A stretch of 64,000 nucleotides of DNA from an uncultured Chromatiales bacterium (GTDB lineage Bacteria > Pseudomonadota > Gammaproteobacteria > SZUA-140). This document shows, in pieces, positions 1 through 64,000 of the stretch. Location of the stretch: the NCBI GenBank assembly GCA_964437335.1, contig CAYTGL010000006.1, positions 24,523 through 88,522 of the forward strand, given 5' to 3'. Numbering within the stretch: position 1 is the stretch's first letter; the number at the start of each line of letters is the position of its first letter. Under the pieces are notes generated by a model. That model made no database searches. It saw only the letters and a list, made by a program, of their open reading frames with translations, and was not told the DNA's origin. A program made the position numbers and the translations under genes.

Positions 1-2
1 GC

Positions 3-380
3 CGCATTCTTTGTGTCCTGCTGTTCTGCAGCCTGTTATATGGCTGCGGCCGGGAAGGCATTGCCCCCTATCCGCCACAGATCTGGGAAGACCTCATCAT
101 CGAGGTTGAGACCCGCCCGGCCAGGGTCGACGTAGGTATGATGGAATTTCTGGTTATCGCGAGCCGCCAGCCGAGGCGGCCCGCGCACAACCTGCTGGTG
201 TTCATCAGCATCGACGATACCGGCATCTGGCAACAGGCGATTCAGGACGGTCACATGGGAGTCTACCGCCGCGCGCTGCAGGTCACTGATCCGGAAAACA
301 ATGTGCTCAACATCAGGATCCGCTACGACGACCGTGAACGCACCATGCACTTCCCGCTCGCCCAGGAAGCGTCTAGTTAA
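3..380 (+). CDS. 5'-truncated lipoprotein, possibly YtkA/FixH-like
   Basis: The frame of ORF 138..380 is open back to position 3 and reads RILCVLLFCSLLYGC (lipobox-like), then a small beta-rich domain with GHMG. Confidence 0.6.
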   Translation, partial: RILCVLLFCSLLYGCGREGIAPYPPQIWEDLIIEVETRPARVDVGMMEFLVIASRQPRRPAHNLLVFISIDDTGIWQQAIQDGHMGVYRRALQVTDPENNVLNIRIRYDDRERTMHFPLAQEASS

Positions 381-933
381 AACTGATCGTTTTGCTGGTC
401 TCGAGCGTGAGCAGATTGTTTTCACGCTGTGCCCGCCTGTTTTTCAGGATCGTGCTCTCGGTCCAGCGCCTCAGGAACAGGATCCTCTCACCCCGCTGGT
501 CGCTGCAGACAGGACAGGTCAGGTAGGCAATATATAACTCCCTCGGACGGCATCCCTCGTCGACCAGTCGCATCTGCATCGCCTGTATGACCTTGTGACC
601 GGTGCTAAGGTTGCCGTGGTGCAGTTTTGCCCGCGCGACGAACGGAAATGGCAAGGTACTGAAATATCGGGACATCGAAGCGGAACCCTGTTTCAGCAAG
701 CGGGTCAGTGTGCCGCGCAACATCCCGGTCCGGGTCAGCAATAGTCGCGGCCAGGGCTCCTGCAGGTCCATCCGCTCGATGAGTCGCTGCTGTTTCCCCG
801 CGTAGAGGTCGAAGGCGATCGGCATGTGGATGAACATTGGCATCGGTAGCTGGATAACCGGGCAGCCGCCCAGATTGACATCACTGCCATCCCAGTCGGG
901 ATAGGCATCGGGACAGCCGCAGTCAGGCGCCAT
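373..933 (-). CDS. Conserved-looking hypothetical protein with N-terminal CGCP and C-terminal TCPVC motifs
   Basis: 186-aa ORF whose start overlaps the upstream stop. The motif layout (C.CP...WD...MF.HMP...Y.TCP.C) resembles a family loosely annotated as hydrolase. Confidence 0.7.
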   Translation of the reverse strand: MAPDCGCPDAYPDWDGSDVNLGGCPVIQLPMPMFIHMPIAFDLYAGKQQRLIERMDLQEPWPRLLLTRTGMLRGTLTRLLKQGSASMSRYFSTLPFPFVARAKLHHGNLSTGHKVIQAMQMRLVDEGCRPRELYIAYLTCPVCSDQRGERILFLRRWTESTILKNRRAQRENNLLTLETSKTISFN

Positions 934-1441
934 CTTTCCGGAAGATCGACCGGAAGGTCATCAGCACGTTCAGAAAGAAGATCCAGAACCCCATGCCCAT
1001 GACCGTCGCCACAATGCTGATGACCGGTGAGTAATAGCGGTGCACCTCGACCTGGGCGGCGGGATCGGTGAGCAATAAGTGGCCCTCGATGATGCCGAAG
1101 GTGATCAGTGTGCAGTAGAACAGACTCACCCCGGTTGCGGTCCACCAGAAAGTATGATTGATCAATCGCTTCGACCAGACCGGTTTGCCTGAGATCTCCT
1201 GAATCAGGTAATAAGTCGTCGCCATCCCGAGTATCACCATGCCACCGACGAGGTTCATATGGGCGTGGGCGAGCGGATCGATCATGTGCCCCGGACCTGA
1301 ATGCGGGGTTCCGACCGAGACCAGCCAGGCACGGATAGGCGGGAGGACCTGGATCACACCCTGCAGGGTACCGATCAGCAGGAATAATACGGATCCGAAG
1401 ATAAACTTGATCAGGTCACGATATTTCGGGTTCATAGGCAT
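923..1441 (-). CDS. Stand-alone 4-TM heme-copper oxidase subunit I-like protein (helices IX-XII unit)
   Basis: LQGVIQ...AHAHMNLVGG...YYLIQEISGKPVWSKRLINHTFW aligns with the C-terminal third of the CcoN at 10566..11975. Confidence 0.8.
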   Translation of the reverse strand: MPMNPKYRDLIKFIFGSVLFLLIGTLQGVIQVLPPIRAWLVSVGTPHSGPGHMIDPLAHAHMNLVGGMVILGMATTYYLIQEISGKPVWSKRLINHTFWWTATGVSLFYCTLITFGIIEGHLLLTDPAAQVEVHRYYSPVISIVATVMGMGFWIFFLNVLMTFRSIFRKDGA

Positions 1442-1620
1442 ATGTCACAGCGCAGTACAACCGCGCCCGCCAGCGGGCGCCGGATTATCGTCTGGTGATT
1501 ATTGCCGCGGCGTTGCGGGTTGTTACCACGGCGGATTTCGAGGTGATCCGTTCAGGTGGCCTGCGGTCCCGTCAGCACGGCAGGTAGTATATCGACTGCA
1601 GACCCAATATGCACCCCGAT

Positions 1621-1648
1621 CCGGCGGCGGGAGTGCGCCCGCCGCCGG
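1621..1648. other. Strong GC hairpin
   Basis: ccggcggcggg-agtgcg-cccgccgccgg is a perfect 11-bp stem between the 26-aa ORF and the mini-CcoN gene. Confidence 0.6.
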
Positions 1649-1691
1649 GAATCGCGGAAACAGCTTGCGGACTGGTAAAACGCGCTGACGT

Positions 1692-1772
1692 TCAGTCTAT
1701 GGTAGTGAAGGGCAGGATCACGAAAATCGTGAACGCAATACCGAATAACAACATCAGGACACCCAGCTTCAT
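1692..1772 (-). CDS. 26-aa hydrophobic micro-protein (MKLGVLMLLFGIAFTIFVILPFTTID)
   Basis: ATG preceded by AGGGGGG, one TM helix, and a promoter-like element upstream. Confidence 0.5.
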   Translation of the reverse strand: MKLGVLMLLFGIAFTIFVILPFTTID

Positions 1773-1896
1773 GACGAATACCCCCCTAGGTATGATTCCA
1801 CTATTGACAGCCATCCCGGTTCCTTGACCGGAATCGTCAACTACCCCCAAGCGACAGGCGCCGGCCGGCATCGACGGGCCACTCCCAAGCCTGCTT

Positions 1897-1924
1897 ACTA
1901 TAGCAAATCGATCGGGTATTACAA
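1897..1924 (-). promoter_or_regulatory. Putative sigma70 promoter TTGTAA-16-TATAGT with extended -10 TG
   Basis: The minus strand reads ttgtaa tacccgatcgatttgc tatagt, upstream of the 26-aa ORF and mini-CcoN unit. Confidence 0.5.
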
Positions 1925-2146
1925 ACAACCGGGGGATCCCCTAGGAGATTCGGTCCCGTCCGCTTGCAATATCCCTACCCGCATGAAATCTCGAAGTTTT
2001 ATTTCTTGCTGTCCGAATCAGGAAAAGGCCGCAACCGGGCGGCGGGCAATATTGCCATTTCGGGTGTGATTGGCTATAGTCAACCCTTGACGGTCCTCCC
2101 CTTGCCGGGGGATTGCATAACATGTCAGATACGGAGGGGTGACGGC

Positions 2147-2275
2147 ATGGTCGAAGAACTTGGTATTAATGTGTTGGTGCCGATCTTTGTGTTCAGCATC
2201 GTCGTTGTCGGCTCGATTCTGATCTCCAACATGGCGCTTGGCGATCTGAAGCGTCGGCGCGAGCGCGGAGAATAG
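2147..2275 (+). CDS. 42-aa single-TM small protein
   Basis: GGAGGGG RBS before the ATG at 2147. The product MVEELGINVLVPIFVFSIVVVGSILISNMALGDLKRRRERGE is a TM helix with a basic tail. Confidence 0.6.
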   Translation: MVEELGINVLVPIFVFSIVVVGSILISNMALGDLKRRRERGE

Positions 2276-2322
2276 CCGTCACGCGAGCCGGCATCGTCCG
2301 GCCGCGACGACTGCATCACCGG

Positions 2323-2346
2323 TAAAGGGTCCGCAAGGACCCTTTA
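2323..2346. repeat. REP-like hairpin TAAAGGGTCC-GCAA-GGACCCTTTA at a convergent junction
   Basis: Perfect 10-bp stem with a GNRA loop that includes the stop codon of the minus-strand gene. Confidence 0.7.
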
Positions 2347-4950
2347 TTGTATCCGGCGATCGAGCGGCGCGAGCTCCCGCAGGGAATCCCGATACCGCGC
2401 CGCCAACACCTGGTTTCCCGCCCCAGCCTCGAGCCGCCACAACGCATGCAACACCTCGATGTGATCAGGCCGGATAGAGAGTATCCGCTCCAGCGCCGTC
2501 CGTCTATCGATGCCGAGGCTCATCCCCTGATCGAGACTCGCATACATGCGGTCAGCGATATCGAAACTGATCCATCGATCCCGTGGATTCGCCTCCAAGG
2601 CCATGTGCATGAGCCTGGCGGCCTCCTGAGCCCGGTCGCTCAGTGACGCGACCCAGGCCAGGGTCGCAATCTCTGTCGCGATGTAGGCGCCCTCGAACGC
2701 CTCGAAATTCTCGGCGGGGATCTCGAGCATCGCGGCAGCCGCCTCGACTGAAGGCCTGTCTGCCAGCAACCGGCCGGTCAGCCTGCCGAGATCGAATTCA
2801 CTGCCATAGCGCGCCTGGGGCAGACTGAATTCGATGCGCGGCGCCCATTCATCCTGAACCGGACCGTCGTCATGCCGGATTTCGCCCCAATATCTGCCGA
2901 GCCAGGTCCACAAGCCTTCGCCACCGGTCAGTGCATCGCGTTGTGACGATTCCATCCAGGTCATCCGTTCGATGACAGCTTCCATATCCAGCCGGCCCCG
3001 GGGCGTCCCCACCATCGCTACCCTGAAGCCGTCGATAAAGTAAGAGGCCCCGGGGAACACGCGCGCGAAACTGCGCATGACAATATCGAGCGAGCGCGCA
3101 TCAAACTGGTTCAGGGCCAGCCACTGCACAAATACGCCATCCTCGGCAAGACGCTCTCGCACGCGCCAGAACTGCTGCATTGACAGCAGATTACTGCGTC
3201 CAACCAGGTCGGGATGGAACAGGTCACCCACAATCACATCATAATTGCGACCGGCGGCGCGGAGAAAGCGTCTGACATCGTCGTGCACGATACGGGCCTT
3301 GTCGGTGATGCCGTGATTGACCGGCCCGAAGTACGTACCGGCAGCGGCGATTGCGCCTGCGGACAGTTCGACAGCGACTACTGACAGATCCGGAAGCGCG
3401 AGCGAACCCGCCGCGGTGATTCCGGTGCCGAGTCCGAGAAACAGCGCCTCCTTCGGCTCCGGATGCAATATCAGCGGCAGGCGCGCCATGTTCATCTGCG
3501 CCGCGACCGCAGCCGGCTCCGTGGATGCCTCCATGCGCCGCAGGTCCGACAACAATACCCGCTGGCCATCCGGCTGTTCGATGACATGGGTGATCGACAG
3601 CGCATCTTCGTACACCATCATGTCCCGACTGCCGGCATGCGGTCCAGGCAGCAGCCGGTTGACTTCCGGCAGGGAACCGATCGGCCAGCTGAGCGCAAGC
3701 AACAGTGGCAGCGCAAACCACATTCGCCGGGACGTCGACCAGGCCATGCCGAACAGAAAGAGCAGCAGCGCTGCGACACAAATCGTCGCTGGCGTCCCGA
3801 TCCACGGCACCAGGATGAAACCCGCCGCCAGGGCGCCGACCGAGGCGCCTGTTGCATTCGCGCCGTAGAGCCAGGCGCCGGTCAGGTTATCGCCGGCGCC
3901 GATGCCGCGGCTGAGCAGCGGCAGCCAGGCGCCGAGCACCAGCGTCGTCGACAGGGTCAGCAGCGCAATTGCCAGGCCTTGGGCAACCAGCGCCGCCCCG
4001 AGCGATCCGAATTCAGCGCCGTCCGCCCAGGCCGCGAGTACCGACAAGCCCGCAAGACTGAGGAGCGCCGTCGCGCTTGCAACGGGCGGGAACCACGTGA
4101 GACCCGTGGAAACCGGGATCCGCCTGGCCAGCAGGCTACCCAGCCCAATGCCGATCAGGAAGATGCACAGCAAGATTGCCAGCACATATTCGGTGCGCAG
4201 CAGAATCATGCCATACAGGCGCGTCCAGCCGACCTGCAGCATGAGCGCCGCTGCGCCTATGCCGGCATAAAACACCAGCGTTCGCCAGGGAGGGCGCGCG
4301 CTGGTCACGATCGTAGCGCCCGCCGCGAACTCGTGCCTTGCAGATAGCGAGATCAGTACCGCCGCGAGCGCGACCAGCAGGCCCAGGGTCGCGACCAGCT
4401 GGATCGCGCCTGCCCAGCCTACCAGCGGCAGCAACAGCAGCGGCACCAGGGCGCCGCTTGCTCCGCCCAGCGTGTTCAAACCGTACACCGAGACGATCGT
4501 CACTGGGGTGTTTTCGAAATAGCGTAATACCAGCGGGAAACCGACACCGAGCGCCAGCGCGGGAAAGAACAGGATCAGAAACGAAACTACGCCCTGCAGC
4601 AGAAACCACGACTTCAGCGGCAGGACAACTGCGATTGCGCCGAGCAATCCGTCAACGAAAGCAAACAGCCAGGGCATCGACAATGCGAATATCGCGACGC
4701 CCCCCTCGAGCAGCGCGAACAGGACCAGTGGGCGTGTAAACCGGCGTACTGACCAGGCTCCGAGCAAGCCGCCCGCGCCAAGGCCTGCCATGAATGCGAC
4801 CAGCGTGACGACCACGCCGAAGTTGCTGACGCCGAACTGGATGGACAACATGCGCACCCACAGGACTTCATAGGCGACGCCGGTGACACCGGACAGGAAG
4901 TAGATCCCGAGCAGCAGCGATGTCCACCTGCTGCCAGCGGTCGCCTGCAT
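2344..4950 (-). CDS. Fused MFS-like membrane domain / spermidine-synthase-like SAM-binding protein
   Basis: Multi-TM N-terminal half (SGVTGVAYEVLWVRML, LRTEYVLA) followed by LFLGLGTGITA, VELS and YDVIVGDLFHP. Start taken at MQATAG (4950). Confidence 0.85.
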   Translation of the reverse strand: MQATAGSRWTSLLLGIYFLSGVTGVAYEVLWVRMLSIQFGVSNFGVVVTLVAFMAGLGAGGLLGAWSVRRFTRPLVLFALLEGGVAIFALSMPWLFAFVDGLLGAIAVVLPLKSWFLLQGVVSFLILFFPALALGVGFPLVLRYFENTPVTIVSVYGLNTLGGASGALVPLLLLPLVGWAGAIQLVATLGLLVALAAVLISLSARHEFAAGATIVTSARPPWRTLVFYAGIGAAALMLQVGWTRLYGMILLRTEYVLAILLCIFLIGIGLGSLLARRIPVSTGLTWFPPVASATALLSLAGLSVLAAWADGAEFGSLGAALVAQGLAIALLTLSTTLVLGAWLPLLSRGIGAGDNLTGAWLYGANATGASVGALAAGFILVPWIGTPATICVAALLLFLFGMAWSTSRRMWFALPLLLALSWPIGSLPEVNRLLPGPHAGSRDMMVYEDALSITHVIEQPDGQRVLLSDLRRMEASTEPAAVAAQMNMARLPLILHPEPKEALFLGLGTGITAAGSLALPDLSVVAVELSAGAIAAAGTYFGPVNHGITDKARIVHDDVRRFLRAAGRNYDVIVGDLFHPDLVGRSNLLSMQQFWRVRERLAEDGVFVQWLALNQFDARSLDIVMRSFARVFPGASYFIDGFRVAMVGTPRGRLDMEAVIERMTWMESSQRDALTGGEGLWTWLGRYWGEIRHDDGPVQDEWAPRIEFSLPQARYGSEFDLGRLTGRLLADRPSVEAAAAMLEIPAENFEAFEGAYIATEIATLAWVASLSDRAQEAARLMHMALEANPRDRWISFDIADRMYASLDQGMSLGIDRRTALERILSIRPDHIEVLHALWRLEAGAGNQVLAARYRDSLRELAPLDRRIQ

Positions 4951-4966
4951 GCTCAGTTCCGGGCTG

Positions 4967-5350
4967 TTAGAAAGGGAAGAACCAGACGATCGCTGTGACG
5001 GCATGGACGATCGCGAGGAAGACACTGACTCCGGCGAATATCATGTGTGCCAGAAACACCTGCTTGCCGAACGCCACCATCGAGACACCGAGCACGGCGG
5101 TGGTGATAATGGTGATCAGCAGGACAAAGCCCATCATGAACAGGATCTGGTGCTTGCGTTCGTCACTGATCGCGACGACGTCGCTCTTGACGACCTCCCC
5201 CTCGGTGAACCCCCGTAAGACATCGAAGGGCTTGTCTGTGTCGTCTTCCGCGCGGGAGACGCCGGGGGAGACCATTACACCGACCAGGACCAGCAGGAGA
5301 CATACGATCCACAGCCTGGTCGACCGGTTACTGCCTGCAAACACTGTCAT
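4967..5350 (-). CDS. Hypothetical membrane protein with signal-peptide-like N-terminus and two C-terminal TM helices
   Basis: 127-aa ORF with a 4-nt overlap with the upstream gene. His residues lie in the TM segments (LAHMIF, IVHAV). Confidence 0.7.
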   Translation of the reverse strand: MTVFAGSNRSTRLWIVCLLLVLVGVMVSPGVSRAEDDTDKPFDVLRGFTEGEVVKSDVVAISDERKHQILFMMGFVLLITIITTAVLGVSMVAFGKQVFLAHMIFAGVSVFLAIVHAVTAIVWFFPF

Positions 5351-5601
5351 CGCCGGTTTTCGTTATCGTCGTTGTCGGTCGGGTCATCGGTCTCATCGGG
5401 CTTCGCGAACCTCCAGTGCATGATTGCCATCAGGATCAGCGGCACCATGACCAGGGGCAGCAGAAATACGAAGATCATCCACGGGGTATTGATGCTGACA
5501 GTCACCCAGCGATAGCTGTCAAAGGCGTGCGCGGCCTGTGACTGGCCCATCAACAGCGAGAGGAATATCCCGAATTGAAATGATCGTGCTGTAATGCTCA
5601 T
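5347..5601 (-). CDS. Hypothetical small membrane protein
   Basis: 84 aa, signal-like N-terminus, one TM helix, acidic tail, and 4-nt overlaps on both sides. Confidence 0.7.
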   Translation of the reverse strand: MSITARSFQFGIFLSLLMGQSQAAHAFDSYRWVTVSINTPWMIFVFLLPLVMVPLILMAIMHWRFAKPDETDDPTDNDDNENRR

Positions 5602-6662
5602 TCGACATCCTGCGCGACTCTGAATCCGAAGAAATCAGATGCATAGTTGGGCAACGAAAAATTCCGGTGAAAGGACGAGGTCGAGAACGGATCGCTCTTC
5701 CAGGACCCGCCACGGATGACCTTGTAACGCTCGTTTGTCGGCACGAACTCCGCGATCGACAATGACCGGAGCGAAGCGGAATCCGGAATCGCCGGCAGGC
5801 TCGCGTAGAACATGTGCTCGGGCGCCGGCGATCCGGGATAGGGCAGAAAATCGTCATCGACCCATTCGGCGATGTTCCCAGCCATGTCCATGACGCCGTA
5901 GGGACTCGCGCCATTCTGATACCGCGTCACTTCTGTCGTTGATCCTACACGATAATAGGTGTTCAGGCGATCCGGATCCATCCGGTTACCCCATGGCCAG
6001 CGCCAGCCTTCAGGACCTCTGGCGGCCCGCTCCCATTCCGCTTCGGTCGGCAAACGCATGCCGGCCCATTCGGCATATCTTTTCGCATGGAACCATGAAA
6101 TCATCGCCACCGGATGCAATTCGATACCCGGCGGTATCTTGCCGCCGGTCCAGTGTATCGGTGGCCGCTGATTGGTCGCAGCGATATAGCGCGCATACTG
6201 GGCATTTGTCACGGGATATTTCGCGATACGGTACGCCGCCATCTCGACGATATGCTCAGGCTGGTTCTGCACGTCCGCGCGCGGCATGTTGGTCCCCACC
6301 GCGTAGGGGCCGGCCGGAATCTCGATCATCGTACCGATCTCGCGCCACTGCTCGGGCGTCAGTAATGCCTCCGCCTCTTCAACACTGTAGCTGGCTACCA
6401 GTCCGGGCATATACTGATGCTCGACCTCGAGGAAAAGATCCTGCCCGGCCGCGCGTTGCCTGTCCCTCGCCTCGTTGATATCGTAGGTCACCTTGCCGCG
6501 CATATCGTTCATACGGTTTTCACCGAGCTTCAGCACATGCAGGCTTCCGCCGAGGAAAGTCAGCACGAGACACGTGACGAGGGTTGCGGTCATGTACCGC
6601 TTCCTGATTTTCACCTGCCGCTTGTCGCGGAGGACTCCCTGGGGTGTATAGCTGATGCTCAT
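5598..6662 (-). CDS. Membrane-anchored FGE-sulfatase (SUMF1/EgtB/PvdO) fold protein
   Basis: IPAGPYAVG, YPVTNAQY, HPV..ISW..A..YA.WAGMRLPTEAEWERAARG, DMAGNIAEW, RGGSW and GFRVA motifs. Confidence 0.9.
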   Translation of the reverse strand: MSISYTPQGVLRDKRQVKIRKRYMTATLVTCLVLTFLGGSLHVLKLGENRMNDMRGKVTYDINEARDRQRAAGQDLFLEVEHQYMPGLVASYSVEEAEALLTPEQWREIGTMIEIPAGPYAVGTNMPRADVQNQPEHIVEMAAYRIAKYPVTNAQYARYIAATNQRPPIHWTGGKIPPGIELHPVAMISWFHAKRYAEWAGMRLPTEAEWERAARGPEGWRWPWGNRMDPDRLNTYYRVGSTTEVTRYQNGASPYGVMDMAGNIAEWVDDDFLPYPGSPAPEHMFYASLPAIPDSASLRSLSIAEFVPTNERYKVIRGGSWKSDPFSTSSFHRNFSLPNYASDFFGFRVAQDVE

Positions 6663-7171
6663 CGGTCAGAACCCTTGGGTAATTCCGCAGTGCTCGCCGG
6701 CTTGGGATCAATCCTGCCGTACTTCTTGTGCAGTTTATGGAGATTGTGCCGTTCCGTCCTGCCATAGGTTCGCCTGACCATGACTTCGCCGATGACGCCT
6801 CCGACCGTCGCAAACTCGACGCAGAGTATGATCACGAATATCCAGTAGCCGATCGGCAGGATGACCCCGCCGTCAGCCGGCGTGGTTCCATACACCTGAT
6901 AATAGAGGATCGAGTGAACGATGAGCGCAGGGGCATGCGCAAGTATTTTCCCGCCCAGTCCATAAACCAGCGATACGGCAATGCCTGCAAGAAAGGGCAC
7001 GAAAAACAGCGTCAGGACCCACTGGGGCGTATAGGTCGCCGGGCCATAATAAAATTCCAGCCTGACCCCGAGCAACTTTCCTCCGAGGTAAACCACGACC
7101 GCGCCTGCTGCAACCGCGCCCGCGGCGACGCAGCAGTCCATCAGGCGGCTTTTTATCTGCGGTCTATTCAT
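6659..7171 (-). CDS. Hypothetical 4-TM membrane protein
   Basis: 170 aa, hydrophobic, with overlaps to both operon neighbours. Confidence 0.75.
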   Translation of the reverse strand: MNRPQIKSRLMDCCVAAGAVAAGAVVVYLGGKLLGVRLEFYYGPATYTPQWVLTLFFVPFLAGIAVSLVYGLGGKILAHAPALIVHSILYYQVYGTTPADGGVILPIGYWIFVIILCVEFATVGGVIGEVMVRRTYGRTERHNLHKLHKKYGRIDPKPASTAELPKGSDR

Positions 7172-7655
7172 TAACCGGTTGATACGTCAGGCCTGTCAGA
7201 ACTTCGTATTCCGCACGCTTGACTTCCTCGAGGTACCAGTCCTCAACCTTCAGGCTGGCAAGGTAGGCAGCCAGCAGACGCCGCTCCTCTTCCGGCAGAT
7301 GCGCATAGGATGGCATGCGGTACTCAGCCTTCAGGCGAGACGGCAGGATTGTCTGGGGATCTCCGGAGGAGATATATTCGTAGAACCACTCCTCGCTTCT
7401 GAGTGTACCGATGCCATCGAGCGCGGGGGCGGGCACGCTCTGCAACCAGTTTCTGACCAGCCACAGGGAATGGCAGTTCGTGCAGTCATTGCGCTTGACG
7501 ATCGCTTCCGCCTGAATCTGCATTTCACGGGGCATGGTCGTGTAGAAAGGTATTCCGGGATCCGGCTCACCCGTACTCCTGATACCGTTGTAGGTCGCGA
7601 GACCGATGACCAGCGCGGCTATAGCGATGTAGATGTTCCGCTCACCGGTTCGCAT
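7164..7655 (-). CDS. Membrane-anchored monoheme cytochrome c (CcoO/NorC-like)
   Basis: N-terminal TM helix, CTNCH, APALDGIG..RSEEW and a distal RMP. Confidence 0.85.
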   Translation of the reverse strand: MRTGERNIYIAIAALVIGLATYNGIRSTGEPDPGIPFYTTMPREMQIQAEAIVKRNDCTNCHSLWLVRNWLQSVPAPALDGIGTLRSEEWFYEYISSGDPQTILPSRLKAEYRMPSYAHLPEEERRLLAAYLASLKVEDWYLEEVKRAEYEVLTGLTYQPVNE

Positions 7656-7929
7656 GCTTCTCAGCGTGCCGCCGTGCCTTCTCTTTCAGAAACTCGCCTC
7701 TCAGCTCAGTCTGATGCTCGATGACTTCCCGCGACTTGGCATACTCCTTCGGGTCCATCTTATCCTCGTCATCCTTGTCGAAAACGACATACTTGATGTC
7801 TTCGTCGAACTGGTAGTTCTTCGCCGCCCAGCGCAGGCCGACAATTACACCGATCAGAATGCCGGCTGCGGCGATCATCCATACATAGATAGTCCAGCCG
7901 TCGGGTAATGAATGCAGAAATTCTTTCAT
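7642..7929 (-). CDS. ccoS: CcoS-like cbb3 maturation protein
   Basis: TM helix followed by WAAKNYQFDEDIKYVVFDKDD, resembling the CcoS/FixS W.....QFDD motif. Confidence 0.65.
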   Translation of the reverse strand: MKEFLHSLPDGWTIYVWMIAAAGILIGVIVGLRWAAKNYQFDEDIKYVVFDKDDEDKMDPKEYAKSREVIEHQTELRGEFLKEKARRHAEKHANR

Positions 7930-7943
7930 GGTCTTGCTCCTCG

Positions 7944-8270
7944 CTACACAAGGTAGCCTTCGATCAACTGAATGTAACCAAGTATCACCGCGAAGATCAT
8001 GCCGCCGACCATCGCGCCGAACATGATCTTTTCGCCGCGTTTCAACTTCCCTTCGCCCTTGGGCATGTACAAATAAAGGATATATGAAAAAATAATCAGT
8101 GAAACGATCAGGAATACAAAGATTCCCTGACTGAATTTCTGCGATCTCAACCCTTCAATGCTGAGATCCAGACCCCAGATGTACGCGTCCGGGGCCGTCG
8201 ACGCAACGGCCGGCAGTATTTGACTGGTTGCGCCAAAAAAGCCTGCCAGGATTGAAATGAACTCGGACAT
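7944..8270 (-). CDS. Hypothetical membrane protein
   Basis: 108 aa with two clear TM helices; first gene after the AT-rich spacer. Confidence 0.7.
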   Translation of the reverse strand: MSEFISILAGFFGATSQILPAVASTAPDAYIWGLDLSIEGLRSQKFSQGIFVFLIVSLIIFSYILYLYMPKGEGKLKRGEKIMFGAMVGGMIFAVILGYIQLIEGYLV

Positions 8271-8678
8271 GCATGGTACCTTGGGGAGGCTCGGAAAATT
8301 GCCGGATGCTCAAGGCTGATAACCACGCCAAGCCTCGCATAACCAGATGATACGGATATTACTCCTGCAATACCCGGTAAATATATCTTAATTGAACACT
8401 GTGATCAAAACATCAGCAGCCTGATATTGTATTGGCAACAGGTACTTGGCGTTAGTTCCGCAGCGGCGGATCTGGTGGAGGTACATGCCGACGGAGAACT
8501 GCTCACGCTGAGAGGCGGAGTCGACACTTCTCCGATCTTAATTATCTGCAGGGCTGAAACTGGCAGGCGCACGGCGCAGCCCTTGCTGCCATACCGTGCG
8601 CCTGACCTGATTGGCGTACTTTAGAATTAGCGTGCAATCAAACCAGAGATGACTGCGGCGCCTCTTCGACTCGATACC

Positions 8679-8831
8679 TTACTTGAACGGGTTGTCGTCG
8701 TTGTCGCCTGCCTGCTTTTTCTCCCAATACCGGTAGCTGTCGACAAAGAAGACCCCGTACACGGCAAAGCACAGGAAGACCACCGCGATTATTGCAGCGA
8801 ATACTCCCGGTGCGTAATCAATGTCGATCAT
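8679..8831 (-). CDS. 50-aa single-TM protein, CcoQ-like by size and position
   Basis: Manual translation gives MIDIDYAPGVFAAIIAVVFLCFAVYGVFFVDSYRYWEKKQAGDNDDNPFK. It has an ATGA overlap with the upstream stop. Not in the ORF track. Confidence 0.7.
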   Translation of the reverse strand: MIDIDYAPGVFAAIIAVVFLCFAVYGVFFVDSYRYWEKKQAGDNDDNPFK

Positions 8832-9493
8832 GCTGAGACCCCCTTCTTCATGTTCGGCTTCTTAGAGAAATGCGGCAGACGCTTGCAGACAATGACCATC
8901 GCCAGAATAAAGTAGGACACATAGAGCACGTCGATCGTATAGCCCTTGTCCCACCACGGTTGCGTGCGTTTACGCAGGCCATCCGGTCGGTACTCGCCCT
9001 CAAAATTCGCGAGCACCAACTGATCGTAGACGACGATATAACTTTCGAGGCCATAAGGTCCGCCGGCGACCGCGGCTTCCCTGATCTGGGGAGCAATCAA
9101 CTGCAGGTCATACCACGTCAACTGCGGACACTGGCGATCGATGAGCCCGGCCAGGCGACTGTCGTGGCCGCTGGCGATATGAGCCTCCTTCGCGTGGCGA
9201 CACACGAAATTCTTCTTTTCCTCGGGCGTCTTCAGTGCCTGGACTTGAGGGGAATCCATTATTTCCACCATCGGGTAATACAACTCGGCTGTCGGCCTCA
9301 GCCCCCAGATCGGCATCGTGACCATAAAAGCGGTAACAATGATCAAACCGAGCAGAAAAGTAACCGGAAACGGGAGACGGTTGTTGCCTTCCCACAGACC
9401 GCCCTGCTTTTCGTGCTCCCAGCGCTGAATCGCTTTCCTGTTTTCCTCTTCGTCAGCCATGCTGTACAGAGGATTATCCATTTTCCAGGCCAT
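8828..9493 (-). CDS. CcoP N-terminus-like 2-TM protein without heme c motifs
   Basis: HEKQGGLWEGNNRLPFP plus a TM helix resembles the CcoP HEWDGI.ELNNPLP segment. It directly follows ccoO and has no CxxCH. Confidence 0.65.
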   Translation of the reverse strand: MAWKMDNPLYSMADEEENRKAIQRWEHEKQGGLWEGNNRLPFPVTFLLGLIIVTAFMVTMPIWGLRPTAELYYPMVEIMDSPQVQALKTPEEKKNFVCRHAKEAHIASGHDSRLAGLIDRQCPQLTWYDLQLIAPQIREAAVAGGPYGLESYIVVYDQLVLANFEGEYRPDGLRKRTQPWWDKGYTIDVLYVSYFILAMVIVCKRLPHFSKKPNMKKGVSA

Positions 9494-9508
9494 TATCGTT
9501 CCCCCTCG

Positions 9509-10468
9509 TTATTTCAAGCTGGTCAAAACCCAGTCGATTACTGCCCGGATCTCGCTATCACGTGCATATTCCGGTACCTCCGGCGGATAGGCCCGCAAGC
9601 CCTGGCGATACTCGTTATACTCGCGACGCCACTTCGGATAGTCGATCTTGTTGCCCTTGGCATCGACGCGACCCCACAGATAATCGAAGCGCGGCATAAT
9701 CGAGTTCGGCTGAGTCAGGCGAGGATTGAAGAAGTGCATCATCATCCACTCGCGCGACGAATTGCGGGAGGCTACGTGCAATATGTCGGGCGCCTTGCGA
9801 TCCGATCCAAATGAAGTCGGGTTTTCACCGTTCATGTCGCCGACATACGGAGGCCAGCCAAAGATCTGGAAGTCCTGGGCTGCCTCGGGCAGCAGCGTAT
9901 GGCACCACCAGCAGCCTTCGGTGACATAGACCGTCTTGCCCCTGGCGACATAGCGGTGATTCTCGTCTCCGGTGGCACGCAATATTTCTTCAGGCATCCA
10001 TCCGCGTGTCGCGGTCGCGTTTTCGATGTAGGCCCACTCCTCGCCCTTGCTGCTCTTGCCATAGCTGATCGTGAAAACCGCACCGGTGTTTTTGTCCGCC
10101 TGGTCGATGCGTCCCTTTTGAATGCTCAGCTGTTGTACTGTCGATCCAAGATTCGCTGGATGGTTGACCGTCGATGCGAACGGCGTGCCCGGCTTGTAGA
10201 CATAGGCACGAATCGCGGGATCAATTGGTGCGCCGGTCTTCGGATCCTTGCTCAATATCACCGTAATCGGCTTGCCCGCACCACGCACAAACGGATCTTC
10301 ATAGGAAAATCCGATTACGCGACCATTCGACAGCGCCTTGTCCAGCCCCACCCAGGTCGAGTCCGCCGACCTGAAGTCGAAGCTGGGCAGGAACAGGGTT
10401 ATCGTCATCGACAACCCGAGCATTGCGCCGACGCCTACTGATCCGAGTTTATATTCTTGGAATGCCAC
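9509..10468 (-). CDS. ccoO: cbb3-type cytochrome c oxidase subunit II with a large periplasmic insertion
   Basis: G..VY..EGCWWCHT, FGSDRKAPDI, W...HF.NPR..QPNSIMPRFDYL. GTG start after a GAGGGGAG RBS. Confidence 0.9.
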   Translation of the reverse strand: MAFQEYKLGSVGVGAMLGLSMTITLFLPSFDFRSADSTWVGLDKALSNGRVIGFSYEDPFVRGAGKPITVILSKDPKTGAPIDPAIRAYVYKPGTPFASTVNHPANLGSTVQQLSIQKGRIDQADKNTGAVFTISYGKSSKGEEWAYIENATATRGWMPEEILRATGDENHRYVARGKTVYVTEGCWWCHTLLPEAAQDFQIFGWPPYVGDMNGENPTSFGSDRKAPDILHVASRNSSREWMMMHFFNPRLTQPNSIMPRFDYLWGRVDAKGNKIDYPKWRREYNEYRQGLRAYPPEVPEYARDSEIRAVIDWVLTSLK

Positions 10469-10489
10469 TTATCTCCCCTCCCCAGGCTT

Positions 10490-10529
10490 CCTTGCTTCCC
10501 CCCGGTCGACCCGGGGGGAATTTGCAAGG
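10490..10529. other. Intergenic hairpin between ccoN and ccoO
   Basis: ttccccccgg-tcgac-ccggggggaa, extended by ccttgc/gcaagg. Confidence 0.6.
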
Positions 10530-10565
10530 TACTAGTTTCTAGATTATGCCGTAAACGATGCCTGC

Positions 10566-11975
10566 TTACCTTTCGTAGGCCAGCTCGTGCGCATAACGGC
10601 CCTTGGGCACCACGGTCCCCTCACGGGCGGTCATATACATGTTGTAGAGCCAGACCATGTTTCCGGTGAACACCATCGTGCCGCCGATCCAGCGTCCGAT
10701 CATGTAGGGATGCTCGGCGACGACGACGTCGATATACGGCACCTGGTATACCTTGGCGGCGCCCTGAATCAGACCCGCGACCGTCATCGTGATCCAGTAG
10801 ATGCAGAATCCGATGAGCACGAACCAGTAGTGGAAGTTGGCAAGCACCAGCGAGTAGAGCTTTCTGCGCAGCACCTGCTGCAAACCGAAGTACACGGCCG
10901 CGATTTCGAGGAAGCTCGACATGCCGAGCAGCGCGAGGTGCGCGTGCGCCACGATCCAGCCGGTGCCGTGGATGTACCAGTTGATCGCGCGGGTCTGCTG
11001 GAAACCGCCCTGCATGTTCAGCGGGATGGCGAGCAGCACGCCGGTGACCGAGAACTTGATCTCGATGTTCTCGACGAACATGCTCCAGCGCCCTTTCATC
11101 GTCAGCAGGATGTTGGCGACGAACGCGACCGCCGGGATCAGGATCAGCACGCCCTCGACCGAAGCGAAGGACTTCAGCCACTCCGGCAGCGGCGCCGACA
11201 GCAGGTGATGCGAGGCCGGCGTCGAGTAGAACGCGATGATCGACCAGAAATGCAGGTGACCGACGCGGTGCGAGTACAGCGGATTACCGGTCAGCTTCGG
11301 GATCGTATAGTATGCGATCGCCGCGGCCACCGGCGTGATCCACAAGCCGAGCACGTTGTGCGCGAACCAGAAGGTCAGATAGCCCTCGGTCAGTCCGGTC
11401 AGATTGAACAGTTCCGGAGACTGGCCGACGACGAACGTCGTCATGACGAAGAAGATACAGGCCCCGAAGAACCAGTTCGTGATGTAGATACCCTGCGTTT
11501 TTCGCTGCGCAATGGTCATCCAGACGTTGATTCCCAGCGGCAGCAGTACACCGAATATGATGACCAGGTCGATCGGCCAGATCAGGTCGGAGTACTCGCG
11601 GCCTGAGGTGAATCCCGTCCACAGCAGGATCAGGCCGAGCGACAGACCGACATTCCACATAAAGGCAGTCCAGAGACCGAGCTTTTCAGACCACAGTCTG
11701 GTGTTGCCGAGGGCCGGCGTCATGTACATCATGGTCATCGCGAAGGCCATCGAGATCCAGCCCAGGATGACCGCGAGCACGTGCACCTGGCGCATGTGTC
11801 CGAACGCAAACAACTCGGTCCCCGTCACCATATCCGGGAAAGCGAGTTTGGACGCATTGAACGAGCCGAGGCCGGTGCCTACGATGAACCACAGGATCGA
11901 GGAAAAACCGAAGAAGAGCGTCGCTGTTCCCGGCGGGATATCCTCAGATTTCGCGAACAAATATTTCAGTATCAT
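10566..11975 (-). CDS. ccoN: Divergent cbb3-type (C-family) heme-copper oxidase subunit I
   Basis: QVHV (heme b), REYSDLIWPID, WFAHN (CuB), YSTPASHH (Tyr plus CuB His pair) and WIVAHAH (b3/b ligands). GGAGG RBS. Confidence 0.95.
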   Translation of the reverse strand: MILKYLFAKSEDIPPGTATLFFGFSSILWFIVGTGLGSFNASKLAFPDMVTGTELFAFGHMRQVHVLAVILGWISMAFAMTMMYMTPALGNTRLWSEKLGLWTAFMWNVGLSLGLILLWTGFTSGREYSDLIWPIDLVIIFGVLLPLGINVWMTIAQRKTQGIYITNWFFGACIFFVMTTFVVGQSPELFNLTGLTEGYLTFWFAHNVLGLWITPVAAAIAYYTIPKLTGNPLYSHRVGHLHFWSIIAFYSTPASHHLLSAPLPEWLKSFASVEGVLILIPAVAFVANILLTMKGRWSMFVENIEIKFSVTGVLLAIPLNMQGGFQQTRAINWYIHGTGWIVAHAHLALLGMSSFLEIAAVYFGLQQVLRRKLYSLVLANFHYWFVLIGFCIYWITMTVAGLIQGAAKVYQVPYIDVVVAEHPYMIGRWIGGTMVFTGNMVWLYNMYMTAREGTVVPKGRYAHELAYER

Positions 11976-12091
11976 GCTGCCAACCCTCCTGGATCACTGA
12001 CGATCCCTAAAGAATCGAATCGATTAGTAATTTTATAGTGAAACTCTCCAAGACTCCCCGACCGGATACGAAGAGCGTTGAAAAGCGGCAA

Positions 12092-12181
12092 TCACTCCGT
12101 CATCTTGGTCATCAGATACCACGTGAACCACATGCTCGAAAACGCAAGCAGAACACCAAATGTCCCAGCAATTGCAGCCAT
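12092..12181 (-). CDS. 29-aa single-TM micro-protein (MAAIAGTFGVLLAFSSMWFTWYLMTKMTE)
   Basis: GAGGGGGA RBS upstream of the ATG; lies between the 96-aa gene and ccoN. Confidence 0.6.
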   Translation of the reverse strand: MAAIAGTFGVLLAFSSMWFTWYLMTKMTE

Positions 12182-12241
12182 TTCTATCCCCCCTCGGATA
12201 TCTTCAATTCTGTTAATCCTGAACGGTTCCGCGGCGCCTGT

Positions 12242-12532
12242 TTACCAGGTCGCGTCGCCGCCTTTCGCCTCGCGCTGACCATGCTTGTGGCAACCGATCA
12301 TGACAATGATCGAGAACGCGAGACCGAATATCAGCATCTGCCATGTCATGAAACCGTTGAACTGCGTCGGGTCGAGATTGTCCTGCGGCCAGCCGCCCCA
12401 TGCCCCGAATGGCTCACGCCCCAATGCGCACATCATCGCGGCGCCGAACACGCTGCCATTGCCCATCCCGGTCGTGAACGCGGGTATGGCCAGGATCCAG
12501 AATAAACGGCCAAAAGTGAGCTTGTTCTCCAT
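12242..12532 (-). CDS. Hypothetical 2-TM membrane protein, first gene of the cco operon
   Basis: 96 aa with a GGGGGAGGAG RBS. Confidence 0.8.
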   Translation of the reverse strand: MENKLTFGRLFWILAIPAFTTGMGNGSVFGAAMMCALGREPFGAWGGWPQDNLDPTQFNGFMTWQMLIFGLAFSIIVMIGCHKHGQREAKGGDATW

Positions 12533-13005
12533 CTCCTCCCCCCTGATTTCAAGTTATCTTGCTGCTGCCAAATCCTGTCATCAAAGCCTTTAACGAAATC
12601 TATGCCGCGCTCCTCATCTCGGCCGGACGGCTGGCGGCAATCCATGTAGCCGCACTGTTGTCATGGTCGACAAGTGTGCCTTCAGGCGCAGAGAGAATCA
12701 AGGAAAGTCTTGCCGGGTCGAAACACCCGCTGCGATCTGGGGCGGTGCCGGAATGTCTAACGGGAAGGGCGCGGTAATACTCGACATGCGTCGCAATGCG
12801 TTGAACACTGCGCATGCAGTAGTGGAAGGTAAATCCGGATTTCAGCACCCCGTCCCTCATGACCGCTCCCAGCCCGCTCAACTACCAACAGAGCCCGTTT
12901 TTTATTGTTGTCGTGCATGGGTTCAGGTGATCGCCGCCATGTCTTCGCGGTCTTGTGCCCGATCAACCGCACGAGCCACCGTCTAACCCCTCACGCTTTC
13001 AGGTG

Positions 13006-13033
13006 ATTATAGCCATAATATCGCAACTTGCAA
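13006..13033 (-). promoter_or_regulatory. Putative sigma70 promoter TTGCAA-16-TATAAT for the cco operon
   Basis: Near-consensus hexamers on the minus strand inside an AT-rich patch. Confidence 0.6.
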
Positions 13034-13291
13034 CCATCGCGAGCGGCATTTTCCTGTACAGGCCCCGCAATAGCGGCTGCCGGGATTGGTTCTATTTTAC
13101 TTACAAAAAATCAACTAGTTATAAATACCGGGATATAGCGTCGCCAGGACAATATTCCGCCGGCGTCGATTGCGCGCCGGCATCCCTGTCGCAGGTTTGA
13201 ACTCGCCTCCCGATATGAGAAAATCACGCGCTGGTTCATGCCGCCCGCCGGCAAGCAAAATCCGATATCTCGAATCCACCTGCCTGACGAC

Positions 13292-13522
13292 ATGAGAGAA
13301 ATCATCATCTACGGTATTGTGGCGATCAGTTCGCTGACCATGATCGCGTACACGGTCAGGATGTTCATCGGCGGACTCGTCAGCAGGCAGACCGAATACA
13401 CGATCATGGCGCTTGTCACCGTGATCGGCGCCGCGGTGCTGGCATTCCTCGCCTGGGATGTCATCAAACGCAGGCGCGCCGCCGATGCGGGCTCAGCCGA
13501 AACGGAACGCCATCACGACTGA
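13292..13522 (+). CDS. Small 2-TM membrane protein
   Basis: 76 aa from MREIIIYG, with two hydrophobic helices and a basic tail. Confidence 0.65.
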   Translation: MREIIIYGIVAISSLTMIAYTVRMFIGGLVSRQTEYTIMALVTVIGAAVLAFLAWDVIKRRRAADAGSAETERHHD

Positions 13523-13599
13523 ATGCCTGCCTCACCGCCGCGCGCTATACCATTTGCTCGGCGGCGGACACGAGGGGAAATACTGCGGGAACGCAACCG

Positions 13600-14058
13600 T
13601 CAGCGATAGACTTCCAGCAGCGCCTTGGCGCTCTTGAACTCGGAATCGCTGGGGAACTGGCCGATGTGAAAGATGTGCTGCTGTTTCCTGCCTTCAAGGT
13701 CCATCCCGGTCAGCGCAAAGGTCTTGCCGCCTATTTCCGAGAAGAAGCGCAGATCCTTGACCAGCACTGCGTTCGTTCCGTTCCTCAGTGTCAACGTAAC
13801 ACGATCCTTGTCGATCCCGATCGCAACCGGTGCTGACGGCAGCAGCATCATGCGAGTCCTGAGGATACGATTCGCGCCGACCATAAAAAACAGGCTGGCG
13901 AGAAATATCAGCAGATAGGACCAGGCGGCGTTCGGCCCGTAGGAGAGTCTCAGTCCGATGAGCCCGAGAAAACAGACCGTCGGGACATAAAGCAACAAGT
14001 CCCATGCCATGCCTTTCCGGTCCTGCACCAGTTCGTAGCGGGATTCCTTTCTCGACAC
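13600..14058 (-). CDS. Hypothetical protein with two N-terminal TM helices and a soluble beta domain
   Basis: 152 aa, 4 nt downstream of the thioredoxin-like gene. Confidence 0.7.
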   Translation of the reverse strand: MSRKESRYELVQDRKGMAWDLLLYVPTVCFLGLIGLRLSYGPNAAWSYLLIFLASLFFMVGANRILRTRMMLLPSAPVAIGIDKDRVTLTLRNGTNAVLVKDLRFFSEIGGKTFALTGMDLEGRKQQHIFHIGQFPSDSEFKSAKALLEVYR

Positions 14059-14062
14059 GCGA

Positions 14063-14599
14063 TCATCCCTTCTTCCGTTCGATCACGAGCGTTTCAATGA
14101 CCTGATCGAGCTCCCCATACAGAAGGCGACCGGGGCGCTTGAAGCGCACAATGCCCTCCTCGTCGATCAGGAAGGTCCAGGGCTCTCCGGTGACGCGAAA
14201 CGCGACAAAGGCGCCGGGGTTCTGGTATTGATCCATGTGCAGGAAGACGATGCCTTGCTCTTCGTACTTGTCCATCATCGCCGACAGCATCTGCAACTGC
14301 TTGTCGCAGACCGTGCAGTGCGCCGGGGTCGCGAATGCGATGACGACCGGGCGGCCTTCCTTCAGCACATGATCGAGCGAATATTTGTACATCCGCGGAT
14401 CCGGATGGCGATAAGAAGTCAGGCGCGACAAATCCTGGCCAACGTCATCCAGGGTCACGGTGCGGATAACCGGGGCCTTCGTGCCGAGCTTGAGGGTTCC
14501 GACCGGAGATTCGACGCAGGCCCCGAGAACCAGGACAGCGACGAACAGTACGGCGAGCTTAATCGACGCGATTATGCGGCTTGCCGGTCCCTCAGCCAT
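14063..14599 (-). CDS. Thioredoxin-fold lipoprotein with CxxC
   Basis: Lipobox LVLGAC, then FATPAHCTVC and GEPWTFLIDEEG. Confidence 0.8.
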   Translation of the reverse strand: MAEGPASRIIASIKLAVLFVAVLVLGACVESPVGTLKLGTKAPVIRTVTLDDVGQDLSRLTSYRHPDPRMYKYSLDHVLKEGRPVVIAFATPAHCTVCDKQLQMLSAMMDKYEEQGIVFLHMDQYQNPGAFVAFRVTGEPWTFLIDEEGIVRFKRPGRLLYGELDQVIETLVIERKKG

Positions 14600-15152
14600 A
14601 GGTCTTCTCCTGCTGATAATTCGGCTCCTGCAGATTGATCTCGGATGAGCGTCTGCTGGTGCGATAGATATTATAACCCCAGATGCAATTGGCCAGCAGC
14701 ACGAGCGTTCCGAAAATGCCGCCCGCCATCATTAACGGCAGCACCAGCATCGTCACCTCGTTCGGCGGCAGGGACACGCTCGCGCGTCCGCCGACAACGC
14801 CGGCCGCGCCGAAACAGCCAACCAAGCCGAGCAGGCCGAAGTTATGCATCCAGAAATGCACCTTGACGAGGGCGAGGCTGTAGATCGGGCGCTTGACCAG
14901 GCGCGGTACCAGGTAATAGATCGCACCGAAAATCGCCATCTCGACCCAGCCGAGCAGGTTCAGATGGGCATGGCCCAGCATGATCTTGTCGCCGTGCGGC
15001 CGGTTGCGGATGAAATGCGCGACATCGGGCATCATGTTGACGAGGACGCCCCAGCTGAATCCGATGATGCTGTAGATGATGCAGGCGTAGATGAACCACA
15101 GGGTGTACCGGTTGAAATCCCGTTCCCGTTCAGTCAAGCGCGGCTCGCTCAT
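14592..15152 (-). CDS. Second stand-alone 4-TM heme-copper oxidase subunit I-like protein
   Basis: GHAHLNLLGWV...YYLVPRLVKRPIYSLALVKVHFW matches CcoN helices X-XI. Confidence 0.85.
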   Translation of the reverse strand: MSEPRLTERERDFNRYTLWFIYACIIYSIIGFSWGVLVNMMPDVAHFIRNRPHGDKIMLGHAHLNLLGWVEMAIFGAIYYLVPRLVKRPIYSLALVKVHFWMHNFGLLGLVGCFGAAGVVGGRASVSLPPNEVTMLVLPLMMAGGIFGTLVLLANCIWGYNIYRTSRRSSEINLQEPNYQQEKTYG

Positions 15153-15176
15153 GTCGGTTTCCCTCCTCGCTTCAAC

Positions 15177-15749
15177 TCACTCGTTTTCGACAGGCTGAAT
15201 CTCACGGATATCCCTGTACTGCTCACGCCAGGAATCGGGCACCCACATGTTCAACATCCGGTCGATGAATGGCGAATCTCCCGGTGGCGGCACCTTCGCG
15301 ACCGACGAGCCCGCATCGGCTCTCAGTTCAGACAGGAAGATCGCGATCAAGCGGCGATCCTCTTCCGACATGCCCGCGACGTAGGCGGCTTCTTTCGGCG
15401 GGGACCCGTGATCGATCGTCGGCGCGCCATAGACTTCTTCGGGATTTGCAAGGAAGCGCTCCAGGTACTCGAGCGAACGCGCCGAACCGATGCCGTCGAG
15501 CGACAGCCCCATGCTCGTGCCCGCGCGCAGGGCCCGATGGCAGGCATTGCAGTTGGCCCGCTGATACAGGCCGGCGCCCTTGCGGCCCTCTTCGGAGAAA
15601 TCGAAATACGTGAGCTGCTCGAATAGCGGGGTATCCGACTTCATACGCACCGTTTCGAGCCCGATGTAGACGAATATGGCGCTGACAAAAAACACGCCGA
15701 AGATCATCAGAAGGATTTTTTCGCCCAGCTTCAGAGGATTTTTACTCAT
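15177..15749 (-). CDS. Membrane-anchored monoheme cytochrome c
   Basis: N-terminal TM helix, CNACH and LSLDGIGSARSLEYLERFLANP. Confidence 0.85.
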   Translation of the reverse strand: MSKNPLKLGEKILLMIFGVFFVSAIFVYIGLETVRMKSDTPLFEQLTYFDFSEEGRKGAGLYQRANCNACHRALRAGTSMGLSLDGIGSARSLEYLERFLANPEEVYGAPTIDHGSPPKEAAYVAGMSEEDRRLIAIFLSELRADAGSSVAKVPPPGDSPFIDRMLNMWVPDSWREQYRDIREIQPVENE

Positions 15750-15802
15750 GATATCCAGCCATCGCCTGTTGTGTTGCCGATATCCCCTCCCTCTGGTTCA
15801 GA

Positions 15803-15833
15803 CAAAAAATGAGGGCGGTAATGCCGCCCTCAT
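15803..15833 (-). terminator. Rho-independent terminator after cytochrome c4
   Basis: atgagggcgg/ccgccctcat stem followed by a U tract on the minus strand. Confidence 0.75.
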
Positions 15834-15974
15834 CATTAGCTTCCGGAGTATTGTTATTAGTGCGCCGGTCGAATCAGAATGCCGCAGAGATTTCCATCGC
15901 AGCTGATACGAAACCGGACGGAGGTCGGGACCGTCCGGCGCGTTCAACGCACGCGCCGGACGGTTGCCGGTGGT

Positions 15975-16817
15975 TTATTGACCTATTGCCTTCATCCTAT
16001 CATGAGCCACATGGACACCGTGGTCATAAGGCGTGCGGTTGCTGCCGGTCGCAAAGTAGGGATCCGCTACCGAGAGGTAGGCTGCGGCGTCCAGAATATC
16101 CTGATCGGATAACTTCTGGGCCACCTTCTGCATCTGCCCCATCGGATCGTTGGCCCTGCTGCCGTCGCGCCACTGCCTCAACTGGGCGACCAGGTACGTA
16201 TAGCGCTGCTGGCCGATCATCGGGTAAACCGGCGGTGCGCCGGCCCCGCCCACGCCATGGCAGGACTTGCAGGCCGGTACGCCAGGTCCCTGACTGCCGA
16301 GATCACGCGGATAGCCGTCAGTCCTGACCGGGCTGCCAAACTCGACGAGTTGACGGCCACGATAGGGCCTGCCGACCTCGACGCCGCTCGCGGCCAGCTC
16401 TTCGAGGTAGCTCTCGTTGAACAGATATGGGCTGGCAGGAAATTTGTTGGCGAGATAGGTCGCGACATCGATCCTGTCCTGAGGACTCAGCGCCGCGGCG
16501 AATGCGTTCATGACCACGCCCGCGCCCTGCGGCGTACGCTTGTTAGCGGCGAAGTCCTCGAGTTGCTTGTACAGGAACGTAAAGAACTGACCGGCAATCC
16601 GGGGAGCGCCCAACGCATCAATTCCGGTCCCGTCTTCACCGTGACAGGACAAGCAGGCTGCCGCATCGCCTTTCCCTTGTGTAAAGATTTTATGGCCATT
16701 GGCCATGTCGCCCGGCCCGAGGGAGTACAAACCCTTCGCAGCCATCGCATTACCCGTCGACAGCGCAAACCCGATCATCACCGCAATCGCTGTCAATACC
16801 AGCTTCTTGTGTCCCAT
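15975..16817 (-). CDS. Dihaem cytochrome c4-type periplasmic cytochrome
   Basis: Signal peptide, CLSCH and CKSCH, PRIAGQ...YL.KQL and QQRYTYLVAQL. Start taken at MGHKK after GGGAGGGG. Confidence 0.9.
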   Translation of the reverse strand: MGHKKLVLTAIAVMIGFALSTGNAMAAKGLYSLGPGDMANGHKIFTQGKGDAAACLSCHGEDGTGIDALGAPRIAGQFFTFLYKQLEDFAANKRTPQGAGVVMNAFAAALSPQDRIDVATYLANKFPASPYLFNESYLEELAASGVEVGRPYRGRQLVEFGSPVRTDGYPRDLGSQGPGVPACKSCHGVGGAGAPPVYPMIGQQRYTYLVAQLRQWRDGSRANDPMGQMQKVAQKLSDQDILDAAAYLSVADPYFATGSNRTPYDHGVHVAHDRMKAIGQ

Positions 16818-16918
16818 TTGCAGACCCCTCCCGCGTGTAAACTCGCCACTTTCCGTAGAGTCACCGCCGCAGTTCACTGCGATAGCTCCTCGCGAAGATT
16901 TCTATTGTTATTCAGAGC

Positions 16919-17020
16919 CTACTTCGAATTCACCCAGAGCAGCACCGCCGCCAGGGTAAACGCCAATCCGAACCAGATCGCATAGACTGTAACGACACCT
17001 GCTGTATCCAGTACAAACAT
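16919..17020 (-). CDS. 33-aa single-TM micro-protein (MFVLDTAGVVTVYAIWFGLAFTLAAVLLWVNSK)
   Basis: GGGAGGT RBS, downstream of an extended -10 element, upstream of c4. Confidence 0.65.
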   Translation of the reverse strand: MFVLDTAGVVTVYAIWFGLAFTLAAVLLWVNSK

Positions 17021-17081
17021 TGCACACCTCCCGTCTTCTCTGTCCAGCGGGTGCCCCGCCATTATTTTATTGACCCGGCCC

Positions 17082-17090
17082 AGTATAGCA
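17082..17090 (-). promoter_or_regulatory. Extended -10 element (TGcTATACT)
   Basis: Minus-strand ttgctatact about 60 nt upstream of the 33-aa ORF. Confidence 0.45.
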
Positions 17091-17122
17091 AGACCGCGAT
17101 TGACGCAACAATTCCTGATTCT

Positions 17123-17158
17123 GATGCCGTTCGTGCTCAGGATGCCGTTTGTGCTCAG
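17123..17158. repeat. 18-bp tandem direct repeat
   Basis: gatgccgttcgtgctcag followed by gatgccgtttgtgctcag (one mismatch). Confidence 0.8.
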
Positions 17159-17681
17159 ACTGTCAGATATTATTCTTGATAGTAGGACTACAGAGATTGG
17201 GTGTTATTTAACATGACTCGAAATCGCAATGCAAGACTTGTATGAGTCGCGCGCGCAATCGGTCCCCCGTCCCGGAGGCCGGCCCTGCTGCGCGTGGCGC
17301 TGGTTTCCGCCGTCTCGTGCCCCGGAAAATGCGAACATCCTAAATTTACAGGGAAAATCGGGTACCGGGCAATGGCGCAGGGCCTCGGCGCGCATCGGAT
17401 GACGCACAACGCACCCCCGTCACCGGTGTTCCTTCTGGACCGGGCGTCACTGCTGGTGCATTATGTGCGCTGCGCGCGCCGTGGTGAAGCGAAATCGGCG
17501 GTTCAGCAGGTCGCGGCAAGCTGCGGTGTCCGCTCCGGGTATCCGTATACCATCCTGTCATTCGTGCAACGACCGGCCTCTGTGCAAGGCGGCAAATCGC
17601 GCGGCGCCAAGCCGGCACGCAGGCGTCCGGCGCATGACAGGATATACGGCCGGACAATGACGGAAAGATGATCCGGAACGC

Positions 17682-19175
17682 ATGATGCAATCGGTCAATT
17701 CACACGCAATCAACTATTTCGAACGGTACTGGGGCATTCTCGTCCTTCTGCTATGGGGCGCCTGCCTGCTCGTCTTCGAAGTCATCCGCCCCGATCGCTA
17801 TGGCATCGATGAAGGCGCCGCCCGCGCCCTGATCCTGAACTGGGCCGTGTTCGACCGGGTCCTGAATCCGCTGATCACGCTTGGTATCCCCGATTTCCGC
17901 GCGATGCTGTTCATTCCACTCGGGGCCTACTGGTCGGGCAACCTCCTCGCGGCAAAGATCTTCACGATGCTGATGGCCTTCGTCGCGGTCACGCTGCTGT
18001 ATCGCTGGAGCAGGCACACCGCCGATAGCGAAACCGCGCTGATCGCCGGCGGCCTGTTGCTGATCTTCCCGCTGTTCATCAACCAGGTCGACTCGATCGC
18101 CGCGGGCGCCTATCTGCTGTTGACCTTCACGGTCGGCGCGTGGATCTCGCGGAAGCATGACGACGCGCCGCGTCCGCTCAGTACCTGGTTCTTTATCATG
18201 ATGATCTGGGTGCTGATCACGATCACCATCCACCCGCTCGGGCTCGCTTACCCGGCGGCGCTCGCATGGTACTGGCATAACAAGGAAATCGCCGACCTGC
18301 GCCGCAAGAAATACCTGTATATCGGGCTTGCGCTGATCGTCTCGATCACGACCGCGATGCGCGGCGGCTGGCAGTCCACCGAATGGCTGCAAAATCCGTT
18401 TTTCACACTGGGCCAGTCGTGGCACGCGCTGACCGGAGTCAGCGGAGAACCCGGCATGCTCGTGGCCACGCTGCTGACTCTCGCATTGCTCGTAATCGCC
18501 TGGGTCGACCGGCGATTCCTGACGACCGACCTGCTCGGTACGACGCTGCTGTTCGGCGTCATCATCGGGCTTGCCGCGGCTGACCCCGCATGGGCGTTGA
18601 TCGCGGTCACACTGGTCCTGTTCCGCGGCGCCTATCACCTGGTACGGCTCAACACCTTGATGGCTGCGGGAGGGAGAGGACTGCTGCGCAACCGGGCGCT
18701 CGTACTGAGCGTGTTCTTCCTGATCTCGATCAGCTCGATGATTTCCGACAAGGCGCGGGTTCAGGCGATCCAGGCCGGCGAGATGAGCCCGCAGGACGAA
18801 CTGATCCGCATCATCGCACAGGAAGTAGCGGACAATCTCGAGGCCACGGAAAAACTGAGGATCGCCAGCCAGTGGCCGGGACGCACGATGATCGCGACCC
18901 GGCTCGATACCTTCCAGCTTCCGCCCGATACCGAGCAGACCAACATGGAGTTCCTCGCGTCGCTGAGCGGCATCACCCATCTGATCTTCGACCCGACCGA
19001 CCCGCAAAATGCCTTCCTGGTCAGGCGCGTCTCGGAATTGACCGGTGTCACCCAGACCCTCGACGTCAACGAGGGCGGCGTCCTCCTCCAGATCATGGCC
19101 TGGGATGCGGAGGATCTGGCAGACCTGCCCGCCGGCGACAGTTTAATGGGGTCTGACCCCATTAATCTTTATTAA
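17682..19175 (+). CDS. Multi-TM hypothetical protein, possibly GT-C-like
   Basis: 497 aa, about 11-12 TM helices, an acidic DE pair in the first periplasmic loop (RYGIDEG) and a soluble C-terminal domain. Confidence 0.7.
   Translation: MMQSVNSHAINYFERYWGILVLLLWGACLLVFEVIRPDRYGIDEGAARALILNWAVFDRVLNPLITLGIPDFRAMLFIPLGAYWSGNLLAAKIFTMLMAFVAVTLLYRWSRHTADSETALIAGGLLLIFPLFINQVDSIAAGAYLLLTFTVGAWISRKHDDAPRPLSTWFFIMMIWVLITITIHPLGLAYPAALAWYWHNKEIADLRRKKYLYIGLALIVSITTAMRGGWQSTEWLQNPFFTLGQSWHALTGVSGEPGMLVATLLTLALLVIAWVDRRFLTTDLLGTTLLFGVIIGLAAADPAWALIAVTLVLFRGAYHLVRLNTLMAAGGRGLLRNRALVLSVFFLISISSMISDKARVQAIQAGEMSPQDELIRIIAQEVADNLEATEKLRIASQWPGRTMIATRLDTFQLPPDTEQTNMEFLASLSGITHLIFDPTDPQNAFLVRRVSELTGVTQTLDVNEGGVLLQIMAWDAEDLADLPAGDSLMGSDPINLY
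19143..19165. repeat. REP-like palindrome TTAATGGGGTC-T-GACCCCATTAA
   Basis: Perfect 11-bp inverted repeat at a convergent junction with mutM. Confidence 0.8.
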
Positions 19176-19176
19176 A

Positions 19177-19992
19177 CTAGCGCTGGCAAGCAGCGCAGTA
19201 CCAGGTCGCGCGCTGCGCTTGCCGGATACTTCTGATGGTCGCGCCGCAGCCCGTGCACGGCAGTCCGTCCCGCCCGTAGACCTTGAGTTGCTGCTCGAAC
19301 CACCCCTTGCGTCCCTGTTCATCATGGAAATCGCGCAGGGTCGTGCCGCCCTGCCGGATCGCATCGGCGAGTACCTGCCGGATCGCATCGGCAACGCGAT
19401 CGTAGCGCGGCGCGGATATCCGCCCGGCCTGGCGCAGCGGACGGACGCCGGCGATCCACAGCGCCTCGTTCGCATAGATGTTACCGACGCCGGCGACCGT
19501 CGCGGCGTCCATCAGGAAGGGCTTGATTGCGGTCGTTCTGCCGCGTGATCGCATATGAAGCCAGGCGCCGGTGAAGGCCTCACTGAACGGTTCCGGCCCG
19601 ATGTTCCTAAGCAGTTCATGACGCAGCGGGTCACCGGTGGTCCATACCGCAAGTCCGAAGCGGCGCGGATCCCGGTAACGCAGGACGACGCCGTCCGTGA
19701 GCACGATATCGAAGTGCTCATGTCTGTCCGGAGTGGCGCCGGTTCGCACGAGGCGCAGGCTGCCAGACATGCCGAGATGCAGGATCACGGTCCCGGCATG
19801 AGTCCGCAACAGCAGGTACTTGGCCCGGCGCTCGACCGCCTCGATCGTCTGACCCGGCAGTCCGCGATCGAGCCGGCGCGACAGCGGCAGGCGCAGGCGG
19901 CGTTCGCGCACGACGAGCGCCGCGACCTTGCGGCCGGTCAGTGCCGGCGCGATGCCGCGGCGCGCGGTCTCGACTTCAGGCAGTTCGGGCAT
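19177..19992 (-). CDS. mutM: Formamidopyrimidine-DNA glycosylase
   Basis: [22 protein letters not shown] and a C-terminal zinc finger. Confidence 0.98.
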
Positions 19993-20007
19993 ATTCAGGC
20001 ATCGCCG

Positions 20008-20871
20008 TCATCGCAACAGCGCGTCCGGGTCCGGCGTCGGCTTCAGCATCCGACTGCCCTGATCCGAGCCCAGATGATAGACGAGCCCGGCCTCGGGTAG
20101 CGCCAGCACGAGATCGGCTTCCGATTCAATGATGTGATACTCGAGCGGCTGCCCGCTGCCCTGCAAGGTTATGCTGATCTTCCCCTGCGCCACATCGCCG
20201 TCGTAAGGTTGAACGAGAAGCGCGTTGGCATGAGTCCATGCATCGACGATCTGGTTCAGTGCATCCATCGAAATCTCCCGCTCCGGTTCGATCCTCCAGC
20301 GGCCCTGCGCATCCTGCTCGATCGTGAAATCCGGCAGCACCAGTCTGACAGGATGGCTTCCTGCGGGCAGCAGGCGGTTCGACACGAACGACGCGGGACC
20401 GAGCTCCAGGCGATCCAGGTAATTGTCATCGACCAGGTGGACGATATTGCCGACCTGCACATAACGCCGGTGATCAATCGGTTCGGTGTCACCAAAGGCG
20501 ATGTCAACAGTGCCGATGCGCAATACCGCGCGTGGCGGGTCGAGACCAAATCCGGCCAGTTCACCGGGCGCGGCCGCGAAGCGCGCATGGCTGGTTGCGT
20601 TGACAATCTGCAGTAGCGGCTCGATCCTGAATTCGTTGGCCGGCGCCTGCAACGGCGCCGACAGGCGCCACTGGCTGTGTTCGCCGCGCTCGAGGACGAT
20701 CTCGTCGTGACCGCTCCGCTGAATCATGATCCGCGCGATTTCTTCCACCGCGAGGGCGGTAAGCCGGGTGGAACCCGCATCCCGGTCGATGCCAGGCTCG
20801 AGCCAGACGACCAGAACCAGCGCCGCCACCATGACGGCAAGCCCCAGATTGAGCAAAAGACGCTTCAGCAT
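20008..20871 (-). CDS. DUF4340-like protein of the Gld-type ABC operon
   Basis: N-terminal TM helix, W.L.AP...PA and FGLDPP; last gene of the operon. Confidence 0.8.
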   Translation of the reverse strand: MLKRLLLNLGLAVMVAALVLVVWLEPGIDRDAGSTRLTALAVEEIARIMIQRSGHDEIVLERGEHSQWRLSAPLQAPANEFRIEPLLQIVNATSHARFAAAPGELAGFGLDPPRAVLRIGTVDIAFGDTEPIDHRRYVQVGNIVHLVDDNYLDRLELGPASFVSNRLLPAGSHPVRLVLPDFTIEQDAQGRWRIEPEREISMDALNQIVDAWTHANALLVQPYDGDVAQGKISITLQGSGQPLEYHIIESEADLVLALPEAGLVYHLGSDQGSRMLKPTPDPDALLR

Positions 20872-20877
20872 GCCGCA

Positions 20878-22251
20878 TCAGCGCCGGCGGCGCCGGAACC
20901 AGATCACCAGGCCGCTGGCGAGCAGGGCGGCCGGCAGCACCAGCAGGAAACCGAAACCGATGACGGCAGTCGTCAGCGGCGTGAATTCCAGTGACAGGTC
21001 AGGAGCGGTGCGCGCCGGGATATCGATGAAGCGGTCGTCACTGGCGAGCCAGTTCGCAATGTTGAATCCGAGCTGCAGGTTGCCGCCCAGACCGAGGAAA
21101 CCGTTCGACAGGAAATCGCTGTCGGCGACGACGAAAATACGCTGTGTCCGCGCTTCCGGAGCAGCATCGATCTTGCGCGTCAGCGCGACACCGAGGGTCA
21201 GCGGCCCCGGGATATCCACGCCTTCGTCAAAGGTTACCGTCCCCATGACTTCACCGCTTTCGAGCCAGGTTCCCGACAGCGTCCGCAGGACCGGGGCGGT
21301 CTCCCAGATGACAGGAGATCCGATCGTGATCGCGCCGGCGACCGGAAACAGCGTATTGCGATCGAATCCACGCGTCAGTTCATGCAGCGGGTAGTTCGCG
21401 ACCAGCGTAACGCGAGGATCATCGATGCCGAACAGCATCGAGCCGACCTGTGACACCGTCGGATCGACGACGACGCCCTGTTCGAAGCGGATGCCCAGGT
21501 ATTCAGCGAGCGGCTCGAGCCCGTGCAGGCCATCCCCGGGTTCGGCCAGCCACAGCAGATTCCCGCCGCGCTCGACATGCTCGCTGATGATCGCGACCTC
21601 ACCGGGCATCAGTACGGATTGCGGGGCGGCGATCACCAGCGCAATCGCCTCCGGCAGGATCGCGGGCGCTTCGACGAGATTGATTCGGGCGGCGTCTATG
21701 CCCTTGCTTCGCAATTGTTCGGTCCACACCTGGTAATCCTGATCGGCGCGGCCGTCCGGGTTCCGCTCGCCGTGACCGGCAAGGAACAGCAGCCGGCGGT
21801 CACCGCCCCGCGCAAGACGCTGCAGCGCGTTCGTCAGGCCGCTTTCAGAGACGTCGCGCAGGCGCTCCTCGTGATTCAGAAAGGCGATGACCAGTTCGCC
21901 GTCGGCGATGCCGAGCTCGCGCGCGCGCTGCGGCTCGCGATCGGGATTAATGAATTCCAGCCGGATATCCGCTTTGTGGCGCTGGTAGCGCGCGACGAGG
22001 TCTCCGATATTCCTGCGCAGCAACGGCGGCGCCTCGCGCGCCCATGCGGTAATCCGCACTTCCTCCGGCATCTCGCGCAATAGCGCGATACTGGCCTCCG
22101 ACAGCGTGTTGCGACCGCTTGCGGTCCAGTCCGCCTCGTAGGCATAGCGCGTGCTGAGCCAGCCGAGCAAGCCGATGACAACAAGGAAAAGCAGCACGAA
22201 CAGCAGCGTCTGCAGCCGCAACATGCGTCGTGTACGAGTCGTCACCTTCAT
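20878..22251 (-). CDS. GldG-family ABC auxiliary component
   Basis: D.TASGRNTLS, FLAGHGER, VVADSDFLSN and a C-terminal TM helix with WFRRRR. Confidence 0.9.
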   Translation of the reverse strand: MKVTTRTRRMLRLQTLLFVLLFLVVIGLLGWLSTRYAYEADWTASGRNTLSEASIALLREMPEEVRITAWAREAPPLLRRNIGDLVARYQRHKADIRLEFINPDREPQRARELGIADGELVIAFLNHEERLRDVSESGLTNALQRLARGGDRRLLFLAGHGERNPDGRADQDYQVWTEQLRSKGIDAARINLVEAPAILPEAIALVIAAPQSVLMPGEVAIISEHVERGGNLLWLAEPGDGLHGLEPLAEYLGIRFEQGVVVDPTVSQVGSMLFGIDDPRVTLVANYPLHELTRGFDRNTLFPVAGAITIGSPVIWETAPVLRTLSGTWLESGEVMGTVTFDEGVDIPGPLTLGVALTRKIDAAPEARTQRIFVVADSDFLSNGFLGLGGNLQLGFNIANWLASDDRFIDIPARTAPDLSLEFTPLTTAVIGFGFLLVLPAALLASGLVIWFRRRRR

Positions 22252-22255
22252 CGTA

Positions 22256-23011
22256 TCAATGTTGCAGGCGATAGGAATCGAGGCGTCTTATGCTGAGCAC
22301 CAGAAAAGTCACGACTATCAGCAGATAGTAGATCACGTCGGCGCTGCTGAAGGCTCCGCGCAACAGTGGTTCGTAATGACGCAGCATCGACAGGTAAGTC
22401 AGCGTGCTGTCTTCGCGATCCGCCGCGCCGGTGCCCCAGTCGATGATCCACAGCAGCAACAGCGCCCCGAATCCTGCAACCGCGGCGATCGTCGGCTGGC
22501 TGGTCAGTGTCGACATGAACAGCCCGACCGCAGCGAAGGCGGCGAGCAGCAGGAACAGGCCGAGCAGGCCGGACGCGACCAGGCCGGGATCCAGCGCGCC
22601 GGCCAGCAACAGTGACAAGGGCATCAACGCGATCAGAACCAGCAGCAGAAACAGGAAGCCGAGCACGCCGAGATATTTACCGAGGACAATCTCGGTCATC
22701 GAGATCGGCGCCGAGAACAACAGCGAAAGGGTGCGATTGCGCAACTCGTCGCTGACCAGGCGCATCGTGACCAGCGGGACGATCAGCAGCAGGATGAAAG
22801 CCGCGTTGCCGAACAGCGGCGCGATGACCAGTTCGGTGACCCCCGGCGCGCCGGGCATACCGCTCAGCCGGGCCTGGATCTGCAGGAAGAAATCGACCTG
22901 TGACGAGAATATCCAGGCGAGCACGACCTGCATCACCGCGAGCAGCGTCCACGCCAGCGGCGACAGAAACAGGCTGCGCAACTCGCGGCCGGCAATCGCC
23001 AGGATCATCAC
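22256..23011 (-). CDS. ABC-2 permease (GldF-like)
   Basis: IAGRELRSLFLSPLAW, TMRLVSDE...T..LL and IVLGKYLG. Confidence 0.9.
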   Translation of the reverse strand: MMILAIAGRELRSLFLSPLAWTLLAVMQVVLAWIFSSQVDFFLQIQARLSGMPGAPGVTELVIAPLFGNAAFILLLIVPLVTMRLVSDELRNRTLSLLFSAPISMTEIVLGKYLGVLGFLFLLLVLIALMPLSLLLAGALDPGLVASGLLGLFLLLAAFAAVGLFMSTLTSQPTIAAVAGFGALLLLWIIDWGTGAADREDSTLTYLSMLRHYEPLLRGAFSSADVIYYLLIVVTFLVLSIRRLDSYRLQH

Positions 23012-23982
23012 GCCGCGACCTCCGAATGATTGCCCTGTCCCGCCGCCATGGTTTCATCGCTGCGGGTGATATCGACGAAGATCTCCTCCAGCGACCTGCG
23101 TTCCTGGGTCGCTTCACAGAGGCGCCAGCCCCTCGCGACCGACGCTTCAATAAGACGCTCCGCGGTGTCATCGGCGTCCGGCATATACTGCAGGCGAAAG
23201 TGGCCGTCACCGAGATCGTCGACCGCGGCAATGCCCGCGAGGGCCTCGAGCTCGGCACGCGGCGGCGGATTGCGAAATCTGACCGAAAGGCAGGACACGA
23301 TCATCTGGCGTTGCAGGCCCTCGATGGTGTCATTGAACACCAGGGCGCCGCGGTGGATGATCTGCACACGGTCGCACACCGCCTGCACTTCCGGCAGTAT
23401 GTGCGTCGACAGGATAACACTGTGGTCGCCGCCGAGTTCGCGGATCAGGCTGCGTATCTCCCGGATCTGAATCGGATCGAGCCCGACCGTAGGCTCGTCG
23501 AGGATCACGACTGCCGGGTTATGGATGATCGCCTGGGCGATACCGACACGCTGCTGAAATCCCTTCGAGAGATTGCCGATCAGGCGGCGCCCGACGTCGC
23601 CGAGACCGCATCGTTCCTTTGCGCGTTCAACCGCCGCTCGTAACCGGTCGCGTGGAATCCGATTCAGTCGCGCGCAGTAGCGCAGGTACTCATCGACGGT
23701 CAACTCGCGATACAACGGGGGTTGCTCCGGCAGATAGCCGAGATGCGACTTTGCCGCCGCGGGTTCATCAAGGATATCGCTGCCGTTGATCAGCACGCGT
23801 CCGGCGCTCGGGGCCAGATTGCCGCTGATGATCTGCATCGTCGACGATTTTCCTGCCCCGTTCGGCCCCAGAAAACCCAGCACCTCTCCTCGCCCGATCT
23901 CAAAGCTGATATCGTTGACGGCGCACAAATGACCGTAGTATCGGTACAGGTGCTCTACCTGTACCAGGCTGTCCCTGTTCAT
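23008..23982 (-). CDS. ABC transporter ATPase (GldA-like)
   Basis: GPNGAGKS, LSKGFQQR and ILDEPTVGLDP. Confidence 0.95.
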   Translation of the reverse strand: MNRDSLVQVEHLYRYYGHLCAVNDISFEIGRGEVLGFLGPNGAGKSSTMQIISGNLAPSAGRVLINGSDILDEPAAAKSHLGYLPEQPPLYRELTVDEYLRYCARLNRIPRDRLRAAVERAKERCGLGDVGRRLIGNLSKGFQQRVGIAQAIIHNPAVVILDEPTVGLDPIQIREIRSLIRELGGDHSVILSTHILPEVQAVCDRVQIIHRGALVFNDTIEGLQRQMIVSCLSVRFRNPPPRAELEALAGIAAVDDLGDGHFRLQYMPDADDTAERLIEASVARGWRLCEATQERRSLEEIFVDITRSDETMAAGQGNHSEVAA

Positions 23983-24102
23983 GGGCGATCATTATACGCG
24001 GATTTTTTTTCAGCGATGGGAATGTATAACCGGAGTCCGGGTCCGCCGACTGCGGGCGCCAGAGATGGTGATGCCACGCCGATCGCTTCGGCAATCTCCC
24101 GC

Positions 24103-25845
24103 TTACGGCAGGCGATTGATGGCCTCGAGCGCGGCGCTGATCCGTTCCGTGCTTTCCATACGCAGGATGCGTCTCGCCTCGGGAACGAGGGCGGACAGGT
24201 CGCTGTTGGCGATGACCTGCTTGACTTCGAGCAGCGTAGCCGGATACATGCTGAACTCACGCAGCCCCATTCCCAGCAACAGCCGGGTATAGCGCGGCTC
24301 ACCCGCCATCTCGCCACACATCCCGACCGGAATCCCGGCACGGCGCCCGGCATTGATCGTCATCTGGATGAGCCGGAGTATCGCCGGATGCAGCGGGTCA
24401 TACAGGTAATTGACCTCCTCGTCACGGCGATCGACGGCCAGCGTATACTGGATCAGGTCATTGGTGCCGATCGATAGAAAATCGAGGCGACGGGTAAACG
24501 TCCCTGCAGCCAGCGCAGCGGCCGGCACCTCGATCATCGCGCCAATCCGGATACCGGGATCGAAATCGACGCCGTTGCGCGCGAGCAACGCCTTCTCCTC
24601 GTCGATCAGGCGCAACACCTGCAGCAATTCGCCCTCGCTGGAGAGCATCGGGATCATCATGCGCACCGGGCCCAGTGCCGACGCCCGGAGAATCGCGCGC
24701 AGCTGCGGCGAGAACAGCGCGGGGTCCTTGAGACTCCAGCGTATCGCGCGCAGACCCATCGCGGGATTCATGCCATTAGCGCTTTCGCGGCCGTGTTTCC
24801 CCAGGCACTTGTCGGCGCCGAGATCCAGAGTGCGTATCGTGACGGGCGCGCCGCTCATCTCGAGAACGGCGCGCGTATAAGCCTCATATTGCTCCTCCTC
24901 GTCCGGCAGTATCTCGCGGTTTATGAACAGCATCTCTGTACGAAACAACCCGACGCCGGAAGCGCCGACCCGCCTGCTTGTAGCGAAATCCTCTTCAATC
25001 TCGACATTGGCCATCAGCGTGATCGCCTGGCCGTCGCGCGTGACCGCGGGTTGCTTGCTGGTTTTGTTCAGCCCGGCAAGGTAGCGTTTCTCCTCGCGCT
25101 GGCTGTCGCGGAAGAACTCCAGCTCGGGCGCACCGGGCGCCGCGATCACGATGCCCTGCCGGGCATTGATGATGACCATTTCGTCCTGGCGCAGAAAATT
25201 CCGCGCATGATGCACGCCGGCAATCGCCGGTATCCCCAGACTGCGGGCCAGGATTGCGGTATGCGAGTTCGCGCCGCCGTACTCCGTCACGAAGGCTGCG
25301 ACGCCCTGCTGCTGCATGTGCAGCGTCTCGGCAGGAGACAGATCGTCGGCGATCAGGATCGCGCCACGCAGATTGTAGTTATGAACTTCAGTACGGAAAT
25401 CGCAATGTCCCTGGAGGTTGCGCTGGATACGGTTGACGACATGGTCGATATCATCCTTGCGTGCGCGCAGATAGGCATCGTCCAGTTCCTCGAAAACCCG
25501 CACCAGCGCGTCGCGCTGCTGTTTTAGCGCCCATTCGGCGTTGCACTGGCGGGATTCAATGATACTGATCGGCCCCTCCAGGATGACGCTGTCATCGAGC
25601 ATGAGCAAATGGGTATCAATGAAGAAGGCGACTTCTTCCGGAGTATCTCCGGGGATGCGGTTGCGAATCGCCCTGACTTGCTGCTTGGCCTTGCGCAGAG
25701 CGGTCCTGAAGCGGGCGATTTCCTCGTGCAGCAGGGGTCTCGGGATCGTGTACTCAGTGACGTTGATCTCGTCACGCTTGAGGATCGCCGCCTTGCCTAT
25801 GACAACGCCTCTGGATACGCTTATTCCGGTCAGTATCAGGGTCAT
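24103..25845 (-). CDS. ptsI: Phosphoenolpyruvate-protein phosphotransferase (PTS enzyme I)
   Basis: GGANSHTAILARS, GVGLFRTE, RTLDLGADK, SIGTNDLIQY and GMCGEMAG. Confidence 0.97.
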   Translation of the reverse strand: MTLILTGISVSRGVVIGKAAILKRDEINVTEYTIPRPLLHEEIARFRTALRKAKQQVRAIRNRIPGDTPEEVAFFIDTHLLMLDDSVILEGPISIIESRQCNAEWALKQQRDALVRVFEELDDAYLRARKDDIDHVVNRIQRNLQGHCDFRTEVHNYNLRGAILIADDLSPAETLHMQQQGVAAFVTEYGGANSHTAILARSLGIPAIAGVHHARNFLRQDEMVIINARQGIVIAAPGAPELEFFRDSQREEKRYLAGLNKTSKQPAVTRDGQAITLMANVEIEEDFATSRRVGASGVGLFRTEMLFINREILPDEEEQYEAYTRAVLEMSGAPVTIRTLDLGADKCLGKHGRESANGMNPAMGLRAIRWSLKDPALFSPQLRAILRASALGPVRMMIPMLSSEGELLQVLRLIDEEKALLARNGVDFDPGIRIGAMIEVPAAALAAGTFTRRLDFLSIGTNDLIQYTLAVDRRDEEVNYLYDPLHPAILRLIQMTINAGRRAGIPVGMCGEMAGEPRYTRLLLGMGLREFSMYPATLLEVKQVIANSDLSALVPEARRILRMESTERISAALEAINRLP

Positions 25846-25887
25846 GGGCCATAGAACTCCCCGGTCAGGCGTATGTTCCCTATTCGG

Positions 25888-26160
25888 TCAGGCGTCCTCT
25901 CCGAAGCGCCTCTGTATCAATTCCTCTATCCGGTTGACCGCCTCTTCCTCGTCGCCGCCTTCCGCGATGACTTCTATCGAAGTTCCCCGGCCGGCGGCGA
26001 GCATCATCACGCCCATGATGCTCTTGCCATTCACTTTCCTGCTCCCGCGCGCCAGAAACACCTCGGACTCGAATCCGGACGCCAGCGTGACAAGTTTTGC
26101 CGCGGCACGCGCATGAAGACCCAGTTTGTTGACTATATAGACCTCTCTGCGAGCTGTCAT
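25888..26160 (-). CDS. ptsH: HPr phosphocarrier
   Basis: NKLGLHARAA and NGKSIMGVM. Confidence 0.97.
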   Translation of the reverse strand: MTARREVYIVNKLGLHARAAAKLVTLASGFESEVFLARGSRKVNGKSIMGVMMLAAGRGTSIEVIAEGGDEEEAVNRIEELIQRRFGEDA

Positions 26161-26564
26161 CAGTGCTCCTGATCCGCGCCACAGCGGAAAATGCCTTCCT
26201 GACCGCCGCTCAGGGCCTTCGCCGCGAGCTGCGTGATATTGAGTGCAGGATAATTCATCAGACGCACCAGCATCGGCAGATTCATGCCGGAGATCACGAT
26301 GATGTGTTCATTGTCTCGTATAAGCGCCGTCGCGATGTTGCTCGGCGTCGAACCGTACATGTCGGTCAGTACAATCACACCGTCGCCCTGATCGATCGAC
26401 CTGACTGCGTCCCTGGCCTGTACCAGCACCTTGTCAGGATCACAACCCGAAGTGACCGATATGACCGACACCGGCAGCGGGCGGCCGCCCAGCATCGAGG
26501 TTGCGGTCTCTAACAGCGACTCCCCGATCCTATTGTGGGAAATCAGGCACAGGCCGACTCTCAT
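26160..26564 (-). CDS. PTS mannose/fructose-type IIA component
   Basis: LISHNRIG, LTDMYGSTPSN and GMNLPML. Confidence 0.93.
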   Translation of the reverse strand: MRVGLCLISHNRIGESLLETATSMLGGRPLPVSVISVTSGCDPDKVLVQARDAVRSIDQGDGVIVLTDMYGSTPSNIATALIRDNEHIIVISGMNLPMLVRLMNYPALNITQLAAKALSGGQEGIFRCGADQEH

Positions 26565-27421
26565 GCCAGCTCCCGATGACGGATCATCACGTTGTCACGC
26601 GAGCGCCGGAAGTGAGAAGCCAGTGCCTCGACCAGGTAGACTGACCGGTGCTGGCCTCCGGTACAGCCGATCGCAATGCTGATGTAATTACGGTTCTCGG
26701 CCTCGAACGAGGGAATCCAGCGTTCGAGAAAGGTACGGATATCCTCGAACATCTGCCTGACACCCGGCTGCTGCTCGAGGAATTTGATCACTTCGGGATC
26801 GGTGCCCTTGCGCAGCCGCAATTGCGGATCCCAGTAGGGATTTGGCAGGCAGCGGATATCGAATACGAAATCAACGTCCGCCGGAATGCCATGTTTGTAG
26901 CCGAAGGACAGGAACTGCAGCGAAAGTGACGGCAGCTTGCGCTTGACGATGCGTTCCCTGACGATGCCGCGCAACTGGTGGACATTCAGGTTGCTGGTGT
27001 CGATCTGCAGATCGGCGCTGATCGAGATAGGCGACAGCAGCTTGCGTTCTTCGACGATGGCCTCGGTCAGCGAGACGCCGGAACGGGTCAGTGGGTGCTT
27101 GCGCCGGGTCTCACTGAATCGTTTGATCAGGACGGTGTCGGACGCGGTCAGGAACACGACCTCGCAGGTGATCCCCCTGCCCCTGATCCCGTCGACTATC
27201 TCGCTGAACCGGCCGAGATCACGCACCAGGTTGCGCGCGTCTATGCCGACTGCGACGTTGTCAATGTTGCGTTTCGAGGCGCTGTCGGTCATCTGCCCGG
27301 TGAACTGCGACAGCAGCCCGAGCGGCAGATTGTCGATGCAGTAGTAATCCTGGTCCTCGAGGGCCTGCAAGGCGATACTTTTTCCGGACCCCGACAGGCC
27401 GCTGATGATCAGCAGTCTCAT
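26561..27421 (-). CDS. rapZ: RNase adapter RapZ
   Basis: GLSGSGKS, FGYKHG, FDIRCLPNPYW and IGCTGGQHRSV. Confidence 0.97.
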   Translation of the reverse strand: MRLLIISGLSGSGKSIALQALEDQDYYCIDNLPLGLLSQFTGQMTDSASKRNIDNVAVGIDARNLVRDLGRFSEIVDGIRGRGITCEVVFLTASDTVLIKRFSETRRKHPLTRSGVSLTEAIVEERKLLSPISISADLQIDTSNLNVHQLRGIVRERIVKRKLPSLSLQFLSFGYKHGIPADVDFVFDIRCLPNPYWDPQLRLRKGTDPEVIKFLEQQPGVRQMFEDIRTFLERWIPSFEAENRNYISIAIGCTGGQHRSVYLVEALASHFRRSRDNVMIRHRELA

Positions 27422-28377
27422 GCGTCACCCTCAAGGATCTGCCGCTGCTGGCGCTCGATGAACACCTGGCTCGCATTATAGCCCTTCAGCAGCAGTATAT
27501 GATTGCGCACCGCCCCCTCCACGAGGACAGCAAGATTGTGGCCGGGAACCACTGGCAGCGTGATTTGCGGCACCTCGACATCGAGTATGGTCAGGTAGCG
27601 GTGACTTCCCTCCAACCGGTCGAGCTGCGCCAGTTCCTGATCGCTCATTCGCTGCAGATCGATGATCAGCCGCAGGTTCTTGTTGAGCTTGACGACGCTG
27701 TCGCCGAACATCGCGCGGATGTTCAGCACGCCGAGCCCGCGAACCTCGAGGAAACCGATCAGCCCGGACGGGCAGCAGCCGTTCAGTTCATCCGGTGCGA
27801 TGCGGCGAAATTCCGGCGAGTCATCGGCGACAAGGCGGTGATTGCGACTGATCAGCTCGAGCGCCAGCTCGCTCTTGCCGATACCGCTCTTTCCGGTCAA
27901 CAGTACGCCTATACCGAGTACTTCCATAAAAACGCCATGCAGATTCATGCGTTCGGCAAGGACGTTGGACAGGTAGTGCTGAAGGTGACTGATGATCTTG
28001 TAGCCGGCAAGGTTGCTGCGGAACAACGGGATAGCACCAGCGTCCGCCATGGTGACGAAATAGTCTGCGACCTTCTCGCCGTCGCTGACGATGACGCAGG
28101 CCGTATTCCCGGAAAAGAGGCGCTCCAGGAGAACGGCGCGCGCAGCCTGGTCGAGATCGGCGAGGTAAGCCCTTTCGACCGGCCCGATGACCTGGATCCG
28201 GCAGGGATGGACAGGATTCAGATGCCCGGCCCAGGAAACGATGGACGGATTTCGCGCGGTGCTGGCGTCCTCCGGCTCGATCTGGCGTTCCCCACCCGTG
28301 AGGCCCGCGACCCAGGACAGGTCCAGCCGCTCTGCATGGGCATCGAACAGTTCCGCCGTTGTAATACCGCTGCTCAT
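27418..28377 (-). CDS. hprK: HPr kinase/phosphorylase
   Basis: HGVFMEV...GKSGIGKSELALEL, LVADD and LEVRGLG. Start taken at MSSGI. Confidence 0.95.
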   Translation of the reverse strand: MSSGITTAELFDAHAERLDLSWVAGLTGGERQIEPEDASTARNPSIVSWAGHLNPVHPCRIQVIGPVERAYLADLDQAARAVLLERLFSGNTACVIVSDGEKVADYFVTMADAGAIPLFRSNLAGYKIISHLQHYLSNVLAERMNLHGVFMEVLGIGVLLTGKSGIGKSELALELISRNHRLVADDSPEFRRIAPDELNGCCPSGLIGFLEVRGLGVLNIRAMFGDSVVKLNKNLRLIIDLQRMSDQELAQLDRLEGSHRYLTILDVEVPQITLPVVPGHNLAVLVEGAVRNHILLLKGYNASQVFIERQQRQILEGDA

Positions 28378-28381
28378 GTAG

Positions 28382-28873
28382 TTAAGCGGAGGGTCCTGCC
28401 GCCTTCTTTGCGCCACCCTGACGCCAGGATATCAGCAACTGGTAGATTTCATTGCCGGTTCGCGCGGCGTGCATCTGCTCGCAGAATTTGATATCGCTGA
28501 ACATCTCGGCCAGCGTCGCGAGGATATCCAGATGTTCCCCGGTCGACTGCTCCGGAACCAGCAAGCCGCAGATCATGTCGACCGGACGGCCGTCCCCGGC
28601 GTCGAACTCGACGCCATCGGTGAGTCGCAGGAAGGCGCACACGGCATGATCGAGGCTTTTCAGCCTGCCGTGCGGTATGGCCACGCCGTGGCCGAGGCCA
28701 GTGCTGCCGAGACGCTCTCGCTCGATGAGGCTGGTGAACACCTCGGACCGGGCGAGCGTGGAGTCACCAGCCGTCATCAACTCGCTGATCAGCTCCAGCG
28801 CTCGCTTTTTGCTGCTGACGTTGCTGCGGGTGGCGACCCGCTCGGGCCTGAACAAATTTTCCAACGCGCTCAT
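28382..28873 (-). CDS. ptsN: PTS IIA-Ntr
   Basis: RERLGSTGLGHGVAIPHGR. Confidence 0.95.
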   Translation of the reverse strand: MSALENLFRPERVATRSNVSSKKRALELISELMTAGDSTLARSEVFTSLIERERLGSTGLGHGVAIPHGRLKSLDHAVCAFLRLTDGVEFDAGDGRPVDMICGLLVPEQSTGEHLDILATLAEMFSDIKFCEQMHAARTGNEIYQLLISWRQGGAKKAAGPSA

Positions 28874-28914
28874 TATGTAACCTGTATCGAGATAGTTTGA
28901 CTTCTAGTCAGGAT

Positions 28915-30453
28915 TCAAACCAGGCGCTTCCGTTCGCTCGATGACTGTATCGACAGCGATTCACGGTATTTCGCGATGGTCCTGCGCGCGACGTTGATCC
29001 CCTGCTGCTTGAGCATCAGGGCGATCTTGCTGTCGCTGAGCGGCTTGCCCCTGTCCTCCGCGGCGACGAATTTCCTGATCAGCGCGCGGATCGCAGTAGC
29101 CGAACACTCGCCGCCACTGTCAGTGCTGACATGGCTGGAAAAGAAATATTTCAATTCGAAGATCCCGCGCGGGGTGTGCATGAACTTCTGGGTAGTGACC
29201 CTGGAAATCGTCGATTCGTGCATGTCGACGGTCTTGGCGACGTCATGCAGCACCAGCGCCTTCATCGCCTCCTCGCCATGTTCGAGGAATCCGCGCTGCC
29301 GCTCGACGATGCAGGTCGCAACCTTGAGCAGGGTGTCATTACGGCTCTGCAGGCTCTTGACGAACCAACGCGCTTCCTGCAACTGGTTTCTCATATAGGC
29401 ATTGTCCGCGCTGTTGTCGGCGCGCTTGACCAGGCGGGCATAGCCGGCATTGATGCGCACCCGCGGCATCGCCTCGGGGTTGAGTTCGACCTTCCAGGCG
29501 TCCTTTTCCCGCGTCACGATGACATCAGGAATGATATATTCGATCTTCCTGTCGGTAATCAGGCTGCCCGGGTTCGGATTAACCGATTGGACCAGGCTGA
29601 TGACCTGCAGCAGTTCCTCCTGGGAACATTTCAGCTTGCGCATCAGCTGGGCATACTCCCGTCTGCCCAGCAGTTCGATATGGGTATTGACGACCTCCTT
29701 CGCTTCCTCGAGCCACGGCGTCGAGGGATCGCAATACTGCAGCTGGATCAGGATGCATTCACGCAGATCGCGCGCACCGACACCGACCGGATCGAAGTGC
29801 TGTATCCTCCGCAGCACGGTCTCAACCTCTTCGATCTCGAGATCCTCCAGTTCCTTGACCAGTACCTCGCGGATCTCCTCGAGCGAGTCTCCGAGGTAAC
29901 CGCGGTCGTCGATTCCATCGATGATCGACATCGCAATCACGCGATCACGGTCGCTGAAATGACTCATCTGCATCTGCCACTCGAGGTGCTCATGCAGCGT
30001 CTCGGAGGAGCGGTTCTGATTGTCGAATTCGAAACCTTCGGAGTCCGCTGCGTGACTGAGGGGCAGCATCGGGGCGTCGTAGATATCCTCCCAGATGCTG
30101 TCGACCGGCAAATCCTCCGGGTTGCTCAGTTCCGTACGGGTGACGGCCTCCTGAAGTTCGACGACGGAATCATCAGACTCGTAATTGACGTTCTGCAGTC
30201 CGTCCGGATCTGGCTCGACGCTCAAGGAGCCGTTTTCGATCACGCCATTCGCCGCCTCGCCGCCATCACCGTCATCGCCATCATCACCGCTGCCGCCGTC
30301 TTCCGACAGCTCGAGCATCATGTTCGAGTCGAGCGCTTCCTGGATCTCTTCACGAAGCTCCATTGTCGACAGCTGCAACAAACGTATCGCCTGTTGCAGT
30401 TGCGGCGTCATGGTCAGATGCTGACCGAGGCGAATTTGAAGGGTTTGTTTCAT
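28915..30453 (-). CDS. rpoN: RNA polymerase sigma-54
   Basis: [22 protein letters not shown] and the RpoN box ARRTIAKYR. Confidence 0.99.
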
Positions 30454-30559
30454 CTGCGACCGGTAATGCGGCGTCGGCGACTTCCGCGTTCTGTAATTTT
30501 AATACAGTTTGAAGGCGATATAGTGTAACGCAGCCATTCCCGTGATCAACTTGTCCGGC

Positions 30560-31285
30560 CTAGAGGCGAAAATCGGCGCCCAGATACACTTCCCGCACCC
30601 GCGTGTCGGCCAGAATCTCCTCCGGCCTCCCCTCGGACAAAATCGCGCCCTCATTCATGATGTAGGCGCGCTCGCAGATCCCAAGCGTCTCCCTGACATT
30701 GTGATCGGTGATCAGGATGCCGATGCCCTTGTCACGCAGATATCTGATTATGCGCTGAATATCCAGAACGGACAGGGGGTCGACGCCGGCGAACGGCTCG
30801 TCAAGCAGCACGAAACGCGGCTCCATCGCCAAGGTACGCGCGATCTCGACGCGCCTGCGCTCGCCCCCCGACAGGCTCATGCCCCGGGAATCCCGCAGGT
30901 GCGCGATATGAAACTCCTCCAGAAGTTCCGCCGCCCGCTGCTCCTGTCCGGCCTTGTCCAGATCTTCCCTGGCCTGGAGCACCGCGAGCAGGTTGTCGGC
31001 CACCGTCAGCTTGCGGAACACCGACGCTTCCTGCGGCAAATAACCGATGCCCATACGCGCCCTGACGTGCATCGGATAGTTGGTGATAATACGCTCATTG
31101 AGCGTGATTGACCCCTCACCGCACGGCACCAGCCCGACAATCATGTAGAAACAGGTCGTCTTGCCCGCCCCGTTTGGACCGAGCAATCCGACGATCTCAC
31201 CCGCGACGATACGCATCGACACATCGCTGACAACCTTGCGGCCGCGGTAGCTCTTGCTGATCCTGTTGACGCCGAGCAGGTCCAT
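30560..31285 (-). CDS. lptB: LPS export ATPase
   Basis: [30 protein letters not shown] and DEPFAGVDP. Confidence 0.97.
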
Positions 31286-31289
31286 CCGA

Positions 31290-31829
31290 TCAGCGGGCAT
31301 CCTGTTCACCGGCGGGCGACGCCGGATTCGCCTGTCGCGGCGGAATCACGATGCGGATCCGGCCGTCTTCGGATTCCTTCGTGGCGCTCACCACATCTTG
31401 CTCGGCGTCGTAACTGATGAAGTCGCCGGTAAACTCGACATCCTGACGCCATATATAAGCGTCGTGCTCGAGCACCAGTCGCTCGGGGTGCGCGAAGTAC
31501 TGCATACGCCGGGCGTTCGCCAGCATGTCTTTGTCATCGCCTTCCAACCGCTGACGGAAGCGGGCGGGCTCGCCGAGCGCCTCGAGGCGGCTGATCTTCC
31601 TGTGCTCATCATGGTAAATATGCACGGTATCCGCTTCGAGGCGGATCGTACCCTGGCTGTAGATGACGTTGCCGCGATAGATGCTCACGCCCTTGAGGTC
31701 GTCGATTTGCACGCTGTCTGCCTCGAGATGGATCGGCTGTTCCCTGTCACTATCAAGGGCCGCGGCGACGGGTGGGAACGCCAGCAATGCCAAAACCAGT
31801 ATCGGGGCGGCGGCACTACCAGGGTACAT
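31290..31829 (-). CDS. lptA: LPS transport periplasmic protein
   Basis: Signal peptide, [15 protein letters not shown] and position between lptC and lptB. Confidence 0.92.
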
Positions 31830-32388
31830 AGTCACCACGCACGTCGGACAGCAGATGGATGCGACGCAAATCAAACTCGACCTTCATGCCCGTCGACCAG
31901 GTGGTGCCAGCCCCCTGGACGATCCTGACCGGATCGGCGGTTGCGGCGTGCTTGTCGTCCAGCCAGATCTGAAGCTCATCGGTGAATACCTCGAAATCCT
32001 GGTTATCGATCACGCCCGCATACTGGATATGGACCTCGCCGCTCAGTGACACTGACCGGTCGGTGTCCAGTATCAAGCCTTTTTGCGCGGATATCTCCCA
32101 GATCCTGCGATTGTCCTCAAAGAACAAAAGGCGCGGGCGCGCCAGCGTCGACTGCTCCGTATCCGGGTAATGATACAGGTTTTCGGCGAGCAGCGTGTGC
32201 TTCAGCGCCCCCTGCGCATCCATTTCGTCGAGCGTGAATACGGACAGGTAATAATCGAACTCTTCAATGACGGGAGCCTGGTATTCAATGGTTCCCAGAT
32301 CCACGCGATGCAGCCACCAGCCGCTGGCAACCACAGCGGCAATCAGCAGAATATAGGTAAGCGGACGTTTGTCGGTAAATATGCGCAT
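31816..32388 (-). CDS. lptC: LPS export protein
   Basis: N-terminal TM helix, a beta-jellyroll-like sequence and conserved synteny. Confidence 0.9.
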   Translation of the reverse strand: MRIFTDKRPLTYILLIAAVVASGWWLHRVDLGTIEYQAPVIEEFDYYLSVFTLDEMDAQGALKHTLLAENLYHYPDTEQSTLARPRLLFFEDNRRIWEISAQKGLILDTDRSVSLSGEVHIQYAGVIDNQDFEVFTDELQIWLDDKHAATADPVRIVQGAGTTWSTGMKVEFDLRRIHLLSDVRGDYVPW

Positions 32389-32421
32389 TGGCGCCGCCGT
32401 GTCATCCGGGACCCGGCCTGG

Positions 32422-32955
32422 TCACGAATCGGTGGAAAGATAGCTGTCCCAACGGGATGCAAGCACGCCCCGGGCCTGCATGATCAGTTCGCAGACATCA
32501 CGCGCCGCGCCGCGGCCACCGCAGCTCGGTGTGATCCAGTCGGCGTGCTTCCTGACCAGTTCGTGGGCGTCATTGACCGCTATCGCAAGTCCGGAGCGAC
32601 GCAGCATCGGGAGATCGACGACATCGTCGCCGACGCAGGCGATCTCGAAAGTATCAAGCCCGGCTGTCTGCCTGAGTTGCTCGAAGGCCGGCAGCTTGTC
32701 CTGCCAGCCCTGAAACACGAGGTCGATGCCCAGCCCAGACATGCGATGGGTGACCGCGCCCGAATTGCGGCCACTGATGATACCGATCCGCACCCCGGAT
32801 TCCTGCAGCATCTTCATGCCGTGGCCATCACGCGAATTGAAGACCTTGTGTTCGCGGCCGTCGCAATCGATGAATAACCCGCCGTCGGTCAGCACGCCGT
32901 CGACATCGAAGACGACCAGTCGTATGCGTCGCGCCTTGTCGAGGATCTCCTGCAT
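32422..32955 (-). CDS. kdsC: KDO-8-phosphate phosphatase
   Basis: FDVDGVLTDG, GDDVVD and GGRGAARDVCE. Confidence 0.97.
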   Translation of the reverse strand: MQEILDKARRIRLVVFDVDGVLTDGGLFIDCDGREHKVFNSRDGHGMKMLQESGVRIGIISGRNSGAVTHRMSGLGIDLVFQGWQDKLPAFEQLRQTAGLDTFEIACVGDDVVDLPMLRRSGLAIAVNDAHELVRKHADWITPSCGGRGAARDVCELIMQARGVLASRWDSYLSTDS

Positions 32956-32960
32956 GTCGA

Positions 32961-33983
32961 TCAGACGACGCCCGCTCGCAACATGTCATGCATGTTCAAC
33001 GCCCCGATCAGCCGGCCTTCACCATCAACGACCGGCAGGGCGTTGATGCCGTGCTGCTCCATCATCTTGAGCGCTTCCGCCGCGAGCAGGTCGGGCGTGA
33101 TCGACTTGCAATTGCGCGTCATGACGTCGCCGACCACGGCGACATGCACATCGATGCGCCGGTCGAGTATCCGGCGCAGATCGCCGTCGGTGAAAATGCC
33201 GTCGAGCCTGTTCGCGTCATCGACGATTGCGGTCATACCCAGATTTTTGCGCGTCATCTCGACCAGTGCCTCGCTGACCGGGACGCCGGCGCGCACCTTG
33301 GGCACCGCATCACCGGTATGCATGATGTCCCGTATCAGCAGCAGCAGACGCCTGCCGAGTCGCCCGGCCGGATGGGAGCGGGCGAAATCCTCGGCGGTGA
33401 AGCCGCGCGCCTCGAGCAGCGACACGGCCAGCGCATCGCCCATGACCAGCGTCGCCGTGGTGCTCGAAGTCGGCGCCAGCCCCAGCGGACAGGCCTCATG
33501 TTCGACGCTGACGTCGATATTGACCTCGGCGGCGCGCGCCAGCGTCGAATCGGCGTTGCCGGTCAGCGCAATCAGCGGGACGCCGAGGCGCTTGATCAGC
33601 GGCAGGATCGTCAGCAGTTCGTCGGTCTCACCGGAATTGGAGATCGCGAGCACGACATCACGTGCGGTGATCATGCCAAGGTCGCCGTGACTCGCCTCGC
33701 CGGGATGGACGAAGAATGCCGGGCTGCCGGTGCTCGCAAGCGTCGCGGCGATCTTGCCGCCGATATGCCCGGACTTGCCCATGCCGAGCACTACGATGCG
33801 GCCATCACAGGCGATCATGTAGCGGCAAGCGGCGACGAAAGCATCTCCGATCCGGGCGGCGAGCGCGTGCACGGCCGCAGCTTCGGTCTCAATGACCGCG
33901 ACACCGAGTTGCTTCAGTTGCCGCTCATCGAAGGTGTTGCCGTCCCGTGGACCGGCAGCTGGTGATTTTGTATGCGGCGTCAT
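32961..33983 (-). CDS. kdsD: Arabinose-5-phosphate isomerase
   Basis: GMGKSGHIG, HPGEASHGDLG, APTSSTTA and tandem CBS domains. Start taken at MTPHT. Confidence 0.97.
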   Translation of the reverse strand: MTPHTKSPAAGPRDGNTFDERQLKQLGVAVIETEAAAVHALAARIGDAFVAACRYMIACDGRIVVLGMGKSGHIGGKIAATLASTGSPAFFVHPGEASHGDLGMITARDVVLAISNSGETDELLTILPLIKRLGVPLIALTGNADSTLARAAEVNIDVSVEHEACPLGLAPTSSTTATLVMGDALAVSLLEARGFTAEDFARSHPAGRLGRRLLLLIRDIMHTGDAVPKVRAGVPVSEALVEMTRKNLGMTAIVDDANRLDGIFTDGDLRRILDRRIDVHVAVVGDVMTRNCKSITPDLLAAEALKMMEQHGINALPVVDGEGRLIGALNMHDMLRAGVV

Positions 33984-33987
33984 GTCG

Positions 33988-34155
33988 TCATCCGTCTGAA
34001 GCCTGATAGGGATCCCGCTCCAGCACACCAGGCGCGATCAGGGCCGGCCTCCCGAGGACCGCGAGCAAATTGAACATATTTGACCCGATTACATTGCCAA
34101 TGGCAATGTCATGTTCTTTATTGAGCACGCCGGCGACCGTGGCAAGGCATCCATT
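33988..34155 (-). pseudogene. yrbG: Remnant of yrbG (Ca2+/Na+ antiporter family)
   Basis: Manual translation gives LATVAGVLNKEHDIAIGNVIGSNMFNLLAVLGRPALIAPG, matching the alpha-repeat region of YrbG. There is no N-terminus, and it sits at the usual position upstream of kdsD. Confidence 0.8.
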
Positions 34156-35028
34156 CTATAGATAGTGCAGCACGATGCCGGCGAATATCGCGGCGCCGAA
34201 CCAGTTGTTGTTCAGGAAGGCGCGGAAGCAGGCGCCGGGCTCGCGGCGGCGGATCAGGTATTGCTGGTAGATGGCGAGGCCCGCGGCGGTGAGCAGACCG
34301 AGGGTCCAGGCGCCGCCGAGTTCGAGGCGGTTGCCGGCGATCAGCAGGACGACGAACAGCAGGCCCTGGATCAGGCCGATGATCAGGCGATCCTGTTCGC
34401 CGAACAGGATCGCGGTCGATCTTACGCCGATGCGGATGTCATCGTCGCGATCGACCATCGCGTACATCGTGTCGTAGGCGGTCGTCCACAGCACGGTCGC
34501 GATGTAGATCAGCCAGGCATCCTGCGGGATCGTACCGGTCTGCGCGGCGAAGGCCATCGGCACCGACCACGCGAAGGCCATGCCGAGATGGATCTGGGGC
34601 AGATAGGTGTAACGCTTCATGAACGGGTATGTCACGGCCAGCGCAATGGCGACGAAAGAGAGCAGGATGGTCAGCGTGTTCAGCGTCAGCACCAGCAGGA
34701 ATGCGATCAGACACAGCATGACGAACAGAATCAGCGCCTCGCGGTTTGTGACTTCGCCACGAGCGAACGGGCGCCCTCTGGTACGGGCGACGTGCCTGTC
34801 GATATGGCGGTCAGCAAAGTCGTTAATGACGCATCCGGCCGAGCGCATCAGGAAGACACCCAGCACGAACACGGTCAGGACCCATCCGTTCGGAACGCCT
34901 TCAGCGGCGATCCACAGCGCCCACAGCGCAGGCCATATCAGCAGCAAGGTGCCTATCGGACGCTCGATACGCATCAATCGCGCATAGACGCGCGCGCGTT
35001 CCGTCAGCCTGGCACGATCGATCGTCAT
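34156..35028 (-). CDS. ubiA: 4-hydroxybenzoate octaprenyltransferase
   Basis: [26 protein letters not shown] and [13 protein letters not shown]. Confidence 0.98.
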
Positions 35029-35639
35029 AGGTGGCGCCGGAGAATGCCAGGCAGGAAGATCTCGTTGACGAGCAGGGGATGGCCGTCAATCATGAATACC
35101 GAACGCCGTCCCCAGATGGCGGCGCGCCCGCGATCGACGGCCATGGCATGCAGCTCATGGCCGGGTTCGATGCGGGCTATTTCCATGTCACCGCGCACGA
35201 TGCGATGATCCGAGAACAGTATCTCGCCGAGCGGGCGATTGCCGAGATGCGCGAAGCGCCGGCGGGCGCCTTTTAATGTCTCTTCCGGCATGATCGTACG
35301 GGCATGGACGACCGCTCGCGTAGCGCACAGCAATCGCACCTCACGCACCAGCGCCCAGGCGTGGTCGGGAAGGTTCAGCGCCGCGCGCTCGCTCGGCAGC
35401 GGCCGACGCCGGCGTTGCCCGATGACGCGGACACTGAACGCTGCACCGCACATGGTGCGCAGGCGGCGAGTCAGGGAATCCGTATCGATGAGCCAGGAGG
35501 CGAGCTCCGGTGGCAATTCGCCGCGCGGCATGGCGCGCGCCGGCCGCCAGTCCGGCTCCCTTCGAGATTTGAACAATCTGTATCGCAAGCTCCCGGCCCG
35601 AATTTGAATCCTAGACCACGCTGTATTGCGGACGGCCAT
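35025..35639 (-). CDS. ubiC: Chorismate pyruvate-lyase (start uncertain)
   Basis: [25 protein letters not shown] and WGRRSVF. Confidence 0.93.
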
Positions 35640-37704
35640 CGAACCAGCGCTTCATGATCGATGTCGCCGCATCAGGAAATCGCGCCAGTAATGCGGTGGC
35701 CGCTTCGCTGACCGGCGCAATAAGTTCGCTATCGCGCTGCAGCTCGGCGACACGCAGACGCATCAGGCCGGCCTGGCGTACGCCGAGGAGTTCGCCCGGC
35801 CCGCGCATATCGAGGTCGCGCCGCGCGATCTCGAACCCGTCGGCGGTCTCGCGCAGCACCGCGAGGCGCGCCCGGGCGCGCGCGGACAACGGGCTATGAT
35901 ACATCAATACGCACGCGCTTTTTTCACTGCCGCGCCCGACCCGGCCGCGCAACTGGTGGATCTGGGCGAGACCCAGCCGTTCGGCGTTCTCGATAATCAT
36001 CAGACTCGCGTTCGGCACGTCGACGCCGACCTCGATGACCGTGGTCGCGACCAGCAGATCGATATTGCCCGACTTGAATTCGGCCATGACCGACTCCTTT
36101 TCCGCCGGCTTGAGTCGGCCGTGCACCAGTCCCACCCGCAACTCGGGCAGGGTCTCTGCGAGATGCGCGGCGGTATCGATCGCGGCCTGGCATTGCAGCA
36201 GCTCCGATTCCTCGATCAGAGTGCAGACCCAGTAGGCCTGGCGTTTCTCGACACACTCGCCCCGGACCCGCTGCAGGACCTCATCCCGTCGGCTGTCGGG
36301 GACGACAACGGTCGTTACCGGCTGGCGTCCCGGCGGCAGTTCATCGATGATCGAGCAATCGAGATCAGCGTAGGCGGTCATCATCAAGGTGCGCGGTATC
36401 GGCGTTGCAGTCATGATCAACTGATGCGGATAGCGGCCATGCCGGCGTCCTTTTTCACGCAGGGCCAGACGCTGATGCACGCCGAAGCGATGCTGCTCAT
36501 CGACAATGACGAGCCCGAGCGAGGAGAACTCGACTTCCTGCTGAAACAGCGCGTGGGTGCCGACCGCCACCTGCATCGCGCCCGACTTCAGCGCATCGAG
36601 CGCATGCTGCCGCACCTTGCCTTTACTCTTGCCGGCCAGCCAGCCGACCTCGACGCCGAGCGGTCTCAGCCAGTCATCGACGTTGCGGTAATGTTGCTCC
36701 GCGAGCAGCTCGGTCGGCGCCATGATCGCGGACTGATAACCCGCCTCGACCGCGATCAGCAGCGCGGCCGCGGCGACTACAGTCTTGCCGGAACCGACAT
36801 CTCCCTGCACCAGGCGCTGCATCGGATGCTCCCGGCGCAGATCCTGCTCGATATCGGCGATGACGCGATGTTGCGCCGCCGTGAGTTCGAACGGCAAGCC
36901 GCTGATGAATCGCCGGCCCAGCTTTCCGGTAGCCGCCAGTACCGGCGCACGATGACGCGCGACTTCGGTATGCAGTGCGCGCATGCCGAGCTGGTGGGCC
37001 AGCAGTTCCTCGAAGGCAAGGCGCTTGCGCATGGGATGTAATCCATCGGCAAGCGCGTCGGCGGGCGCCTCCGGCGGCGGCCGATGGAGATAAAGCAACG
37101 CGTCACGCAGGGAAGCCAGGTGGTAGCGGGATTGCAGTTCGGGCGGCAGCAGCTCGGGTACAAAGTTCTCGCCGTCAGGGCCGCCGAGACGGTCCACCAC
37201 CCGCGAGATCAGCGATCGCAGCGTCGTCTGGTGCAGCCCGGCGGTCGCCGGATAGACCGGTGTCAGCGCCGGCGCCTCGTCGACCGTATCATCGCCGATG
37301 AGCCGATACTCGGGATGGATGATCTCAAGGGTATCACCCGCGCCCCTGACCTCGCCGTAACAGCGCAGTCGGAGTCCTTTCGTGAAGCTCTCGCGCTGCC
37401 GCGCCGTGAAGTGAAAAAATCGCAATAACAGCGCACCGGTTCCATCGCTGAGATAGACCAGCAACATCCGGCGGCGCCCGGCCCGGACCTGGGCAAGCTG
37501 CACGATCCCCTCGACCACCGCCTCGGCGCCGGGTCGCAAGGAACCGATCGGCACGATGCGAGTCCGGTCCTGGTAACGTGCGGGAAGATGCAGCAGTAGA
37601 TCCTGGAGCGTCCGGATATCAAGCCGCGCGAGTATCTCGGCGAGACGGGGACCGACCCCCTTCAGGCCGGAAACCGGCGACGATGGCGCGAGTTGCGCAC
37701 ACAC
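35611..37704 (-). CDS. recG: ATP-dependent DNA helicase
   Basis: QGDVGSGKT, DEQHRFGV, MTATPIPR and HQLRGRVGRG. Confidence 0.98.
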   Translation of the reverse strand: MCAQLAPSSPVSGLKGVGPRLAEILARLDIRTLQDLLLHLPARYQDRTRIVPIGSLRPGAEAVVEGIVQLAQVRAGRRRMLLVYLSDGTGALLLRFFHFTARQRESFTKGLRLRCYGEVRGAGDTLEIIHPEYRLIGDDTVDEAPALTPVYPATAGLHQTTLRSLISRVVDRLGGPDGENFVPELLPPELQSRYHLASLRDALLYLHRPPPEAPADALADGLHPMRKRLAFEELLAHQLGMRALHTEVARHRAPVLAATGKLGRRFISGLPFELTAAQHRVIADIEQDLRREHPMQRLVQGDVGSGKTVVAAAALLIAVEAGYQSAIMAPTELLAEQHYRNVDDWLRPLGVEVGWLAGKSKGKVRQHALDALKSGAMQVAVGTHALFQQEVEFSSLGLVIVDEQHRFGVHQRLALREKGRRHGRYPHQLIMTATPIPRTLMMTAYADLDCSIIDELPPGRQPVTTVVVPDSRRDEVLQRVRGECVEKRQAYWVCTLIEESELLQCQAAIDTAAHLAETLPELRVGLVHGRLKPAEKESVMAEFKSGNIDLLVATTVIEVGVDVPNASLMIIENAERLGLAQIHQLRGRVGRGSEKSACVLMYHSPLSARARARLAVLRETADGFEIARRDLDMRGPGELLGVRQAGLMRLRVAELQRDSELIAPVSEAATALLARFPDAATSIMKRWFDGRPQYSVV

Positions 37705-38097
37705 TCAACTCCCCCGCCGCAGGTGCATGACGCCGTCGGCCTCGATGACGGCGCCTTTCGGCAGCGCCGCAACCTGGACCGCAGCGCGGGCGGGGTAAGG
37801 GGCGGCGAAATAACGGCCCATGACCTCATTGACGACCGGGAAGTGGACGAGGTCGGTCAGATAGATATTGAGCTTGACGACATCGGCAAGCGAGCCGCCC
37901 GCGGCGCGCGCAACCTCACCGAGGTTTTCGAATACCTGAACCGCCTGCGCCTCGAAATCACCGTCGACGAGCCGCATTGTTCGCGGGTCTAGCGGGATCT
38001 GGCCGGAAAGCCACACTGTTGTGCCGATCTTCACCGCCTGGGAGTATGTCCCGATCGCGGCCGGCGCCCGGTCAGTATTGATGATCTCCCTGTCCAA
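37705..38097 (-). CDS. ridA: RidA family deaminase
   Basis: [19 protein letters not shown] and [14 protein letters not shown]. Confidence 0.95.
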
Positions 38098-38130
38098 CGC
38101 TCCCCCTGGTATTGGAACGAATCGCGGTTC

Positions 38131-40377
38131 TCAAGCCCGCTTGCGATAGATCTTCGCGACATTCTCGATCGTGCGGATGCGCCGCATCACACGGGCGAGA
38201 TGCACACGGTTATGCACCGCGATATTGAAGATAATTGTACTGTATTTCCCGTCGTGTTCGTCTATCGTCACATTATTGATGTTGACGTCCATGGCGGCGA
38301 TCGCCGCCGCGACGGTCGCGAGCACGCCGCGGCGGTTGAGCGCGTCGACGCGGATTTCGACCGGGAACTCGCCTTCAATGCTGGTCTCCCACTGCACGTC
38401 GATCCACTTCTCGGGCTGGTTGCGGAACTCCTTGACGTTCTTGCATGATTCGGCATGAATGACAACGCCGCGTCCAGACGAAACGAAACCCTGGATCGGG
38501 TCGCCGGGTATCGGATTGCAGCATTTTGCGAAGGTCACGACCATGCCTTCGGTGCCGGTGATCGCAAGCGGCCGCAACGCGTCCTTCGAGCCACCGAGCC
38601 AGGCCGGCATGTAGCGGGAAAACACCTGCTTGATCCCGCGCGTGCGTGATGCCGGTTCGCCCTTGCCCGCTTGCGCCTCGAGCAGTCGCCTGACGACCAG
38701 CGGCGCGAGCCGGTTGCCAAGCCCGATGTCATCGTAGAGCTGCTCGACGTTACGGCACTTGAACTCGGCCAGCAGGATCTCGACGTCATGGGCGTCGAGA
38801 TCCTGCACCGACTTCGAGCAGGCGTTGACCAGCGCCTGATCGAGCAATCGCCTGCCAAGCTCCACCGACTCGTCGCGCTTGAGATTCTTCATGTAATTCC
38901 GGATCGTCGCGCGCGCCTTGCCGGTGACTACGAAATTGAGCCAGACGGGGTTTGGACGCGCGCCTGGCGAGGTGATGATCTCGACGGTCTCCCCGCTCTG
39001 CAGGGTCGTCGACAGCGGCGCGAGGCGGCGGTCGATCTTGACCGCAACGCAGGTGTTGCCGATATCGGTATGTACCGCGTAGGCGAAGTCGACCGGCGTC
39101 GCGCCACGCGGCAACTCCATGATGCGCCCGCGCGGCGTGAAGACGTAGACCTCGTCGGGGAACAGGTCGATCCTGACGTTCTCGAGAAACTCGAGCGAGT
39201 TACCGGCGTTCTTCTGGATCTCGAGCAGACCGCTCATCCAGTCGCGGACGCGTTTCTGTGCGCCGCTGCTCGCGGCAATGCTGTCACCGAGCTTGTACAG
39301 CCAGTGCGCGGCGACGCCGGCCTCGGCGACCTTCTCCATGTCCTCCGAGCGGATCTGCACCTCGATATGAACGCCGAACGGGCCGAACAGCACCGTGTGC
39401 AGCGACTGGTATCCATTGGCCTTCGGGATCGCAATATAGTCCTTGAACTTGCCGGGCACCGGCTTGTAGAGATTGTGCACGACGCCGAGACTGCGGTAAC
39501 AGGAATCGACATTGTCGACGACGATGCGAAACGCATAGACATCGAACACCTCGGAAAAACTCAGGCGTTTGGTCCGCATCTTCTGGTAGATGCTGTAGAT
39601 ATGCTTCTCCCTGCCGAGCACGCGGCACGGCAACCCCTCCTGCTGCAGGCGATCCTGCAAGGCCGCCTCGATCTTGCTGACGATCTCGCGGCGGTTGCCG
39701 CGCGCCTTCCTGACCGATTCCGCGAGCACGCGGTAGCGCAGCGGATAAAACTCGGCGAAGCCGAGCTCCTGCAGATCGGTACGGATCGCGTTCATGCCGA
39801 GGCGGTTCGCAATCGGTGCGTAGATCTCCAGCGTTTCGCGCGCGATTCGCCGGCGCGCCTCCGGCGAACAGGCGCCGAGCGTGCGCATGTTATGGAGACG
39901 GTCGGCAAGCTTGATGATAATGACCCGGAGGTCCTGCACCATCGCCAGGAGCATCTTGCGGAAATTCTCCGCCTGGGCCTCGCGCCGGGTCTCGAACTCG
40001 ATCTGGGTCAGCTTGCTGACCCCGTCAACGAGGTAGGCTATCTCCTCTCCGAACTGCTCGGCGATCTGTTCCTTCGCGGTTGGAGTGTCTTCGAGGACAT
40101 CGTGCAGCAGCGCGGCAATGATGCATTCCGCGTTCATGCGCATGTCCGCGAGAATCCTCGCGACGGCCAGCGGGTGAGTGATATAGGGCTCGCCGGACAG
40201 ACGGTGCTGGCCGGCATGGGCCTGGGCGCCGAAGCGTTGGGCGCGGCGGACTTCGGCTATCTGGCGCGGTTCGAGGTAAGACTCGAGCGCCGCGCACAGG
40301 TCATCAAGCAAGCGGTCGGGGCTGGAATGCCCGGGAGGGGCGGGATCAATGCGGGATACCTGTTCGGTAGGCATCAA
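38131..40377 (-). CDS. spoT: Bifunctional (p)ppGpp synthetase/hydrolase
   Basis: HD motif ALLHDVLED, KLADRLHNMRTL, NGYQSLHT, TGS and ACT domains. Confidence 0.98.
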   Translation of the reverse strand: MMPTEQVSRIDPAPPGHSSPDRLLDDLCAALESYLEPRQIAEVRRAQRFGAQAHAGQHRLSGEPYITHPLAVARILADMRMNAECIIAALLHDVLEDTPTAKEQIAEQFGEEIAYLVDGVSKLTQIEFETRREAQAENFRKMLLAMVQDLRVIIIKLADRLHNMRTLGACSPEARRRIARETLEIYAPIANRLGMNAIRTDLQELGFAEFYPLRYRVLAESVRKARGNRREIVSKIEAALQDRLQQEGLPCRVLGREKHIYSIYQKMRTKRLSFSEVFDVYAFRIVVDNVDSCYRSLGVVHNLYKPVPGKFKDYIAIPKANGYQSLHTVLFGPFGVHIEVQIRSEDMEKVAEAGVAAHWLYKLGDSIAASSGAQKRVRDWMSGLLEIQKNAGNSLEFLENVRIDLFPDEVYVFTPRGRIMELPRGATPVDFAYAVHTDIGNTCVAVKIDRRLAPLSTTLQSGETVEIITSPGARPNPVWLNFVVTGKARATIRNYMKNLKRDESVELGRRLLDQALVNACSKSVQDLDAHDVEILLAEFKCRNVEQLYDDIGLGNRLAPLVVRRLLEAQAGKGEPASRTRGIKQVFSRYMPAWLGGSKDALRPLAITGTEGMVVTFAKCCNPIPGDPIQGFVSSGRGVVIHAESCKNVKEFRNQPEKWIDVQWETSIEGEFPVEIRVDALNRRGVLATVAAAIAAMDVNINNVTIDEHDGKYSTIIFNIAVHNRVHLARVMRRIRTIENVAKIYRKRA

Positions 40378-40399
40378 GGCGTGTCCCGGTCACGCGGCG

Positions 40400-40714
40400 T
40401 CAGTCCTGTTCCTGATCAATAGACTGTTGCTGCAGCGCATCCTGCTGTAATTCCCTGCGCAGCCGCTCACGCAATTCCTGCTCATCGAGGGCGTCTTCCG
40501 CCCGCTGCTCCGGCGTCACCTCGTTCAGTATCGAACCATCAACGCTGCCGGACGCGATCTCGCGCAGGGCCAGCACGGTCGGCTTGTCGTTGTCCCAGGG
40601 CAGGCTCGATTCCTTGCCGTGGCTGAGCTGGCGGGCGCGCTTGCTCGCTATCAACACCAGATCGAAACGGTTCGGGATATGTTCCAGGCAATCTTCTACG
40701 GTAATACGGGCCAT
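40400..40714 (-). CDS. rpoZ: RNA polymerase omega subunit
   Basis: [24 protein letters not shown] and DKPTV.ALREIA. Confidence 0.98.
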
Positions 40715-40792
40715 GTGATTCTCTCGTGTTGTCGGCCGGCCACCGGCCGGCGATGCGGATGCATCTGGCCATTATACCGTAATTTCAGGTCA

Positions 40793-42357
<1,565 letters not shown>

Positions 42358-42460
42358 AATTTGCCTCTTCCGAATAAAGGGTACTGACCCCTTTTAACGC
42401 GCCTTCGGGGTATAATAAGTTCTTTCCTGTTCCTGCCCAAGGTAAAAATAAGGATCACCC

Positions 42461-43177
42461 ATGCGCCCAAGCGGCCGCGCGCCCGACGAGTTGAGACCTA
42501 TCACGCTGACCCGCAACTATACCCGCCATGCCGAGGGCTCGGTGCTGGTCGAGTTCGGGCATACCCGCGTCCTGTGCAATGCGAGCATCGAGCCGAGGAC
42601 ACCGAACTTTCTCAAGGGCACAGGGAAAGGCTGGGTCACCGCCGAATACGGCATGCTGCCGCGCTCGACCGGACAGCGCATGCAGAGAGAAGCTGCGCGC
42701 GGACGCCAGGGCGGACGCACCCTCGAGATTCAGCGCCTGATCGGCCGCTCGTTGCGCGCGGCTGTCGATCTCGATGCCCTCGGCGAGCGCACCATCACCA
42801 TTGACTGCGACGTTATTCAGGCCGACGGCGGCACCCGAACCGCCGCGATTACGGGCGGCTATGTCGCGCTCGCCGACGCGATCAACCACCTGATCGCGCA
42901 GCGCCAGCTCCGTGACAATCCCTTGCACGGCTCGATTGCCTCGGTGTCGGTCGGCATCTACCAGGGCGTGCCGGTGCTCGACCTCGATTATGACGAGGAT
43001 TCCCAGGCCGAGACCGACATGAACGTCGTCATGAATGACGCCGGGGCCTTCGTCGAGATCCAGGGCACGGCCGAAGGCCACGCATTCCGGATGGATGAAA
43101 TGATGGCGATGATCAGCATCGCGCGCGCCGGCATCGAACGACTGATCGCAAAACAGCGGGAGGCGCTCGCAGACTAG
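42461..43177 (+). CDS. rph: Ribonuclease PH
   Basis: [17 protein letters not shown] and [12 protein letters not shown]. Confidence 0.98.
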
Positions 43178-43788
43178 TGCGTTTCGTCCTCGCAAGCGGC
43201 AATCACGGCAAGCTGGGGGAATTCACGGCGCTGTTCGCGGACAGCCCGCTGGAGATCGTATCCCAGCAGCATTTCACCGTGCCCGAGGTCGAGGAAACCG
43301 GCCTCAGCTTTGTCGAGAACGCGATCATCAAGGCACGCAATGCCGCGCATCATACCGGCCTGCCGGCGGTCGCCGACGATTCCGGTCTCGAAGTCGACGC
43401 CCTCGACGGCGCGCCGGGAATCTACTCATCGCGTTATGCAGGCGCCGATGCGAGCGACCGGGAGAATCTCGACAAGCTGCTGCGCGATCTCGCCGACGTC
43501 CCCAACGTGCAGCGCGGCGCGCGCTTCCAGTGCGTCATCGTCTGCATGCGGCATGCCCGCGACCCGGTGCCGCTGATCTGCCAGGGCACGTGGGAAGGCC
43601 GGATATTGTTTGAAGCGCGCGGCAGCAACGGTTTTGGTTATGATCCGGTATTTTTCGTGCCGACTCATGGCTGCTCATCGGCTGAACTCCCGCCAGAGGT
43701 CAAGAACCGGATCAGCCATCGCGGCCAAGCCCTCGCAATGTTGCTGCGCTCGCTCGCGAATGATCAGCGCCGCGGTTCCGTATCATGA
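43177..43788 (+). CDS. rdgB: dITP/XTP pyrophosphatase
   Basis: ASGNHGK, ADDSGL, GFGYDP and SHRGQA. Confidence 0.97.
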   Translation: MRFVLASGNHGKLGEFTALFADSPLEIVSQQHFTVPEVEETGLSFVENAIIKARNAAHHTGLPAVADDSGLEVDALDGAPGIYSSRYAGADASDRENLDKLLRDLADVPNVQRGARFQCVIVCMRHARDPVPLICQGTWEGRILFEARGSNGFGYDPVFFVPTHGCSSAELPPEVKNRISHRGQALAMLLRSLANDQRRGSVS

Positions 43789-45014
43789 CGCCCGGCGCAC
43801 CGGTCTCCGCGGTGCGCGTTCCGCTGCCCGCGTCACGCAGCGGTTCCACAGGCCACCGCTTCGCCGCAGCGCCCCCGCTCGGGCTCTATGTTCATATCCC
43901 GTGGTGTGTTCGCAAATGTCCGTACTGTGATTTCAATTCGCACGAAGTCCGCGACGGCATCCCCGAGTCCGCCTATGTCGATGCCCTGGTCGCCGACCTC
44001 GAACAGGACCTGCCTGCGGTGTGGGGCCGACCAGTCGAGACCGTGTTTATCGGTGGCGGAACCCCGAGCCTGTTTTCGCCCGCGACCATCGATCGCCTGC
44101 TGTCCGACCTTCGTGCGCGCCTGCCGCTGACGCCCGGCGCCGAGATCACGATGGAGGCGAATCCCGGCGCCGTCGACCATGTCCGCTTCGCGGAATTCCG
44201 GGATGCCGGGATCAACCGGATATCGCTCGGGGTCCAGAGTCTCGATGACCGCCTGCTCGAACGCATCGGACGCATCCACGACGCCGCCGCGGCGCGCGCC
44301 GCGGCCGAGGGCATTATCGATGCGGGTTTCGACCACTGGAATATCGATCTGATGTACGGCCTGCCGGGGCAAACCGTCGATCAGGCGCTGTCTGATCTCG
44401 CTGCAGCCGTCACCCTCGGGTCGCCGCATCTGTCCCATTACCAGCTAACGATCGAACCCAATACCGCGTTTTATCACCGGCCGCCGCCGCTGCCGGATGA
44501 TGAAATGCTGTGGGACATGCAGTTGCGCTGCCAGGCGCTGCTCGCCGCTCACGGCCATGAACAGTACGAGGTCTCGGCCTATGCGTTGCCGGGGCATCAG
44601 TGCCGGCACAATCTCAACTACTGGCGCTTCGGCGACTACCTCGGCATCGGCGCCGGTGCCCATGCGAAGATCACCAGCGCGCCGGAACAGCTGATCCGGC
44701 GCGTCTCGAAGACGAGGAATCCGCGTGATTACCTCGAGCGGGCCGCTGGCCACGACCGCATCGCCGAAGATCGCCGGCTGACAACCGCCGATACCGGACT
44801 CGAATTCATGATGAACGCCCTGCGGCTGAACGAAGGTTTTTCACCACGACTGTTCGATGAACATGCCGGCCTCCCGCTTTCGCTGTTCGAACGGCCGCTG
44901 GCCCGTGCCGCGGAACTCGGCCTGCTCGAGCGCAGCCACGAACGGGTGCGGGCGACCGCGCATGGCCGGCGCTATCTCGATGATCTCCTCGCGCTGTTTC
45001 TGTCCGATGCGTGA
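43785..45014 (+). CDS. hemW: Radical SAM heme chaperone
   Basis: LYVHIPWCVRKCPYCDFNS, GGGTPS and HNLNYW. Confidence 0.96.
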   Translation: MTPGAPVSAVRVPLPASRSGSTGHRFAAAPPLGLYVHIPWCVRKCPYCDFNSHEVRDGIPESAYVDALVADLEQDLPAVWGRPVETVFIGGGTPSLFSPATIDRLLSDLRARLPLTPGAEITMEANPGAVDHVRFAEFRDAGINRISLGVQSLDDRLLERIGRIHDAAAARAAAEGIIDAGFDHWNIDLMYGLPGQTVDQALSDLAAAVTLGSPHLSHYQLTIEPNTAFYHRPPPLPDDEMLWDMQLRCQALLAAHGHEQYEVSAYALPGHQCRHNLNYWRFGDYLGIGAGAHAKITSAPEQLIRRVSKTRNPRDYLERAAGHDRIAEDRRLTTADTGLEFMMNALRLNEGFSPRLFDEHAGLPLSLFERPLARAAELGLLERSHERVRATAHGRRYLDDLLALFLSDA

Positions 45015-45204
45015 ATACCTCAAAGAGCACCGGATCGCGTGCCCGTACTGCGGTGAGGGTTTCGGTATCGTCATCGATCTCAGCGCGGGTGGGCAGGACT
45101 ATATCGAGGACTGCCAGGTCTGCTGTCGCCCCATCGGAATCGGCGTGCGGCTGGACGTTGACGGCGATGTCACGGAAATCACGACCAGAAGGGAAGACGA
45201 ATGA
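45007..45204 (+). CDS. CPXCG-motif cysteine-rich small protein
   Basis: 65 aa with CPYCGE...QDYIEDCQVCCRPI; ATG at 45007. Confidence 0.85.
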   Translation: MREYLKEHRIACPYCGEGFGIVIDLSAGGQDYIEDCQVCCRPIGIGVRLDVDGDVTEITTRREDE

Positions 45205-46040
45205 CTATATTGCTGCTGACCGGGGACGCGCTGAACATGGACGCGGCACGCGGGCTCGTGGAACAAACCGGCGGTTCGCTCGAGATGCGCGCCGCACATA
45301 TGCGCATCAGCACGGCGAAGGCCGTCGATCCGGCGTTGATCGCAACACTGCGCGCACGCCATTCATTCGACATCAATCCGCTGCCGGCCGACTTCGCCCC
45401 GGATGCGGTGCGCCTGCTGATCAGCGACATGGATTCGACGATGATCAATATCGAGTGCATGGACGAGATCGCCGATTTTCTCGGTATCAAATCCCGGGTC
45501 GCCGAGATCACCGGCGCGGCGATGCGCGGGGAAATCGATTTCGAGACCTCGCTGCGCCGGCGCGTCGCGCTGATCAAGGGTGTCGGTACGGACGTGCTGC
45601 AGCGGGTTTATGACGAGCGCCTGCGTCTGAATCCGGGCGCCGAGGCGCTGATCAGGGGCCTGCACGAACGCGGCGCCCGGATTGCGCTGGTTTCCGGCGG
45701 CTTCACGTTTTTCACTGAACGCCTGCGCAAGCGCCTGTCGCTCGATTACACGCTCGCGAACGAATTCGACTTCGGCGCTGACGGGCGCATCACCGGTGAG
45801 GTCCCCGGTGCGATCGTCGGCGCGCAGGCCAAGGCCGATTTCCTGATGCGCCTGTGCGGCGAACTCGGGATCCGGCCGCAGCAGGCGATCGCCGCCGGCG
45901 ACGGCGCGAACGACCTGCCGATGATGCGCCTCGCCGGTCTCAGCGTTGCCTACCGCTCGAAGCCGGCGGTCCAGGCCGAGGCCGACGTCGTCCTGAACCA
46001 TTCCGGCCTCGATGCCATCCTCACCTTCCTGGAACCCTAG
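45201..46040 (+). CDS. serB: Phosphoserine phosphatase
   Basis: DMDSTMI..ECMDE, VSGGF and GDGANDL. Confidence 0.96.
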   Translation: MTILLLTGDALNMDAARGLVEQTGGSLEMRAAHMRISTAKAVDPALIATLRARHSFDINPLPADFAPDAVRLLISDMDSTMINIECMDEIADFLGIKSRVAEITGAAMRGEIDFETSLRRRVALIKGVGTDVLQRVYDERLRLNPGAEALIRGLHERGARIALVSGGFTFFTERLRKRLSLDYTLANEFDFGADGRITGEVPGAIVGAQAKADFLMRLCGELGIRPQQAIAAGDGANDLPMMRLAGLSVAYRSKPAVQAEADVVLNHSGLDAILTFLEP

Positions 46041-46052
46041 GGTCAGACCCTA
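46038..46052. repeat. REP-like palindrome TAGGGTC-A-GACCCTA
   Basis: Its ends are the TAG stop codons of the convergent serB and trmB genes. Confidence 0.75.
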
Positions 46053-46733
46053 TTGCAGGGTGTTGCGGAATATCAAGTCGTGGACGGCGTGGCCGAGGCG
46101 TTCCCCGCGGCGTTCGAAGCGGGTCTCCGCGCGCCAGACGGGACGTTCTGAAAATCGCCCCGGACCGGCGACATTCTCGAAACCGGATGCCGCCGACATC
46201 ACCTCGACCATCTGCTGCGCGTAGTCCTCCCAGTCGGTCGCCATGTGAAATACTCCGCCGGAACGCAGGCGCGCGCCGATTAACGCGACGAATGCCGGCT
46301 GCACCAGGCGGCGCTTGTGGTGGCGTTTCTTCGGCCAGGGATCGGGGAAAAACAGGTACACCGCATCAAGCGATGAAGACGGGATCATCTTCGCCAGCAC
46401 TTCGACCGCATCGTCCCGCAACACACGGACGTTGGTGATGCCGTGCTCGTCGAGCGCATTCAGCAGACGGCCGACGCCGGGACGGTAGACCTCGATGCCG
46501 AGATAGTCGTTTTCGGGGTGCGCGGTGGCCATCGCGAGCAGCGACTCGCCGGCGCCAAAGCCGATCTCGAGCATTCGCGGGGCGCGGCGCCCGAACAGCG
46601 CGTCGAGGTCGCAAGTGCCGTCACGCAGGTCGACGCCATAACGATCCCATAATCGGTCGATGGCGCGGCGCTGGGATTCGGTGATGCGGCCCTCGCGACG
46701 CACGAAGCTGCGCACGGTGCGGAGAGCGCTCAA
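46050..46733 (-). CDS. trmB: tRNA (guanine-N7)-methyltransferase
   Basis: LEIGFGAG, FPDPWPKKRHHKRRL and ATDWEDY. Confidence 0.97.
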   Translation of the reverse strand: MSALRTVRSFVRREGRITESQRRAIDRLWDRYGVDLRDGTCDLDALFGRRAPRMLEIGFGAGESLLAMATAHPENDYLGIEVYRPGVGRLLNALDEHGITNVRVLRDDAVEVLAKMIPSSSLDAVYLFFPDPWPKKRHHKRRLVQPAFVALIGARLRSGGVFHMATDWEDYAQQMVEVMSAASGFENVAGPGRFSERPVWRAETRFERRGERLGHAVHDLIFRNTLQ

Positions 46734-46749
46734 GGGGACTCCTGATGGT

Positions 46750-47577
46750 CTAGAAAAACGTCCCGTCGATCGGCGACGACGCGCTCGCGAAGCGCTTGCG
46801 CGGGATGCGGCCTGCGCGCCAGGCCTCGCGGCCGGCCTCGACGGCCTTCTTCATCGCCGACGCCATCAGCACCGGGTCGCGCGCGCCGGCAATCGCGGTG
46901 TTCATCAGCACGCCGTCGCAGCCGAGTTCCATCGCGATTGCCGCGTCGGATGCAGTACCGACGCCGGCATCCACGATGATCGGGACCGAGGCGTTCTCGA
47001 CGATCGTCAATATATTATAAGGATTACGAATGCCGAGCCCGGAACCGATCGGCGCAGCGAGCGGCATCACCGCGACGCAGCCGATGTCCTCGAGCCGCTT
47101 CGCGGCGACCGGGTCGTCGTTGGTATAGACCATGACCTTGAAGCCCTCGGCGACCAGCACCTTCGCGGCCGCGCAGGTCTGCTCGACATCCGGGTACAGG
47201 GTCTTCTCGTCGGCCAGCACCTCGAGCTTGACCAGATCGTGACCGTCGAGCAGCTCGCGCGCGAGCCGGCAGGTACGGACCGCATCCTCCGCGGTATAGC
47301 ACATCGCGGTATTCGGCAGCAGCGTGTAGCGATCCGGCGGGATCACGTCGAGCAGGTTCGGCTCTCCGGGAGTCTGCCCGATGTTTGTGCGACGGATCGC
47401 GACCGTGACGATCTCGGCGCCGCTCGCCTCGACCGCGCGGCGGGTCTGCTCGAGATCGCGATACTTGCCGGTGCCGACCAGCAGGCGCGAACGATATTCG
47501 ACGCCGGCGATCAGCAGCGCATCATCGGCGCCCGGCGCCGGGCGGGATTCAATTGCAGGTCGCATCACCGGCATCAT
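46750..47577 (-). CDS. thiG: Thiazole synthase
   Basis: [21 protein letters not shown] and [16 protein letters not shown] overlap with thiS. Confidence 0.97.
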
Positions 47578-47774
47578 CCCCCGCCGATCGCCTGGACGAT
47601 CTCGACGTGGTCGCCCGCTTGCACACAGCGCTCGGCGTAGGCGCTGCGCGGGACGATATCCTGATTGATTTCGACCGCGACGCGGCGGCCGGCGCAACCG
47701 AGCTCCTCGAGCAGCGCCATAATCGTAAGCTCATGATCGTAGCGGCGCGGCGCGCCATTGATGTAGATTTCCAT
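47574..47774 (-). CDS. thiS: Sulfur carrier protein
   Basis: 66 aa ending IGGG. Confidence 0.95.
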
Positions 47775-47855
47775 GCCTTAAGATAACACACCATGATCGG
47801 GGGATTCGCTTGACCGTCCGCGCTGCGGCGCGTCAGAATTCACCGTGGGCGCCCC

Positions 47856-47929
47856 GCGGGTGTAGTTCAATGGTAGAACATCAGCTTCCCAAGCTGAATA
47901 CGTGGGTTCGATTCCCATCACCCGCTCCA
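47856..47929 (+). tRNA. tRNA-Gly(CCC)
   Basis: gcgggtgtagttcaatggtagaac, anticodon arm tcagc-ttCCCaa-gctga, ggttcgattccc and an encoded CCA end. Confidence 0.97.
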
Positions 47930-47995
47930 TAAAATCAGCGGGCACGACCAAGCTGCGTGTTCGCTGTGTGAGTCGTCAGCGCAAGGCCTGTAGTC

Positions 47996-48496
47996 TCAGT
48001 ATGCCGGCGTTTTGTTGTCGCGCGCCGGCAGGGCCCCGTGACTGTTGAGATTCCTGTGAATCTGATTTGGATTCAGCCGGGCCAGATCCTTTGCGACCTC
48101 GCGCACTTCAATCTTCTTGCCCGGCGGAAGCGTCAGGGTCTCCCGAAGAAACCCGAGCATGCGGTTTGCCGCGACCAGCACCAGGCACTTGACGCCGTTG
48201 TGCCGGGCGAGTTCTTCGGCCGCCGAAGCGATGCGCTTGGCAAAACGCCGGGTCACCTCGTCGTCATGACTGTCGCGGTGATCGTCATAGCCGTGGGCGG
48301 CGCCACCCCGCACGGTGTTGCGGCCGCTCCTGGCCTCGGTCCAGGTCTCGCGACCGGATAACGACGCCTCGGGATTGACCAGGTCATTGCGCTCGACCAG
48401 GTTGGGCCCGGATTCCATCTCCGGGACTGCGGCTGCCTCGAGAGTGAAAAAACGAGCGCGAGAACTGTCCACGACCACCACGCAGTAATCACTCAT
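47996..48496 (-). CDS. Host-attachment (eRF1-like) family protein
   Basis: VVVVDSSRARFF, LVLVAA.RMLG.LR and KDL. Confidence 0.85.
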   Translation of the reverse strand: MSDYCVVVVDSSRARFFTLEAAAVPEMESGPNLVERNDLVNPEASLSGRETWTEARSGRNTVRGGAAHGYDDHRDSHDDEVTRRFAKRIASAAEELARHNGVKCLVLVAANRMLGFLRETLTLPPGKKIEVREVAKDLARLNPNQIHRNLNSHGALPARDNKTPAY

Positions 48497-48533
48497 ACAT
48501 TTTCCTCCCTGCTGAAATGATTCGAAAATCCGT

Positions 48534-48638
48534 TTACTGCCCGATCAGCCCCGTTGCATAGAGCATCAGCACCAGTGTCGCGCTGCCGACTATCATCATG
48601 ATTAATATTAGAAAAATTGCAAATATTGCACGTCCCAT
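48534..48638 (-). CDS. 34-aa hydrophobic micro-ORF (MGRAIFAIFLILIMMIVGSATLVLMLYATGLIGQ)
   Basis: Starts 6 nt after the upstream stop and is entirely hydrophobic, but the RBS is weak. Confidence 0.4.
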   Translation of the reverse strand: MGRAIFAIFLILIMMIVGSATLVLMLYATGLIGQ

Positions 48639-48644
48639 CGGTTT

Positions 48645-49055
48645 TCATGTTCCGCTGGCGGTTCGACGGCCGGCGACATGGGCATCGAGCAGGTGGATCG
48701 GATGACCCGCCGGCGGACAGTAGGTCCACAGCGGCAGGCGGTCGGAAGAATCGAGCGGGATGGCCATGTCACCGCCACAGGTGGGGCAGGCCCCGGTGGC
48801 ATGGTCGTTGACCTCGGTCACACGATACCGCATCAGCGCAAGGATCGGCCCCGCCAATAATAACGAGGGCACCAGTACGAAATGCGCGACAGGGATCAGT
48901 ACCGCCATCACGGCGAGCAGCCACATCACCCCGAGCATGACAAGGGCGCGCAGAATCCGATCCTTGACGCTGAATTTTCTGACATACAGGGTGCCTTCAG
49001 CACCCCCGCCCCTGTCATTTTCAATCACGATAGGCCGGGTTTCGGATATAGCCAT
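48645..49055 (-). CDS. Hypothetical 2-TM protein with a zinc-ribbon-like C-terminus
   Basis: TM hairpin followed by CPTC...CPPAGH. Confidence 0.7.
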   Translation of the reverse strand: MAISETRPIVIENDRGGGAEGTLYVRKFSVKDRILRALVMLGVMWLLAVMAVLIPVAHFVLVPSLLLAGPILALMRYRVTEVNDHATGACPTCGGDMAIPLDSSDRLPLWTYCPPAGHPIHLLDAHVAGRRTASGT

Positions 49056-49151
49056 CTACACAGTCTTCCATCCTGGCGCGACCCGTGAACAGCCAGGTTC
49101 CTGATCCAATATACACAGCCGCCCGGCCCCAACGCAAACCACCCGCCGGCA

Positions 49152-49179
49152 TTGACAGTCACCGGGCGGATGTTAGTCT
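49152..49179 (+). promoter_or_regulatory. Putative sigma70 promoter TTGACA-16-TAGTCT for asmA-mutY-yggX
   Basis: Perfect -35 hexamer and a TG-extended -10. Confidence 0.55.
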
Positions 49180-49220
49180 GCTGAGGCGAACTACAGACGT
49201 TTCCGGATAATTAAACAGCA

Positions 49221-51353
49221 ATGATCAAACGAATTTTACTCATCTTGGGCCTGCTCCTGCTGCTCGTGGTCGCGGCACTGATCACCGCGGTGATTCTGAT
49301 CGACCCCAATGATTACAAGGACAGAATCCAGGACATCGCCCGCAAGCAAACCGGACGCGAGCTGGAAATCGTCGACGACATGAAACTGTCGGTGTTCCCG
49401 TGGATCGGGGTCGAATTCGGAGCGGTCAGGTTTGGCAATGCCGAAGGCTTTGGGCCCGAACCCTTTGCCCGCATCAGCAGTGCACGGGTCAAGGTGCGCC
49501 TGCTCCCGTTGTTCAGCCGCAGGATCGATGTCGACACGATCACGCTGCTTGGCCTTGAGGTGCGCCTCGCGACCGCCGCCGATGGCCGCAGCAACTGGGA
49601 CGACCTGAGCGGGGCGACGGTCGACCCGGCCGCCAAACCGCCACCATCACCTGCCGCGGGCGCACCAGCCGATGCCGCATTCGCGCTGCCCGCGATGCTG
49701 ACGATCAGCGGCCTCGATATTCGCGATGCCGCGGTCTACTGGCGCGATGCCGCCGGCGGCACCGCGTTCGACATCACCGGTTTCAATCTGCAGAGCGGCA
49801 AGATCGAGGCAGACCAGCCGGTCGATCTCGAACTGGATTTCGGTTTCCGCTCCGGCGAGCCGGCGCTCGACGGGCATTTCAGCCTGGCGATGCGCGTCAC
49901 CGCCCACTATGCCGATGAATTCTTCCGGATCGAGAACCTGCGCCTGAAGAGCCGGCTGAACGCCGACATGCTGCCGGTACGCCCGATGACCGCCGAGTTC
50001 GAAAGCAATATCGCCATCGATCTCAAGCGCGAGACGATCGAGATGCCGGCGTTCACGTTATCGGTCCTCGGGCTGAGGGCGACCGGCGGATTGCGCGGCC
50101 AGGAGATCCTCGACGAACCCCGCCTGGCAGGGACGCTGGAAATTGCCGGATTCAAGCCGCGTGACCTGCTGGCGGCGCTCGGAGTGGACCCGCCCGAGAC
50201 CGCCGATCCCGCAGTCATGACCCGCGCCTCGCTCGCGCTGGCCTTCGACGCGGGACCGGAGCATATGAACGCAAGGGACATCCGGCTCGGACTCGACGAC
50301 AGCACGCTGCGCGGCAGCGCAGGCATTCGTAACTTCGACGCGCCGGCAGTCGTATTTGATTTCGAACTCGACCAGATCGATGCCGACCGCTATCTTCCAC
50401 CCGGCGAGGAGGCTCCGGTCGTGACCCCGGCGACCGCGCCGGCGGCCGCGCTCGAGTTGCCGATGGAGACCCTGCGCGAACTCGACATCGACGGCAAGCT
50501 CGCGATCGGACGACTCAAGTTCAGCGGCCTGACGCTGACCAATTTCCGGCTGCAGACCCGCGCAAAGGATGGCCTCATCGCAGTCGCGCCCATCGGCGCC
50601 GAACTCTATGGCGGCCGCTACGCGGGCAACATCAGGCTCGATGCGCGCGGCGATGTCCCGTCGTTCTCGATCGATGAAGCAGTGACCGGCGTGCAGTCCG
50701 AGCCTTTGTTAAAGGACATGCTCGACCTCGACCTCGTCAGCGGCATCGCCGACTTCCGTATCCGGGCGACCGCGCGCGGGGCGAGCGATGCGGAGCTGCG
50801 CCGCAGCGCGAGCGGCAACGGGAACTTCAGCTTCCGCAACGGCGCGGTCAAGGGCTTCAACACGGCGCAGATGATTCGCGAGGTAACCGCGCGCCTGCAG
50901 GGCAAGCCGCCGCCGGCGAATGTCGCGCGCGAAACCGATTTCACCGAACTCACCGGAAGCCTGCAGATCGGTAACGGCCTCGTGCGCAACGAAGACCTGA
51001 GCGCAAGTTCCCCCTACCTGCGTCTCATCGGCAGCGGTCAGGTTGATATCGTCAATGAGCGCATAGACTACCGCCTGAATGCGCGAATCGTTGACACCTC
51101 GACCGGCCAGGGCGGCGCCGGCCTCGACAGCGTCAAGGGTATCGATGTCCCGGTACGGATCACCGGCGCACTGATGGCGCCCGACATCCGTATCGATGCG
51201 GATTTTCTGCGCAATCTGCTGAAAGACAAACTCGCACCCCAGGTCGAGAAATTGCGCCAGGAAATCGAGCAGAAGGTAGATACACAGAAGCAGGATCTCA
51301 AAAAAGAACTGCAGGACGAGGTCGACAAACAGTTGAAGAGGCTGTTGCGTTGA
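49221..51353 (+). CDS. asmA: AsmA family protein
   Basis: DPNDYKDRI, LSVFPWIG and T.F.EL.GS..I.NG...N.DL; synteny with mutY. Confidence 0.92.
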   Translation: MIKRILLILGLLLLLVVAALITAVILIDPNDYKDRIQDIARKQTGRELEIVDDMKLSVFPWIGVEFGAVRFGNAEGFGPEPFARISSARVKVRLLPLFSRRIDVDTITLLGLEVRLATAADGRSNWDDLSGATVDPAAKPPPSPAAGAPADAAFALPAMLTISGLDIRDAAVYWRDAAGGTAFDITGFNLQSGKIEADQPVDLELDFGFRSGEPALDGHFSLAMRVTAHYADEFFRIENLRLKSRLNADMLPVRPMTAEFESNIAIDLKRETIEMPAFTLSVLGLRATGGLRGQEILDEPRLAGTLEIAGFKPRDLLAALGVDPPETADPAVMTRASLALAFDAGPEHMNARDIRLGLDDSTLRGSAGIRNFDAPAVVFDFELDQIDADRYLPPGEEAPVVTPATAPAAALELPMETLRELDIDGKLAIGRLKFSGLTLTNFRLQTRAKDGLIAVAPIGAELYGGRYAGNIRLDARGDVPSFSIDEAVTGVQSEPLLKDMLDLDLVSGIADFRIRATARGASDAELRRSASGNGNFSFRNGAVKGFNTAQMIREVTARLQGKPPPANVARETDFTELTGSLQIGNGLVRNEDLSASSPYLRLIGSGQVDIVNERIDYRLNARIVDTSTGQGGAGLDSVKGIDVPVRITGALMAPDIRIDADFLRNLLKDKLAPQVEKLRQEIEQKVDTQKQDLKKELQDEVDKQLKRLLR

Positions 51354-52552
51354 GCCGAAAGGCTGGGTTAGAACAGCAGCGCGGCGCCGTACCGGCATTT
51401 TCCGCACGCCTGCTCGCGTGGTTCGACGACCATGGCCGCAAGGCGTTGCCCTGGCAGCGCGACCCGACCCCGTATCGCGTGTGGGTGTCCGAGATCATGC
51501 TGCAGCAGACGCAGGTCGCGACCGTTGTCCCGTATTTCACGCGCTTCATCGCGCGTTTTCCCGCTGTCGCCACACTCGCCGATGCGCCGCTCGACGAGAT
51601 CCTGCGCCTGTGGTCGGGGCTCGGCTACTACGCGCGCGCGCGCAATCTGCATCGCAGCGCGCAGATCGTACACGCGGAATACGGCGGTGAATTCCCCGAC
51701 GATATCACTGCGCTGCAGGACTTGCCCGGCATCGGGCGCTCGACGGCAGGCGCAATCCTGGCGCTCGCGCTCGACCGGCGCCACCCGATCCTCGACGGCA
51801 ACGTCAAGCGCGTACTGTGCCGTTATCATGCGATCGCCGAATGGCCGGGACGGCCGGCAGTCGAGAAGCGCCTGTGGTCTCTCGCCGAGGCCGCGACGCC
51901 GCGCAGGCGCGTGCGCGACTACACCCAGGCGATCATGGATCTCGGCGCGACCTTGTGCACCCGCACCCGGCCGGATTGCGCGCGCTGTCCGCTTGCAGAC
52001 GGCTGCGCCGCGAACGCGGAACTGCGGCAGACGGCCTACCCGGCCCCGCGACCGAGGATTGCGCGCCCGGAACGCCGCGCGACGCTGTTGCTGCTGACGA
52101 ATCCCGCCGGCGACATCCTGCTCGAACGCCGGCCGCCGGCCGGGATCTGGGGCGGTTTGTGGAGCCTGCCGGAGGCGCCCCGCGAACATGAAGACATCGA
52201 CGCGATCCGGGCATGGTGTGCCGATGCGCTGCATTGTCGCGTCGACACGATCGAGGACCTGCCCGAGATCCGCCACGGCTTCACGCACTTCGTGCTGACG
52301 ATTCGGCCACTGCGGGTTCGCGCCATCGATCTCGGCCGCATCATGGAGGGGGACCGACGCGTCTGGTACAATGGCGCCCGGTCGCACGCTTCAGGCGCGG
52401 CAGCGACGGGGCCCGGTTTGGCGACGCCGGAGTTGGGCATGGCGGCGCCGGAATTGGGCATGGCAGCGCCGGTCAAACGCCTGATCAGGCAGTGGTTCGA
52501 TTCACAGGAGGCGGTTGATGTCCCGCAAGGTTCATTGCGTCAAGCTGGGTAA
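51350..52552 (+). CDS. mutY: A/G-specific adenine glycosylase
   Basis: [34 protein letters not shown] and the Fe-S motif [17 protein letters not shown]. Confidence 0.98.
52427..52468 (+). repeat. 21-bp in-frame tandem repeat inside mutY
   Basis: ccggagttgggcatggcggcg followed by ccggaattgggcatggcagcg, encoding PELGMAA twice. Confidence 0.85.
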
Positions 52553-52793
52553 GGAGGCCGAGGGCCTCGCCTACCTGGTCTATCCGGGCGCACTCGGCAA
52601 GCGCATCTACGACAACGTCTCCCAGGAGGCGTGGCGCATGTGGCTCGGCCACCAGACCATCCTGATCAACGAAAACCGTCTGTCGCCGATCGAGCCGCGC
52701 GCCCGCGAATTCCTCGAAAAAGAAATGGAAAAGTTCTTCTTCGGCGAAGGCTCCGTACTCCCCGACGCCTTTGTCCCGCCCGACAAGAAGTAA
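52515..52793 (+). CDS. yggX: Fe(II)-trafficking / oxidative damage protection protein
   Basis: RKVHCVKL...YPG.LGKRIY.NVS.EAW..W..HQT.LINE.RL. Confidence 0.96.
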
Positions 52794-52799
52794 TCATCA

Positions 52800-52835
52800 A
52801 AAGGGTCAGACCCTATTAATGGGGTCTGACCCTTT
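52800..52835. repeat. Inverted pair of REP-like units
   Basis: AAAGGGTCAGACCCT-ATTAAT-GGGGTCTGACCCTTT between convergent yggX and the FGE-fold gene. Confidence 0.85.
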
Positions 52836-52842
52836 ATATATG

Positions 52843-53862
52843 TCATCTTGCGTCCTTGGCGCAGCGAAAGCCGACATCGGTGCTGACCATCTCCGGTTCG
52901 GCGTGGGAGCGGCGCGCGGCGCGGAAGAAGACGCTGAGCGCGTAGTGACCGAGCCCGGCGCCGCCGCCGCGCACGACCTTGCGCTGCTGTCCGTAGGCCT
53001 CGTGCCAGAATTCCGCGCCGTCATACGGCAGATACCAGTCCGCGACCCATTCCGAGACATTGCCGCCCATGTCGTATGCCCCGTATGGCGACGCATCGCC
53101 GGGGTGTGATCCGACAGCGGCGAGCACGTCGTCGCCTTCCGCCTGATCGCCGGAATTTGCGTTACCGTGGGCCCATTCCCTGCCCCACGGAAATTCGTTA
53201 GCGTCCGGACCACGCGCGGCCTTCTCCCATTCGGCCTCGGTCGGCAGTCGCTTGCCGCGCCAGTCGCAATAGGCCTCTGCGTCGAACCAGTTCACCGCGG
53301 TCACCGGTAGCCGGTCGCGTTCACGCTGGATCCGCGTCATCTCCGCCAGCAGTTCCTCGCGATTCATCGCCGAGGGATCGCGGCCGAAGTCGAAATAATC
53401 CTCGGCGATCCAGCGCAGGTTATTGACGTGCGCGCTTTCGAGTTTTGCGTCGTCGACGTTGTAGGCGTTCTGTATCCATGCGGCCGGCTCGGGATGGCCG
53501 GTCTCCTTGACGAAGACCCGGTACTGCGCATTCGTGACTTCGAACTCATCGATATAGAACGCGTCGAGACGAACCCGGTGCTCGGGGTGCTCGTTCAGAA
53601 ACAGGTCGATCGCGAATCCGTATCGCTCCCGCAGGCCTTCGTCGTCGATGCGATTGCTGCCCATGACGAACTCCCCGGCCGGGATCAGCACCATGCCGGT
53701 AACCGGCGGGGGGGGAGCAACTTCGGGTGCTCGACCACATCCGGCCAGCGCCAATACCGCGGCAACGCCGATCGCGATGCACAGGCCCGATTTGCCTGCA
53801 ACTTGACTCGACGCGCCACGGGCGGGTCTAATACGCGTTCGCCTGTTCGGGCGCCTGGGCAT
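52843..53862 (-). CDS. FGE-sulfatase-fold lipoprotein
   Basis: Lipobox LALAGC, IPAGEFVMGS, EVTNAQY, RLPTEAEWEKAARG and GFRCAKD. Start inferred at MPRRP because the longer ORF runs antisense through tRNA-Phe. Confidence 0.85.
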   Translation of the reverse strand: MPRRPNRRTRIRPARGASSQVAGKSGLCIAIGVAAVLALAGCGRAPEVAPPPPVTGMVLIPAGEFVMGSNRIDDEGLRERYGFAIDLFLNEHPEHRVRLDAFYIDEFEVTNAQYRVFVKETGHPEPAAWIQNAYNVDDAKLESAHVNNLRWIAEDYFDFGRDPSAMNREELLAEMTRIQRERDRLPVTAVNWFDAEAYCDWRGKRLPTEAEWEKAARGPDANEFPWGREWAHGNANSGDQAEGDDVLAAVGSHPGDASPYGAYDMGGNVSEWVADWYLPYDGAEFWHEAYGQQRKVVRGGGAGLGHYALSVFFRAARRSHAEPEMVSTDVGFRCAKDAR

Positions 53863-53894
53863 CTCGTCAACGGGACGAAAACCCGGTCTCCGGC

Positions 53895-53970
53895 GGCCAG
53901 GTAGCTCAGTTGGTAGAGCAGGTGACTGAAAATCACCGTGTCGGCGGTTCGATTCCGTCCCTGGCCACCA
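53895..53970 (+). tRNA. tRNA-Phe(GAA)
   Basis: ggccaggtagctcagttggtagagc, anticodon arm ggtga-ctGAAaa-tcacc, ggttcgattcc and an encoded CCA end. Confidence 0.97.
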
Positions 53971-54168
53971 ACCCCCTCCGTTGCTGACTCCAGAAATCAT
54001 TCGACAAGCACAATTGATTGTGTAAATCTTGGACTGTAACTTATTGAACCATATAACGGTAACGCGCAGGTCCCGGACATTCTAATATGATATAATCGGG
54101 CCTTGCCATCTGTGTTGCGAATGCAACCGCAGGCAATCCGTTGTGCAACATCCCCAGCGGGCGGGTCG

Positions 54169-57100
54169 ATGCAAACCAACAACAGCTTGAGCATAACGCG
54201 CCTAGGCGCCATATTGCTGTTCCTGGGGATCTTTGCGCTTCCTCTCCCGTCGTTCGCGTTCGTCTATGCCGTCGACCCCAATTCCGCCGACCTTGTCGAT
54301 GCCGATACCACTGACGGCAACTGTAACACCTCCGCAAACACCTGTACGCTGCGCGCCGCAATCCAGCAGGCAAATGCGTGGCCCGGACACCACACGATCG
54401 TACTGCCGGCCGGCACATACTCACTGGCCATCCCGGGCCGCGGCAACACCAATGCCGCAACCGGCGACCTCGATATCACCGGCAACCTGACGATTCGCGG
54501 CGCAGGCGCCGGCGTCACGATCATCAATGCAGGCGGCATCGACAGGGTATTCGATATCAACCAGGGCGTCAGCGCCGAGATCTCCGGCGTCACGATCACG
54601 GGCGGCCAGGTCGGCGAACCGGGCGGCGGCGTACGAAGCCAGGGCACTCTCGTTCTGAGGGACAGCATCATCACCGGTAATTTCAGCGAACCGATCGGCG
54701 GACCGGGCGGCGGCGGTATCTATCACTTCTCGAGCAGCCCGACCACACTGACGCTCGTGCTGGAACGGGTCACCGTCAGCGCCAACCGGGCCGACAATAC
54801 CGCCGTCGTCGGCGAACGCTTTCCGGTCAATGGCGGAGGCATCGCGATACAGGGCGGCATGGCCAATATCAGCCATAGCCGCATACTCAACAATGAAGCG
54901 ATATCTCCGCTGTTTCCGAATGCCGCCGACGGTGGCGGCATCCATATCAACGGAGCCACCGTCAACATCAGCTACAGCACGATCAGCGGCAATTTCGCGA
55001 ACATGCATGGCGGCGGTATCTGGAATTTCAGCAGCGGCGGTCCCGTCAGCAGCGCCAGCGGCGAACTGACGATCGATAACAGCACGATCAGCGGCAACAC
55101 GGCCTATCAGGGCGGCGGAATATATGATGACGGCGCCGCGGGCGGCCAGAATAACCTGGTCAGAATAACGCGCATCACCAACAGCACGATCAGCGGCAAC
55201 ACGACGCAATCCCCGGGTCAATCGTTACCGCCGCCGACATCCGGCGGCGGCATTCTTCTGCGGAAACCCGCCAGCCTGCTCAACACGACCATCTCCGGCA
55301 ACACAGCAGGCGCAGGCAGCGGCATTTTCATCAACGACCTGGTCCAGGGCGCGGTTGAACTCAAGCATACGATCATCGTCAACCAGTGCTCGCCGGACGG
55401 TTCGAACAGATTCACCTCGCTCGGTCACAACATCGATTCCGGATCGACCTGTAACCTCGGCGCTGCCGGCGACCAACCGGGCGTCAATGCACAGCTCGCG
55501 GCGCTTCTGCCGAACCGGGGCGGACCGACCGCGGTACATGTGCCGAACCCCGGCAGCCCGGTCATCGACGCCGGTGACAATGGCGCTTGTCCCTCGCTTG
55601 ACCAGCGCGCGTTCCCGCGCCCGGCGGACGGCAATGGCGACACCACCCAGCAGTGCGATATCGGCGCCGTCGAGGTCACGCCACCCGGCGTCGATGTCGC
55701 CGACCTCGCCGTTGAAATCACCGACAGTCCGGACCCGGTTGCGATCAACACGCCCCTGACCTGGACGGCCATTGTCACAAACCAGGGCCCTCAAGCTGCG
55801 ACCGGAGCGAATCTTGCGTTCACGCTGCCGGGCGGCGTGAACGGCGCTGCCGCGACGAATTGCACGATCAACGGTGCGGCGGTCGACTGCGGCCTCGGCA
55901 CGCTGCAGCCGGGTGACAGCATTGTCAGGACGATCTCGGCCAGTCCAGGCACTAACGGCACGCTGACCGCCAGTGCGACCGCGACCGCGAACCAGAACGA
56001 TCCGAATCCGCTCAACAATACCGATCTCGAGCAAACCACCGAGGTCTACACGCCGACCAACGTCACGATCACGACCGGCGCCACGACAACCGGCATCGTC
56101 GTCCCGGTCGGCGGCGGCGCGGACACCACCGGCACGATCAACGACGGCGCCACGATCATCGCCGGCCAGCCGTTTACCTATACGCTGACGATCGGCAGCC
56201 AGCCGGCGGCGGCGAATAACGTCGTCGTCACGAACACGCTGCCACCGACCGTGACGGTGAATTCGCACAGCACTTCGACCGGAGTCTGCGTACAGTCGAG
56301 CCAGGTACTCACCTGCAATCTCGGCAACCTGCCTGCCGGCAATGCGGTCGCGACGATAGAGATCGTGGTGACCCCGAACCAGCGCGGCCTGATCGCGAAC
56401 CGCACGACCGCCAACTTCGACGGCACCTTCATCACCTCGGCGCCGCGCGACGAATTCTCGATCAACGTCGACACCCGCGCCGACCTGTCGGTGTCGATGA
56501 GCGGCATCCCGGGCACGGTACTCGTTGGCGCCGACCTCGGCTACAACACGACCGTCAGGAATAACGGCCCGTCGCCGGCCAGCGCGGTGCAGCTGGTCTT
56601 CAATCTCGACGCCACTCTCGAGTACAACGGGGTGACGGCAAACGGCTGGAGCTGCGCCCATGACAGCGGCACGGTCACCTGCACCCGCGCCATCCTCGCG
56701 GTCAACGCACAATCAACGATTACCGTGTTCGCATCCCCACCCTCGGCTGGCCAGATCACCTCGGTCGCGACAATCGCGGGCACTGACACGGATGTGAACC
56801 TGAGCAATAACACTGCGTCCGTGACGACGACGGTCGAGACCGGCATAGTACTGGCCCCGAACCTCTCAGTCAGCCTGAGCGACAATCCGGACCCGGTCAT
56901 CACCGACAGCAATGTCGCCTACACGGCGGTGGTATCCAACATCGGCACCGATGCCGCCGCCAGCGTGACCGTGAACTTCTCGATACCGGCGAACACGACC
57001 TATGTTTCGGGCAGCTTTGGTTGCGCGCAGAACGGCGACTTCGTGGCCTGCGACATCGGGCAGCTCAACGCCCAGCAGAATGCCAGCATCACCATGGTCG

Positions 57101-57549
57101 TGCGCACCGGTCAGACCGGCGAGATCGAGACGACCGCGACCGCGCTCGACAGCCAGGGACGCGATCCCGACCTGACGAACAACTCCGACACCGAGACCAC
57201 GACCGTCACCGCGGCGCCCGGCCCCGGCCCGAGCAGCGGCAACAGCGGCTGCTTCATCGCAACCGCGGCCTGGGGCAGCTATCTCGACCCGTCAGTCGCC
57301 GTGCTGCGCGCGTTTCGCGACGAATCCCTGATGACGAACGCGCCGGGGCGCGCCTTCGTTGCCTGGTATTATCGCGTCTCGCCGCCGATCGCCGATTTCA
57401 TTGCCGGCCACGAGGCCCTGCGCACTGCGACCCGCTGGGCGCTGACACCGGTCGTCTATGCCGTGCAATATCCGGCGCCTGCGGCACTGCTGTTCGGCCT
57501 GCTGTTGTTCGGTGGATTGACTCGCAAAAGATCCGCCGTTCGCGGCTGA
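54169..57549 (+). CDS. Large secreted/surface protein: CSLREA-type N-terminus, beta-helix / choice-of-anchor Q-like region, four DUF11-like repeats and a CFI-box C-terminal domain
   Basis: [17 protein letters not shown] repeats, GSPVIDAG...DQR..PR...CDIGAVE, repeated DL.V...D.PDPV/V.N.GP motifs, and [12 protein letters not shown]...LRAFRD...YYRVSPPIA before a terminal TM helix. Confidence 0.9.
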
Positions 57550-57552
57550 ATC

Positions 57553-58182
57553 ATGGCCGGAACGACGGCGGACTGGGATACTCGTTACGCCGCGTCCGGG
57601 AACCTGTTCGGCGATGACCCGAGCCCGCTGTTGCTCGAACACAGCGATCTGCTGCGCCCTGGCATGGAGGCGCTCGCTGTCGGCGACGGGGAAGGACGCA
57701 ATGGCGTCTGGCTCGCGCAGCAGGGGCTGCACGTCCTGTCGGTCGATCTATCCCCGCTTGCGCTCGCGCGCGCGCGTGCACGCGCCGCAGGCCGCCAGGT
57801 CGAGATCGCGACGCTGTGCGTCGATGTCCTCGAATGGGACTGGCCGGTCGCCGCCTTCGATCTCATCGCCTGTATCTTCGTCCATTTCCCGCCCGACCGG
57901 CGCCCAGCCATCTACAAGGCGATGATCGACTCGCTGAAACCCGGCGGCCTGCTGATGCTCGAATCGTTTCACCGCGATCAGATCGCGCGCGGCACCGGGG
58001 GCCCTTCCGATCCGGCGCTGCTGCCCGACCTGCATGAACTCGAGGAAGCCTTCGCCGGCTGCCTGATCCTCGGCCTCGAGCAGACGGAAACCGACGTCTT
58101 TGTCGACGGCAGATGCCAGGGCGAAGGCACGGTAATCCATCTGCTTGCCCGCAGGCGATCACCCGCCCTGCATACGCCTTGA
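57553..58182 (+). CDS. Class I SAM-dependent methyltransferase
   Basis: WDTRY, LAVGDGEGRNGVWLA, VDLS and LKPGG. Confidence 0.9.
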   Translation: MAGTTADWDTRYAASGNLFGDDPSPLLLEHSDLLRPGMEALAVGDGEGRNGVWLAQQGLHVLSVDLSPLALARARARAAGRQVEIATLCVDVLEWDWPVAAFDLIACIFVHFPPDRRPAIYKAMIDSLKPGGLLMLESFHRDQIARGTGGPSDPALLPDLHELEEAFAGCLILGLEQTETDVFVDGRCQGEGTVIHLLARRRSPALHTP

Positions 58183-58294
58183 CATCGACCGGAACTGAAG
58201 ACGAAAATCCCTGATAAACCACTGATATAATCAAACTCAACGAATTCCGGTGCGGATGCGCCGGACCAGCCCGGCCGGATACGCGGACCTGCGC

Positions 58295-60181
58295 ATGCCC
58301 ATCTCATATAAGCTCCTGCCGATCTCCGCCGTGCTCGCCAGCCTGTCACTGCTCGCGGGCTGTTCCTCCGATGGCAATGAGCCCGGACGCTTCACGGTCG
58401 GCGGCACGGTCACCGGCCTTGCCGCAGGCAACACCATCGTGCTGCGGAACAACGGTATCGACAACCTCACTGTCAATAGCGACGGCGCCTACGCTTTCCC
58501 GAGGACACTGACCGAAGGCGATGCCTATGCAGTCACGGTGCTGAGCCCGCCGACGTCGCCGAATCAGACCTGCCTCATCGACAACGCCGAAGGCCCCATG
58601 CCCGGCGGCAACGTCACCTATGTCGCGATCAACTGTTACAGCGAGATCGCGCTGCAGGCAACGCCCGGTAACGGCAGGATCCTGCTCAGCTGGAATCCCG
58701 GCGATTTCACCAGTGCGACCTTCAACCTTTGCCAGGCGGAGGCCCCGATCGACAGCGGCGTTGCGAACTGCGCGGCGCACGATGGCGGCATCCTGATACC
58801 GAATGCCGACAGCCCGTACGACACCGGCGTGCTGGAACTCGACACGCCCTACTGGTTCCTGCTCGAAGCCGTCCATCCGGGCGAGCGGCGCACCCAGTCG
58901 AACATGATGATGCGTTCGATACCGTCCGGACTCGATGCCCCGCTCGCGACGCTGAACGACACCGGCGTCGACTGGTGCGCCGACAACGACACCAATATCG
59001 CGAGCACCGGATCGTTCGCGGAGAAGACCGTCGGCTGTAATCAGGTCGCCGCGACCCACCCGGAACAGGACGCCGAGCAGGGCCGTGACGCCGCGGCCCG
59101 GGCCGGAACGCTGATCAAGATCGGGACCGGTTCCTCGGGTTTTGACTTTACCCGGATCTGCAACAGCGGCGAGGCTGCCGGCCAGGGCGCCTGTCCGGTA
59201 GCGCCGCTGATCGGCGGCAATGCGAATGACTGGGGATGCGTGCGCGACAACGTCACTGGCCTGATGTGGGAGGTCAAGCCGGGCGGCTTCAACCAGCTCC
59301 GCTCGATCCGCCACCTCTATACCTGGTTCGATCCCGCCGCCGGCGGTAATCAGGGCGTGCAGAACGGCGGCTTTTGCGCCGCGATCGACGGCAGTTGCGC
59401 TAATCCGGCCTACGAGACTGACACCCATGCCTACGTCCAGGCGGTCAATGCCGGGATCCTGTGCGGACAAAGCGACTGGCGGCTGCCGACGATCGACGAA
59501 CTGCATTCGATCAGCGACAAGGGTCGCATCAACCCGGCGATCTCCCAGACCACCTTCCCGGACACGACGAACCAGGGCTTCTGGTCGGCTGCGACCGTCG
59601 CGGGCTTCGCAGACGAAGCCTGGTACCTCGACTTCACCGACGGTAACGACCGCTGGGACACCAAAGGCCGCGCGCACAGTATCCGGGTCGTGCGTGGCCA
59701 GGCGTGGGCGCCCGCGACCGCCGCCGATATCCCGTCCGCATCCGCTGAATGCACAGCGGGTCTCGCGGAGAACACGCCGTCGAGCGATTTCACCGCGATC
59801 GAGGACGGCGGCATCGTCCGCCATGTGCCGACCGGCCTTGAATGGCAGCGCTGCGCGCGCGGTCAGGCCTGGAGTGGCAGCACCTGCACCGGTGCACCGA
59901 GCATCCATACCTGGCGGCAGGCCTTGAGCGACGCCGGGGCAATCGATGGCTGGCGCCTGCCGAACGTCAATGAACTGCGTACCATCGCCGAACGCTGCCG
60001 CGTCGCACCGGCGGTCAATCAGCAGGTGTTCCCGAACGCGCCGGGCGCGGCCTTCCTCAGTGCATCGCCAGCCGCCGCGAATCCGAACGAAGTCTGGATC
60101 GTTCATTTTCTCAGCGGCATTGGCAACCGCATTGATAAAAGCCGTGGCGCGCACGTCCGCCTGGTGCGCGATGGCCAGTAA
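58295..60181 (+). CDS. Lipoprotein with two DUF1566 (Lcl C-terminal-like) domains
   Basis: Lipobox SLLAGC, LNDTG, QDAEQGRDA, VRDNVTGLMWE, WRLPTIDEL, PTGLEWQRC and WRLPNVNEL. Confidence 0.88.
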   Translation: MPISYKLLPISAVLASLSLLAGCSSDGNEPGRFTVGGTVTGLAAGNTIVLRNNGIDNLTVNSDGAYAFPRTLTEGDAYAVTVLSPPTSPNQTCLIDNAEGPMPGGNVTYVAINCYSEIALQATPGNGRILLSWNPGDFTSATFNLCQAEAPIDSGVANCAAHDGGILIPNADSPYDTGVLELDTPYWFLLEAVHPGERRTQSNMMMRSIPSGLDAPLATLNDTGVDWCADNDTNIASTGSFAEKTVGCNQVAATHPEQDAEQGRDAAARAGTLIKIGTGSSGFDFTRICNSGEAAGQGACPVAPLIGGNANDWGCVRDNVTGLMWEVKPGGFNQLRSIRHLYTWFDPAAGGNQGVQNGGFCAAIDGSCANPAYETDTHAYVQAVNAGILCGQSDWRLPTIDELHSISDKGRINPAISQTTFPDTTNQGFWSAATVAGFADEAWYLDFTDGNDRWDTKGRAHSIRVVRGQAWAPATAADIPSASAECTAGLAENTPSSDFTAIEDGGIVRHVPTGLEWQRCARGQAWSGSTCTGAPSIHTWRQALSDAGAIDGWRLPNVNELRTIAERCRVAPAVNQQVFPNAPGAAFLSASPAAANPNEVWIVHFLSGIGNRIDKSRGAHVRLVRDGQ

Positions 60182-60234
60182 TCACGCTCCCCGCTCAGAG
60201 TATAAGCGCGGTAATAATCACAACGGCTGAGCAA

Positions 60235-60699
60235 TCACAGCCAGCGGCGAACAGATCTCTGATAGTCGGCGTAGGCACTTCCGAATGCGGCGTGAAGCGC
60301 GCGCTCTTCGGGGATAATCTGGAATCGCGTCATGTACACGACGAAGACCGGGAGCGCCACGAATGCGAGGAGATTGGATATGTGCATTCCCCACCCTGCC
60401 AGCACCAGCAGGAATCCCAGATACATCGGATTCTTGCTGAAACGATAGATACCGGTAACGACCAGGGTCGAAGCCATTTCCGGCCGCGTGGGGTCAACCG
60501 TCGTGTGCGCACGATGAAACGCGGTAGCGCCAACCAGGGTGATCGCCATGCCGGGGAGGGTGAACAGCCACATGACCGCTGACTGCCACGGAAAAGAAAA
60601 CCACATCGCCGGGGTAATAAACGGTGTCAGCCACATCAGCAGCGCGAGCGCGGCAGCGAGCACCGCCGGCGGAATCTTCGTCTCCAATGCATTCATCAC
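60235..60699 (-). CDS. Isoprenylcysteine carboxyl methyltransferase family protein
   Basis: LVVTGIYRFSKNPMYLG, PEERAL...FG..Y..Y...VRRWL. Confidence 0.9.
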   Translation of the reverse strand: MMNALETKIPPAVLAAALALLMWLTPFITPAMWFSFPWQSAVMWLFTLPGMAITLVGATAFHRAHTTVDPTRPEMASTLVVTGIYRFSKNPMYLGFLLVLAGWGMHISNLLAFVALPVFVVYMTRFQIIPEERALHAAFGSAYADYQRSVRRWL

Positions 60700-60911
60700 T
60701 GTACTTGTCTGCCTCTTCCTGTATTGACTCCGGCCCCGAATCTTTGCTGTTTTTTTGTTTCAGGTTCCATTGGGATACTATTAATCAGATCGGTCAAGTC
60801 ACGTGTCAAGTAATATAACCGTGGTATATCGCGGCGGCTGCCGGTCGCCGCGGGAATCAGGTTCGCGAGCGGGGCCGGTCGAGTGTCCTGCCGAACAGGG
60901 GAGCGTGAGCA

Positions 60912-61292
60912 ATGGGCGTGAAGATTCTTGATGACGCTGACGGCGTGGTGACGGTAAGGCTTACCGGTAAACTCCGGGAGTCGGAACTGCTTGCGATGCA
61001 GAATAAAATCGCGGCGATCATTCGCTCGAGGGGGAAGGTGAGTCTGCTCGTGATAGCCGAGGACTTCGACGGCTGGGAACAAGGCGGTGAGTGGAACAGT
61101 TTCACGTTCCAGGAACAGAACGATGCCAAAATCAGCAGGATGGCCATCGTCGGCGAACCGAAATGGGAAGCCTCAGCGCTGATGTTCACGGCCGAAGGTC
61201 TGCGCCCCTTCCCGATAGAGTACTTCCCTCCGGACATGCTCGCCCGCGCGCGCGCCTGGGCAATGTCGGACGGTAACCACCGCGAAGATTGA
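60912..61292 (+). CDS. STAS/SEC14 (SpoIIAA-like) domain protein
   Basis: GKV.LL....DF.GWE, RMAIVG...W and EYF......ARAW. Confidence 0.85.
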   Translation: MGVKILDDADGVVTVRLTGKLRESELLAMQNKIAAIIRSRGKVSLLVIAEDFDGWEQGGEWNSFTFQEQNDAKISRMAIVGEPKWEASALMFTAEGLRPFPIEYFPPDMLARARAWAMSDGNHRED

Positions 61293-61381
61293 GGCGCTTG
61301 AACTATCACAGGCAATGGCGTAAAGAGTGTTGTACAAGCAAGTAATACGTCGTGAACAAACATGATTCTTGATGGCCACCC

Positions 61382-62497
61382 ATGAATTCCGCCGGCCCGT
61401 CACCGGGAAGTGATGACTTCGTACGCAGGACGGTTGAGGCCGCCATACGAATTGGCGTCCTCTTTATCCTGGCGTACTGGTGCTTCCAGATCCTGCAGCC
61501 CTTCATCTTCCCGATGGTGTGGGGCGTCGTGCTGGCGATCGCCATGTATCCGATGTACCGTCGCCTGAACAGCGCGCTCGGCGGAGATTATCGCCGCGTG
61601 GCGGCCGCGCTCCTGACCCTCCTCATGCTTGTAGTGTTGATCCTGCCCGCGGCCATCCTTACTGAAACGGTCATTTCCGGCGCGAAGAACGTCGCTGAAG
61701 GCATGCAGGCCGGGACACTGTATGTGCCGCCGCCGCCGGAAAGCATCAAAGACTGGCCGCTGATCGGATCACGGGTGCATGACTTCTGGCGCTTGCTGTC
61801 CGAGAATCTCGAATCGGCGGTAGCGCCACTACTCCCGCAACTCCAGGTATTCGCGAAATGGCTGCTGGCAGTGGCGGCGGATGCCGGGATCGGCATCCTC
61901 ATCTTCCTCGCGGCGATCATCATCTCGGGCGTATTACTGGCGTATTCCGCGGCGGGCGCGCACATGGCCCAGGCGATCGGGAGACGCCTGGCGGGTGACA
62001 GGGGTCAGGAGTTCGTCGATGTCGCCGGGGCTACCATTCGCAGCGTCGCGACCGGCATCCTGGGTGTCGCCATCATCCAGGCGCTGCTCGCCGGCATCGG
62101 CTTCCTCGCGATCGGTTTGCCGGGGGCCGGGCTATGGGCGCTGCTGGTCCTGTTCCTGTGCATCATCCAGATCGGGCCCGGGCTGGTCATACTGCCAATT
62201 ATCATTTACGTCTTCTACACCACTGACCTGGTGATCGCGATCATCTTCACCGTATGGATCGTACTGGTCGGCCTGGTGGACAACGTCCTGAAACCGCTGC
62301 TGCTGGGTCGGGGTGTCCCGGTGCCGACACTGATCATCTTCCTCGGAGCTATCGGCGGGTTTCTCAGCGCGGGCATCGTGGGCCTGTTCGTCGGCGCGGT
62401 CATTCTTGCGCTCGGTTACCGGCTCTTCCTGCTCTGGCTTCATCAGGAAGATGCGGAACCGGCGAAGGCTGGGGAACAGAAAGCTCCCGCAGAGTAG
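61382..62497 (+). CDS. AI-2E family transporter
   Basis: PFIFPMVWG.VLA, DNVLKPLL.G and GLFVG.VILA. Confidence 0.92.
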   Translation: MNSAGPSPGSDDFVRRTVEAAIRIGVLFILAYWCFQILQPFIFPMVWGVVLAIAMYPMYRRLNSALGGDYRRVAAALLTLLMLVVLILPAAILTETVISGAKNVAEGMQAGTLYVPPPPESIKDWPLIGSRVHDFWRLLSENLESAVAPLLPQLQVFAKWLLAVAADAGIGILIFLAAIIISGVLLAYSAAGAHMAQAIGRRLAGDRGQEFVDVAGATIRSVATGILGVAIIQALLAGIGFLAIGLPGAGLWALLVLFLCIIQIGPGLVILPIIIYVFYTTDLVIAIIFTVWIVLVGLVDNVLKPLLLGRGVPVPTLIIFLGAIGGFLSAGIVGLFVGAVILALGYRLFLLWLHQEDAEPAKAGEQKAPAE

Positions 62498-62535
62498 CGC
62501 CGATCGCCGGGCAAGACTTCTGGCCGGCCTTGCGA

Positions 62536-63999
62536 TCAGAGCATCAGCAATACGATCACCAGGCCCCAAAGCGTCAGCAAGGTATTACTGACCGCATAGG
62601 GCACCGTATAACCGAGCGACGGGATATTGCTCTTGGCGACGTCGGCCAACATCGCCACTGATGCGGTGCTGGTGCGGGCGCCTCCGCAGCAACCGAGGTT
62701 GATCGCCGGGTGGAACTTGAAGATGTACTTGCCGATCAGCGGTGCAAGCAGCATCGGCACCGACGTCGCGATCATTCCCCACAGGAACAGGGACGCGCCG
62801 GCCTCCTTCATGCCTTCGACGAATCCCGGTCCTGCCGATATCCCGACAATCGCTATGAACACGTTGAGGCCCACGGAATTCATGAACCACTGGGTCGCCT
62901 CCGGCAGGCGGCCGAACGTCGGACGCACGCTGCGCAACCATCCCAGGATCAGCCCGCCAAACAGCACGCCGCCGGACGCCGACAAGGTAAGCGGGACAGC
63001 GCCGACGGTATAGGTCAGCGAGCCGATCAGTCCGGCCACGGTGATGAACAAGCCCACCCAGACCATGTCGGTCGCCGCCGACGGCCGGTCCGCATAGCCC
63101 AGCGCCTTCTCGACCCGCTGGATATGGGTAGCCCGGCCGGAGACCTTAAGGATGTCGCCGCGGTATATCTTCGTTTGCGCGAGTATCGGCACGTCGACAC
63201 TGGTCGCGCCACGGGTGATCTTTCTGAGGAAAACGCCCCTGGCGAATTCATCCTTTGAAAGGTCGATGAGTGTCCTGCCGTTGGCCTGCTTGCTGGTCAC
63301 CACGAGGTCGACCGACTCCACGGGGATATCCAGCAACTCGGGGTCTGCAACCTCCTCGACGCGTACGGTCAGCGCGATCAGCGCCTCGGTCCTGCCGGAC
63401 AGAACCCCGACGTCGCCCGCCTTGAGCACCAGATTGCCGTCGAACTCGATGATTTCGCCGTCACGACGCAGTCGCTCGACGAATATGCGTTTATCTGCAT
63501 TGAGACGCTCCATCTCCGCGACCGTCTTGCCGACCGCGGGTCCGCCTTCGGGCACCCGGAAGGCGCGCATCTGCAGCTGTTGCCACGCGGATTTCATTCC
63601 GCCGGCGGGCGCGCCTTGCGCCAGTTGCGCCTCGTACTTTTTGCATTCCTCCACGAGGTCGATGCGCAGCAACCGGGGGCCGAGTACGGACAGGATGATG
63701 CCGGTGCCGATGGTGCCGAACAGATAGGTAATCGCATAGGCAATCGGAATCTTGTTCAGCATCTGGTCCGCATTCTCGACGCCCGAACTGGTGATGGCGC
63801 CGGTGGCCAGACCGATCGAAGCCGAGATCGTCTGGCTGCCCGCGTGCAGTCCGGCGGCAAGCCCGGCGTCGAAGCCTGCTATTCTTGAGGCGATATACAC
63901 GCAGAGCAGGCACAGCAGCGAGATGACGACGCCGAAGATCGCCTGCGGCGCCCCGTCCCGGGCGACGCCGCGCACGAACTGCGGCCCGACGCTGTAACC
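62536..63999 (-). CDS. aspT: Aspartate-alanine antiporter family (YidE/YbjL) transporter, 5'-truncated
   Basis: GYSVGPQF at the window edge, AG..T.SA.IG, two TrkA-C-like domains and G.RTSTA...GY.VPYA. Confidence 0.85.
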   Translation of the reverse strand, partial: GYSVGPQFVRGVARDGAPQAIFGVVISLLCLLCVYIASRIAGFDAGLAAGLHAGSQTISASIGLATGAITSSGVENADQMLNKIPIAYAITYLFGTIGTGIILSVLGPRLLRIDLVEECKKYEAQLAQGAPAGGMKSAWQQLQMRAFRVPEGGPAVGKTVAEMERLNADKRIFVERLRRDGEIIEFDGNLVLKAGDVGVLSGRTEALIALTVRVEEVADPELLDIPVESVDLVVTSKQANGRTLIDLSKDEFARGVFLRKITRGATSVDVPILAQTKIYRGDILKVSGRATHIQRVEKALGYADRPSAATDMVWVGLFITVAGLIGSLTYTVGAVPLTLSASGGVLFGGLILGWLRSVRPTFGRLPEATQWFMNSVGLNVFIAIVGISAGPGFVEGMKEAGASLFLWGMIATSVPMLLAPLIGKYIFKFHPAINLGCCGGARTSTASVAMLADVAKSNIPSLGYTVPYAVSNTLLTLWGLVIVLLML

Positions 64000-64000
64000 G

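Follow-up and report, generated by a model that had tools for sequence, protein, structure and literature searches.

Which oxidase is encoded by a ccoN-ccoO pair that lies among some two dozen other genes, and do those genes belong with it? We addressed this for the window, the whole 64-kb stretch of DNA from an uncultured Chromatiales bacterium, which an earlier note had described as carrying a ~17-kb super-cluster of ~25 genes for a distinct, undescribed C-family oxidase. We consider it quite probable that the window holds a conserved supercluster of a 'distal' (CcoNO-type) cbb3 terminal oxidase, as carried by microaerophilic lithoautotrophs living on Fe(II) or solid electron donors. Its carriers are Zetaproteobacteria, Gallionellaceae, Tenderiales and neighbouring Gammaproteobacteria, and ~20 further genes travel with CcoN and the monohaem CcoO.

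The catalytic pair and its neighbourhood

The catalytic subunit gene, ccoN, lies at 10566..11975 on the minus strand, as do all cluster genes unless stated otherwise, and its product matches Pfam COX1 with 243 bits. Alignment to P. stutzeri CcoN (3MK7_A) matches residues H65, H206, Y250, H256, H257, H344, H346 and E127, which are all six histidine ligands, the helix-7 tyrosine and the Ca-site glutamate. By this alignment, CcoN retains all residues required for haem b and for oxygen reduction at a haem b3-CuB site, among them the C-family cross-link tyrosine. The enlarged ccoO (9509..10468; 72/73 loci) encodes 319 aa arranged as a TM anchor, a ~145-aa insert and a monohaem domain with one CWWCH. 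FixO matches it with 53.4 bits over residues 176-266 only, PDB CcoO chains align to residues 175-271 only, and the insert between membrane anchor and haem domain found no matches. Both proteins score far below the equivalog cut-offs (CcoN against TIGR00780, 218.6 bits for a cut-off of 583; CcoO, 52.8 bits for 200.65), in line with the earlier proposal of a distinct oxidase type. From its sequence, CcoN is a divergent ('distal') C-family haem-copper oxidase catalytic subunit.

In the CcoN clade of the window, an invariant glutamine takes the position of P. stutzeri E323, so proton handling may differ from that of the studied cbb3 enzymes. The same glutamine could suit an enzyme that acts mainly as a nitric-oxide reductase or in NO detoxification rather than as an oxygen reductase, a reading that we regard as very improbable. 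C-family oxidases have some NO-reductase activity, and the M. ferrooxydans locus has an insertion immediately upstream of ccoN that encodes a NirK-like two-domain copper oxidase and two cytochromes c. However, this insert is limited to the two Mariprofundus loci, the cross-link tyrosine and the three CuB histidines are retained whereas NOR enzymes lack the tyrosine, and in both sequence and fold the closest matches are to CcoN, not to NorB. Moreover, the hosts are obligate microaerophiles, with the enzyme highly expressed in oxic growth.

Around the divergent ccoN-ccoO pair, ~24 genes lie within 3-19175. The gene set previously listed is thus nearly all there, but the limits given for it (3-17020) were too narrow, since the cluster overshoots both. 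On the left, the cluster was suspected to continue beyond the window, and it does: a partial small lipoprotein gene (3..380, plus strand), its 5' end lost at the window edge, is a cluster member with further genes past position 1. It is 87% identical to a 129-aa gene of locus L083, our closest relative, and is part of a CcoG-tm146-lipoprotein block; it also follows the 146-aa gene in L059, L068, L045, L021, L022 and L027. Next to it, a 186-aa Bact_hydrolase protein (PF20603, 373..933; 33.3 bits, cut-off 27) occurs in only 8 loci, all close to the window; it is a lineage-specific gene at the cluster periphery. On the right-hand side, a 497-aa conserved polytopic membrane protein (17682..19175, plus strand, divergently transcribed; PMT_2 20.6 bits, below cut-off) precedes the first housekeeping gene, fpg/mutM. 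Its gene adjoins the c4 gene in 41/56 loci, and it is a probable outer member. Besides the named genes we count ~9 small membrane proteins, where ~7 membrane hypotheticals had been claimed. Successive genes overlap by 4-8 nt, which suggests operons.

Relatives of this CcoN are encoded in 390 species genomes. The 80 best loci, from Gamma-, Beta- and Zetaproteobacteria, share one gene set and gene order; the M. ferrooxydans locus, with a CcoN 73% identical, is among the syntenic ones. Taking as denominator, here and throughout, the loci long enough to show a given gene, downstream genes occur in 90-99% of them and the upstream module in ~80%. The gene-neighbourhood survey that the earlier note had proposed finds the accessory genes beside this CcoN clade, in the same order, in three proteobacterial classes.

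Are the accessory genes nonetheless unrelated passengers of an ordinary ccoNO pair? Most of them have no recognised family, and the L050 genome carries a ccoN of this clade as an orphan, with no accessory genes nearby. However, ~60-75 loci in the three classes share genes and order, and the P-like family described below is nearly exclusive to the cluster context, with only 34 representatives among 1.84 billion proteins. The synteny survey refutes the passenger reading, to which we assign practically no probability: the grouping is no product of chance, and the accessory genes are co-inherited with the divergent oxidase.

Candidate small subunits and maturation factors, and the downstream genes

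At the position of ccoP (8828..9493; 70/71 loci) lies a gene whose 221-aa product has two TM helices and a FixP_N-like anchor. It has no CxxCH motif and hence no haem site, as had been proposed, and the name 'ccoP-like' holds for the N-terminal anchor only. The FixP_N match is sub-threshold and is seen in 20/121 family members. In a PDB fold search with the AF2 model (pLDDT 83), the periplasmic domain found no structural match. This P-like family is essentially confined to the distal-cbb3 cluster context.

Several smaller membrane proteins surround the core. A 50-aa single-TM peptide (8679..8831), whose gene overlaps the preceding one by 4 nt, was found by tblastn in 27/70 loci; it had been called ccoQ-like, a name for which homology support is absent. 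A 108-aa membrane protein (7944..8270) is present in 66/68 loci and a 96-aa one, encoded directly upstream of ccoN (12242..12532), in 75/76. A small conserved 2-TM protein (13238..13522, plus strand) was found in 65 loci with a median score of 62 bits and is encoded opposite to ccoN in every case, whereas its antisense frame was found in only 31 (36 bits); this gene divides the cluster into two transcription blocks. We see an even chance for the combined proposal that the core enzyme would be CcoN plus the enlarged CcoO, with the 221-aa haem-less protein replacing the dihaem CcoP and the 96-, 50- and 108-aa TM proteins in the structural role of CcoQ/CcoM.

Further downstream, a CcoS/FixS-like single-TM protein of 95 aa with a C-terminal extension (7642..7929; 67/68 loci) carries a W-x-x-K-x-x-Q-F-D-E motif (WAAKNYQFDED). 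For the earlier assignment as ccoS, the motif is recognisable, but the FixS match is below threshold (E 0.0038; 17.4 bits, cut-off 23.1). As a separate observation, the FixP_N and FixS similarities, both under Pfam thresholds, were counted against our preferred explanation. A 163-aa monohaem class-I cytochrome c follows (7164..7655; PF00034, CTNCH motif at 7484; 67/68 loci), and then a 170-aa membrane protein (6659..7171; 59/63 loci), which has three hydrophobic segments and no family above threshold.

The next gene (5598..6662; 59/62 loci) encodes a membrane-anchored FGE-sulfatase-fold protein with a NirV/DUF323-type domain. The fold, already recognised in the earlier note, is borne out by PF03781 at 159.9 bits; the sole cysteine lies within the TM anchor and the catalytic cysteine pair is missing. 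It is followed by an 84-aa single-TM protein (5347..5601; 56/61 loci), whose gene overlaps the start of the next gene by 4 nt at its stop, and by a 127-aa membrane protein (4967..5350; 58/61 loci) that also has three hydrophobic segments and matched no known family. The MFS/spermidine-synthase-like fusion (2344..5025; 55/58 loci), polytopic with a helical C-terminal part, is confirmed as such by NF037959 (53.7 bits, cut-off 40) and PF01564; its start is probably near 4950, and the L083 orthologue has 868 aa. Last comes the second of two stand-alone 4-TM CcoN fragments, of 172 aa (923..1441; COX1 profile positions 308-411, 36 bits), with an H-A-H motif.

At the level of maturation, we found neither CcoH nor CcoI, and the 64-kb window has neither the DKTGT motif expected in CcoI nor the CxxCxxCxxxCP motif expected in CcoG. 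This agrees with the earlier report that no ccoG, ccoH or ccoI is recognisable in the window. However, a CcoG-like ferredoxin gene follows the MFS/spermidine-synthase gene in 36 surveyed loci, and in L083 it lies ~0.5 kb outside the position of the window's left edge. Thus, the idea of a different maturation gene set stands for the missing ccoH and ccoI, but not for CcoS and CcoG: a weak CcoS match lies inside the cluster and, in L083, a CcoG-like gene just beyond the window's edge. In Tenderiales, FixHIS adjoins a separate canonical ccoNOQP (Eddie et al. 2022, bioRxiv 10.1101/2022.05.06.490989), so ccoH and ccoI could act in trans.

The upstream module

The upstream module runs from the c4 gene to a 152-aa protein (13600..14058; 56/69 loci) that has two TM helices and, at its C terminus, a soluble domain, and that matched no known family. 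Beside the latter is a thioredoxin-fold (TlpA/ResA-like) protein (14063..14599; AhpC-TSA 35.6 bits; 56/69 loci) with a CTVC motif, its CxxC at residue 95, and a probable lipoprotein signal; it is the CxxC lipoprotein noticed before. The other stand-alone 4-TM CcoN fragment, the first in gene order (14592..15152, 186 aa, COX1 match), is 31% identical to CcoN residues 336-467 and 23% to its counterpart at 923..1441. Its family of 782 clusters, all of 167-202 aa, has invariant H61 and H63, which align with CcoN H344 and H346. The AF2 model (pLDDT 87) has CcoN chains as best Foldseek matches (TM 0.74, rmsd 1.7-2.6 Å). Alignment and model together make this fragment CcoN helices 9-12, with the histidines for haem b3 and haem b retained. 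Both stand-alone oxidase units have COX1 matches and are true CcoN fragments in which the haem-ligand histidines persist.

Only 24 nt upstream of the first fragment, and adjoining it wherever the module is present, is the gene for a 190-aa membrane-anchored monohaem cytochrome c (15177..15749; PF00034 28 bits; TM segment at residues 12-30, CNACH motif). It is 24% identical (E 1e-7) to the 163-aa cytochrome, noted before as its paralogue. The dihaem cytochrome c4 (Cyc1-like; 15975..16877; 48/62 loci) has two CxxCH motifs and as best PDB matches the cytochromes c4 6q2u, 1etp and 1h1o, so that assignment also held; the 6q2u c4 sequence is also in the bc1-cbb3 supercomplex entry 8smr. After the c4 gene, a terminator-like hairpin (15808..15834, minus strand; 11-bp stem with 7 G-C pairs, then a T run) matches the consensus only.

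From its sequence, c4 is a likely periplasmic electron donor. We lean towards a route in which c4, possibly with the membrane-anchored monohaem cytochromes, would pass electrons directly to CcoO. For cofactor insertion, we tentatively propose, at somewhat less than even probability for the whole set, the CcoS-like protein, the thioredoxin-fold lipoprotein (as thiol reductant in haem c or copper handling), the neighbouring CcoG-like ferredoxin (Cu(II) reduction) and perhaps the Cys-less FGE-fold protein. More speculatively, each truncated CcoN might be a haem-binding four-helix membrane protein that, with its neighbouring monohaem c, forms a b/c electron-transfer or assembly module docking to the oxidase.

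The module is present in 53-57 of 66-72 loci; since ~20% of loci are without it, it is not obligatory. This bears on an explanation by two adjacent machines: a self-sufficient CcoNO with few small subunits, and beside it a separate membrane complex of truncated-CcoN/cytochrome c pairs, thioredoxin, FGE-fold and MFS/spermidine-synthase proteins, which could, for example, carry electrons from extracellular donors to the quinone pool or sense redox state. Loci without the module retain the block from CcoN to MFS/spermidine synthase, in some Betaproteobacteria (L064, L076) the module has moved downstream, and here an opposite-strand gene and a ~1-kb gap part it from ccoN. Besides, Eddie et al. (2022), whose putative 'a sort of alternative complex IV' is the separate complex meant, regard 'cbb3-1' and 'cbb3-2' as partial oxidases inside one putative complex. 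Yet a four-helix fragment without CuB ligands cannot reduce oxygen, the modules remain linked in three bacterial classes, and the module revealed neither a quinone-binding nor any other catalytic domain. We judge two machines unlikely and prefer a single distal cbb3 supercluster.

Comparison with known systems

The window shares with canonical ccoNOQP plus ccoGHIS (P. stutzeri 3MK7, R. capsulatus, B. japonicum fixNOQP-fixGHIS) the catalytic fold, the ligands and CcoO, a CcoS-like factor, a nearby CcoG-like factor and c4 as likely donor. It differs by lacking dihaem CcoP, CcoH and CcoI, by the ~145-aa CcoO insert and by ~15 extra conserved genes. To NirV/DUF323, found beside copper nitrite reductase, the FGE-fold protein is alike in its Pfam domain and an adjacent copper-enzyme gene; it differs by its TM anchor and missing Cys pair. 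Pseudomonas, too, has additional CcoN-derived genes next to a full oxidase operon, the orphan ccoN genes of Jo et al. 2017 (eLife); these reportedly encode full-length catalytic subunits, whereas the extras here are one-third-length fragments without CuB ligands.

The cluster is of a kind already known from iron-oxidising and electrode-oxidising bacteria; thus, the claim of an undescribed system does not hold. The window's CcoN falls in the 'distal cbb3' branch of Ducluzeau, Ouchane & Nitschke 2008, a term applied to iron oxidisers. Distal cbb3 clusters of Sideroxydans ES-1, Gallionellaceae and Zetaproteobacteria likewise have a divergent CcoN and CcoO, no ccoQP and a Cyc1-type c4 gene, and the Mariprofundus/Sideroxydans CcoN are 73-79% identical to ours. 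In Sideroxydans ES-1, distal ccoNO expression is at the 98th-99.5th percentile and a cyc1 homologue lies within the cbb3 cluster; in the PV-1 proteome, only CcoNO subunits were detected. The window differs in coming from a Chromatiales-like gammaproteobacterial lineage, and those papers cover only ccoNO and cyc1, leaving the accessory genes out.

For Ca. Tenderia electrophaga, Eddie et al. (2022) mapped the genes one by one (dihaem, monohaem, truncated CcoN, thioredoxin, CcoN, CcoO, monohaem, CcoG and second truncated CcoN) and counted 26 orthologous proteins whose arrangement is conserved. From transcripts, they judged canonical ccoNOQP, not this cluster, to be its main oxidase. Gene list and order (ALP51721-ALP51744) are as in the window, and locus L056, from a Ca. 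Tenderia sp., shares this synteny. Our fragment at 923..1441 is the counterpart of Tenderia gene 26, 'truncated CcoN', and the FGE-fold protein that of an FGE-domain protein annotated there as Ser/Thr kinase. In contrast to Tenderia, the CcoG/146-aa/lipoprotein block of the window lineage is inverted and placed after the second truncated CcoN, the Bact_hydrolase gene is extra, and no monohaem cytochrome was seen to separate CcoG from the second truncated CcoN. New here are the ccoP-position gene that is CcoP-like by its anchor alone, the 4-TM units as CcoN helix 9-12 fragments, and the FGE-fold protein without the catalytic Cys.

Gene content and type of oxidase

We called genes by third-position G+C, translated them and scanned the products against protein families. 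In the first 19 kb the G+C content is about 58-60%, and the coding signal there lies nearly all on the minus strand. The protein-family scans bore out nearly every item of the gene list that the earlier note had drawn up from the sequence. CcoN (10566-11975) matches COX1 over its whole length (Pfam, 243 bits); it is followed by CcoO (9509-10468, 319 aa) and by a 221-aa gene product in the position of ccoP (8828-9493). The set further includes two CcoN fragments of 186 and 172 aa (14592-15152 and 923-1441) that align to COX1 only in its final third, two anchored monohaem cytochromes c with a mutual identity of 24% (E 1e-7), a dihaem c4, a thioredoxin-fold protein with a CTVC motif, an FGE-sulfatase-domain protein, a fused MFS/spermidine-synthase, and about nine small hydrophobic proteins. 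A six-frame motif search of all 64 kb found CxxCH confined to the four cytochromes of the cluster.

The neighboring stretch (19177-52552) encodes ordinary housekeeping functions: fpg, an ABC auxiliary system, ptsP, rpoN, recG, spoT, asmA, and mutY. Neither a Cyc2-like porin-cytochrome nor a second oxidase was found in the remainder of the window. Two neighboring plus-strand genes (54103-60181) code for probable cell-surface proteins, one of 1148 aa with DUF11/CARDB repeats and one of 643 aa with an Lcl_C domain.

For CcoN, the residues needed for an oxidase active site were all present. In the alignment to Pseudomonas stutzeri CcoN (3MK7_A, 212 bits), H65, H206, H256, H257, H344, and H346 pair with H60, H207, H257, H258, H345, and H347. 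The haem b ligands (H65 and H346), the haem b3 ligand (H344), and the CuB ligands (H206, H256, and H257) are kept within the 12-helix COX1 fold. Y250 corresponds to Y251 of 3MK7_A, the C-family cross-link tyrosine on helix 7, six residues ahead of the HH pair, and the Ca-site glutamate (E127) is kept as well. The ligands, Y250, and E127 are invariant among eight clade members; Q322 is a glutamine in 8/8 of them, at the position where P. stutzeri CcoN (3MK7) has Glu323.

Adjoining ccoN is a monohaem CcoO, with a FixO match of 53.4 bits (cut-off 29.6) limited to residues 176-266 and a CWWCH motif. It is longer than the solved CcoO chains (200-242 aa), and no match of any kind was obtained for the ~145 residues that separate its CWWCH haem site from its N-terminal anchor. 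Both proteins scored far below the equivalog cut-offs of the NCBI curated models: 218.6 against 583.15 bits for CcoN (TIGR00780) and 52.8 against 200.65 bits for CcoO (TIGR00781). These scores place the enzyme, as judged by sequence, in a divergent C-family branch rather than among the canonical cbb3 oxidases, and the proposal of a distinct C-family oxidase type holds up on the same values.

Haem-less subunit, oxidase fragments and cytochromes

The gene in the ccoP position was considered as a true dihaem CcoP and rejected. Its 221-aa product has no CxxCH motif and no sequence match in the PDB, and a profile search of 1.84 billion representatives retrieved just 34 sequences, of which most are fragments and none reaches the length of CcoP. 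Its 320 homologue clusters include none that is named and none with a Pfam domain. The AlphaFold model (pLDDT 83) displays two TM helices on either side of a ~110-residue domain of helices and a four-stranded sheet, with no PDB fold match at E < 1 (Foldseek). The sole resemblance to CcoP is a sub-threshold FixP_N anchor match (E 0.12, residues 31-65), of a kind seen in 20/121 members of the family (best E 0.0065). The anchor is in common with a 146-aa protein encoded beside the ccoG relative discussed below (hhalign probability 90%, E 1.4e-6). Free of haem, the 221-aa protein may take the place of CcoP on CcoN.

A candidate for CcoQ is the 50-aa single-TM peptide encoded after this gene, with no family match and detected in 27/70 loci. 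Between the 50-aa gene and the following 108-aa gene, a gap of ~400 bp (8271-8678) interrupts the otherwise tightly packed operon; it is also present in L083, the homologous locus of the nearest relative. A 55-aa ORF in the gap is not conserved, and Rfam gave no match there.

The CcoN fragments belong to a family of 782 clusters, every one of 167-202 aa, where H61, H63, and N65 never vary and H99 and H103 almost never do. The first fragment is 31% identical to residues 336-467 of the window CcoN (BLASTP), with H61 and H63 on the haem b3 and haem b ligands. Superposed on CcoN chains, its AlphaFold model (pLDDT 87) reaches a TM-score of 0.74 and an rmsd of 1.7-2.6 Å, and it fits CcoN better than A- or B-family oxidases or NOR. 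The fragments cannot be oxidases, because helices 6-7 are missing and there is no CuB site; they likely bind haem. The gene of the first fragment always starts ~24 nt behind that of an anchored monohaem cytochrome, and overlaps the thioredoxin gene by 8 nt. That cytochrome 190, the 190-aa monohaem protein, is a CcoO paralogue was rejected, with no BLASTP similarity between the two.

The c4 protein has CxxCH at residues 75 and 203, within two class-I c-type domains, as in cytochrome c4. Its best PDB matches were 6q2u, 1etp, and 1h1o (E 1e-18 to 1e-22), and Acidithiobacillus ferrooxidans c-552 was among its matches. The Pseudomonas aeruginosa c4 sequence is also within the bc1-cbb3 supercomplex entry 8smr. 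The model that we consider most probable has a CcoNO oxidase that would be fed by the c4 cytochrome and would carry a haem-less replacement for CcoP.

A bolder reading, tentative and in our judgment rather unlikely, is that the fragments represent a new class of membrane b-type cytochrome derived from oxidase subunit I. Around CcoNO they would build an enlarged oxidase, joined by the small TM proteins, both FixP_N-anchor proteins, and the anchored monohaem cytochromes; its architecture would be unlike any solved haem-copper oxidase, and it would be specialised to take up electrons of high potential from Fe(II) or from donors outside the cell.

The FGE-fold protein was examined as a formylglycine-generating enzyme. 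Its FGE-sulfatase domain scores 159.9 bits, and its single Cys lies in the N-terminal TM anchor; the catalytic cysteine pair is missing and the protein therefore cannot be such an enzyme. NirV, a protein encoded next to copper nitrite reductase, has the same fold. Far from the cluster (52843-54000, minus strand), the window contains a second FGE-sulfatase-domain protein, of 385 aa and 28% identical to the first.

Maturation genes and the left flank

The earlier note recognised no ccoG, ccoH, or ccoI and suggested a different maturation set. Within the window, the absence stands: neither DKTGT, the P-type ATPase motif expected in CcoI, nor CxxCxxCxxxCP, expected in CcoG, occurs in the six frames of the 64 kb, and no match to FixH or E1-E2 ATPase was found among the cluster proteins. 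Outside the window, the absence does not extend to ccoG. In 36 loci from other genomes, the MFS/spermidine-synthase gene is followed by a gene for a CcoG-like protein of 435-440 aa with Fer4_5/Fer4_18, the CcoG domain pair, and then by genes for a ~145-aa protein and a small lipoprotein. Where other loci have this block, the window and its nearest relatives present the second CcoN fragment and a Bact_hydrolase gene.

Window 2-19139 aligns colinearly with the L083 contig at 87-88% nucleotide identity, and in that contig the block is inverted just past the hydrolase, in the order lipoprotein, 146-aa protein, CcoG-like gene. The 3′ part of the lipoprotein gene corresponds to window 3-380 on the plus strand, and the CcoG-like stop codon lies ~0.5 kb to the left of the base equivalent to window 1. 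This colinear flank shows that the cluster continues leftward, as the earlier note had suspected, and that it includes a ccoG relative.

The candidate CcoS-like protein shows the motif WAAKNYQFDE and has a FixS match (E 0.0038, 17.4 bits) under the cut-off of 23.1; it is kept in 67/68 loci. The idea of a different maturation set survives for ccoH and ccoI, neither of which was found among the cluster proteins, but not for the CcoS-like protein inside the cluster or the CcoG-like protein nearby. The assembly and electron-input set would be partly canonical (CcoS-like and CcoG-like) and partly made of other proteins, with individual roles that we infer. Eddie et al. 2022 (bioRxiv 10.1101/2022.05.06.490989) describe a separate canonical ccoNOQP with FixHIS in Tenderiales genomes, and FixHIS of this kind could supply CcoH and CcoI in trans.

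Between the MFS/spermidine-synthase gene and the second CcoN fragment, ~900 bp (1441-2344) hold a 78-aa ORF with one hydrophobic segment and no convincing gene. The stretch is kept at 68-81% nucleotide identity in the nearest loci only. A CcoG pseudogene at this place was discarded, as tblastn with E up to 50 returned only noise; Rfam gave no match.

Conservation and comparison with published clusters

Homologues of CcoN with 72-91% identity were found in Gammaproteobacteria MAGs, Betaproteobacteria, and Zetaproteobacteria, including Mariprofundus ferrooxydans, whose locus (L001) is syntenic gene for gene with the window. A one-genome-per-species scan gave 390 genomes with a relative of the window CcoN, from which the best 80 loci were kept; these included Chromatiales MAGs (96% identity), Ca. 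Tenderia sp., Sideroxydans sp., and Ca. Gallionella acididurans. We surveyed gene order by tblastn of 25 window proteins against all 80 loci.

Almost everywhere, the order was 497-aa membrane protein, c4, cytochrome 190, CcoN fragment, thioredoxin, 152-aa protein, a small opposite-strand gene, 96-aa protein, and CcoN, continuing with CcoO, the 221-aa protein, (the 50-aa peptide), 108-aa protein, CcoS-like, cytochrome 163 (the second monohaem cytochrome), 170-aa protein, FGE-fold, 84-aa, 127-aa, and MFS/spermidine-synthase. Counted solely over loci long enough for each gene, presence was 90-99% for the genes downstream of ccoN, about 78-82% for the upstream module, and 41/56 for the 497-aa protein. 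The accessory genes could have been unlinked passengers, as the earlier note allowed; the shared order and these presence rates in the best 80 loci exclude it. The small opposite-strand gene (13238-13522) is real: its frame is kept in 65 loci (median 62 bits), against 31 loci and 36 bits for the antisense frame.

Some loci depart from this order. The cluster is rearranged in L064, L069, and L076 (Burkholderiaceae or 'beta proteobacterium' MAGs): there, ccoN is preceded by cytochrome 163 and the CcoS-like gene, and the module of c4, cytochrome, fragment, and thioredoxin comes after the P-like gene. In M. ferrooxydans, an insert at L001:7219-9394 (also in L002) separates the upstream module from the 96-aa and ccoN genes; it encodes a 353-aa two-domain multicopper oxidase resembling NirK, together with two cytochromes c, and is seen in no other locus of the best 80. 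A gammaproteobacterial MAG carries an orphan ccoN of the same clade (L050:9995-11407; 79% identical, ligands intact), with no ccoO or other cluster gene within 10 kb and neighbors that resemble housekeeping genes.

Regulatory searches were mostly negative. No FNR/Anr box was found in the cluster, and its promoter/terminator scan was not above shuffled expectation, with the exception of one strong hairpin after the c4 gene. Rfam had no match in window 1-20 kb, and the repeat search gave nothing meaningful.

Ducluzeau et al. 2008 introduced the division of cbb3 oxidases into 'proximal' and 'distal', which has been applied to Sideroxydans, Gallionellaceae, and Zetaproteobacteria. In Sideroxydans ES-1, distal ccoN and ccoO were at the 98th-99.5th expression percentile, and the cbb3 cluster includes a homologue of cyc1. 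The proteome of M. ferrooxydans PV-1 showed no subunits other than CcoN and CcoO, and in Ferrovum co-localised cytochromes were suggested as a replacement for subunit III. The accessory genes were not described by Emerson 2013 or Kato 2015.

The claim of an undescribed system falls, since Eddie et al. 2022 already list the same genes in the same order in Ca. Tenderia electrophaga. They report 26 proteins with orthologues in a conserved arrangement across Tenderiales and neighboring orders, point to a previous observation of it in freshwater iron oxidisers, and describe the cluster as 'a sort of alternative complex IV' with no known function. A full-text search found no later functional study of 'truncated CcoN' or 'alternative complex IV'. 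The gene content and order of the window match their published region (figure legend), and the loci of Ca. Tenderia sp. (L056), Sideroxydans (L073), and Mariprofundus (L001) are all syntenic with the window. One difference from the published Tenderia region is a lineage-specific inversion in the window lineage.

In neutrophilic iron oxidisers and in autotrophs grown on electrodes, electrons are presumed to end their path at this oxidase. About 20 genes have been inherited with it over three bacterial classes, which makes a well-defined target for studying how a cbb3-type enzyme functions without its dihaem subunit, how copper and haem are supplied without CcoH and CcoI, and what the oxidase fragments do.

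Compared with the published systems, this cluster is a further member of a widely distributed and experimentally untouched group, and its linkage is real. Because both the cluster and its conservation had been published, it does not constitute a new category. What our analysis adds is a sharper parts list, with assignments that can be tested: a haem-less CcoP-like anchor, a fragment with haem ligands, an FGE fold without the catalytic cysteine pair, and a CcoG-like gene just outside the window.

Follow-up and report, generated by a model that had tools for sequence, protein, structure and literature searches.

A stand-alone four-helix relative of CcoN in a conserved C-family oxidase island, with a possible accessory role

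The window analysed here, a stretch of 64,000 nucleotides from an uncultured Chromatiales bacterium, carries a small gene pair near its start (Table 1). The first gene, which we call unit B, encodes a four-helix membrane protein, and the second encodes a cytoplasmic partner. Unit B was originally predicted to be intact with its own start and stop, to stand in a separate operon and to be translationally coupled to a Cys-motif protein. These predictions are supported: the reading frame is complete and lies on the minus strand, which had not been stated, and unit B shares its own operon with the partner gene, whose start overlaps its end. The lipoprotein gene convergent with the partner gene has a homologue in M. 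ferrooxydans PV-1 (L056, 11382..11768) and no Pfam match. A minus-strand ORF at 36..425, considered as a third operon gene, was rejected as a spurious antisense of this lipoprotein gene. Upstream of unit B, promoter-like sites are found at 1526..1498 and 1924..1897 by consensus scan only. The short ORF in the same region was rejected as a conserved component since it is present in only 3 loci.

Table 1. Features of the window discussed in the text
Feature	Position	Strand	Description	Basis
Lipoprotein gene, 3′ part	3..380	plus	convergent with partner gene; cut by window edge	
Partner gene	373..933	minus	186 aa; start overlaps unit B end by 11 nt	
Unit B	923..1441	minus	ATG-to-stop ORF, 172 aa, 4-TM	ORF reading
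Upstream non-coding region	1442..2146	minus	between unit B and spermidine-synthase-like gene	
26-codon TM ORF	1692..1772		upstream of unit B; poorly conserved	translation
Accessory genes	2344..8270	minus		Pfam, NCBIfam
221-aa protein	8828..9493	minus	part of core oxidase stretch	
FixO-like	9509..10468	minus	319 aa, long N-terminal extension	Pfam FixO, 53 bits
CcoN-like	10566..11975	minus	full-length, 469 aa	Pfam COX1, 243 bits
Unit A operon	13600..16877	minus		Pfam
152-aa membrane protein	13600..14058	minus	unit A operon	
Thioredoxin-like lipoprotein	14063..14599	minus	unit A operon; with CxxC	
Unit A	14592..15152	minus	186-aa stand-alone paralogue	Pfam COX1, 53.8 bits
Monohaem cytochrome c	15177..15749	minus	unit A operon	
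Dihaem cytochrome c, Cyc1-like	15975..16877	minus	unit A operon	

Unit B and its partner belong to a conserved island, present in Zetaproteobacteria and Tenderia-like Gammaproteobacteria, that also holds an atypical CcoN-CcoO, cytochromes c, a second stand-alone unit (unit A) and accessory genes. The stretch 8828..11975 on the minus strand is the core atypical C-family oxidase. Across loci, the compared C-terminal 144-aa segment of CcoN is 83-99% identical, including the string NMQGGFQQ. The accessory set encodes small proteins (one of 108 aa, one of 95 aa with a weak FixS/CcoS-like match and a cytochrome c of 163 aa), membrane proteins of 170, 84 and 127 aa, an FGE-sulfatase-domain protein and a fused MFS/spermidine-synthase-like protein of 893 aa. 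Accessory genes adjoin unit B, on either strand, in 34-49 of 81 loci. The partner gene is the next one downstream of unit B in 75 of the 81 related loci, and the layout of unit B followed by partner is the same in L001-L006.

The island with its two 'truncated CcoN' genes had already been listed (Eddie et al. 2017, 2022), a point that the original prediction missed. In the conserved cbb3-1/cbb3-2 region of Ca. Tenderia electrophaga, ALP51744.1/Tel_00520 and ALP51724.1/Tel_00415 bear this name (Eddie et al. 2017, 2022). The two papers give the gene listing and expression; they do not analyse the family or the fold of the partner, and they propose neither an oligomer nor a function. The gene order of the window matches the published island list (Eddie et al. 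2022, Fig. 2B gene 26, with an ALP51743-type gene next). Tel_00520 overlaps Tel_00515 by 4 nt and is 519 nt long, the same as the unit B gene. Unit B is a member of the same family as Tel_00520, and we infer orthology from synteny and length. The 'truncated CcoN' of Ca. Tenderia and PV-1 resembles unit B in gene length, neighbours and island order, and we found no structural difference. The PV-1 protein WP_009851750.1 (L056) is in the unit B homologue set with 59% identity. Emerson 2013 was rejected as an earlier description, the word 'truncated' referring there to haemoglobins.

A gene this short, with a COX1 match that is partial and barely over the Pfam threshold, could be a decaying or recently and partially duplicated piece of ccoN without function. 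Nevertheless, unit B shares only 30% amino-acid identity with the local CcoN and has no DNA-level similarity to ccoN; nothing was found beyond a 30-nt, 80% match, which is to unit A. The unit B family comprises 842 clusters of ~170-aa proteins from 472 species genomes, with hundreds of orthologues of equal length in two proteobacterial classes. The gene is under purifying selection (dN/dS = 0.11-0.24), its partner gene is conserved, and an orthologue is transcribed. Low identity, absence of DNA similarity, orthologues, dN/dS, partner gene and transcription together already refute the fragment or duplicate, to which we give next to no credence. Accordingly, there is good support for the earlier view that the units form a functional family and are not decaying, from the uniform length of both families (782 clusters for unit A), invariant motifs, dN/dS, synteny and transcribed orthologues. 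As far as transcription was checked, transcripts are known for the Ca. Tenderia electrophaga orthologue only; the runs listed with sequence of the window organism are metagenomic DNA runs, none of them RNA. The best reading is that unit B, a membrane protein conserved by vertical descent, is functional and either descended from, or has a common ancestor with, helices IX-XII of subunit I of the C-family haem-copper oxidases (HCOs).

The Pfam COX1 (PF00115) match of unit B has 36.1 bits against a cut-off of 34.8 and spans HMM positions 308-411 of 436 only; for the NCBIfam ccoN equivalog, it has 23.7 bits against a cut-off of 583. Its AF2 model (pLDDT 87) shows four long helices and a short one. 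Compared by Foldseek with CcoN of cbb3 oxidases (3mk7_A, 8smr_E, 9g6b_A), the model aligns over 169-172 columns with TMq 0.71-0.72 and an rmsd of 3.2-3.5 Å. The modelled fold is that of helices IX-XII of CcoN (TM 0.72 for P. stutzeri CcoN, PDB 3mk7). H59 and H61 of unit B fall on H345 and H347 of 3mk7_A, which are known to ligate haem b3 and haem b, respectively. The nearest HCO branch is the C-family, with NOR and the A and B families more distant.

There are also differences from CcoN. With 172 aa and a four-helix model, unit B lacks the twelve-helix core of subunit I, and its identity to CcoN is ~30%. Of the six metal-ligand His of subunit I it has the helix-X HxH pair (H59, H61) only, without the helix II His, the helix VI His, the helix VII HH or the cross-linked Tyr. 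Lacking any CuB ligand, unit B cannot reduce O2 alone and is no oxidase subunit I in the functional sense.

Both PLAHAHMNLVGG and TPHSGPGHM are read in the unit B sequence. Across the family, G49-P-G-H52-M-I-D55-P-L-A-H59-A-H61-x-N63 is invariant, and E119 and H134 are near-invariant (alignment A1). The His-rich loop (PHSGPGHM) pointed out in the original prediction is present, but its conservation across the family is limited to GPGH52M, and H47 varies. The loop with GPGHM is an insertion relative to unit A (hhalign of alignments A1 vs A3), and the IX-X loop that carries it is longer than that of CcoN. A helix-IX QGxxQ signature shared with CcoN had also been proposed. Both strings exist, TLQGVIQ in unit B and NMQGGFQQ in the local CcoN-like protein, but in the unit B family the string reads [HQ]GV[LIV]Q, with G28 and Q31 alone invariant (alignment A1). 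Because residue 57 of unit B is the first that the profile alignment with the local CcoN covers, so that helix IX is not reached, the homology of the two strings is unproven.

Unit A lies 13.15 kb from unit B, in line with the distance of about 13 kb noted previously. It matches residues 332-462 of cbb3 CcoN (E 6e-15) and has the invariants H61-x-H63-x-NLLGWVEMAIF and H99-FW-x-H103-N (alignment A3). Units A and B are 26% identical and homologous over all four helices (hhalign A1 vs A3, probability 98.8). The gene order of the unit A operon is repeated in L001, L082-L085 and the published Tenderia map.

By profile comparison, the closest relatives of unit B consist of three unit-like repeats fused together, a relationship that is new in this analysis. 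Unit B, whose second helix begins with HxH, aligns with the A1 profile over its whole length, and the profile finds single units as well as three-repeat proteins. Among 1.84 billion representatives, the top matches of the unit B profile are proteins with three complete unit-B-like repeats. Against the whole profile, repeats 1 and 2 score 63-145 bits and repeat 3 scores 16-93 bits, far better than CcoN. These proteins have the motifs GT[VI]QGV.Q, IDP..HAH.N and G..EG in common with unit B. They differ in that a single chain holds all three units and has additional helices or domains at its C terminus, in belonging to other phyla and in having no GyrI-like partner that we could see. A 171-aa gene after the three-repeat protein in L087 was rejected as a partner homologue, having no similarity.

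Two of the three-repeat proteins are encoded in C-family oxidase operons. The COX1-like proteins P0289 (669 aa) and P0309, the latter with a fused SCO1/SenC domain, are encoded in COX1-FixO operons; P0290 (PZS00847.1), also COX1-like, is from Ca. Chloroheliales, and P0355 and P0377 are compact three-repeat proteins. In L086 a three-repeat protein ends a COX1-FixO operon, after a YtkA-like protein. The COX1-FixO operon of L089 ends in a three-repeat protein fused to SCO1/SenC, and a compact one adjoins SCO1/SenC in L090. An archaeal-looking compact three-repeat relative, encoded beside hemerythrin and ScdA-type genes, has no oxidase in its vicinity, and the superfamily may thus have more than one role.

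The distribution of His in the fused proteins is asymmetric. In 24 three-repeat proteins, the first-His position is His in 3, 24 and 24 of the proteins for repeats 1, 2 and 3, and the second-His position in 24, 24 and 1, with Gln in repeat 3 of 22 proteins. Under this pattern, two cross-repeat pairs, and no more, are complete, and the remaining interface is empty. Such an arrangement, with two putative bis-His sites between repeats, is that of helices II, VI and X of HCO subunit I, whose pseudo-threefold symmetry is an old structural observation. In a second fused family, this one unit-A-like, none of the three HxH pairs is lost. The three repeats of a fused family are all of a single type, either B-like or A-like, and those within each fused protein are closest to one another, which means that the units were triplicated repeatedly. 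A search of the literature found nothing relevant on either stand-alone HCO thirds or an origin by triplication. By a Rosetta-stone argument, the fused relatives suggest that unit B may itself form a trimer.

Another arrangement, proposed in the original prediction, would be a hetero-oligomer of units A and B. The two units occur in one island in the window, L001, L084/L085 and Ca. Tenderia, their homology extends over all four helices, and the fused relatives show that such units pack together. We nonetheless regard this assembly as quite improbable, given that each fused family is built of a single repeat type and that an inspection of nine Zetaproteobacteria loci found no unit A less than 10 kb from unit B. 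Moreover, the operons of the two units are separate and their partner genes differ: cytochrome c and thioredoxin-like genes go with unit A, a GyrI-like gene with unit B. Unlike the asymmetric B-like fused proteins, units A and B each keep both His, so there is no complementary loss.

The partner of unit B is a cytoplasmic protein with neither a signal peptide nor a TM segment. Its Cys motif is CGC...CPVC in the window gene, and C5, C7, C140 and C143 are invariant as CxC...CxxC (alignment A2). It matches Pfam PF20603 'Bact_hydrolase' with 33.3 bits against a cut-off of 27. With its AF2 model (pLDDT 87.6), Foldseek returns CTR107, the Lin2189 hydrolase, SbmC/GyrI, BmrR-C and SOUL/p22HBP (probability 1.0, TM 0.5-0.6). 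The modelled fold is the duplicated beta-alpha-beta-beta fold of GyrI-like proteins, which the original prediction had missed. Identity to Lin2189 is 10-11%; the partner matches no PDB sequence and no NCBIfam family, and a literature search on PF20603 found nothing. Like GyrI-like proteins, the partner has a small-molecule-binding fold and an above-threshold PF20603 match, but it differs from them in the invariant CxC...CxxC that clamps the N and C termini and in having an obligate membrane-protein partner.

The conserved His and Met of unit B may bind copper and not haem, in which case the protein would be a membrane copper channel or chaperone that feeds CuB. H59 and H61 are, however, the exact haem ligands of CcoN, and the inter-unit pores are haem-sized in every solved HCO. 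What speaks for copper is the invariant GPGH-M and HxH at the periplasmic face, the SCO1/SenC and YtkA-type copper chaperones joined to or adjoining the fused relatives, the thioredoxin-like CxxC protein after unit A and the CcoG-like cupric reductase homologue in the PV-1 island. Since Sco, YtkA and the like are ordinary members of oxidase operons, their proximity may reflect the oxidase only. We find this reading rather unlikely, although copper would be as compatible as haem with GPGHM and with the recurrent Sco, YtkA and thioredoxin neighbours.

The conserved 26-gene region has been interpreted as an 'alternative complex IV', in which units A and B would be stoichiometric subunits together with the cytochromes c and CcoN-CcoO and would serve in electron transfer or proton pumping (Eddie et al. 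2022). Most island products are indeed membrane proteins or cytochromes, a membrane-anchored monohaem cytochrome c always precedes unit A as an echo of the CcoO-CcoN pairing, and the haem-ligand His are kept in both units. The expression data of Ca. Tenderia stand against it: length-normalised transcripts of the orthologues are ~10-16-fold below the CcoN/CcoO core (log2 values of 9.30 for unit B, 9.14 for the partner, 10.35 for the CcoG-like gene and 13.25 for CcoN), although lower unit B mRNA does not prove sub-stoichiometric protein. The levels of unit B and its partner resemble that of the CcoG-like gene. In addition, unit B has its own operon, in related loci often on the opposite strand or kilobases from the oxidase genes, and the units evolve much faster than CcoN (63% identity for unit B vs 90% for CcoN in L001). 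We consider stoichiometric membership possible but doubtful.

On balance, we lean slightly towards unit B being a trimer-forming, cofactor-binding accessory protein of the oxidase and no oxidase itself. Its oligomeric state, cofactor and role, as we infer them, would be the following. Three copies, each retaining the helix-X HxH and the conserved, periplasmic-side polar residues H52, D55, N63, E119 and H134, would assemble, probably as a homotrimer, into a ring with the same 12-helix architecture as subunit I. At every ring interface, one His from each neighbour would come in and thereby hold a cofactor, most likely haem b, with a metal ion as the alternative. Unit B would be made together with its cytoplasmic GyrI-like Cys4 partner, whose predicted ligand-binding fold is common with the SOUL/p22HBP haem binders, and the two may act as a low-abundance accessory module of the island's atypical CcoN-CcoO oxidase. 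Cofactor handling or assembly would be the most plausible job of this module, auxiliary electron transfer being the other option.

Surf1/Shy1 (for haem a) and CcoS, CcoG and SenC (for cbb3) are likewise membrane-bound proteins of low abundance whose genes lie within or next to oxidase operons. The likeness is a functional analogy drawn from context and expression level, and these proteins have no sequence or fold kinship with unit B. Neither unit B nor its partner matches CcoS/FixS, CcoG/FixG, CcoH/FixH, CcoI or SenC in Pfam or NCBIfam, so that an assembly role is proposed by analogy and not by family membership. Surf1 holds haem destined for subunit I; for cbb3-type oxidases, we know of no haem-b insertion factor beyond CcoS.

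A more far-reaching scenario can be offered tentatively, and we think it unlikely to hold as a whole. Units A and B would be free-standing protomers of C3 rings with a bis-His haem at each interface, that is, copper-less modular counterparts of subunit I. Together with the two independently fused families, they would show at the level of sequence that the HCO fold arose by triplication of a four-helix HxH unit, and the rings would be cofactor-loading platforms of cbb3 oxidases, for haem and, with Sco-type chaperones, for copper.

The terminal oxidase encoded in the island appears to be highly expressed and to be the main one in neutrophilic iron oxidisers and cathode-oxidising electroautotrophs. 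Assigning a role to the two 'truncated CcoN' genes would close a gap in models of the respiratory chain of these lithotrophs. For haem b delivery to CcoN, a problem of cbb3 assembly, a subunit-I mimic beside copper chaperones is a concrete candidate. Finally, the occurrence of such units both singly and in two kinds of triple fusion, with complementary His patterns, provides a scenario for the origin of haem-copper oxidases that is testable at the sequence level.

Unit B, a stand-alone protein related to subunit I of the haem-copper oxidases (HCO), is encoded on the minus strand with its own start and stop, and its sequence includes PLAHAHMNLVGG and TPHSGPGHM, so that both the ORF and the motifs of the original prediction are borne out. 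It scores 36.1 bits against Pfam COX1, just above the cut-off of 34.8, and falls far under the cut-offs of the NCBIfam oxidase equivalogs. The Pfam match runs from HMM position 308 to 411 (of 436), which is the last third of subunit I.

Features of the oxidase island and the two stand-alone units in the window
Feature	Coordinates	Strand	Remarks
Lipoprotein gene	3..380	+	lipobox LLYGC; cut by window edge, converges on partner gene
Partner of unit B	373..933	-	next ORF 3' of unit B; starts 11 nt before unit B stop codon
Unit B	923..1441	-	ATG-to-stop ORF, 172 aa
Single-TM ORF	2147..2275	+	42 codons; conserved in 21 loci
FGE-sulfatase-domain protein and 893-aa fused MFS/spermidine-synthase-like protein	2344..6662	-	
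Single-TM protein	7642..7929	-	95 aa; sub-threshold FixS/CcoS match, 17.4 bits (cut-off 23.1)
FixO/CcoO-like subunit	9509..10468	-	319 aa; FixO match at residues 176-266
CcoN-like protein	10566..11975	-	full length; contains NMQGGFQQ
Unit A	14592..15152	-	short COX1-like ORF, 186 aa

Searching 5.8 billion clustered proteins, we found 842 clusters of unit B homologues, nearly all of 160-200 aa. With each species represented by a single genome, the family occurs in 472 genomes. Most of these belong to Zetaproteobacteria, Mariprofundus ferrooxydans PV-1 and M. erugo among them, and to uncultured Chromatiales-like Gammaproteobacteria. The PV-1 orthologue (WP_009851750.1) is annotated as 'cbb3-type cytochrome c oxidase subunit I'. 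Across a 55-member alignment G49-P-G, D55-P-L-A-H59-A-H61-x-N63-x-x-G-G and many other positions are invariant, and H52, M53, E119 and H134 are nearly so; H47, in what had been called a His-rich loop, is variable. Comparison with six orthologues gives a dN/dS of 0.11-0.24. Within the window, similarity at the DNA level is limited to 30 nt (80% identity) in the HxH region of the paralogous unit A, and the protein is 30% identical to the local CcoN (cbb3 subunit I) and 26% to unit A. Family size, distribution, dN/dS and this divergence together rule out a recent partial duplication of ccoN and argue for a functional family rather than decay, as had been proposed.

An AlphaFold2 model based on the family alignment (pLDDT 87, pTM 0.79) shows four long helices and a short periplasmic helix. 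Its top PDB matches are cbb3 CcoN chains (TM 0.71-0.72, rmsd 3.2-3.5 A over the whole model). In a profile search of PDB sequences, the P. stutzeri CcoN residues aligned to H59 and H61 are H345 and H347, the established ligands of haem b3 and haem b, respectively (Buschmann et al. 2010). No CuB ligands are found in unit B. The alignment with the local CcoN places residues 57-166 against 342-453, and H134 falls opposite a histidine at the beginning of helix XII. Helix IX lies outside this alignment, so the QGxxQ signature said to be shared with that helix stands as a resemblance only, the family having [HQ]GV[LIV]Q at this position.

The same region has been mapped in Ca. Tenderia electrophaga, where gene 4 (ALP51724.1) and gene 26 (ALP51744.1) are labelled 'truncated CcoN' and the whole region is termed 'a sort of alternative complex IV' (Eddie et al., bioRxiv 10.1101/2022.05.06.490989). 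Our literature search found this label in no other paper, nor any functional or family-level analysis of such genes. The Ca. Tenderia orthologues of the units are transcribed in the 2017 metatranscriptome of the same authors (PMC5371394, Tables S1 and S3). In a single Table S3 column, which appears to be length-normalised log2, unit B (Tel_00520) has a value of 9.30, its partner (Tel_00515) 9.14, unit A 9.64, a CcoG-like gene 10.35, CcoN 13.25 and CcoO 12.91; the unit B orthologue is transcribed at a level like that of the accessory genes. Given this map and these transcripts, the existence of such genes was already known: unit B is the orthologue of a published, uncharacterised 'truncated CcoN' and a stand-alone variant of a known superfamily.

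In 75 of 81 related loci the partner gene follows unit B directly; the two overlap by 4 nt in locus L001 and show a small gap or overlap elsewhere. Its product, a 186-aa protein, begins with MAPDCGCPD and ends with YLTCPVC, and C5, C7, C140 and C143 are all invariant among homologues. It matches Pfam PF20603 (33 bits), a family that takes its name from the Lin2189 hydrolase. The model (pLDDT 87.6) has a GyrI-like fold resembling CTR107, Lin2189 hydrolase, SbmC/GyrI, the BmrR ligand domain and the SOUL/p22HBP haem-binding proteins. As neither a signal peptide nor a TM segment is found in the partner, it should be cytoplasmic. Unit B and this cytoplasmic protein, with its GyrI-like fold and Cys4 motif, form a pair. 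The convergent lipoprotein has a homologue in the M. ferrooxydans island (128 aa) and no Pfam family; a 129-aa ORF opposite to it (36..425, minus strand) was rejected as spurious antisense.

Using tblastn of the window proteins against 81 loci, we found a conserved island core of the CcoN-like, FixO-like and a 221-aa protein, together with two small proteins (one with the weak FixS/CcoS match), a cytochrome c, a 170-aa membrane protein, the FGE-sulfatase-domain protein, two small membrane proteins and the MFS/spermidine-synthase-like fusion. The FGE-sulfatase-domain protein, whose Tenderia homologue is annotated as a kinase, and the fusion belong to the island in both Gamma- and Zetaproteobacteria. 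CcoP and CcoQ are absent from the CcoN-FixO operon of the window, the conserved 221-aa protein of unassigned family standing in their place, and the FixO-like subunit has about 170 extra residues N-terminal to its FixO match. The 95-aa protein may be a divergent CcoS; the oxidase operon of L089 encodes a 98-aa protein with a similarly weak match.

In gammaproteobacterial relatives the unit B-partner pair lies downstream on the same strand; in Zetaproteobacteria it is about 3 kb off on the opposite strand, and in PV-1 (L056) this interval contains cytochromes c, a lipoprotein and a CcoG-like polyferredoxin. Unit B in the window is set apart from its upstream neighbour by a 900-bp gap, in which a small gene runs on the opposite strand. 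It thus forms a transcription unit of its own, in line with the predicted separate operon; promoter-like sites in this gap are consensus matches only. The 42-codon ORF sits just beyond the 3' end of the spermidine-synthase-like gene, opposite to it, and in L084 a similar 42-aa ORF precedes unit B, both being on one strand. The remainder of the window (17682..64000) carries ordinary housekeeping genes, including a PMT_2-like membrane protein, Fpg/MutM, an ABC-type transport operon, PtsP-like protein, RpoN, RecG, SpoT/RelA, HemN-like radical SAM protein, AsmA, a DUF11/CARDB surface protein, a Lcl_C-domain protein and an Asp-Al_Ex permease. Fpg and the ABC-transport genes are syntenic with the unit A loci L082-L085.

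Unit A is a member of a family of its own, parallel to that of unit B, which numbers 782 clusters and is conserved still more strongly. The unit A and unit B families are homologous across all four helices (hhalign probability 98.8, E 1e-16); the unit A profile aligns with PDB CcoN residues 332-462 (E 6e-15). Loci centred on unit A carry, directly 5' of CcoN-FixO, a dihaem cytochrome c, a monohaem cytochrome c, unit A, a thioredoxin-like protein and a 152-aa protein, in that order. Unit B is close to this set in L084/L085 and L001.

Searching 1.84 billion cluster representatives with the unit B family HMM yielded 355 matches, the top-scoring of which are not single units but fused proteins, 625-730 aa long (860-1120 aa in some cases), that match the profile over its full length three times. 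Unit B scores 192-263 against these B-like repeats, compared to 124 against the last third of CcoN and 112 against unit A. Among 24 three-repeat proteins, the H59 equivalent is His in 3, 24 and 24 of repeats R1, R2 and R3, respectively, and the H61 equivalent in 24, 24 and 1 (Gln in 22 of the 24 R3). The B-like family (P0289-P0313 and similar) reads xTH in R1, HAH in R2 and HAQ in R3. Helices II, VI and X of solved oxidases each stand between two of three pores, the first His of helix X facing the pore common to its own unit and the preceding one, the second facing the pore common to its own unit and the following one. With this geometry, the His counts leave exactly two complete cross-repeat pairs, R1/R2 and R2/R3, and the third pore of the B-like proteins can be read as having lost both residues.

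A second fused family, of compact proteins some 400-440 aa long (members P0355, P0377, P0388 and P0426; loci L090, L091 and L092), is closer to unit A and has retained HxH in each of its three repeats. Repeats inside one fused protein are more like each other than like any other family. A hetero-oligomer of units A and B, as first suggested, is possible, but each fused family is built from repeats of one type, the partner genes of units A and B differ, and no unit A occurs less than 10 kb from unit B in any of the nine inspected loci of Zetaproteobacteria.

Genomic contexts tie the fused proteins to oxidases and copper chaperones. For example, the three-repeat protein closes an operon after COX1-FixO and a YtkA-like gene in L086 (8001-10010), closes another after COX1-FixO/cytochrome c, itself fused to SCO1/SenC, in L089 (8001-10637), and adjoins SCO1/SenC in its compact form in L090. 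An archaeal-looking compact member instead neighbours DUF438-hemerythrin-PAS and ScdA_N/DUF1858 genes. The B-like PZS00847.1 (Ca. Chloroheliales) is annotated as hypothetical. Besides helix X-XI, the unit A and B profiles also match CcoN (PDB 3mk7_A, 8smr_E), more weakly, around helix II and helix VI. These matches are evidence, at the level of sequence, that subunit I contains an internal threefold repeat, and we read them as a trace of its pseudo-threefold symmetry.

Unit B is thus a conserved, selected, HCO-derived four-helix protein with two haem-ligand histidines, located in an oxidase island. It would form trimers with a cofactor bound at the interfaces. Homology favours haem b as this putative cofactor; copper may be bound instead, as the His-Met motif of unit B and the Sco and YtkA neighbours would suggest. 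We consider unit B a candidate cofactor-handling or assembly module serving the atypical CcoN-CcoO oxidase, and an electron-transfer subunit of that oxidase less likely. While the unit B gene itself had already been noticed in the literature, the novelty lies in the fused three-repeat relatives and their His pattern, which provide a testable model of how unit B assembles and how the oxidase fold arose.

Follow-up and report, generated by a model that had tools for sequence, protein, structure and literature searches.

In solved structures of cbb3-type oxidases the CcoP helix is found at the TMH8/9 face of CcoN, and CcoH, which is membrane-anchored and has a periplasmic domain, adjoins CcoN (PMC7876108). 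Cytochrome c4 is a known natural donor to the canonical cbb3 enzyme, as cited in PMC11549363 and as represented by a supercomplex (PMC10556555). Active cbb3 forms are detectable without CcoP in some species (PMC2924362), and CcoP-less cbb3 clusters are known as the subtree that Ducluzeau et al. 2008 called 'distal' (cited in PMC8788666 and PMC7029218). The distal ccoNO genes of Sideroxydans lie in the 99th expression percentile, and the supplement to these expression data holds entries for ccoN and ccoO only (PMC8788666). The genome paper of Ferrovum JA12 found cbb3 subunits I and II only, with subunit III missing, and considered that co-localised c-type cytochromes might replace subunit III (PMC4725956). 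The existence of CcoP-less cbb3 clusters, the remark on the missing subunit III of Ferrovum and the idea of its substitution by cytochromes are already published. A literature search found no description of a haem-less homologue of the CcoP anchor encoded after ccoO.

The window, by which the whole stretch of 64,000 nucleotides analysed here is meant, carries a cbb3-like operon on its minus strand in which ccoN and a ccoO-like gene are followed by a gene for a small membrane protein, here termed X. The genes of this operon and of the module upstream of it are as follows.

15975..16877 (ATG start 16817), minus strand: dihaem c4-type cytochrome of a facultative upstream module (two cytochrome c domains)
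10566..11975, minus strand: CcoN, catalytic subunit of a divergent C-family haem-copper oxidase, 469 aa (COX1, alignment with 3MK7_A)
9509..10468, minus strand: CcoO-like monohaem subunit, 319 aa (FixO, PDB CcoO chains)
8828..9493, minus strand: gene X, haem-less, two-TM, CcoP-anchor-like protein, 221 aa (ORF, homologues, dN/dS, no haem motif)
8679..8831, minus strand: 50-aa single-TM protein, translationally coupled to X through an ATGA overlap (tblastn, 43/86 loci)
7642..7929, minus strand: 95-aa membrane protein with a weak CcoS/FixS-like match (FixS 17.4 bits; 83/86 loci)
7164..7655, minus strand: membrane-anchored monohaem cytochrome c, 163 aa, with a CcoO-like haem domain (Cytochrom_C 23.7 bits, weak FixO/ccoO matches)
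2344..7171, minus strand: co-conserved downstream genes for a 170-aa membrane protein, an FGE-sulfatase-domain protein, two small membrane proteins and an 893-aa spermine-synthase-like membrane protein (Pfam, synteny)

CcoN is matched by COX1 with 243 bits and by the TIGR ccoN model with 218 bits, under the cut-off of 583, and aligns with P. stutzeri CcoN (3MK7_A) at 1.4e-61. In this alignment the His of helix II, H206, Y250, H256/H257 and the HxH of helix X are all present, so that the six His ligands of haem and CuB and the cross-link Tyr of helix VII are aligned. An assignment of CcoN as a nitric-oxide reductase was rejected, as neither the cross-link Tyr nor any of the CuB His is missing and the PDB matches are to cbb3 CcoN only. 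Among the K-type channel and active-site positions of the P. stutzeri enzyme, Y223, H243, T215 and Y251 are retained, and the K-channel residues S240 and Y317 are replaced by Gly and Ala, thus the proton path may differ. The CcoO-like subunit matches FixO with 53 bits over residues 176-266 only, and the PDB CcoO chains at 1e-12 through the pairing of residues 175-271 with 57-154. It carries one haem motif, CWWCH, and a single CxxCH is found in 80/80 orthologues. Between its TM anchor and its haem domain the subunit also contains about 140 aa that are inserted relative to solved CcoO chains (about 200-240 aa), and the extended length (310-329 aa) is kept in all 80 orthologues.

Gene X starts 15 nt past the stop of the ccoO-like gene and is preceded by a ribosome-binding site, GAGGGGGA, while its own stop overlaps the start of the 50-aa ORF as ATGA. 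The original prediction had placed X in the slot after ccoO, and this position holds well beyond the window: the order ccoN-ccoO-X is found in 86/86 loci, among them those of Ferrovum, of a Nitrospirae MAG and of a third lineage, in which X has a 121-aa version. Homologues in the protein database (n=320) all have about 205-230 aa and are all labelled 'hypothetical'. In a scan of GTDB with one genome per species, relatives were present in 305 species, the nearest belonging to uncultured Chromatiales MAGs with 84% identity, so that a gammaproteobacterium of this kind is the probable source of the window. Comparison with the three nearest loci gave a dN/dS of 0.09-0.125 for gene X, and of 0.06-0.07 and 0.05-0.07 for CcoO and CcoN, respectively, in the same comparison. 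More than 20 residues of X are invariant across 82 orthologues sharing 44-84% identity. Gene X is a real gene under purifying selection, with a dN/dS of about 0.1. A search for RNA evidence located the window sequence in DNA metagenomes only.

The complete gene order in the 86 loci runs from a small ORF through ccoN, ccoO, X, the (50-aa) gene, a 108-aa and a 95-aa gene to the monohaem cytochrome c, the 170-aa protein, the FGE-sulfatase-domain protein, two small proteins and the spermine-synthase-like protein. The downstream set is syntenic in 72-80 of the 86 loci, Ferrovum included. Nearly all loci, Ferrovum again among them, retain both the FGE-sulfatase-domain protein (5598..6662, minus strand) and the 893-aa multi-pass protein with a spermine/spermidine-synthase domain (2344..5025, minus strand) together with the oxidase genes. 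The 50-aa protein, whose C-tail is acidic, is CcoQ-like in architecture but is not matched by Pfam FixQ. The 'RWAAKNYQFDED' stretch of the 95-aa membrane protein resembles CcoS, a protein of cbb3 maturation, and the 95-aa protein is a possible maturation factor.

The 221 residues of protein X divide into the following segments.

9443..9493, minus strand: conserved cytoplasmic N-terminal peptide MAWKxDxPLYSxxDEE, aa 1-17, absent from CcoP (alignment A1)
9365..9421, minus strand: FixP_N-like cytoplasmic motif W25-E-x-E-x-x-G31-G-L-x-E35-x-N37-N-R-L-P41-x-P43 (Pfam and hhalign)
9293..9364, minus strand: TM helix 1 with the periplasmic-face motif T59-M-P61-I-W63-G64-x-R66-P67 (AlphaFold, conservation)
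8963..9292, minus strand: periplasmic alpha-helical domain, aa 68-177, in place of the CcoP dihaem domains (AlphaFold, Foldseek, profile search)
8882..8962, minus strand: motif Q178-P-W-W-D-K-G-Y-T-I-D188 with TM helix 2 (conservation, AlphaFold)
8831..8881, minus strand: basic cytoplasmic tail, with the motif K204-R-L-P-H-F beginning at the last TM2 residue (conservation)

The AlphaFold model, computed with 30 homologues, has a mean pLDDT of 71.7 and displays two helices, 42-63 and 183-204, which flank a helical domain modelled with a pLDDT of 82-93 over residues 71-160. The second TM helix that the original prediction had seen near the end of the protein is thus the helix 183-204. A CcoP-like motif followed by a TM helix, which was said to open the protein, is present together with the helix 42-63; the motif, however, is not at the very N-terminus, since HEKQGGLWEGNNRLPFP constitutes residues 27-43 and the 26 residues before it form a conserved peptide (MAWKxDxPLYS...), of which M1, D6, P8, Y10 and E15 are invariant or nearly so in alignment A1. 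Five Lys/Arg occur among the 17 residues of the tail, from which, through the positive-inside rule, we infer an N-in/C-in topology. The residues invariant in the 82 orthologues are G31, N37, P41, T59, P61, W63, G64, R66 and P67 in the N-terminal half and Q178, P179, W180, D182, G184, I187, D188, K204, L206 and P207 in the C-terminal part. E35 is a Glu in 61/82 orthologues and His, Ser or another residue in 21/82, and each of the 9 remote relatives that were inspected has Glu at this position. For the periplasmic domain no match to a known fold was obtained: a Foldseek search of the AlphaFold model against the PDB returned nothing at E<=0.001. Similarly, neither the X family profile (A1) nor the remote relative P0138 matched PDB sequences, those of the CcoP chains included, at E<=10. 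The invariant residues fall at the helices and the membrane-face motifs, and the periplasmic domain is dispensable in remote relatives, which points to a membrane-embedded, structural role of protein X and not to a periplasmic redox role.

The claim that X carries no haem c, made from the absence of CxxCH, is borne out over the entire family. None of CxxCH, CxxxCH or CxxxxCH occurs in the target or in any of its 84 orthologues (0/84). As had been noted, two isolated cysteines, Cys99 and Cys122, are located in the periplasmic part; a third, Cys203, lies in TM2, and none of the three is conserved. No cytochrome Pfam domain was matched in protein X or in the members tested, and the NCBIfam search, which covers the ccoP equivalog TIGR00782, gave 0 families for protein X at E<=1. 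Protein X, having neither the two haem domains nor a match to TIGR00782, is therefore not a CcoP.

The similarity of X to the N-terminal anchor of CcoP becomes visible only when the family-wide alignment is used. Protein X alone matches Pfam FixP_N over residues 31-65 with 12.6 bits and E=0.12, its sole Pfam match, where the cut-off is 24.9 bits. FixP_N was matched at E<=1 in 4/30 members of the clade of the target, and was the top or only Pfam match, at a constant position, for almost every one of the approximately 50 members scanned; automated Pfam annotation flags FixP_N on a minority of the family members. The full-length 211-aa relatives P0226, P0231 and P0233 score 24.6-24.7 bits, against the same cut-off of 24.9, and the remote two-helix relatives P0138, P0156 and P0155 exceed it with 33.7, 32.9 and 28.4 bits. 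P0138 is in turn matched by the profile of the target family at 8e-13, by way of the two TM motifs. When 1.84 billion representatives were searched exhaustively with the profile, 34 matches were obtained, among which were short relatives of 93-183 aa and no dihaem CcoP or fusion protein. What these short relatives have in common with X is limited to the N-motif with TM1 'FPLWGxR', followed by 'PWWDxGY' and TM2. All remote relatives retain 'PWWDxGY' with its TM helix, and the periplasmic middle of the short ones is variable or missing. They also carry 'YDGIxEG...P', which resembles the CcoP motif. In a Nitrospirae MAG and one other lineage their genes, too, come after ccoN-ccoO.

Alignment of profiles by hhalign paired X residues 28-63 with 'HSWDGIEExxxPLPxWW' and the TM segment of CcoP. 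The 55-sequence family alignment compared with the N-termini of four PDB CcoP chains gave a probability of 75% and P=2.6e-5, and the broad family compared with 90 FixP_N sequences a probability of 82% and P=1.1e-5. In the first of these comparisons column-shuffled controls scored 11.6 +/- 2.9 versus 30.7 observed, with 0/200 reaching the observed score, and block-preserving shuffles reached it in 1/200. The match covers a short segment of about 31-36 columns, half of which are TM helix. When the own clade of the target was used alone, the comparisons were not significant (P=0.028 and P=0.33), the value of 0.33 being that obtained against the 90 FixP_N sequences. Profile comparison with the CcoP N-terminus had been named as a check on the original prediction, and its outcome is divided: the broad family is significantly similar, whereas the own clade is not. 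The homology proposed from the single sequence is accordingly to be located at the level of the family, where P ranges from 1.1e-5 to 2.6e-5 and relatives score up to 33.7 bits, rather than in the target, with its 12.6 bits and E=0.12. With this family-level evidence and the intermediates, the cytoplasmic motif and TM1 of X are likely homologous to the N-terminal anchor of CcoP.

In our judgement X is probably a haem-less third subunit in a divergent oxidase of the cbb3 type (C family). Because its anchor appears homologous to that of CcoP, X would be placed at the CcoP face of CcoN, with TM1 and the cytoplasmic motif at the site which the CcoP helix takes up on CcoN in the solved cbb3 structures. 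There they may lend stability to the complex and close off the K-type proton channel at its cytoplasmic mouth. This proposed role at the channel mouth is founded on E35, which pairs with the second Glu of CcoP 'DGIEE' (residues 41-58 of 8SNH_G) in a register that is constant throughout the comparisons, the Glu being present, as above, in three quarters of the orthologues. The second Glu of 'DGIEE' is CcoP residue 49 in Pseudomonas numbering, and in P. stutzeri CcoP Glu49 is said, in the 2010 work of Buschmann et al., to mark the point at which the proton channel opens to the cytoplasm. The alignment is suggestive of Glu35 as a residue of the proton-channel entrance. The dihaem domain of CcoP would be replaced by the helical periplasmic domain, from which the chain would return to the membrane through TM2.

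With the two CcoP haems missing, electrons would have to enter at the CcoO haem, reaching it directly from a separate cytochrome. Such outsourced electron entry in the X-type oxidase, as originally predicted, is plausible, although the soluble c4 offered as its example is facultative: the c4 module is found upstream of ccoN in 46/59 loci (those with at least 4.4 kb of upstream DNA), whereas the 163-aa monohaem cytochrome lies downstream of X in 74/75 loci (those extending far enough). By this linkage the operon-encoded, membrane-anchored 163-aa cytochrome (7164..7655), which has one CxxCH in 80/80, is the most likely candidate for the main donor; its Ferrovum counterpart, from gene order, would be FERRO_02510. 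The c4 (15975..16877), with two CxxCH, remains plausible as an optional additional donor. Besides the dihaem c4, the upstream module, present in the same 46/59 loci, comprises a monohaem cytochrome c, an AhpC/TSA-like protein, a 152-aa protein and a 186-aa membrane protein (14592..15152, minus strand). The latter matches COX1 at profile positions 303-411 only, with 53.8 bits, and contains the His pair 'GHAHLNLLGW', like helix X of oxidases. The membrane-anchored monohaem cytochromes of 190 aa (15177..15749, minus strand) and 163 aa (7164..7655, minus strand) are apparently paralogues, and in loci without the upstream module the 190-aa query matches the site of the 163-aa gene.

X might instead be an assembly or stability factor, similar to CcoH or CcoQ, that acts in the maturation of CcoN-CcoO and is absent from, or sub-stoichiometric in, the finished enzyme. 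The surroundings of the gene would suit this role, as the operon also encodes other small membrane proteins and the weakly CcoS-like one, CcoG-like genes close the cluster in related loci, and CcoH likewise is membrane-anchored, with a periplasmic domain, and sits beside CcoN (PMC7876108). We nevertheless consider it unlikely, since none of about 50 X members matches Pfam FixH or FixQ at E<=1, the sole recurrent similarity is to the anchor of CcoP, a structural subunit, and X occupies the ccoP slot, translationally coupled within the structural genes. The resemblance to CcoP could itself be convergent or compositional, arising from a short Gly/Asn/Pro juxtamembrane motif next to a hydrophobic helix, with X serving another part of the cluster, such as the FGE-sulfatase/spermine-synthase-like module. 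The sub-threshold FixP_N score of the target alone, the narrow-clade hhalign P of 0.33, the lack of PDB sequence matches and the one block-preserving shuffle in 200 that equals the observed score are all in keeping with such a coincidence. It is, however, made quite improbable by the FixP_N scores that rise gradually to 33.7 bits in relatives with both TM motifs, by the constant register, by the column shuffles (0/200 reach the score) and by two loci (L005 and L006) that have neither the FGE nor the spermine-synthase gene and in which X still follows ccoN-ccoO.

A decaying CcoP remnant, functionless after loss of its haem domains, would also lack the cofactor motif and have non-conserved cysteines, as X does. 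This explanation is effectively refuted by the conservation data, that is, by the dN/dS of about 0.1, the more than 20 residues invariant in 82 orthologues and the length and synteny kept in 305 species, and is given hardly any probability. For X as a haem-less third subunit, a further step may be contemplated as a tentative, possible history. The two-helix haem-less X would preserve the ancestral third subunit of C-family oxidases, in which the FixP_N anchor came first, and the exchange of the periplasmic loop and TM2 for a dihaem cytochrome of the c4 type would have given rise to CcoP. In the CcoP-less enzymes a CcoN-CcoO-X core would accordingly receive its electrons from a separately anchored, CcoO-like monohaem cytochrome, in effect a 'split CcoP'. 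The origin of CcoP thereby becomes testable, as a fusion of the anchor with a c4-type cytochrome versus a loss of haem.

In iron- and sulfur-oxidising bacteria, CcoP-less cbb3 oxidases rank with the terminal oxidases of highest expression, and all that has so far been said of their subunit make-up is 'subunit III missing' (PMC4725956). With a conserved haem-less relative of the CcoP anchor in the subunit III slot, there is a concrete candidate for a third subunit in the purified enzyme, and the 163-aa membrane-anchored monohaem cytochrome is singled out as the likely point of electron entry. If the proposal is true, the structural and possibly proton-entry role of the CcoP N-terminus is naturally separated in the X system from electron entry.

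Among the closest described counterparts is the cbb3 cluster of Ferrovum sp. JA12 (FERRO_02570/02560), which is the same gene cluster as that of the window. The two operons are syntenic throughout, and FERRO_02550, the gene after ccoO, encodes a protein sharing 44% identity with protein X (E=3e-53). In the papers searched, this gene was left 'hypothetical', and its homology with the CcoP anchor went unnoticed. From the orthology with the CcoP-less Ferrovum cluster we infer that the oxidase of the window belongs with the 'distal' CcoP-less group. In Ferrovum sp. JA12 (L004 1..4853) the oxidase operon directly follows genes of Alternative Complex III, comprising molybdopterin, Fe-S, NrfD, ActD and cytochrome c subunits, which hints at a functional pair of Alternative Complex III and cbb3. 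CcoH/FixH and CcoQ/FixQ resemble X as small membrane proteins encoded with the cbb3 genes and are placed beside CcoN and CcoP in the complex; unlike them, X has two TM helices and another size, and no sequence similarity to them was detected. X has in common with CcoP/FixP its slot in the operon, behind ccoN-ccoO, its cytoplasmic motif G-[IL]-x-E-x-[DN]-N-x-L-P, which leads into a TM helix with 'MP-x-W' at its end, and its orientation, with a cytoplasmic N-terminus and the bulk of the protein in the periplasm. In contrast to CcoP/FixP, in which FixP_N is joined to two Cytochrome_CBB3 domains (TIGR00782; 3MK7_C, 6XKW_p, 8SNH_G), X is without a cytochrome domain. Its anchor is continued instead by a helical periplasmic domain and by TM2, which returns the chain to the cytoplasm, and X carries the conserved motifs 'QPWWDKGY' and 'KRLPHF', both absent from CcoP.

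Follow-up and report, generated by a model that had tools for sequence, protein, structure and literature searches.

The locus studied here raises the question of whether a CcoN-like protein in which several residues of the canonical cbb3 active site and proton channel have been replaced is still the catalytic subunit of an O2-reducing oxidase, and which of its replacements are truly its own. The window, by which we mean the whole 64,000-nucleotide stretch of DNA analysed, comes from an uncultured Chromatiales bacterium (assembly GCA_964437335.1, contig CAYTGL010000006.1); past ~17 kb it holds ordinary chromosomal housekeeping genes (RpoN, PtsP-like, RecG, SpoT). The ccoN-like gene (10566..11975; this and all other features given with coordinates lie on the minus strand) encodes subunit I, of 469 aa, of a heme-copper oxidase that is a divergent member of the C-family (cbb3-type). 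An earlier note on this DNA, made by manual alignment to Pseudomonas stutzeri CcoN, claimed that canonical residues are lacking and that heme b3 potential, O2/NO reactivity or proton pumping may differ as a result.

The family assignment is plain. The 469-aa ORF matches Pfam COX1 (PF00115) over model positions 3-436 of 436 (243 bits), its best NCBIfam matches are cbb3 subunit I models, and a phmmer search of the PDB aligned residues 22-451 with residues 17-460 of P. stutzeri CcoN (3mk7_A, 212 bits). Against TIGR00780, the ccoN equivalog model, it scores 218.6 bits, below the trusted cut-off of 583.15 bits, whereas the canonical ccoN of a related genome scores 686.6 bits; the protein is therefore a genuine yet divergent CcoN. 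An AlphaFold2 model built from an alignment of diverse relatives (pLDDT 91.5, pTM 0.92) superposes on 3mk7_A with an rmsd of 1.6 Å over 462 columns, and its TM score to cbb3 (0.89-0.90 for 3mk7_A and 9g6b_A) exceeds those to cNOR (0.81-0.83) and ba3 (0.79). An earlier AlphaFold model, built from clade members alone, was discarded for its low pLDDT (63 overall, under 50 in the regions of interest). All six His ligands are present (query H65, H206, H256, H257, H344 and H346); the ligand roles in P. stutzeri we take to be H60/H347 for heme b, H345 for heme b3 and H207/H257/H258 for CuB. The putative cross-link Tyr, equivalent to Y251, is Y250 in helix VII, six residues ahead of the His pair in the motif FYSTPASHH (Y250...H256 H257, 11205..11228). 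With this fold, the six His, the helix-VII Tyr and an adjacent CcoO all in place, the protein is a member of the C-family (CcoN/FixN).

Residues are numbered below as in P. stutzeri (Ps) unless marked as the query's own, in a numbering reconstructed from the phmmer output and checked against the known ligand positions. Between H207 and H347 there are no gaps in either sequence, and the register found by phmmer is identical with that of a MAFFT alignment of the window CcoN and 98 other relatives; given this ungapped register and the superposition of the model, a register shift is therefore not indicated. In both alignments LAIPLNMQGG of the query stands opposite FYGMSTFEGP, which places query A316 (codon GCC, 11028..11030) at the site of the proton-channel Tyr, Y317, and query Q322 (codon CAG, 11010..11012) at the site of E323, the hydrogen-bond partner of the heme b3 proximal His. 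RVGHLHFW, part of the motif SHRVGHLHFW in the cytoplasmic half of helix VII, stands opposite RLSIVHFW, with query G239 and H240 (codons GGT CAC, 11256..11261) at the sites of S240 and I241, and GREYSD stands opposite SKEYAE, so that in query E127-Y-S-D130 (REYSD, 11586..11597) the equivalent of E122 is retained and that of E125 is Asp. The substitutions reported earlier, namely Glu to Gln and Tyr to Ala in helix IX, Ser to Gly in the channel and KEYAE to REYSD, are thus borne out by phmmer, MAFFT and the AlphaFold2 superposition, the last of which (as the structure-based comparison proposed as a check) agrees with the manual alignment, and the alignments likewise uphold the retention of the six metal-ligand His and the helix-VII Tyr. 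A Glu was looked for at the equivalent position under proper alignment and none stands at 323; nor does the MAFFT alignment place any Glu or Asp in the query stretch opposite Ps 308-335. The Gln reading stands. Besides the ligands, Y251, E122, T215, Y223, H243, N289 and T293 are retained, and H207+4 is Gly (motif AHNVLG), with no NOR-type FeB Glu at that place.

It is one thing for a residue to differ from P. stutzeri and another for the difference to be peculiar to the protein. A complete ligand set plus the Tyr was found in 45 of 100 aligned sequences, sampled relatives being the best 150 matches to the query and query-like lineages accordingly over-represented. All seven canonical sequences, defined by at least 40% identity to P. 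stutzeri and including Bacteroidota-style CcoNO fusions, have S240, H243, Y317, T321 and E323. Among the 32 other non-canonical C-family representatives, position 323 is Gln in 30, with one Glu and one Trp; position 317 is Tyr in 31 and Phe in one; position 240 is Ser in 27, Gly in four and Ala in one; and position 243 is Gly, Ser or Ala rather than His. Put together for the 39 full-ligand sequences outside the clade of the query, Tyr317 occurs in 38 and Ala317 solely within the clade, Gly240 is rare but recurrent (4/39), and position 125 is Glu in 36. In a maximum-likelihood tree the query clade, with a stem of 0.87, branches from among the Q323 sequences (SH-aLRT 97), and the canonical E323 clade is set apart from it on a stem of 0.77. 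Most sequences outside the canonical clade have Gln323, so the change from Glu to Gln is no peculiarity of the window CcoN. From this sequence comparison we conclude that Gln323 is inherited from a broader non-canonical branch and that Glu marks the canonical branch to which P. stutzeri belongs, that only the loss of the channel Tyr (Y317A) is truly peculiar to the clade, and that S240G is typical of it. The claim that canonical residues are lacking therefore holds as to the absences, which are real, but not as to their all being unusual, since Gln323 is ordinary and only Y317A is clade-specific.

The Q323 lineages, where named, include Planctomycetota (Telmatocola sphagniphila among them, a cultured member), Armatimonadota, Anaerolineae, Alicycliphilus/Ottowia and Thiobacillus. 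To our knowledge no enzyme of a Q323 lineage has been purified or biochemically characterised. A characterised normal cbb3 enzyme sharing the substitutions was also looked for and not found; the solved cbb3 enzymes are canonical, with S240, H243 and S276 in all five solved PDB sequences and E323 in the three displayed at that position.

Within the clade the altered residues hardly vary. Identity to the window CcoN is 72-91% among the best 120 database clusters, the nearest full-length relative beyond the clade is 38% identical, and clustering of a library at 50% identity leaves a single representative for the entire clade. Q323, A317, H241, N321 and D125 are each present in 120/120 clade members and G240 in 116/120, and the cross-link Tyr and the CuB His pair are invariant both in the clade and in all full-ligand relatives. 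At these sites, over 84 species-level loci, every synonymous codon is in use (two for Gln, four for Ala and four for Gly) with the residue constant. Such synonymous turnover under an invariant residue shows that these are fixed, selected states rather than products of chance or sequencing error, and the clade CcoN is under strong purifying selection.

Further clade-specific changes are R55H, G255A, S276G, P367Q, I241H, T321N, M319P, M275E, Y338G, D340G and S358E, Y338 and D340 lying near the P-side loop. Small residues thus replace three hydroxyl side chains (S240, S276 and Y317), and new polar or ionisable residues (H241, E275 and N321) lie close by in sequence, along with Pro319 in helix IX. 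The new Glu (query E274, followed by G275 at the S276-to-Gly site in helix VIII, 11151..11156) is present in 120/120 clade members, where sequences outside the clade have Phe, Gly, Ala or Ser save for P0130 (Glu) and P0131 (Asp). We considered whether E275 strictly makes up for the missing Y317 and rejected this, since the near relatives P0130 and P0131 combine Glu or Asp at 275 with Y317. A PDB search with the helix VI-VIII segment as query, meant to compare query E274 with the helix-VIII Glu of cNOR, did not recover NorB.

The host genome is a 3.2 Mb MAG, 96% complete, in which the window CcoN is the only full COX1 protein, two fragments of 170-190 aa being separate genes. It contains no cytochrome bd, no nirS and no NorB, its NirK-like multicopper oxidases fall below cut-off only, and its one FixO match is the 319-aa protein encoded next to CcoN. 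Because the genome is a MAG of 96% completeness, a second oxidase could be missing from the data. The same picture extends to the order of the window, where TIGR00780 finds a ccoN-type match below its cut-off in 29 of 36 species genomes (27 of these matches full-length, at ~216-234 bits) and a canonical ccoN (687 bits) in one of 36. With one genome scanned per species, relatives were found in 337 species genomes; the best 80 of these, at 76-96% identity, include Chromatiales and other Gammaproteobacteria MAGs, Ca. Tenderia, Sideroxydans, Ca. Gallionella acididurans and Burkholderiaceae. Carriers, Gallionella and Mariprofundus (Zetaproteobacteria) included, span three proteobacterial classes at no less than 72% identity. 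In a Ca. Tenderia MAG (L056) the CcoN is 78% identical and is the sole full heme-copper oxidase. That of Mariprofundus ferrooxydans is 73% identical and sits in a gene order of ~17 kb that matches that around the window CcoN (loci L084-L087), running from a cytochrome c through a 170-aa COX1 fragment, a thioredoxin-like protein and small ORFs to CcoN and CcoO, and onward through a 217-aa protein, small ORFs, a cytochrome c, and FGE-like, spermidine-synthase-like and CcoG-like proteins. By identity (at least 70%) and gene order, the window cluster is a member of an iron-oxidiser/Tenderiales-type cbb3 cluster, and the clade is a distinct, very tightly conserved subfamily of iron-oxidising and electrode-feeding Proteobacteria.

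The proteins encoded beside CcoN also depart from the canonical pattern. Directly downstream lies an enlarged CcoO-like monoheme subunit of 319 aa (9509..10468), whose Pfam FixO match (53 bits, cut-off 29.6) covers residues 176-266 only, the heme domain. At the CcoP position is a 221-aa membrane protein (8828..9493) that has no family match in Pfam or NCBIfam, no heme motif and no detectable similarity to solved sequences in the PDB of CcoP, the subunit that in canonical cbb3 supplies a Glu at the channel entrance; its Mariprofundus counterpart is the 217-aa protein, which keeps the same position. The sequencing runs that contain the exact window gene are DNA metagenome runs only, with no RNA runs among them. 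Measured by its TIGR00780 score, E323, the complete K_C set and a diheme CcoP, the window enzyme falls outside canonical cbb3 on every count.

What then is the protein likely to do? The window CcoN is probably the subunit that carries out catalysis in a functional oxidase of the C-family (cbb3-type), a cytochrome c:O2 oxidoreductase: a working O2 reductase is the most likely product because it is the sole full heme-copper oxidase in a genome that lacks cytochrome bd. What else the genome encodes speaks against the enzyme having turned from O2 to another substrate; the suggestion of an altered heme b3 potential, of changed reactivity with O2 or NO or of altered pumping is a reasonable one.

Two parts of the enzyme would be affected. 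Gln, although neutral, could still act as hydrogen-bond acceptor to the proximal His, whose imidazolate character should, by established heme chemistry, weaken. The low heme b3 potential of cbb3 has been attributed to the His-Glu hydrogen bond (PMC8398457). With a neutral Gln323 the proximal His would be less imidazolate and the heme b3 midpoint potential would lie above that of canonical cbb3, an effect that would be expected of all Q323 lineages.

The second part is the proton path. We take the residues of the K_C channel to be T215, Y223, S240, H243, N289, T293 and Y317, a list that reportedly derives from the P. stutzeri structure and from mutagenesis in V. cholerae and R. sphaeroides. Five of the seven are retained, the two changed being S240 (to Gly) and Y317 (to Ala), which mutagenesis reportedly shows to matter for channel function in canonical enzymes; without them, protons could be delivered less well or in another way. 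Rebuilding of the upper end of the single (K_C) proton-input channel, and of the active-site surroundings, appears to be particular to the clade. The lost helix-IX Tyr presumably adjoins the cross-link Tyr in the canonical enzyme. The cavity left by one Tyr and two Ser side chains may be filled with ordered water and possibly with the new His, Asn or Glu, in which case protons would still be delivered to the cross-link Tyr. The most economical reading of these replacements would be an upper channel that is wider and filled with water, with the new His and Asn, and perhaps the Glu, along its walls. More tentatively, and with clearly less confidence than we place in O2 reduction itself, we suggest that the clade may be a distinct C-family subtype in which a Tyr-less channel works through water together with query H240, N320 and possibly E274, heme b3 has a higher potential and the enzyme is tuned to high-potential donors. 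Were this so, such donors could include cytochromes linked to Fe(II) and cathodes held at potentials above +300 mV, and the 'conserved' Glu and Tyr of mechanistic models of cbb3 would be features of one branch only.

An enzyme with these losses might also reduce O2 while pumping poorly or not at all, acting as an O2 scavenger or as a sink for electrons from high-potential donors and not as an efficient converter of energy. The one channel through which C-family enzymes take up protons lacks Y317, S240 and S276 throughout the clade, E125 has become Asp, Y338 and D340 near the P-side loop have become Gly, and a heme-less protein stands in place of CcoP, all of which would fit such a function. 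However, this is the sole terminal oxidase found in the genome and in most of the order, and its carriers are iron or electrode lithotrophs with very little energy to spare; because energy-limited lithotrophs depend on this enzyme alone, loss of pumping is disfavoured. The strict retention of the five other K_C residues and the extreme conservation over three proteobacterial classes, at 72% identity or more, speak the same way, and we consider a poorly pumping oxidase unlikely. Less likely again is a NO reductase derived from the C-family, an enzyme that would act chiefly on NO or some other small oxidant in place of O2. NO reduction is already known for canonical cbb3 (PMC8398457), the helix IX-X loop of the query (INWYIHGTGW...AHAHLA) is nearer that of NorB (INYYTHGTQ...AHGHLA) than that of canonical CcoN, and the genome has no NorB of its own and does have a sub-cut-off NirK-like multicopper oxidase. 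Against this, the three CuB His and the cross-link Tyr are invariant, H207+4 is not the FeB-type Glu, the fold is nearer cbb3 than cNOR, neither nirS nor a NirK above cut-off is found in the genome, no other O2 reductase is present there, and homologues reach high expression in iron oxidisers that depend on O2 respiration and in electrotrophs of biocathodes. We therefore regard NO reduction as the main activity as improbable.

It might finally be supposed that the missing residues are an artefact of alignment or that the gene is decaying. Nothing was found that favours either, the sub-cut-off TIGR00780 score showing divergence only, and both are in our judgement excluded almost to certainty: the register between the invariant ligands is ungapped and concordant among phmmer, MAFFT and superposition, which tells against an artefact, and the ORF is intact, with residues conserved in 120/120 clade members over turning synonymous codons, which tells against decay. 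An O2-reducing oxidase with a rebuilt channel remains the reading that we prefer.

The gene cluster itself is already known from genome papers. A preprint on the Tenderiales lists a region of the window type, including 'truncated CcoN', thioredoxin, CcoN and CcoO, calls it 'a sort of alternative complex IV' and describes it as conserved in freshwater iron oxidisers too (10.1101/2022.05.06.490989). On an O2-respiring biocathode a non-canonical 'complex IV-2', which was not equated with the window ccoN, was among the top-expressed genes and the canonical ccoNOQP was lowly expressed (PMC5371394); contrary to this 2017 paper, the 2022 preprint takes the main oxidase to be the canonical cbb3 (10.1101/2022.05.06.490989). 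In S. lithotrophicus ES-1 both cbb3 clusters are mostly above the 93rd expression percentile (PMC8788666), and CcoN and CcoO are the cbb3 subunits detected in the proteome of M. ferrooxydans PV-1 (PMC5520029). The papers returned by our literature search describe the cluster and its expression, and none of them was found to discuss the clade's substitutions around the active site or in the proton channel, to which the present work adds a description residue by residue. We know of no biochemical study or purification of a clade enzyme.

These findings bear on how cbb3 enzymes are understood, since the current models of their mechanism (low-potential heme b3, a single K_C channel, high O2 affinity and a NO reductase side activity) rest wholly on the canonical proteobacterial branch. 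The His-Glu pair is a His-Gln pair in most of the non-canonical lineages sampled, and neutrophilic iron oxidisers and cathode-feeding electrotrophs have their main, often their sole, oxidase from the widespread clade that lacks the channel Tyr. Its carriers have very small energy margins, and proton delivery and pumping by this enzyme therefore matter directly for the bioenergetics both of iron oxidation and of microbial electrosynthesis. The clade is in effect a natural 'mutant' with which the mechanism of cbb3 can be probed.

Set beside known systems, the window CcoN is ~30% identical to the canonical CcoN of P. stutzeri (3MK7/5DJQ), P. aeruginosa (8SMR) and R. capsulatus (6XKW). It shares with them the 12-helix fold, the six His, the cross-link Tyr, E122, T215, Y223, H243, N289 and T293, and a CcoO-like monoheme cytochrome encoded next to it. 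It differs from them by E323Q, Y317A, S240G, S276G, E125D, G255A and R55H and by the gain of H241, N321, E275 and P319, and its cluster differs by an enlarged CcoO and by the replacement of the diheme CcoP with the heme-less 221-aa protein. NorB of cNOR (P. aeruginosa 3O0R, R. denitrificans 4XYD) has the superfamily fold (TM 0.81-0.83) and, like the window CcoN, an HGT motif in the helix IX-X loop. NorB has no cross-link Tyr and has an FeB-ligating Glu and nearby glutamates, whereas the window CcoN has the Tyr and a Gly at H207+4, and so lies outside the NORs. The other non-canonical CcoN lineages, at most 38% identical to the clade, resemble the window CcoN in their full ligand set, in Q323 and mostly in H237, but unlike the clade they have Y317 in 31 of 32 representatives, mostly S240 and S276, and Gly, Ser or Ala at 243.

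The closest counterpart is the 'cbb3-1/cbb3-2' region of Ca. Tenderia electrophaga (CcoN ALP51729.1), from which nothing substantive separates the window cluster: both run from a diheme c and a monoheme c through the truncated CcoN, thioredoxin and small ORFs to CcoN, CcoO, proteins of no assigned family, a monoheme c, and the FGE-like and spermidine-synthase-like proteins. In iron-oxidiser genomes two cbb3 subtrees that differ in subunit composition have been distinguished, named 'proximal' and 'distal' after Ducluzeau et al. 2008 (PMC8788666, PMC7029218, PMC10734462), and the clade of the window CcoN probably corresponds to the non-canonical one of the two.

The CcoN proteins encoded at four Mariprofundus loci (L084-L087) are 73% identical to the 469-residue CcoN of the window, and a gene order of approximately 17 kb is kept between these loci and window positions 1-17000. 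Outside the tight group of iron-oxidiser and Tenderiales-type proteins to which it belongs (hereafter the clade), the closest relative of any sort is only 38% identical. Such identity and conserved gene order between a zetaproteobacterium and a gammaproteobacterial MAG, coupled with the distance to the next relative, suggests either that the whole cluster has spread laterally among iron oxidisers and electrotrophs, or that it is under extreme constraint. Within the Mariprofundus cluster, upstream of ccoN, lies a gene for a 353-aa multicopper oxidase (Cu-oxidase_3/Cu-oxidase/Cu-oxidase_2; L084 6219-7280), which is absent from the corresponding place in the window; NirK-like matches that fell below the cut-off are found on another contig of the same MAG (G000:C16).

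Tenderiales relatives have been described as Calvin-cycle autotrophs (10.1101/2022.05.06.490989), whereas the RuBisCO large subunit had no match across the whole of this 96%-complete MAG. In Tenderia itself, expression of the canonical ccoNOQP was reported in 2017 to be low and that of a 'complex IV-2' very high (PMC5371394). The preprint of 2022, citing these expression data, names the canonical enzyme as the main terminal oxidase (10.1101/2022.05.06.490989), and the two papers give contrasting accounts of the canonical oxidase from the same data.

A residue-level alignment covered 100 sequences taken from among the C-family-like representatives (clustered at 50%) closest to the query. At least one heme or CuB histidine ligand, or the cross-link tyrosine, is missing from 55 of these. 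Ligand-less CcoN homologues, including P0128, P0134, P0159, P0169, P0175, P0197, P0201 and P0203 among others, are full-length at 460-500 aa; part of the set may comprise fragments or misaligned proteins. The related protein P0121 (465 aa, 58% identical to the query) carries the clade signatures G240, H241, A317 and Q323 (P. stutzeri numbering) in the alignment, diverges past residue ~336 and lacks the helix-X histidine pair. The gene call behind it may be chimeric or carry a frameshift.

Three ionisable residues within transmembrane helices are invariant in the clade, namely H60 in helix II (window 11796-11798, minus strand), E274 in helix VIII (11154-11156, minus strand) and E357 in helix X (10905-10907, minus strand; query numbering); in C-family enzymes outside the clade, hydrophobic residues or arginine occupy these positions. 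The loop between helices IX and X (query residues 332-346; window 10938-10982, minus strand) reads INWYIHGTGWIVAHAHLA, and the alignment identifies glycines at 338 and 340 (P. stutzeri numbering) as clade-specific. This loop is nearer to that of NorB (INYYTHGTQ..AHGHLA) than to the VNALSHYTDWTIGHVHAG of canonical CcoN.
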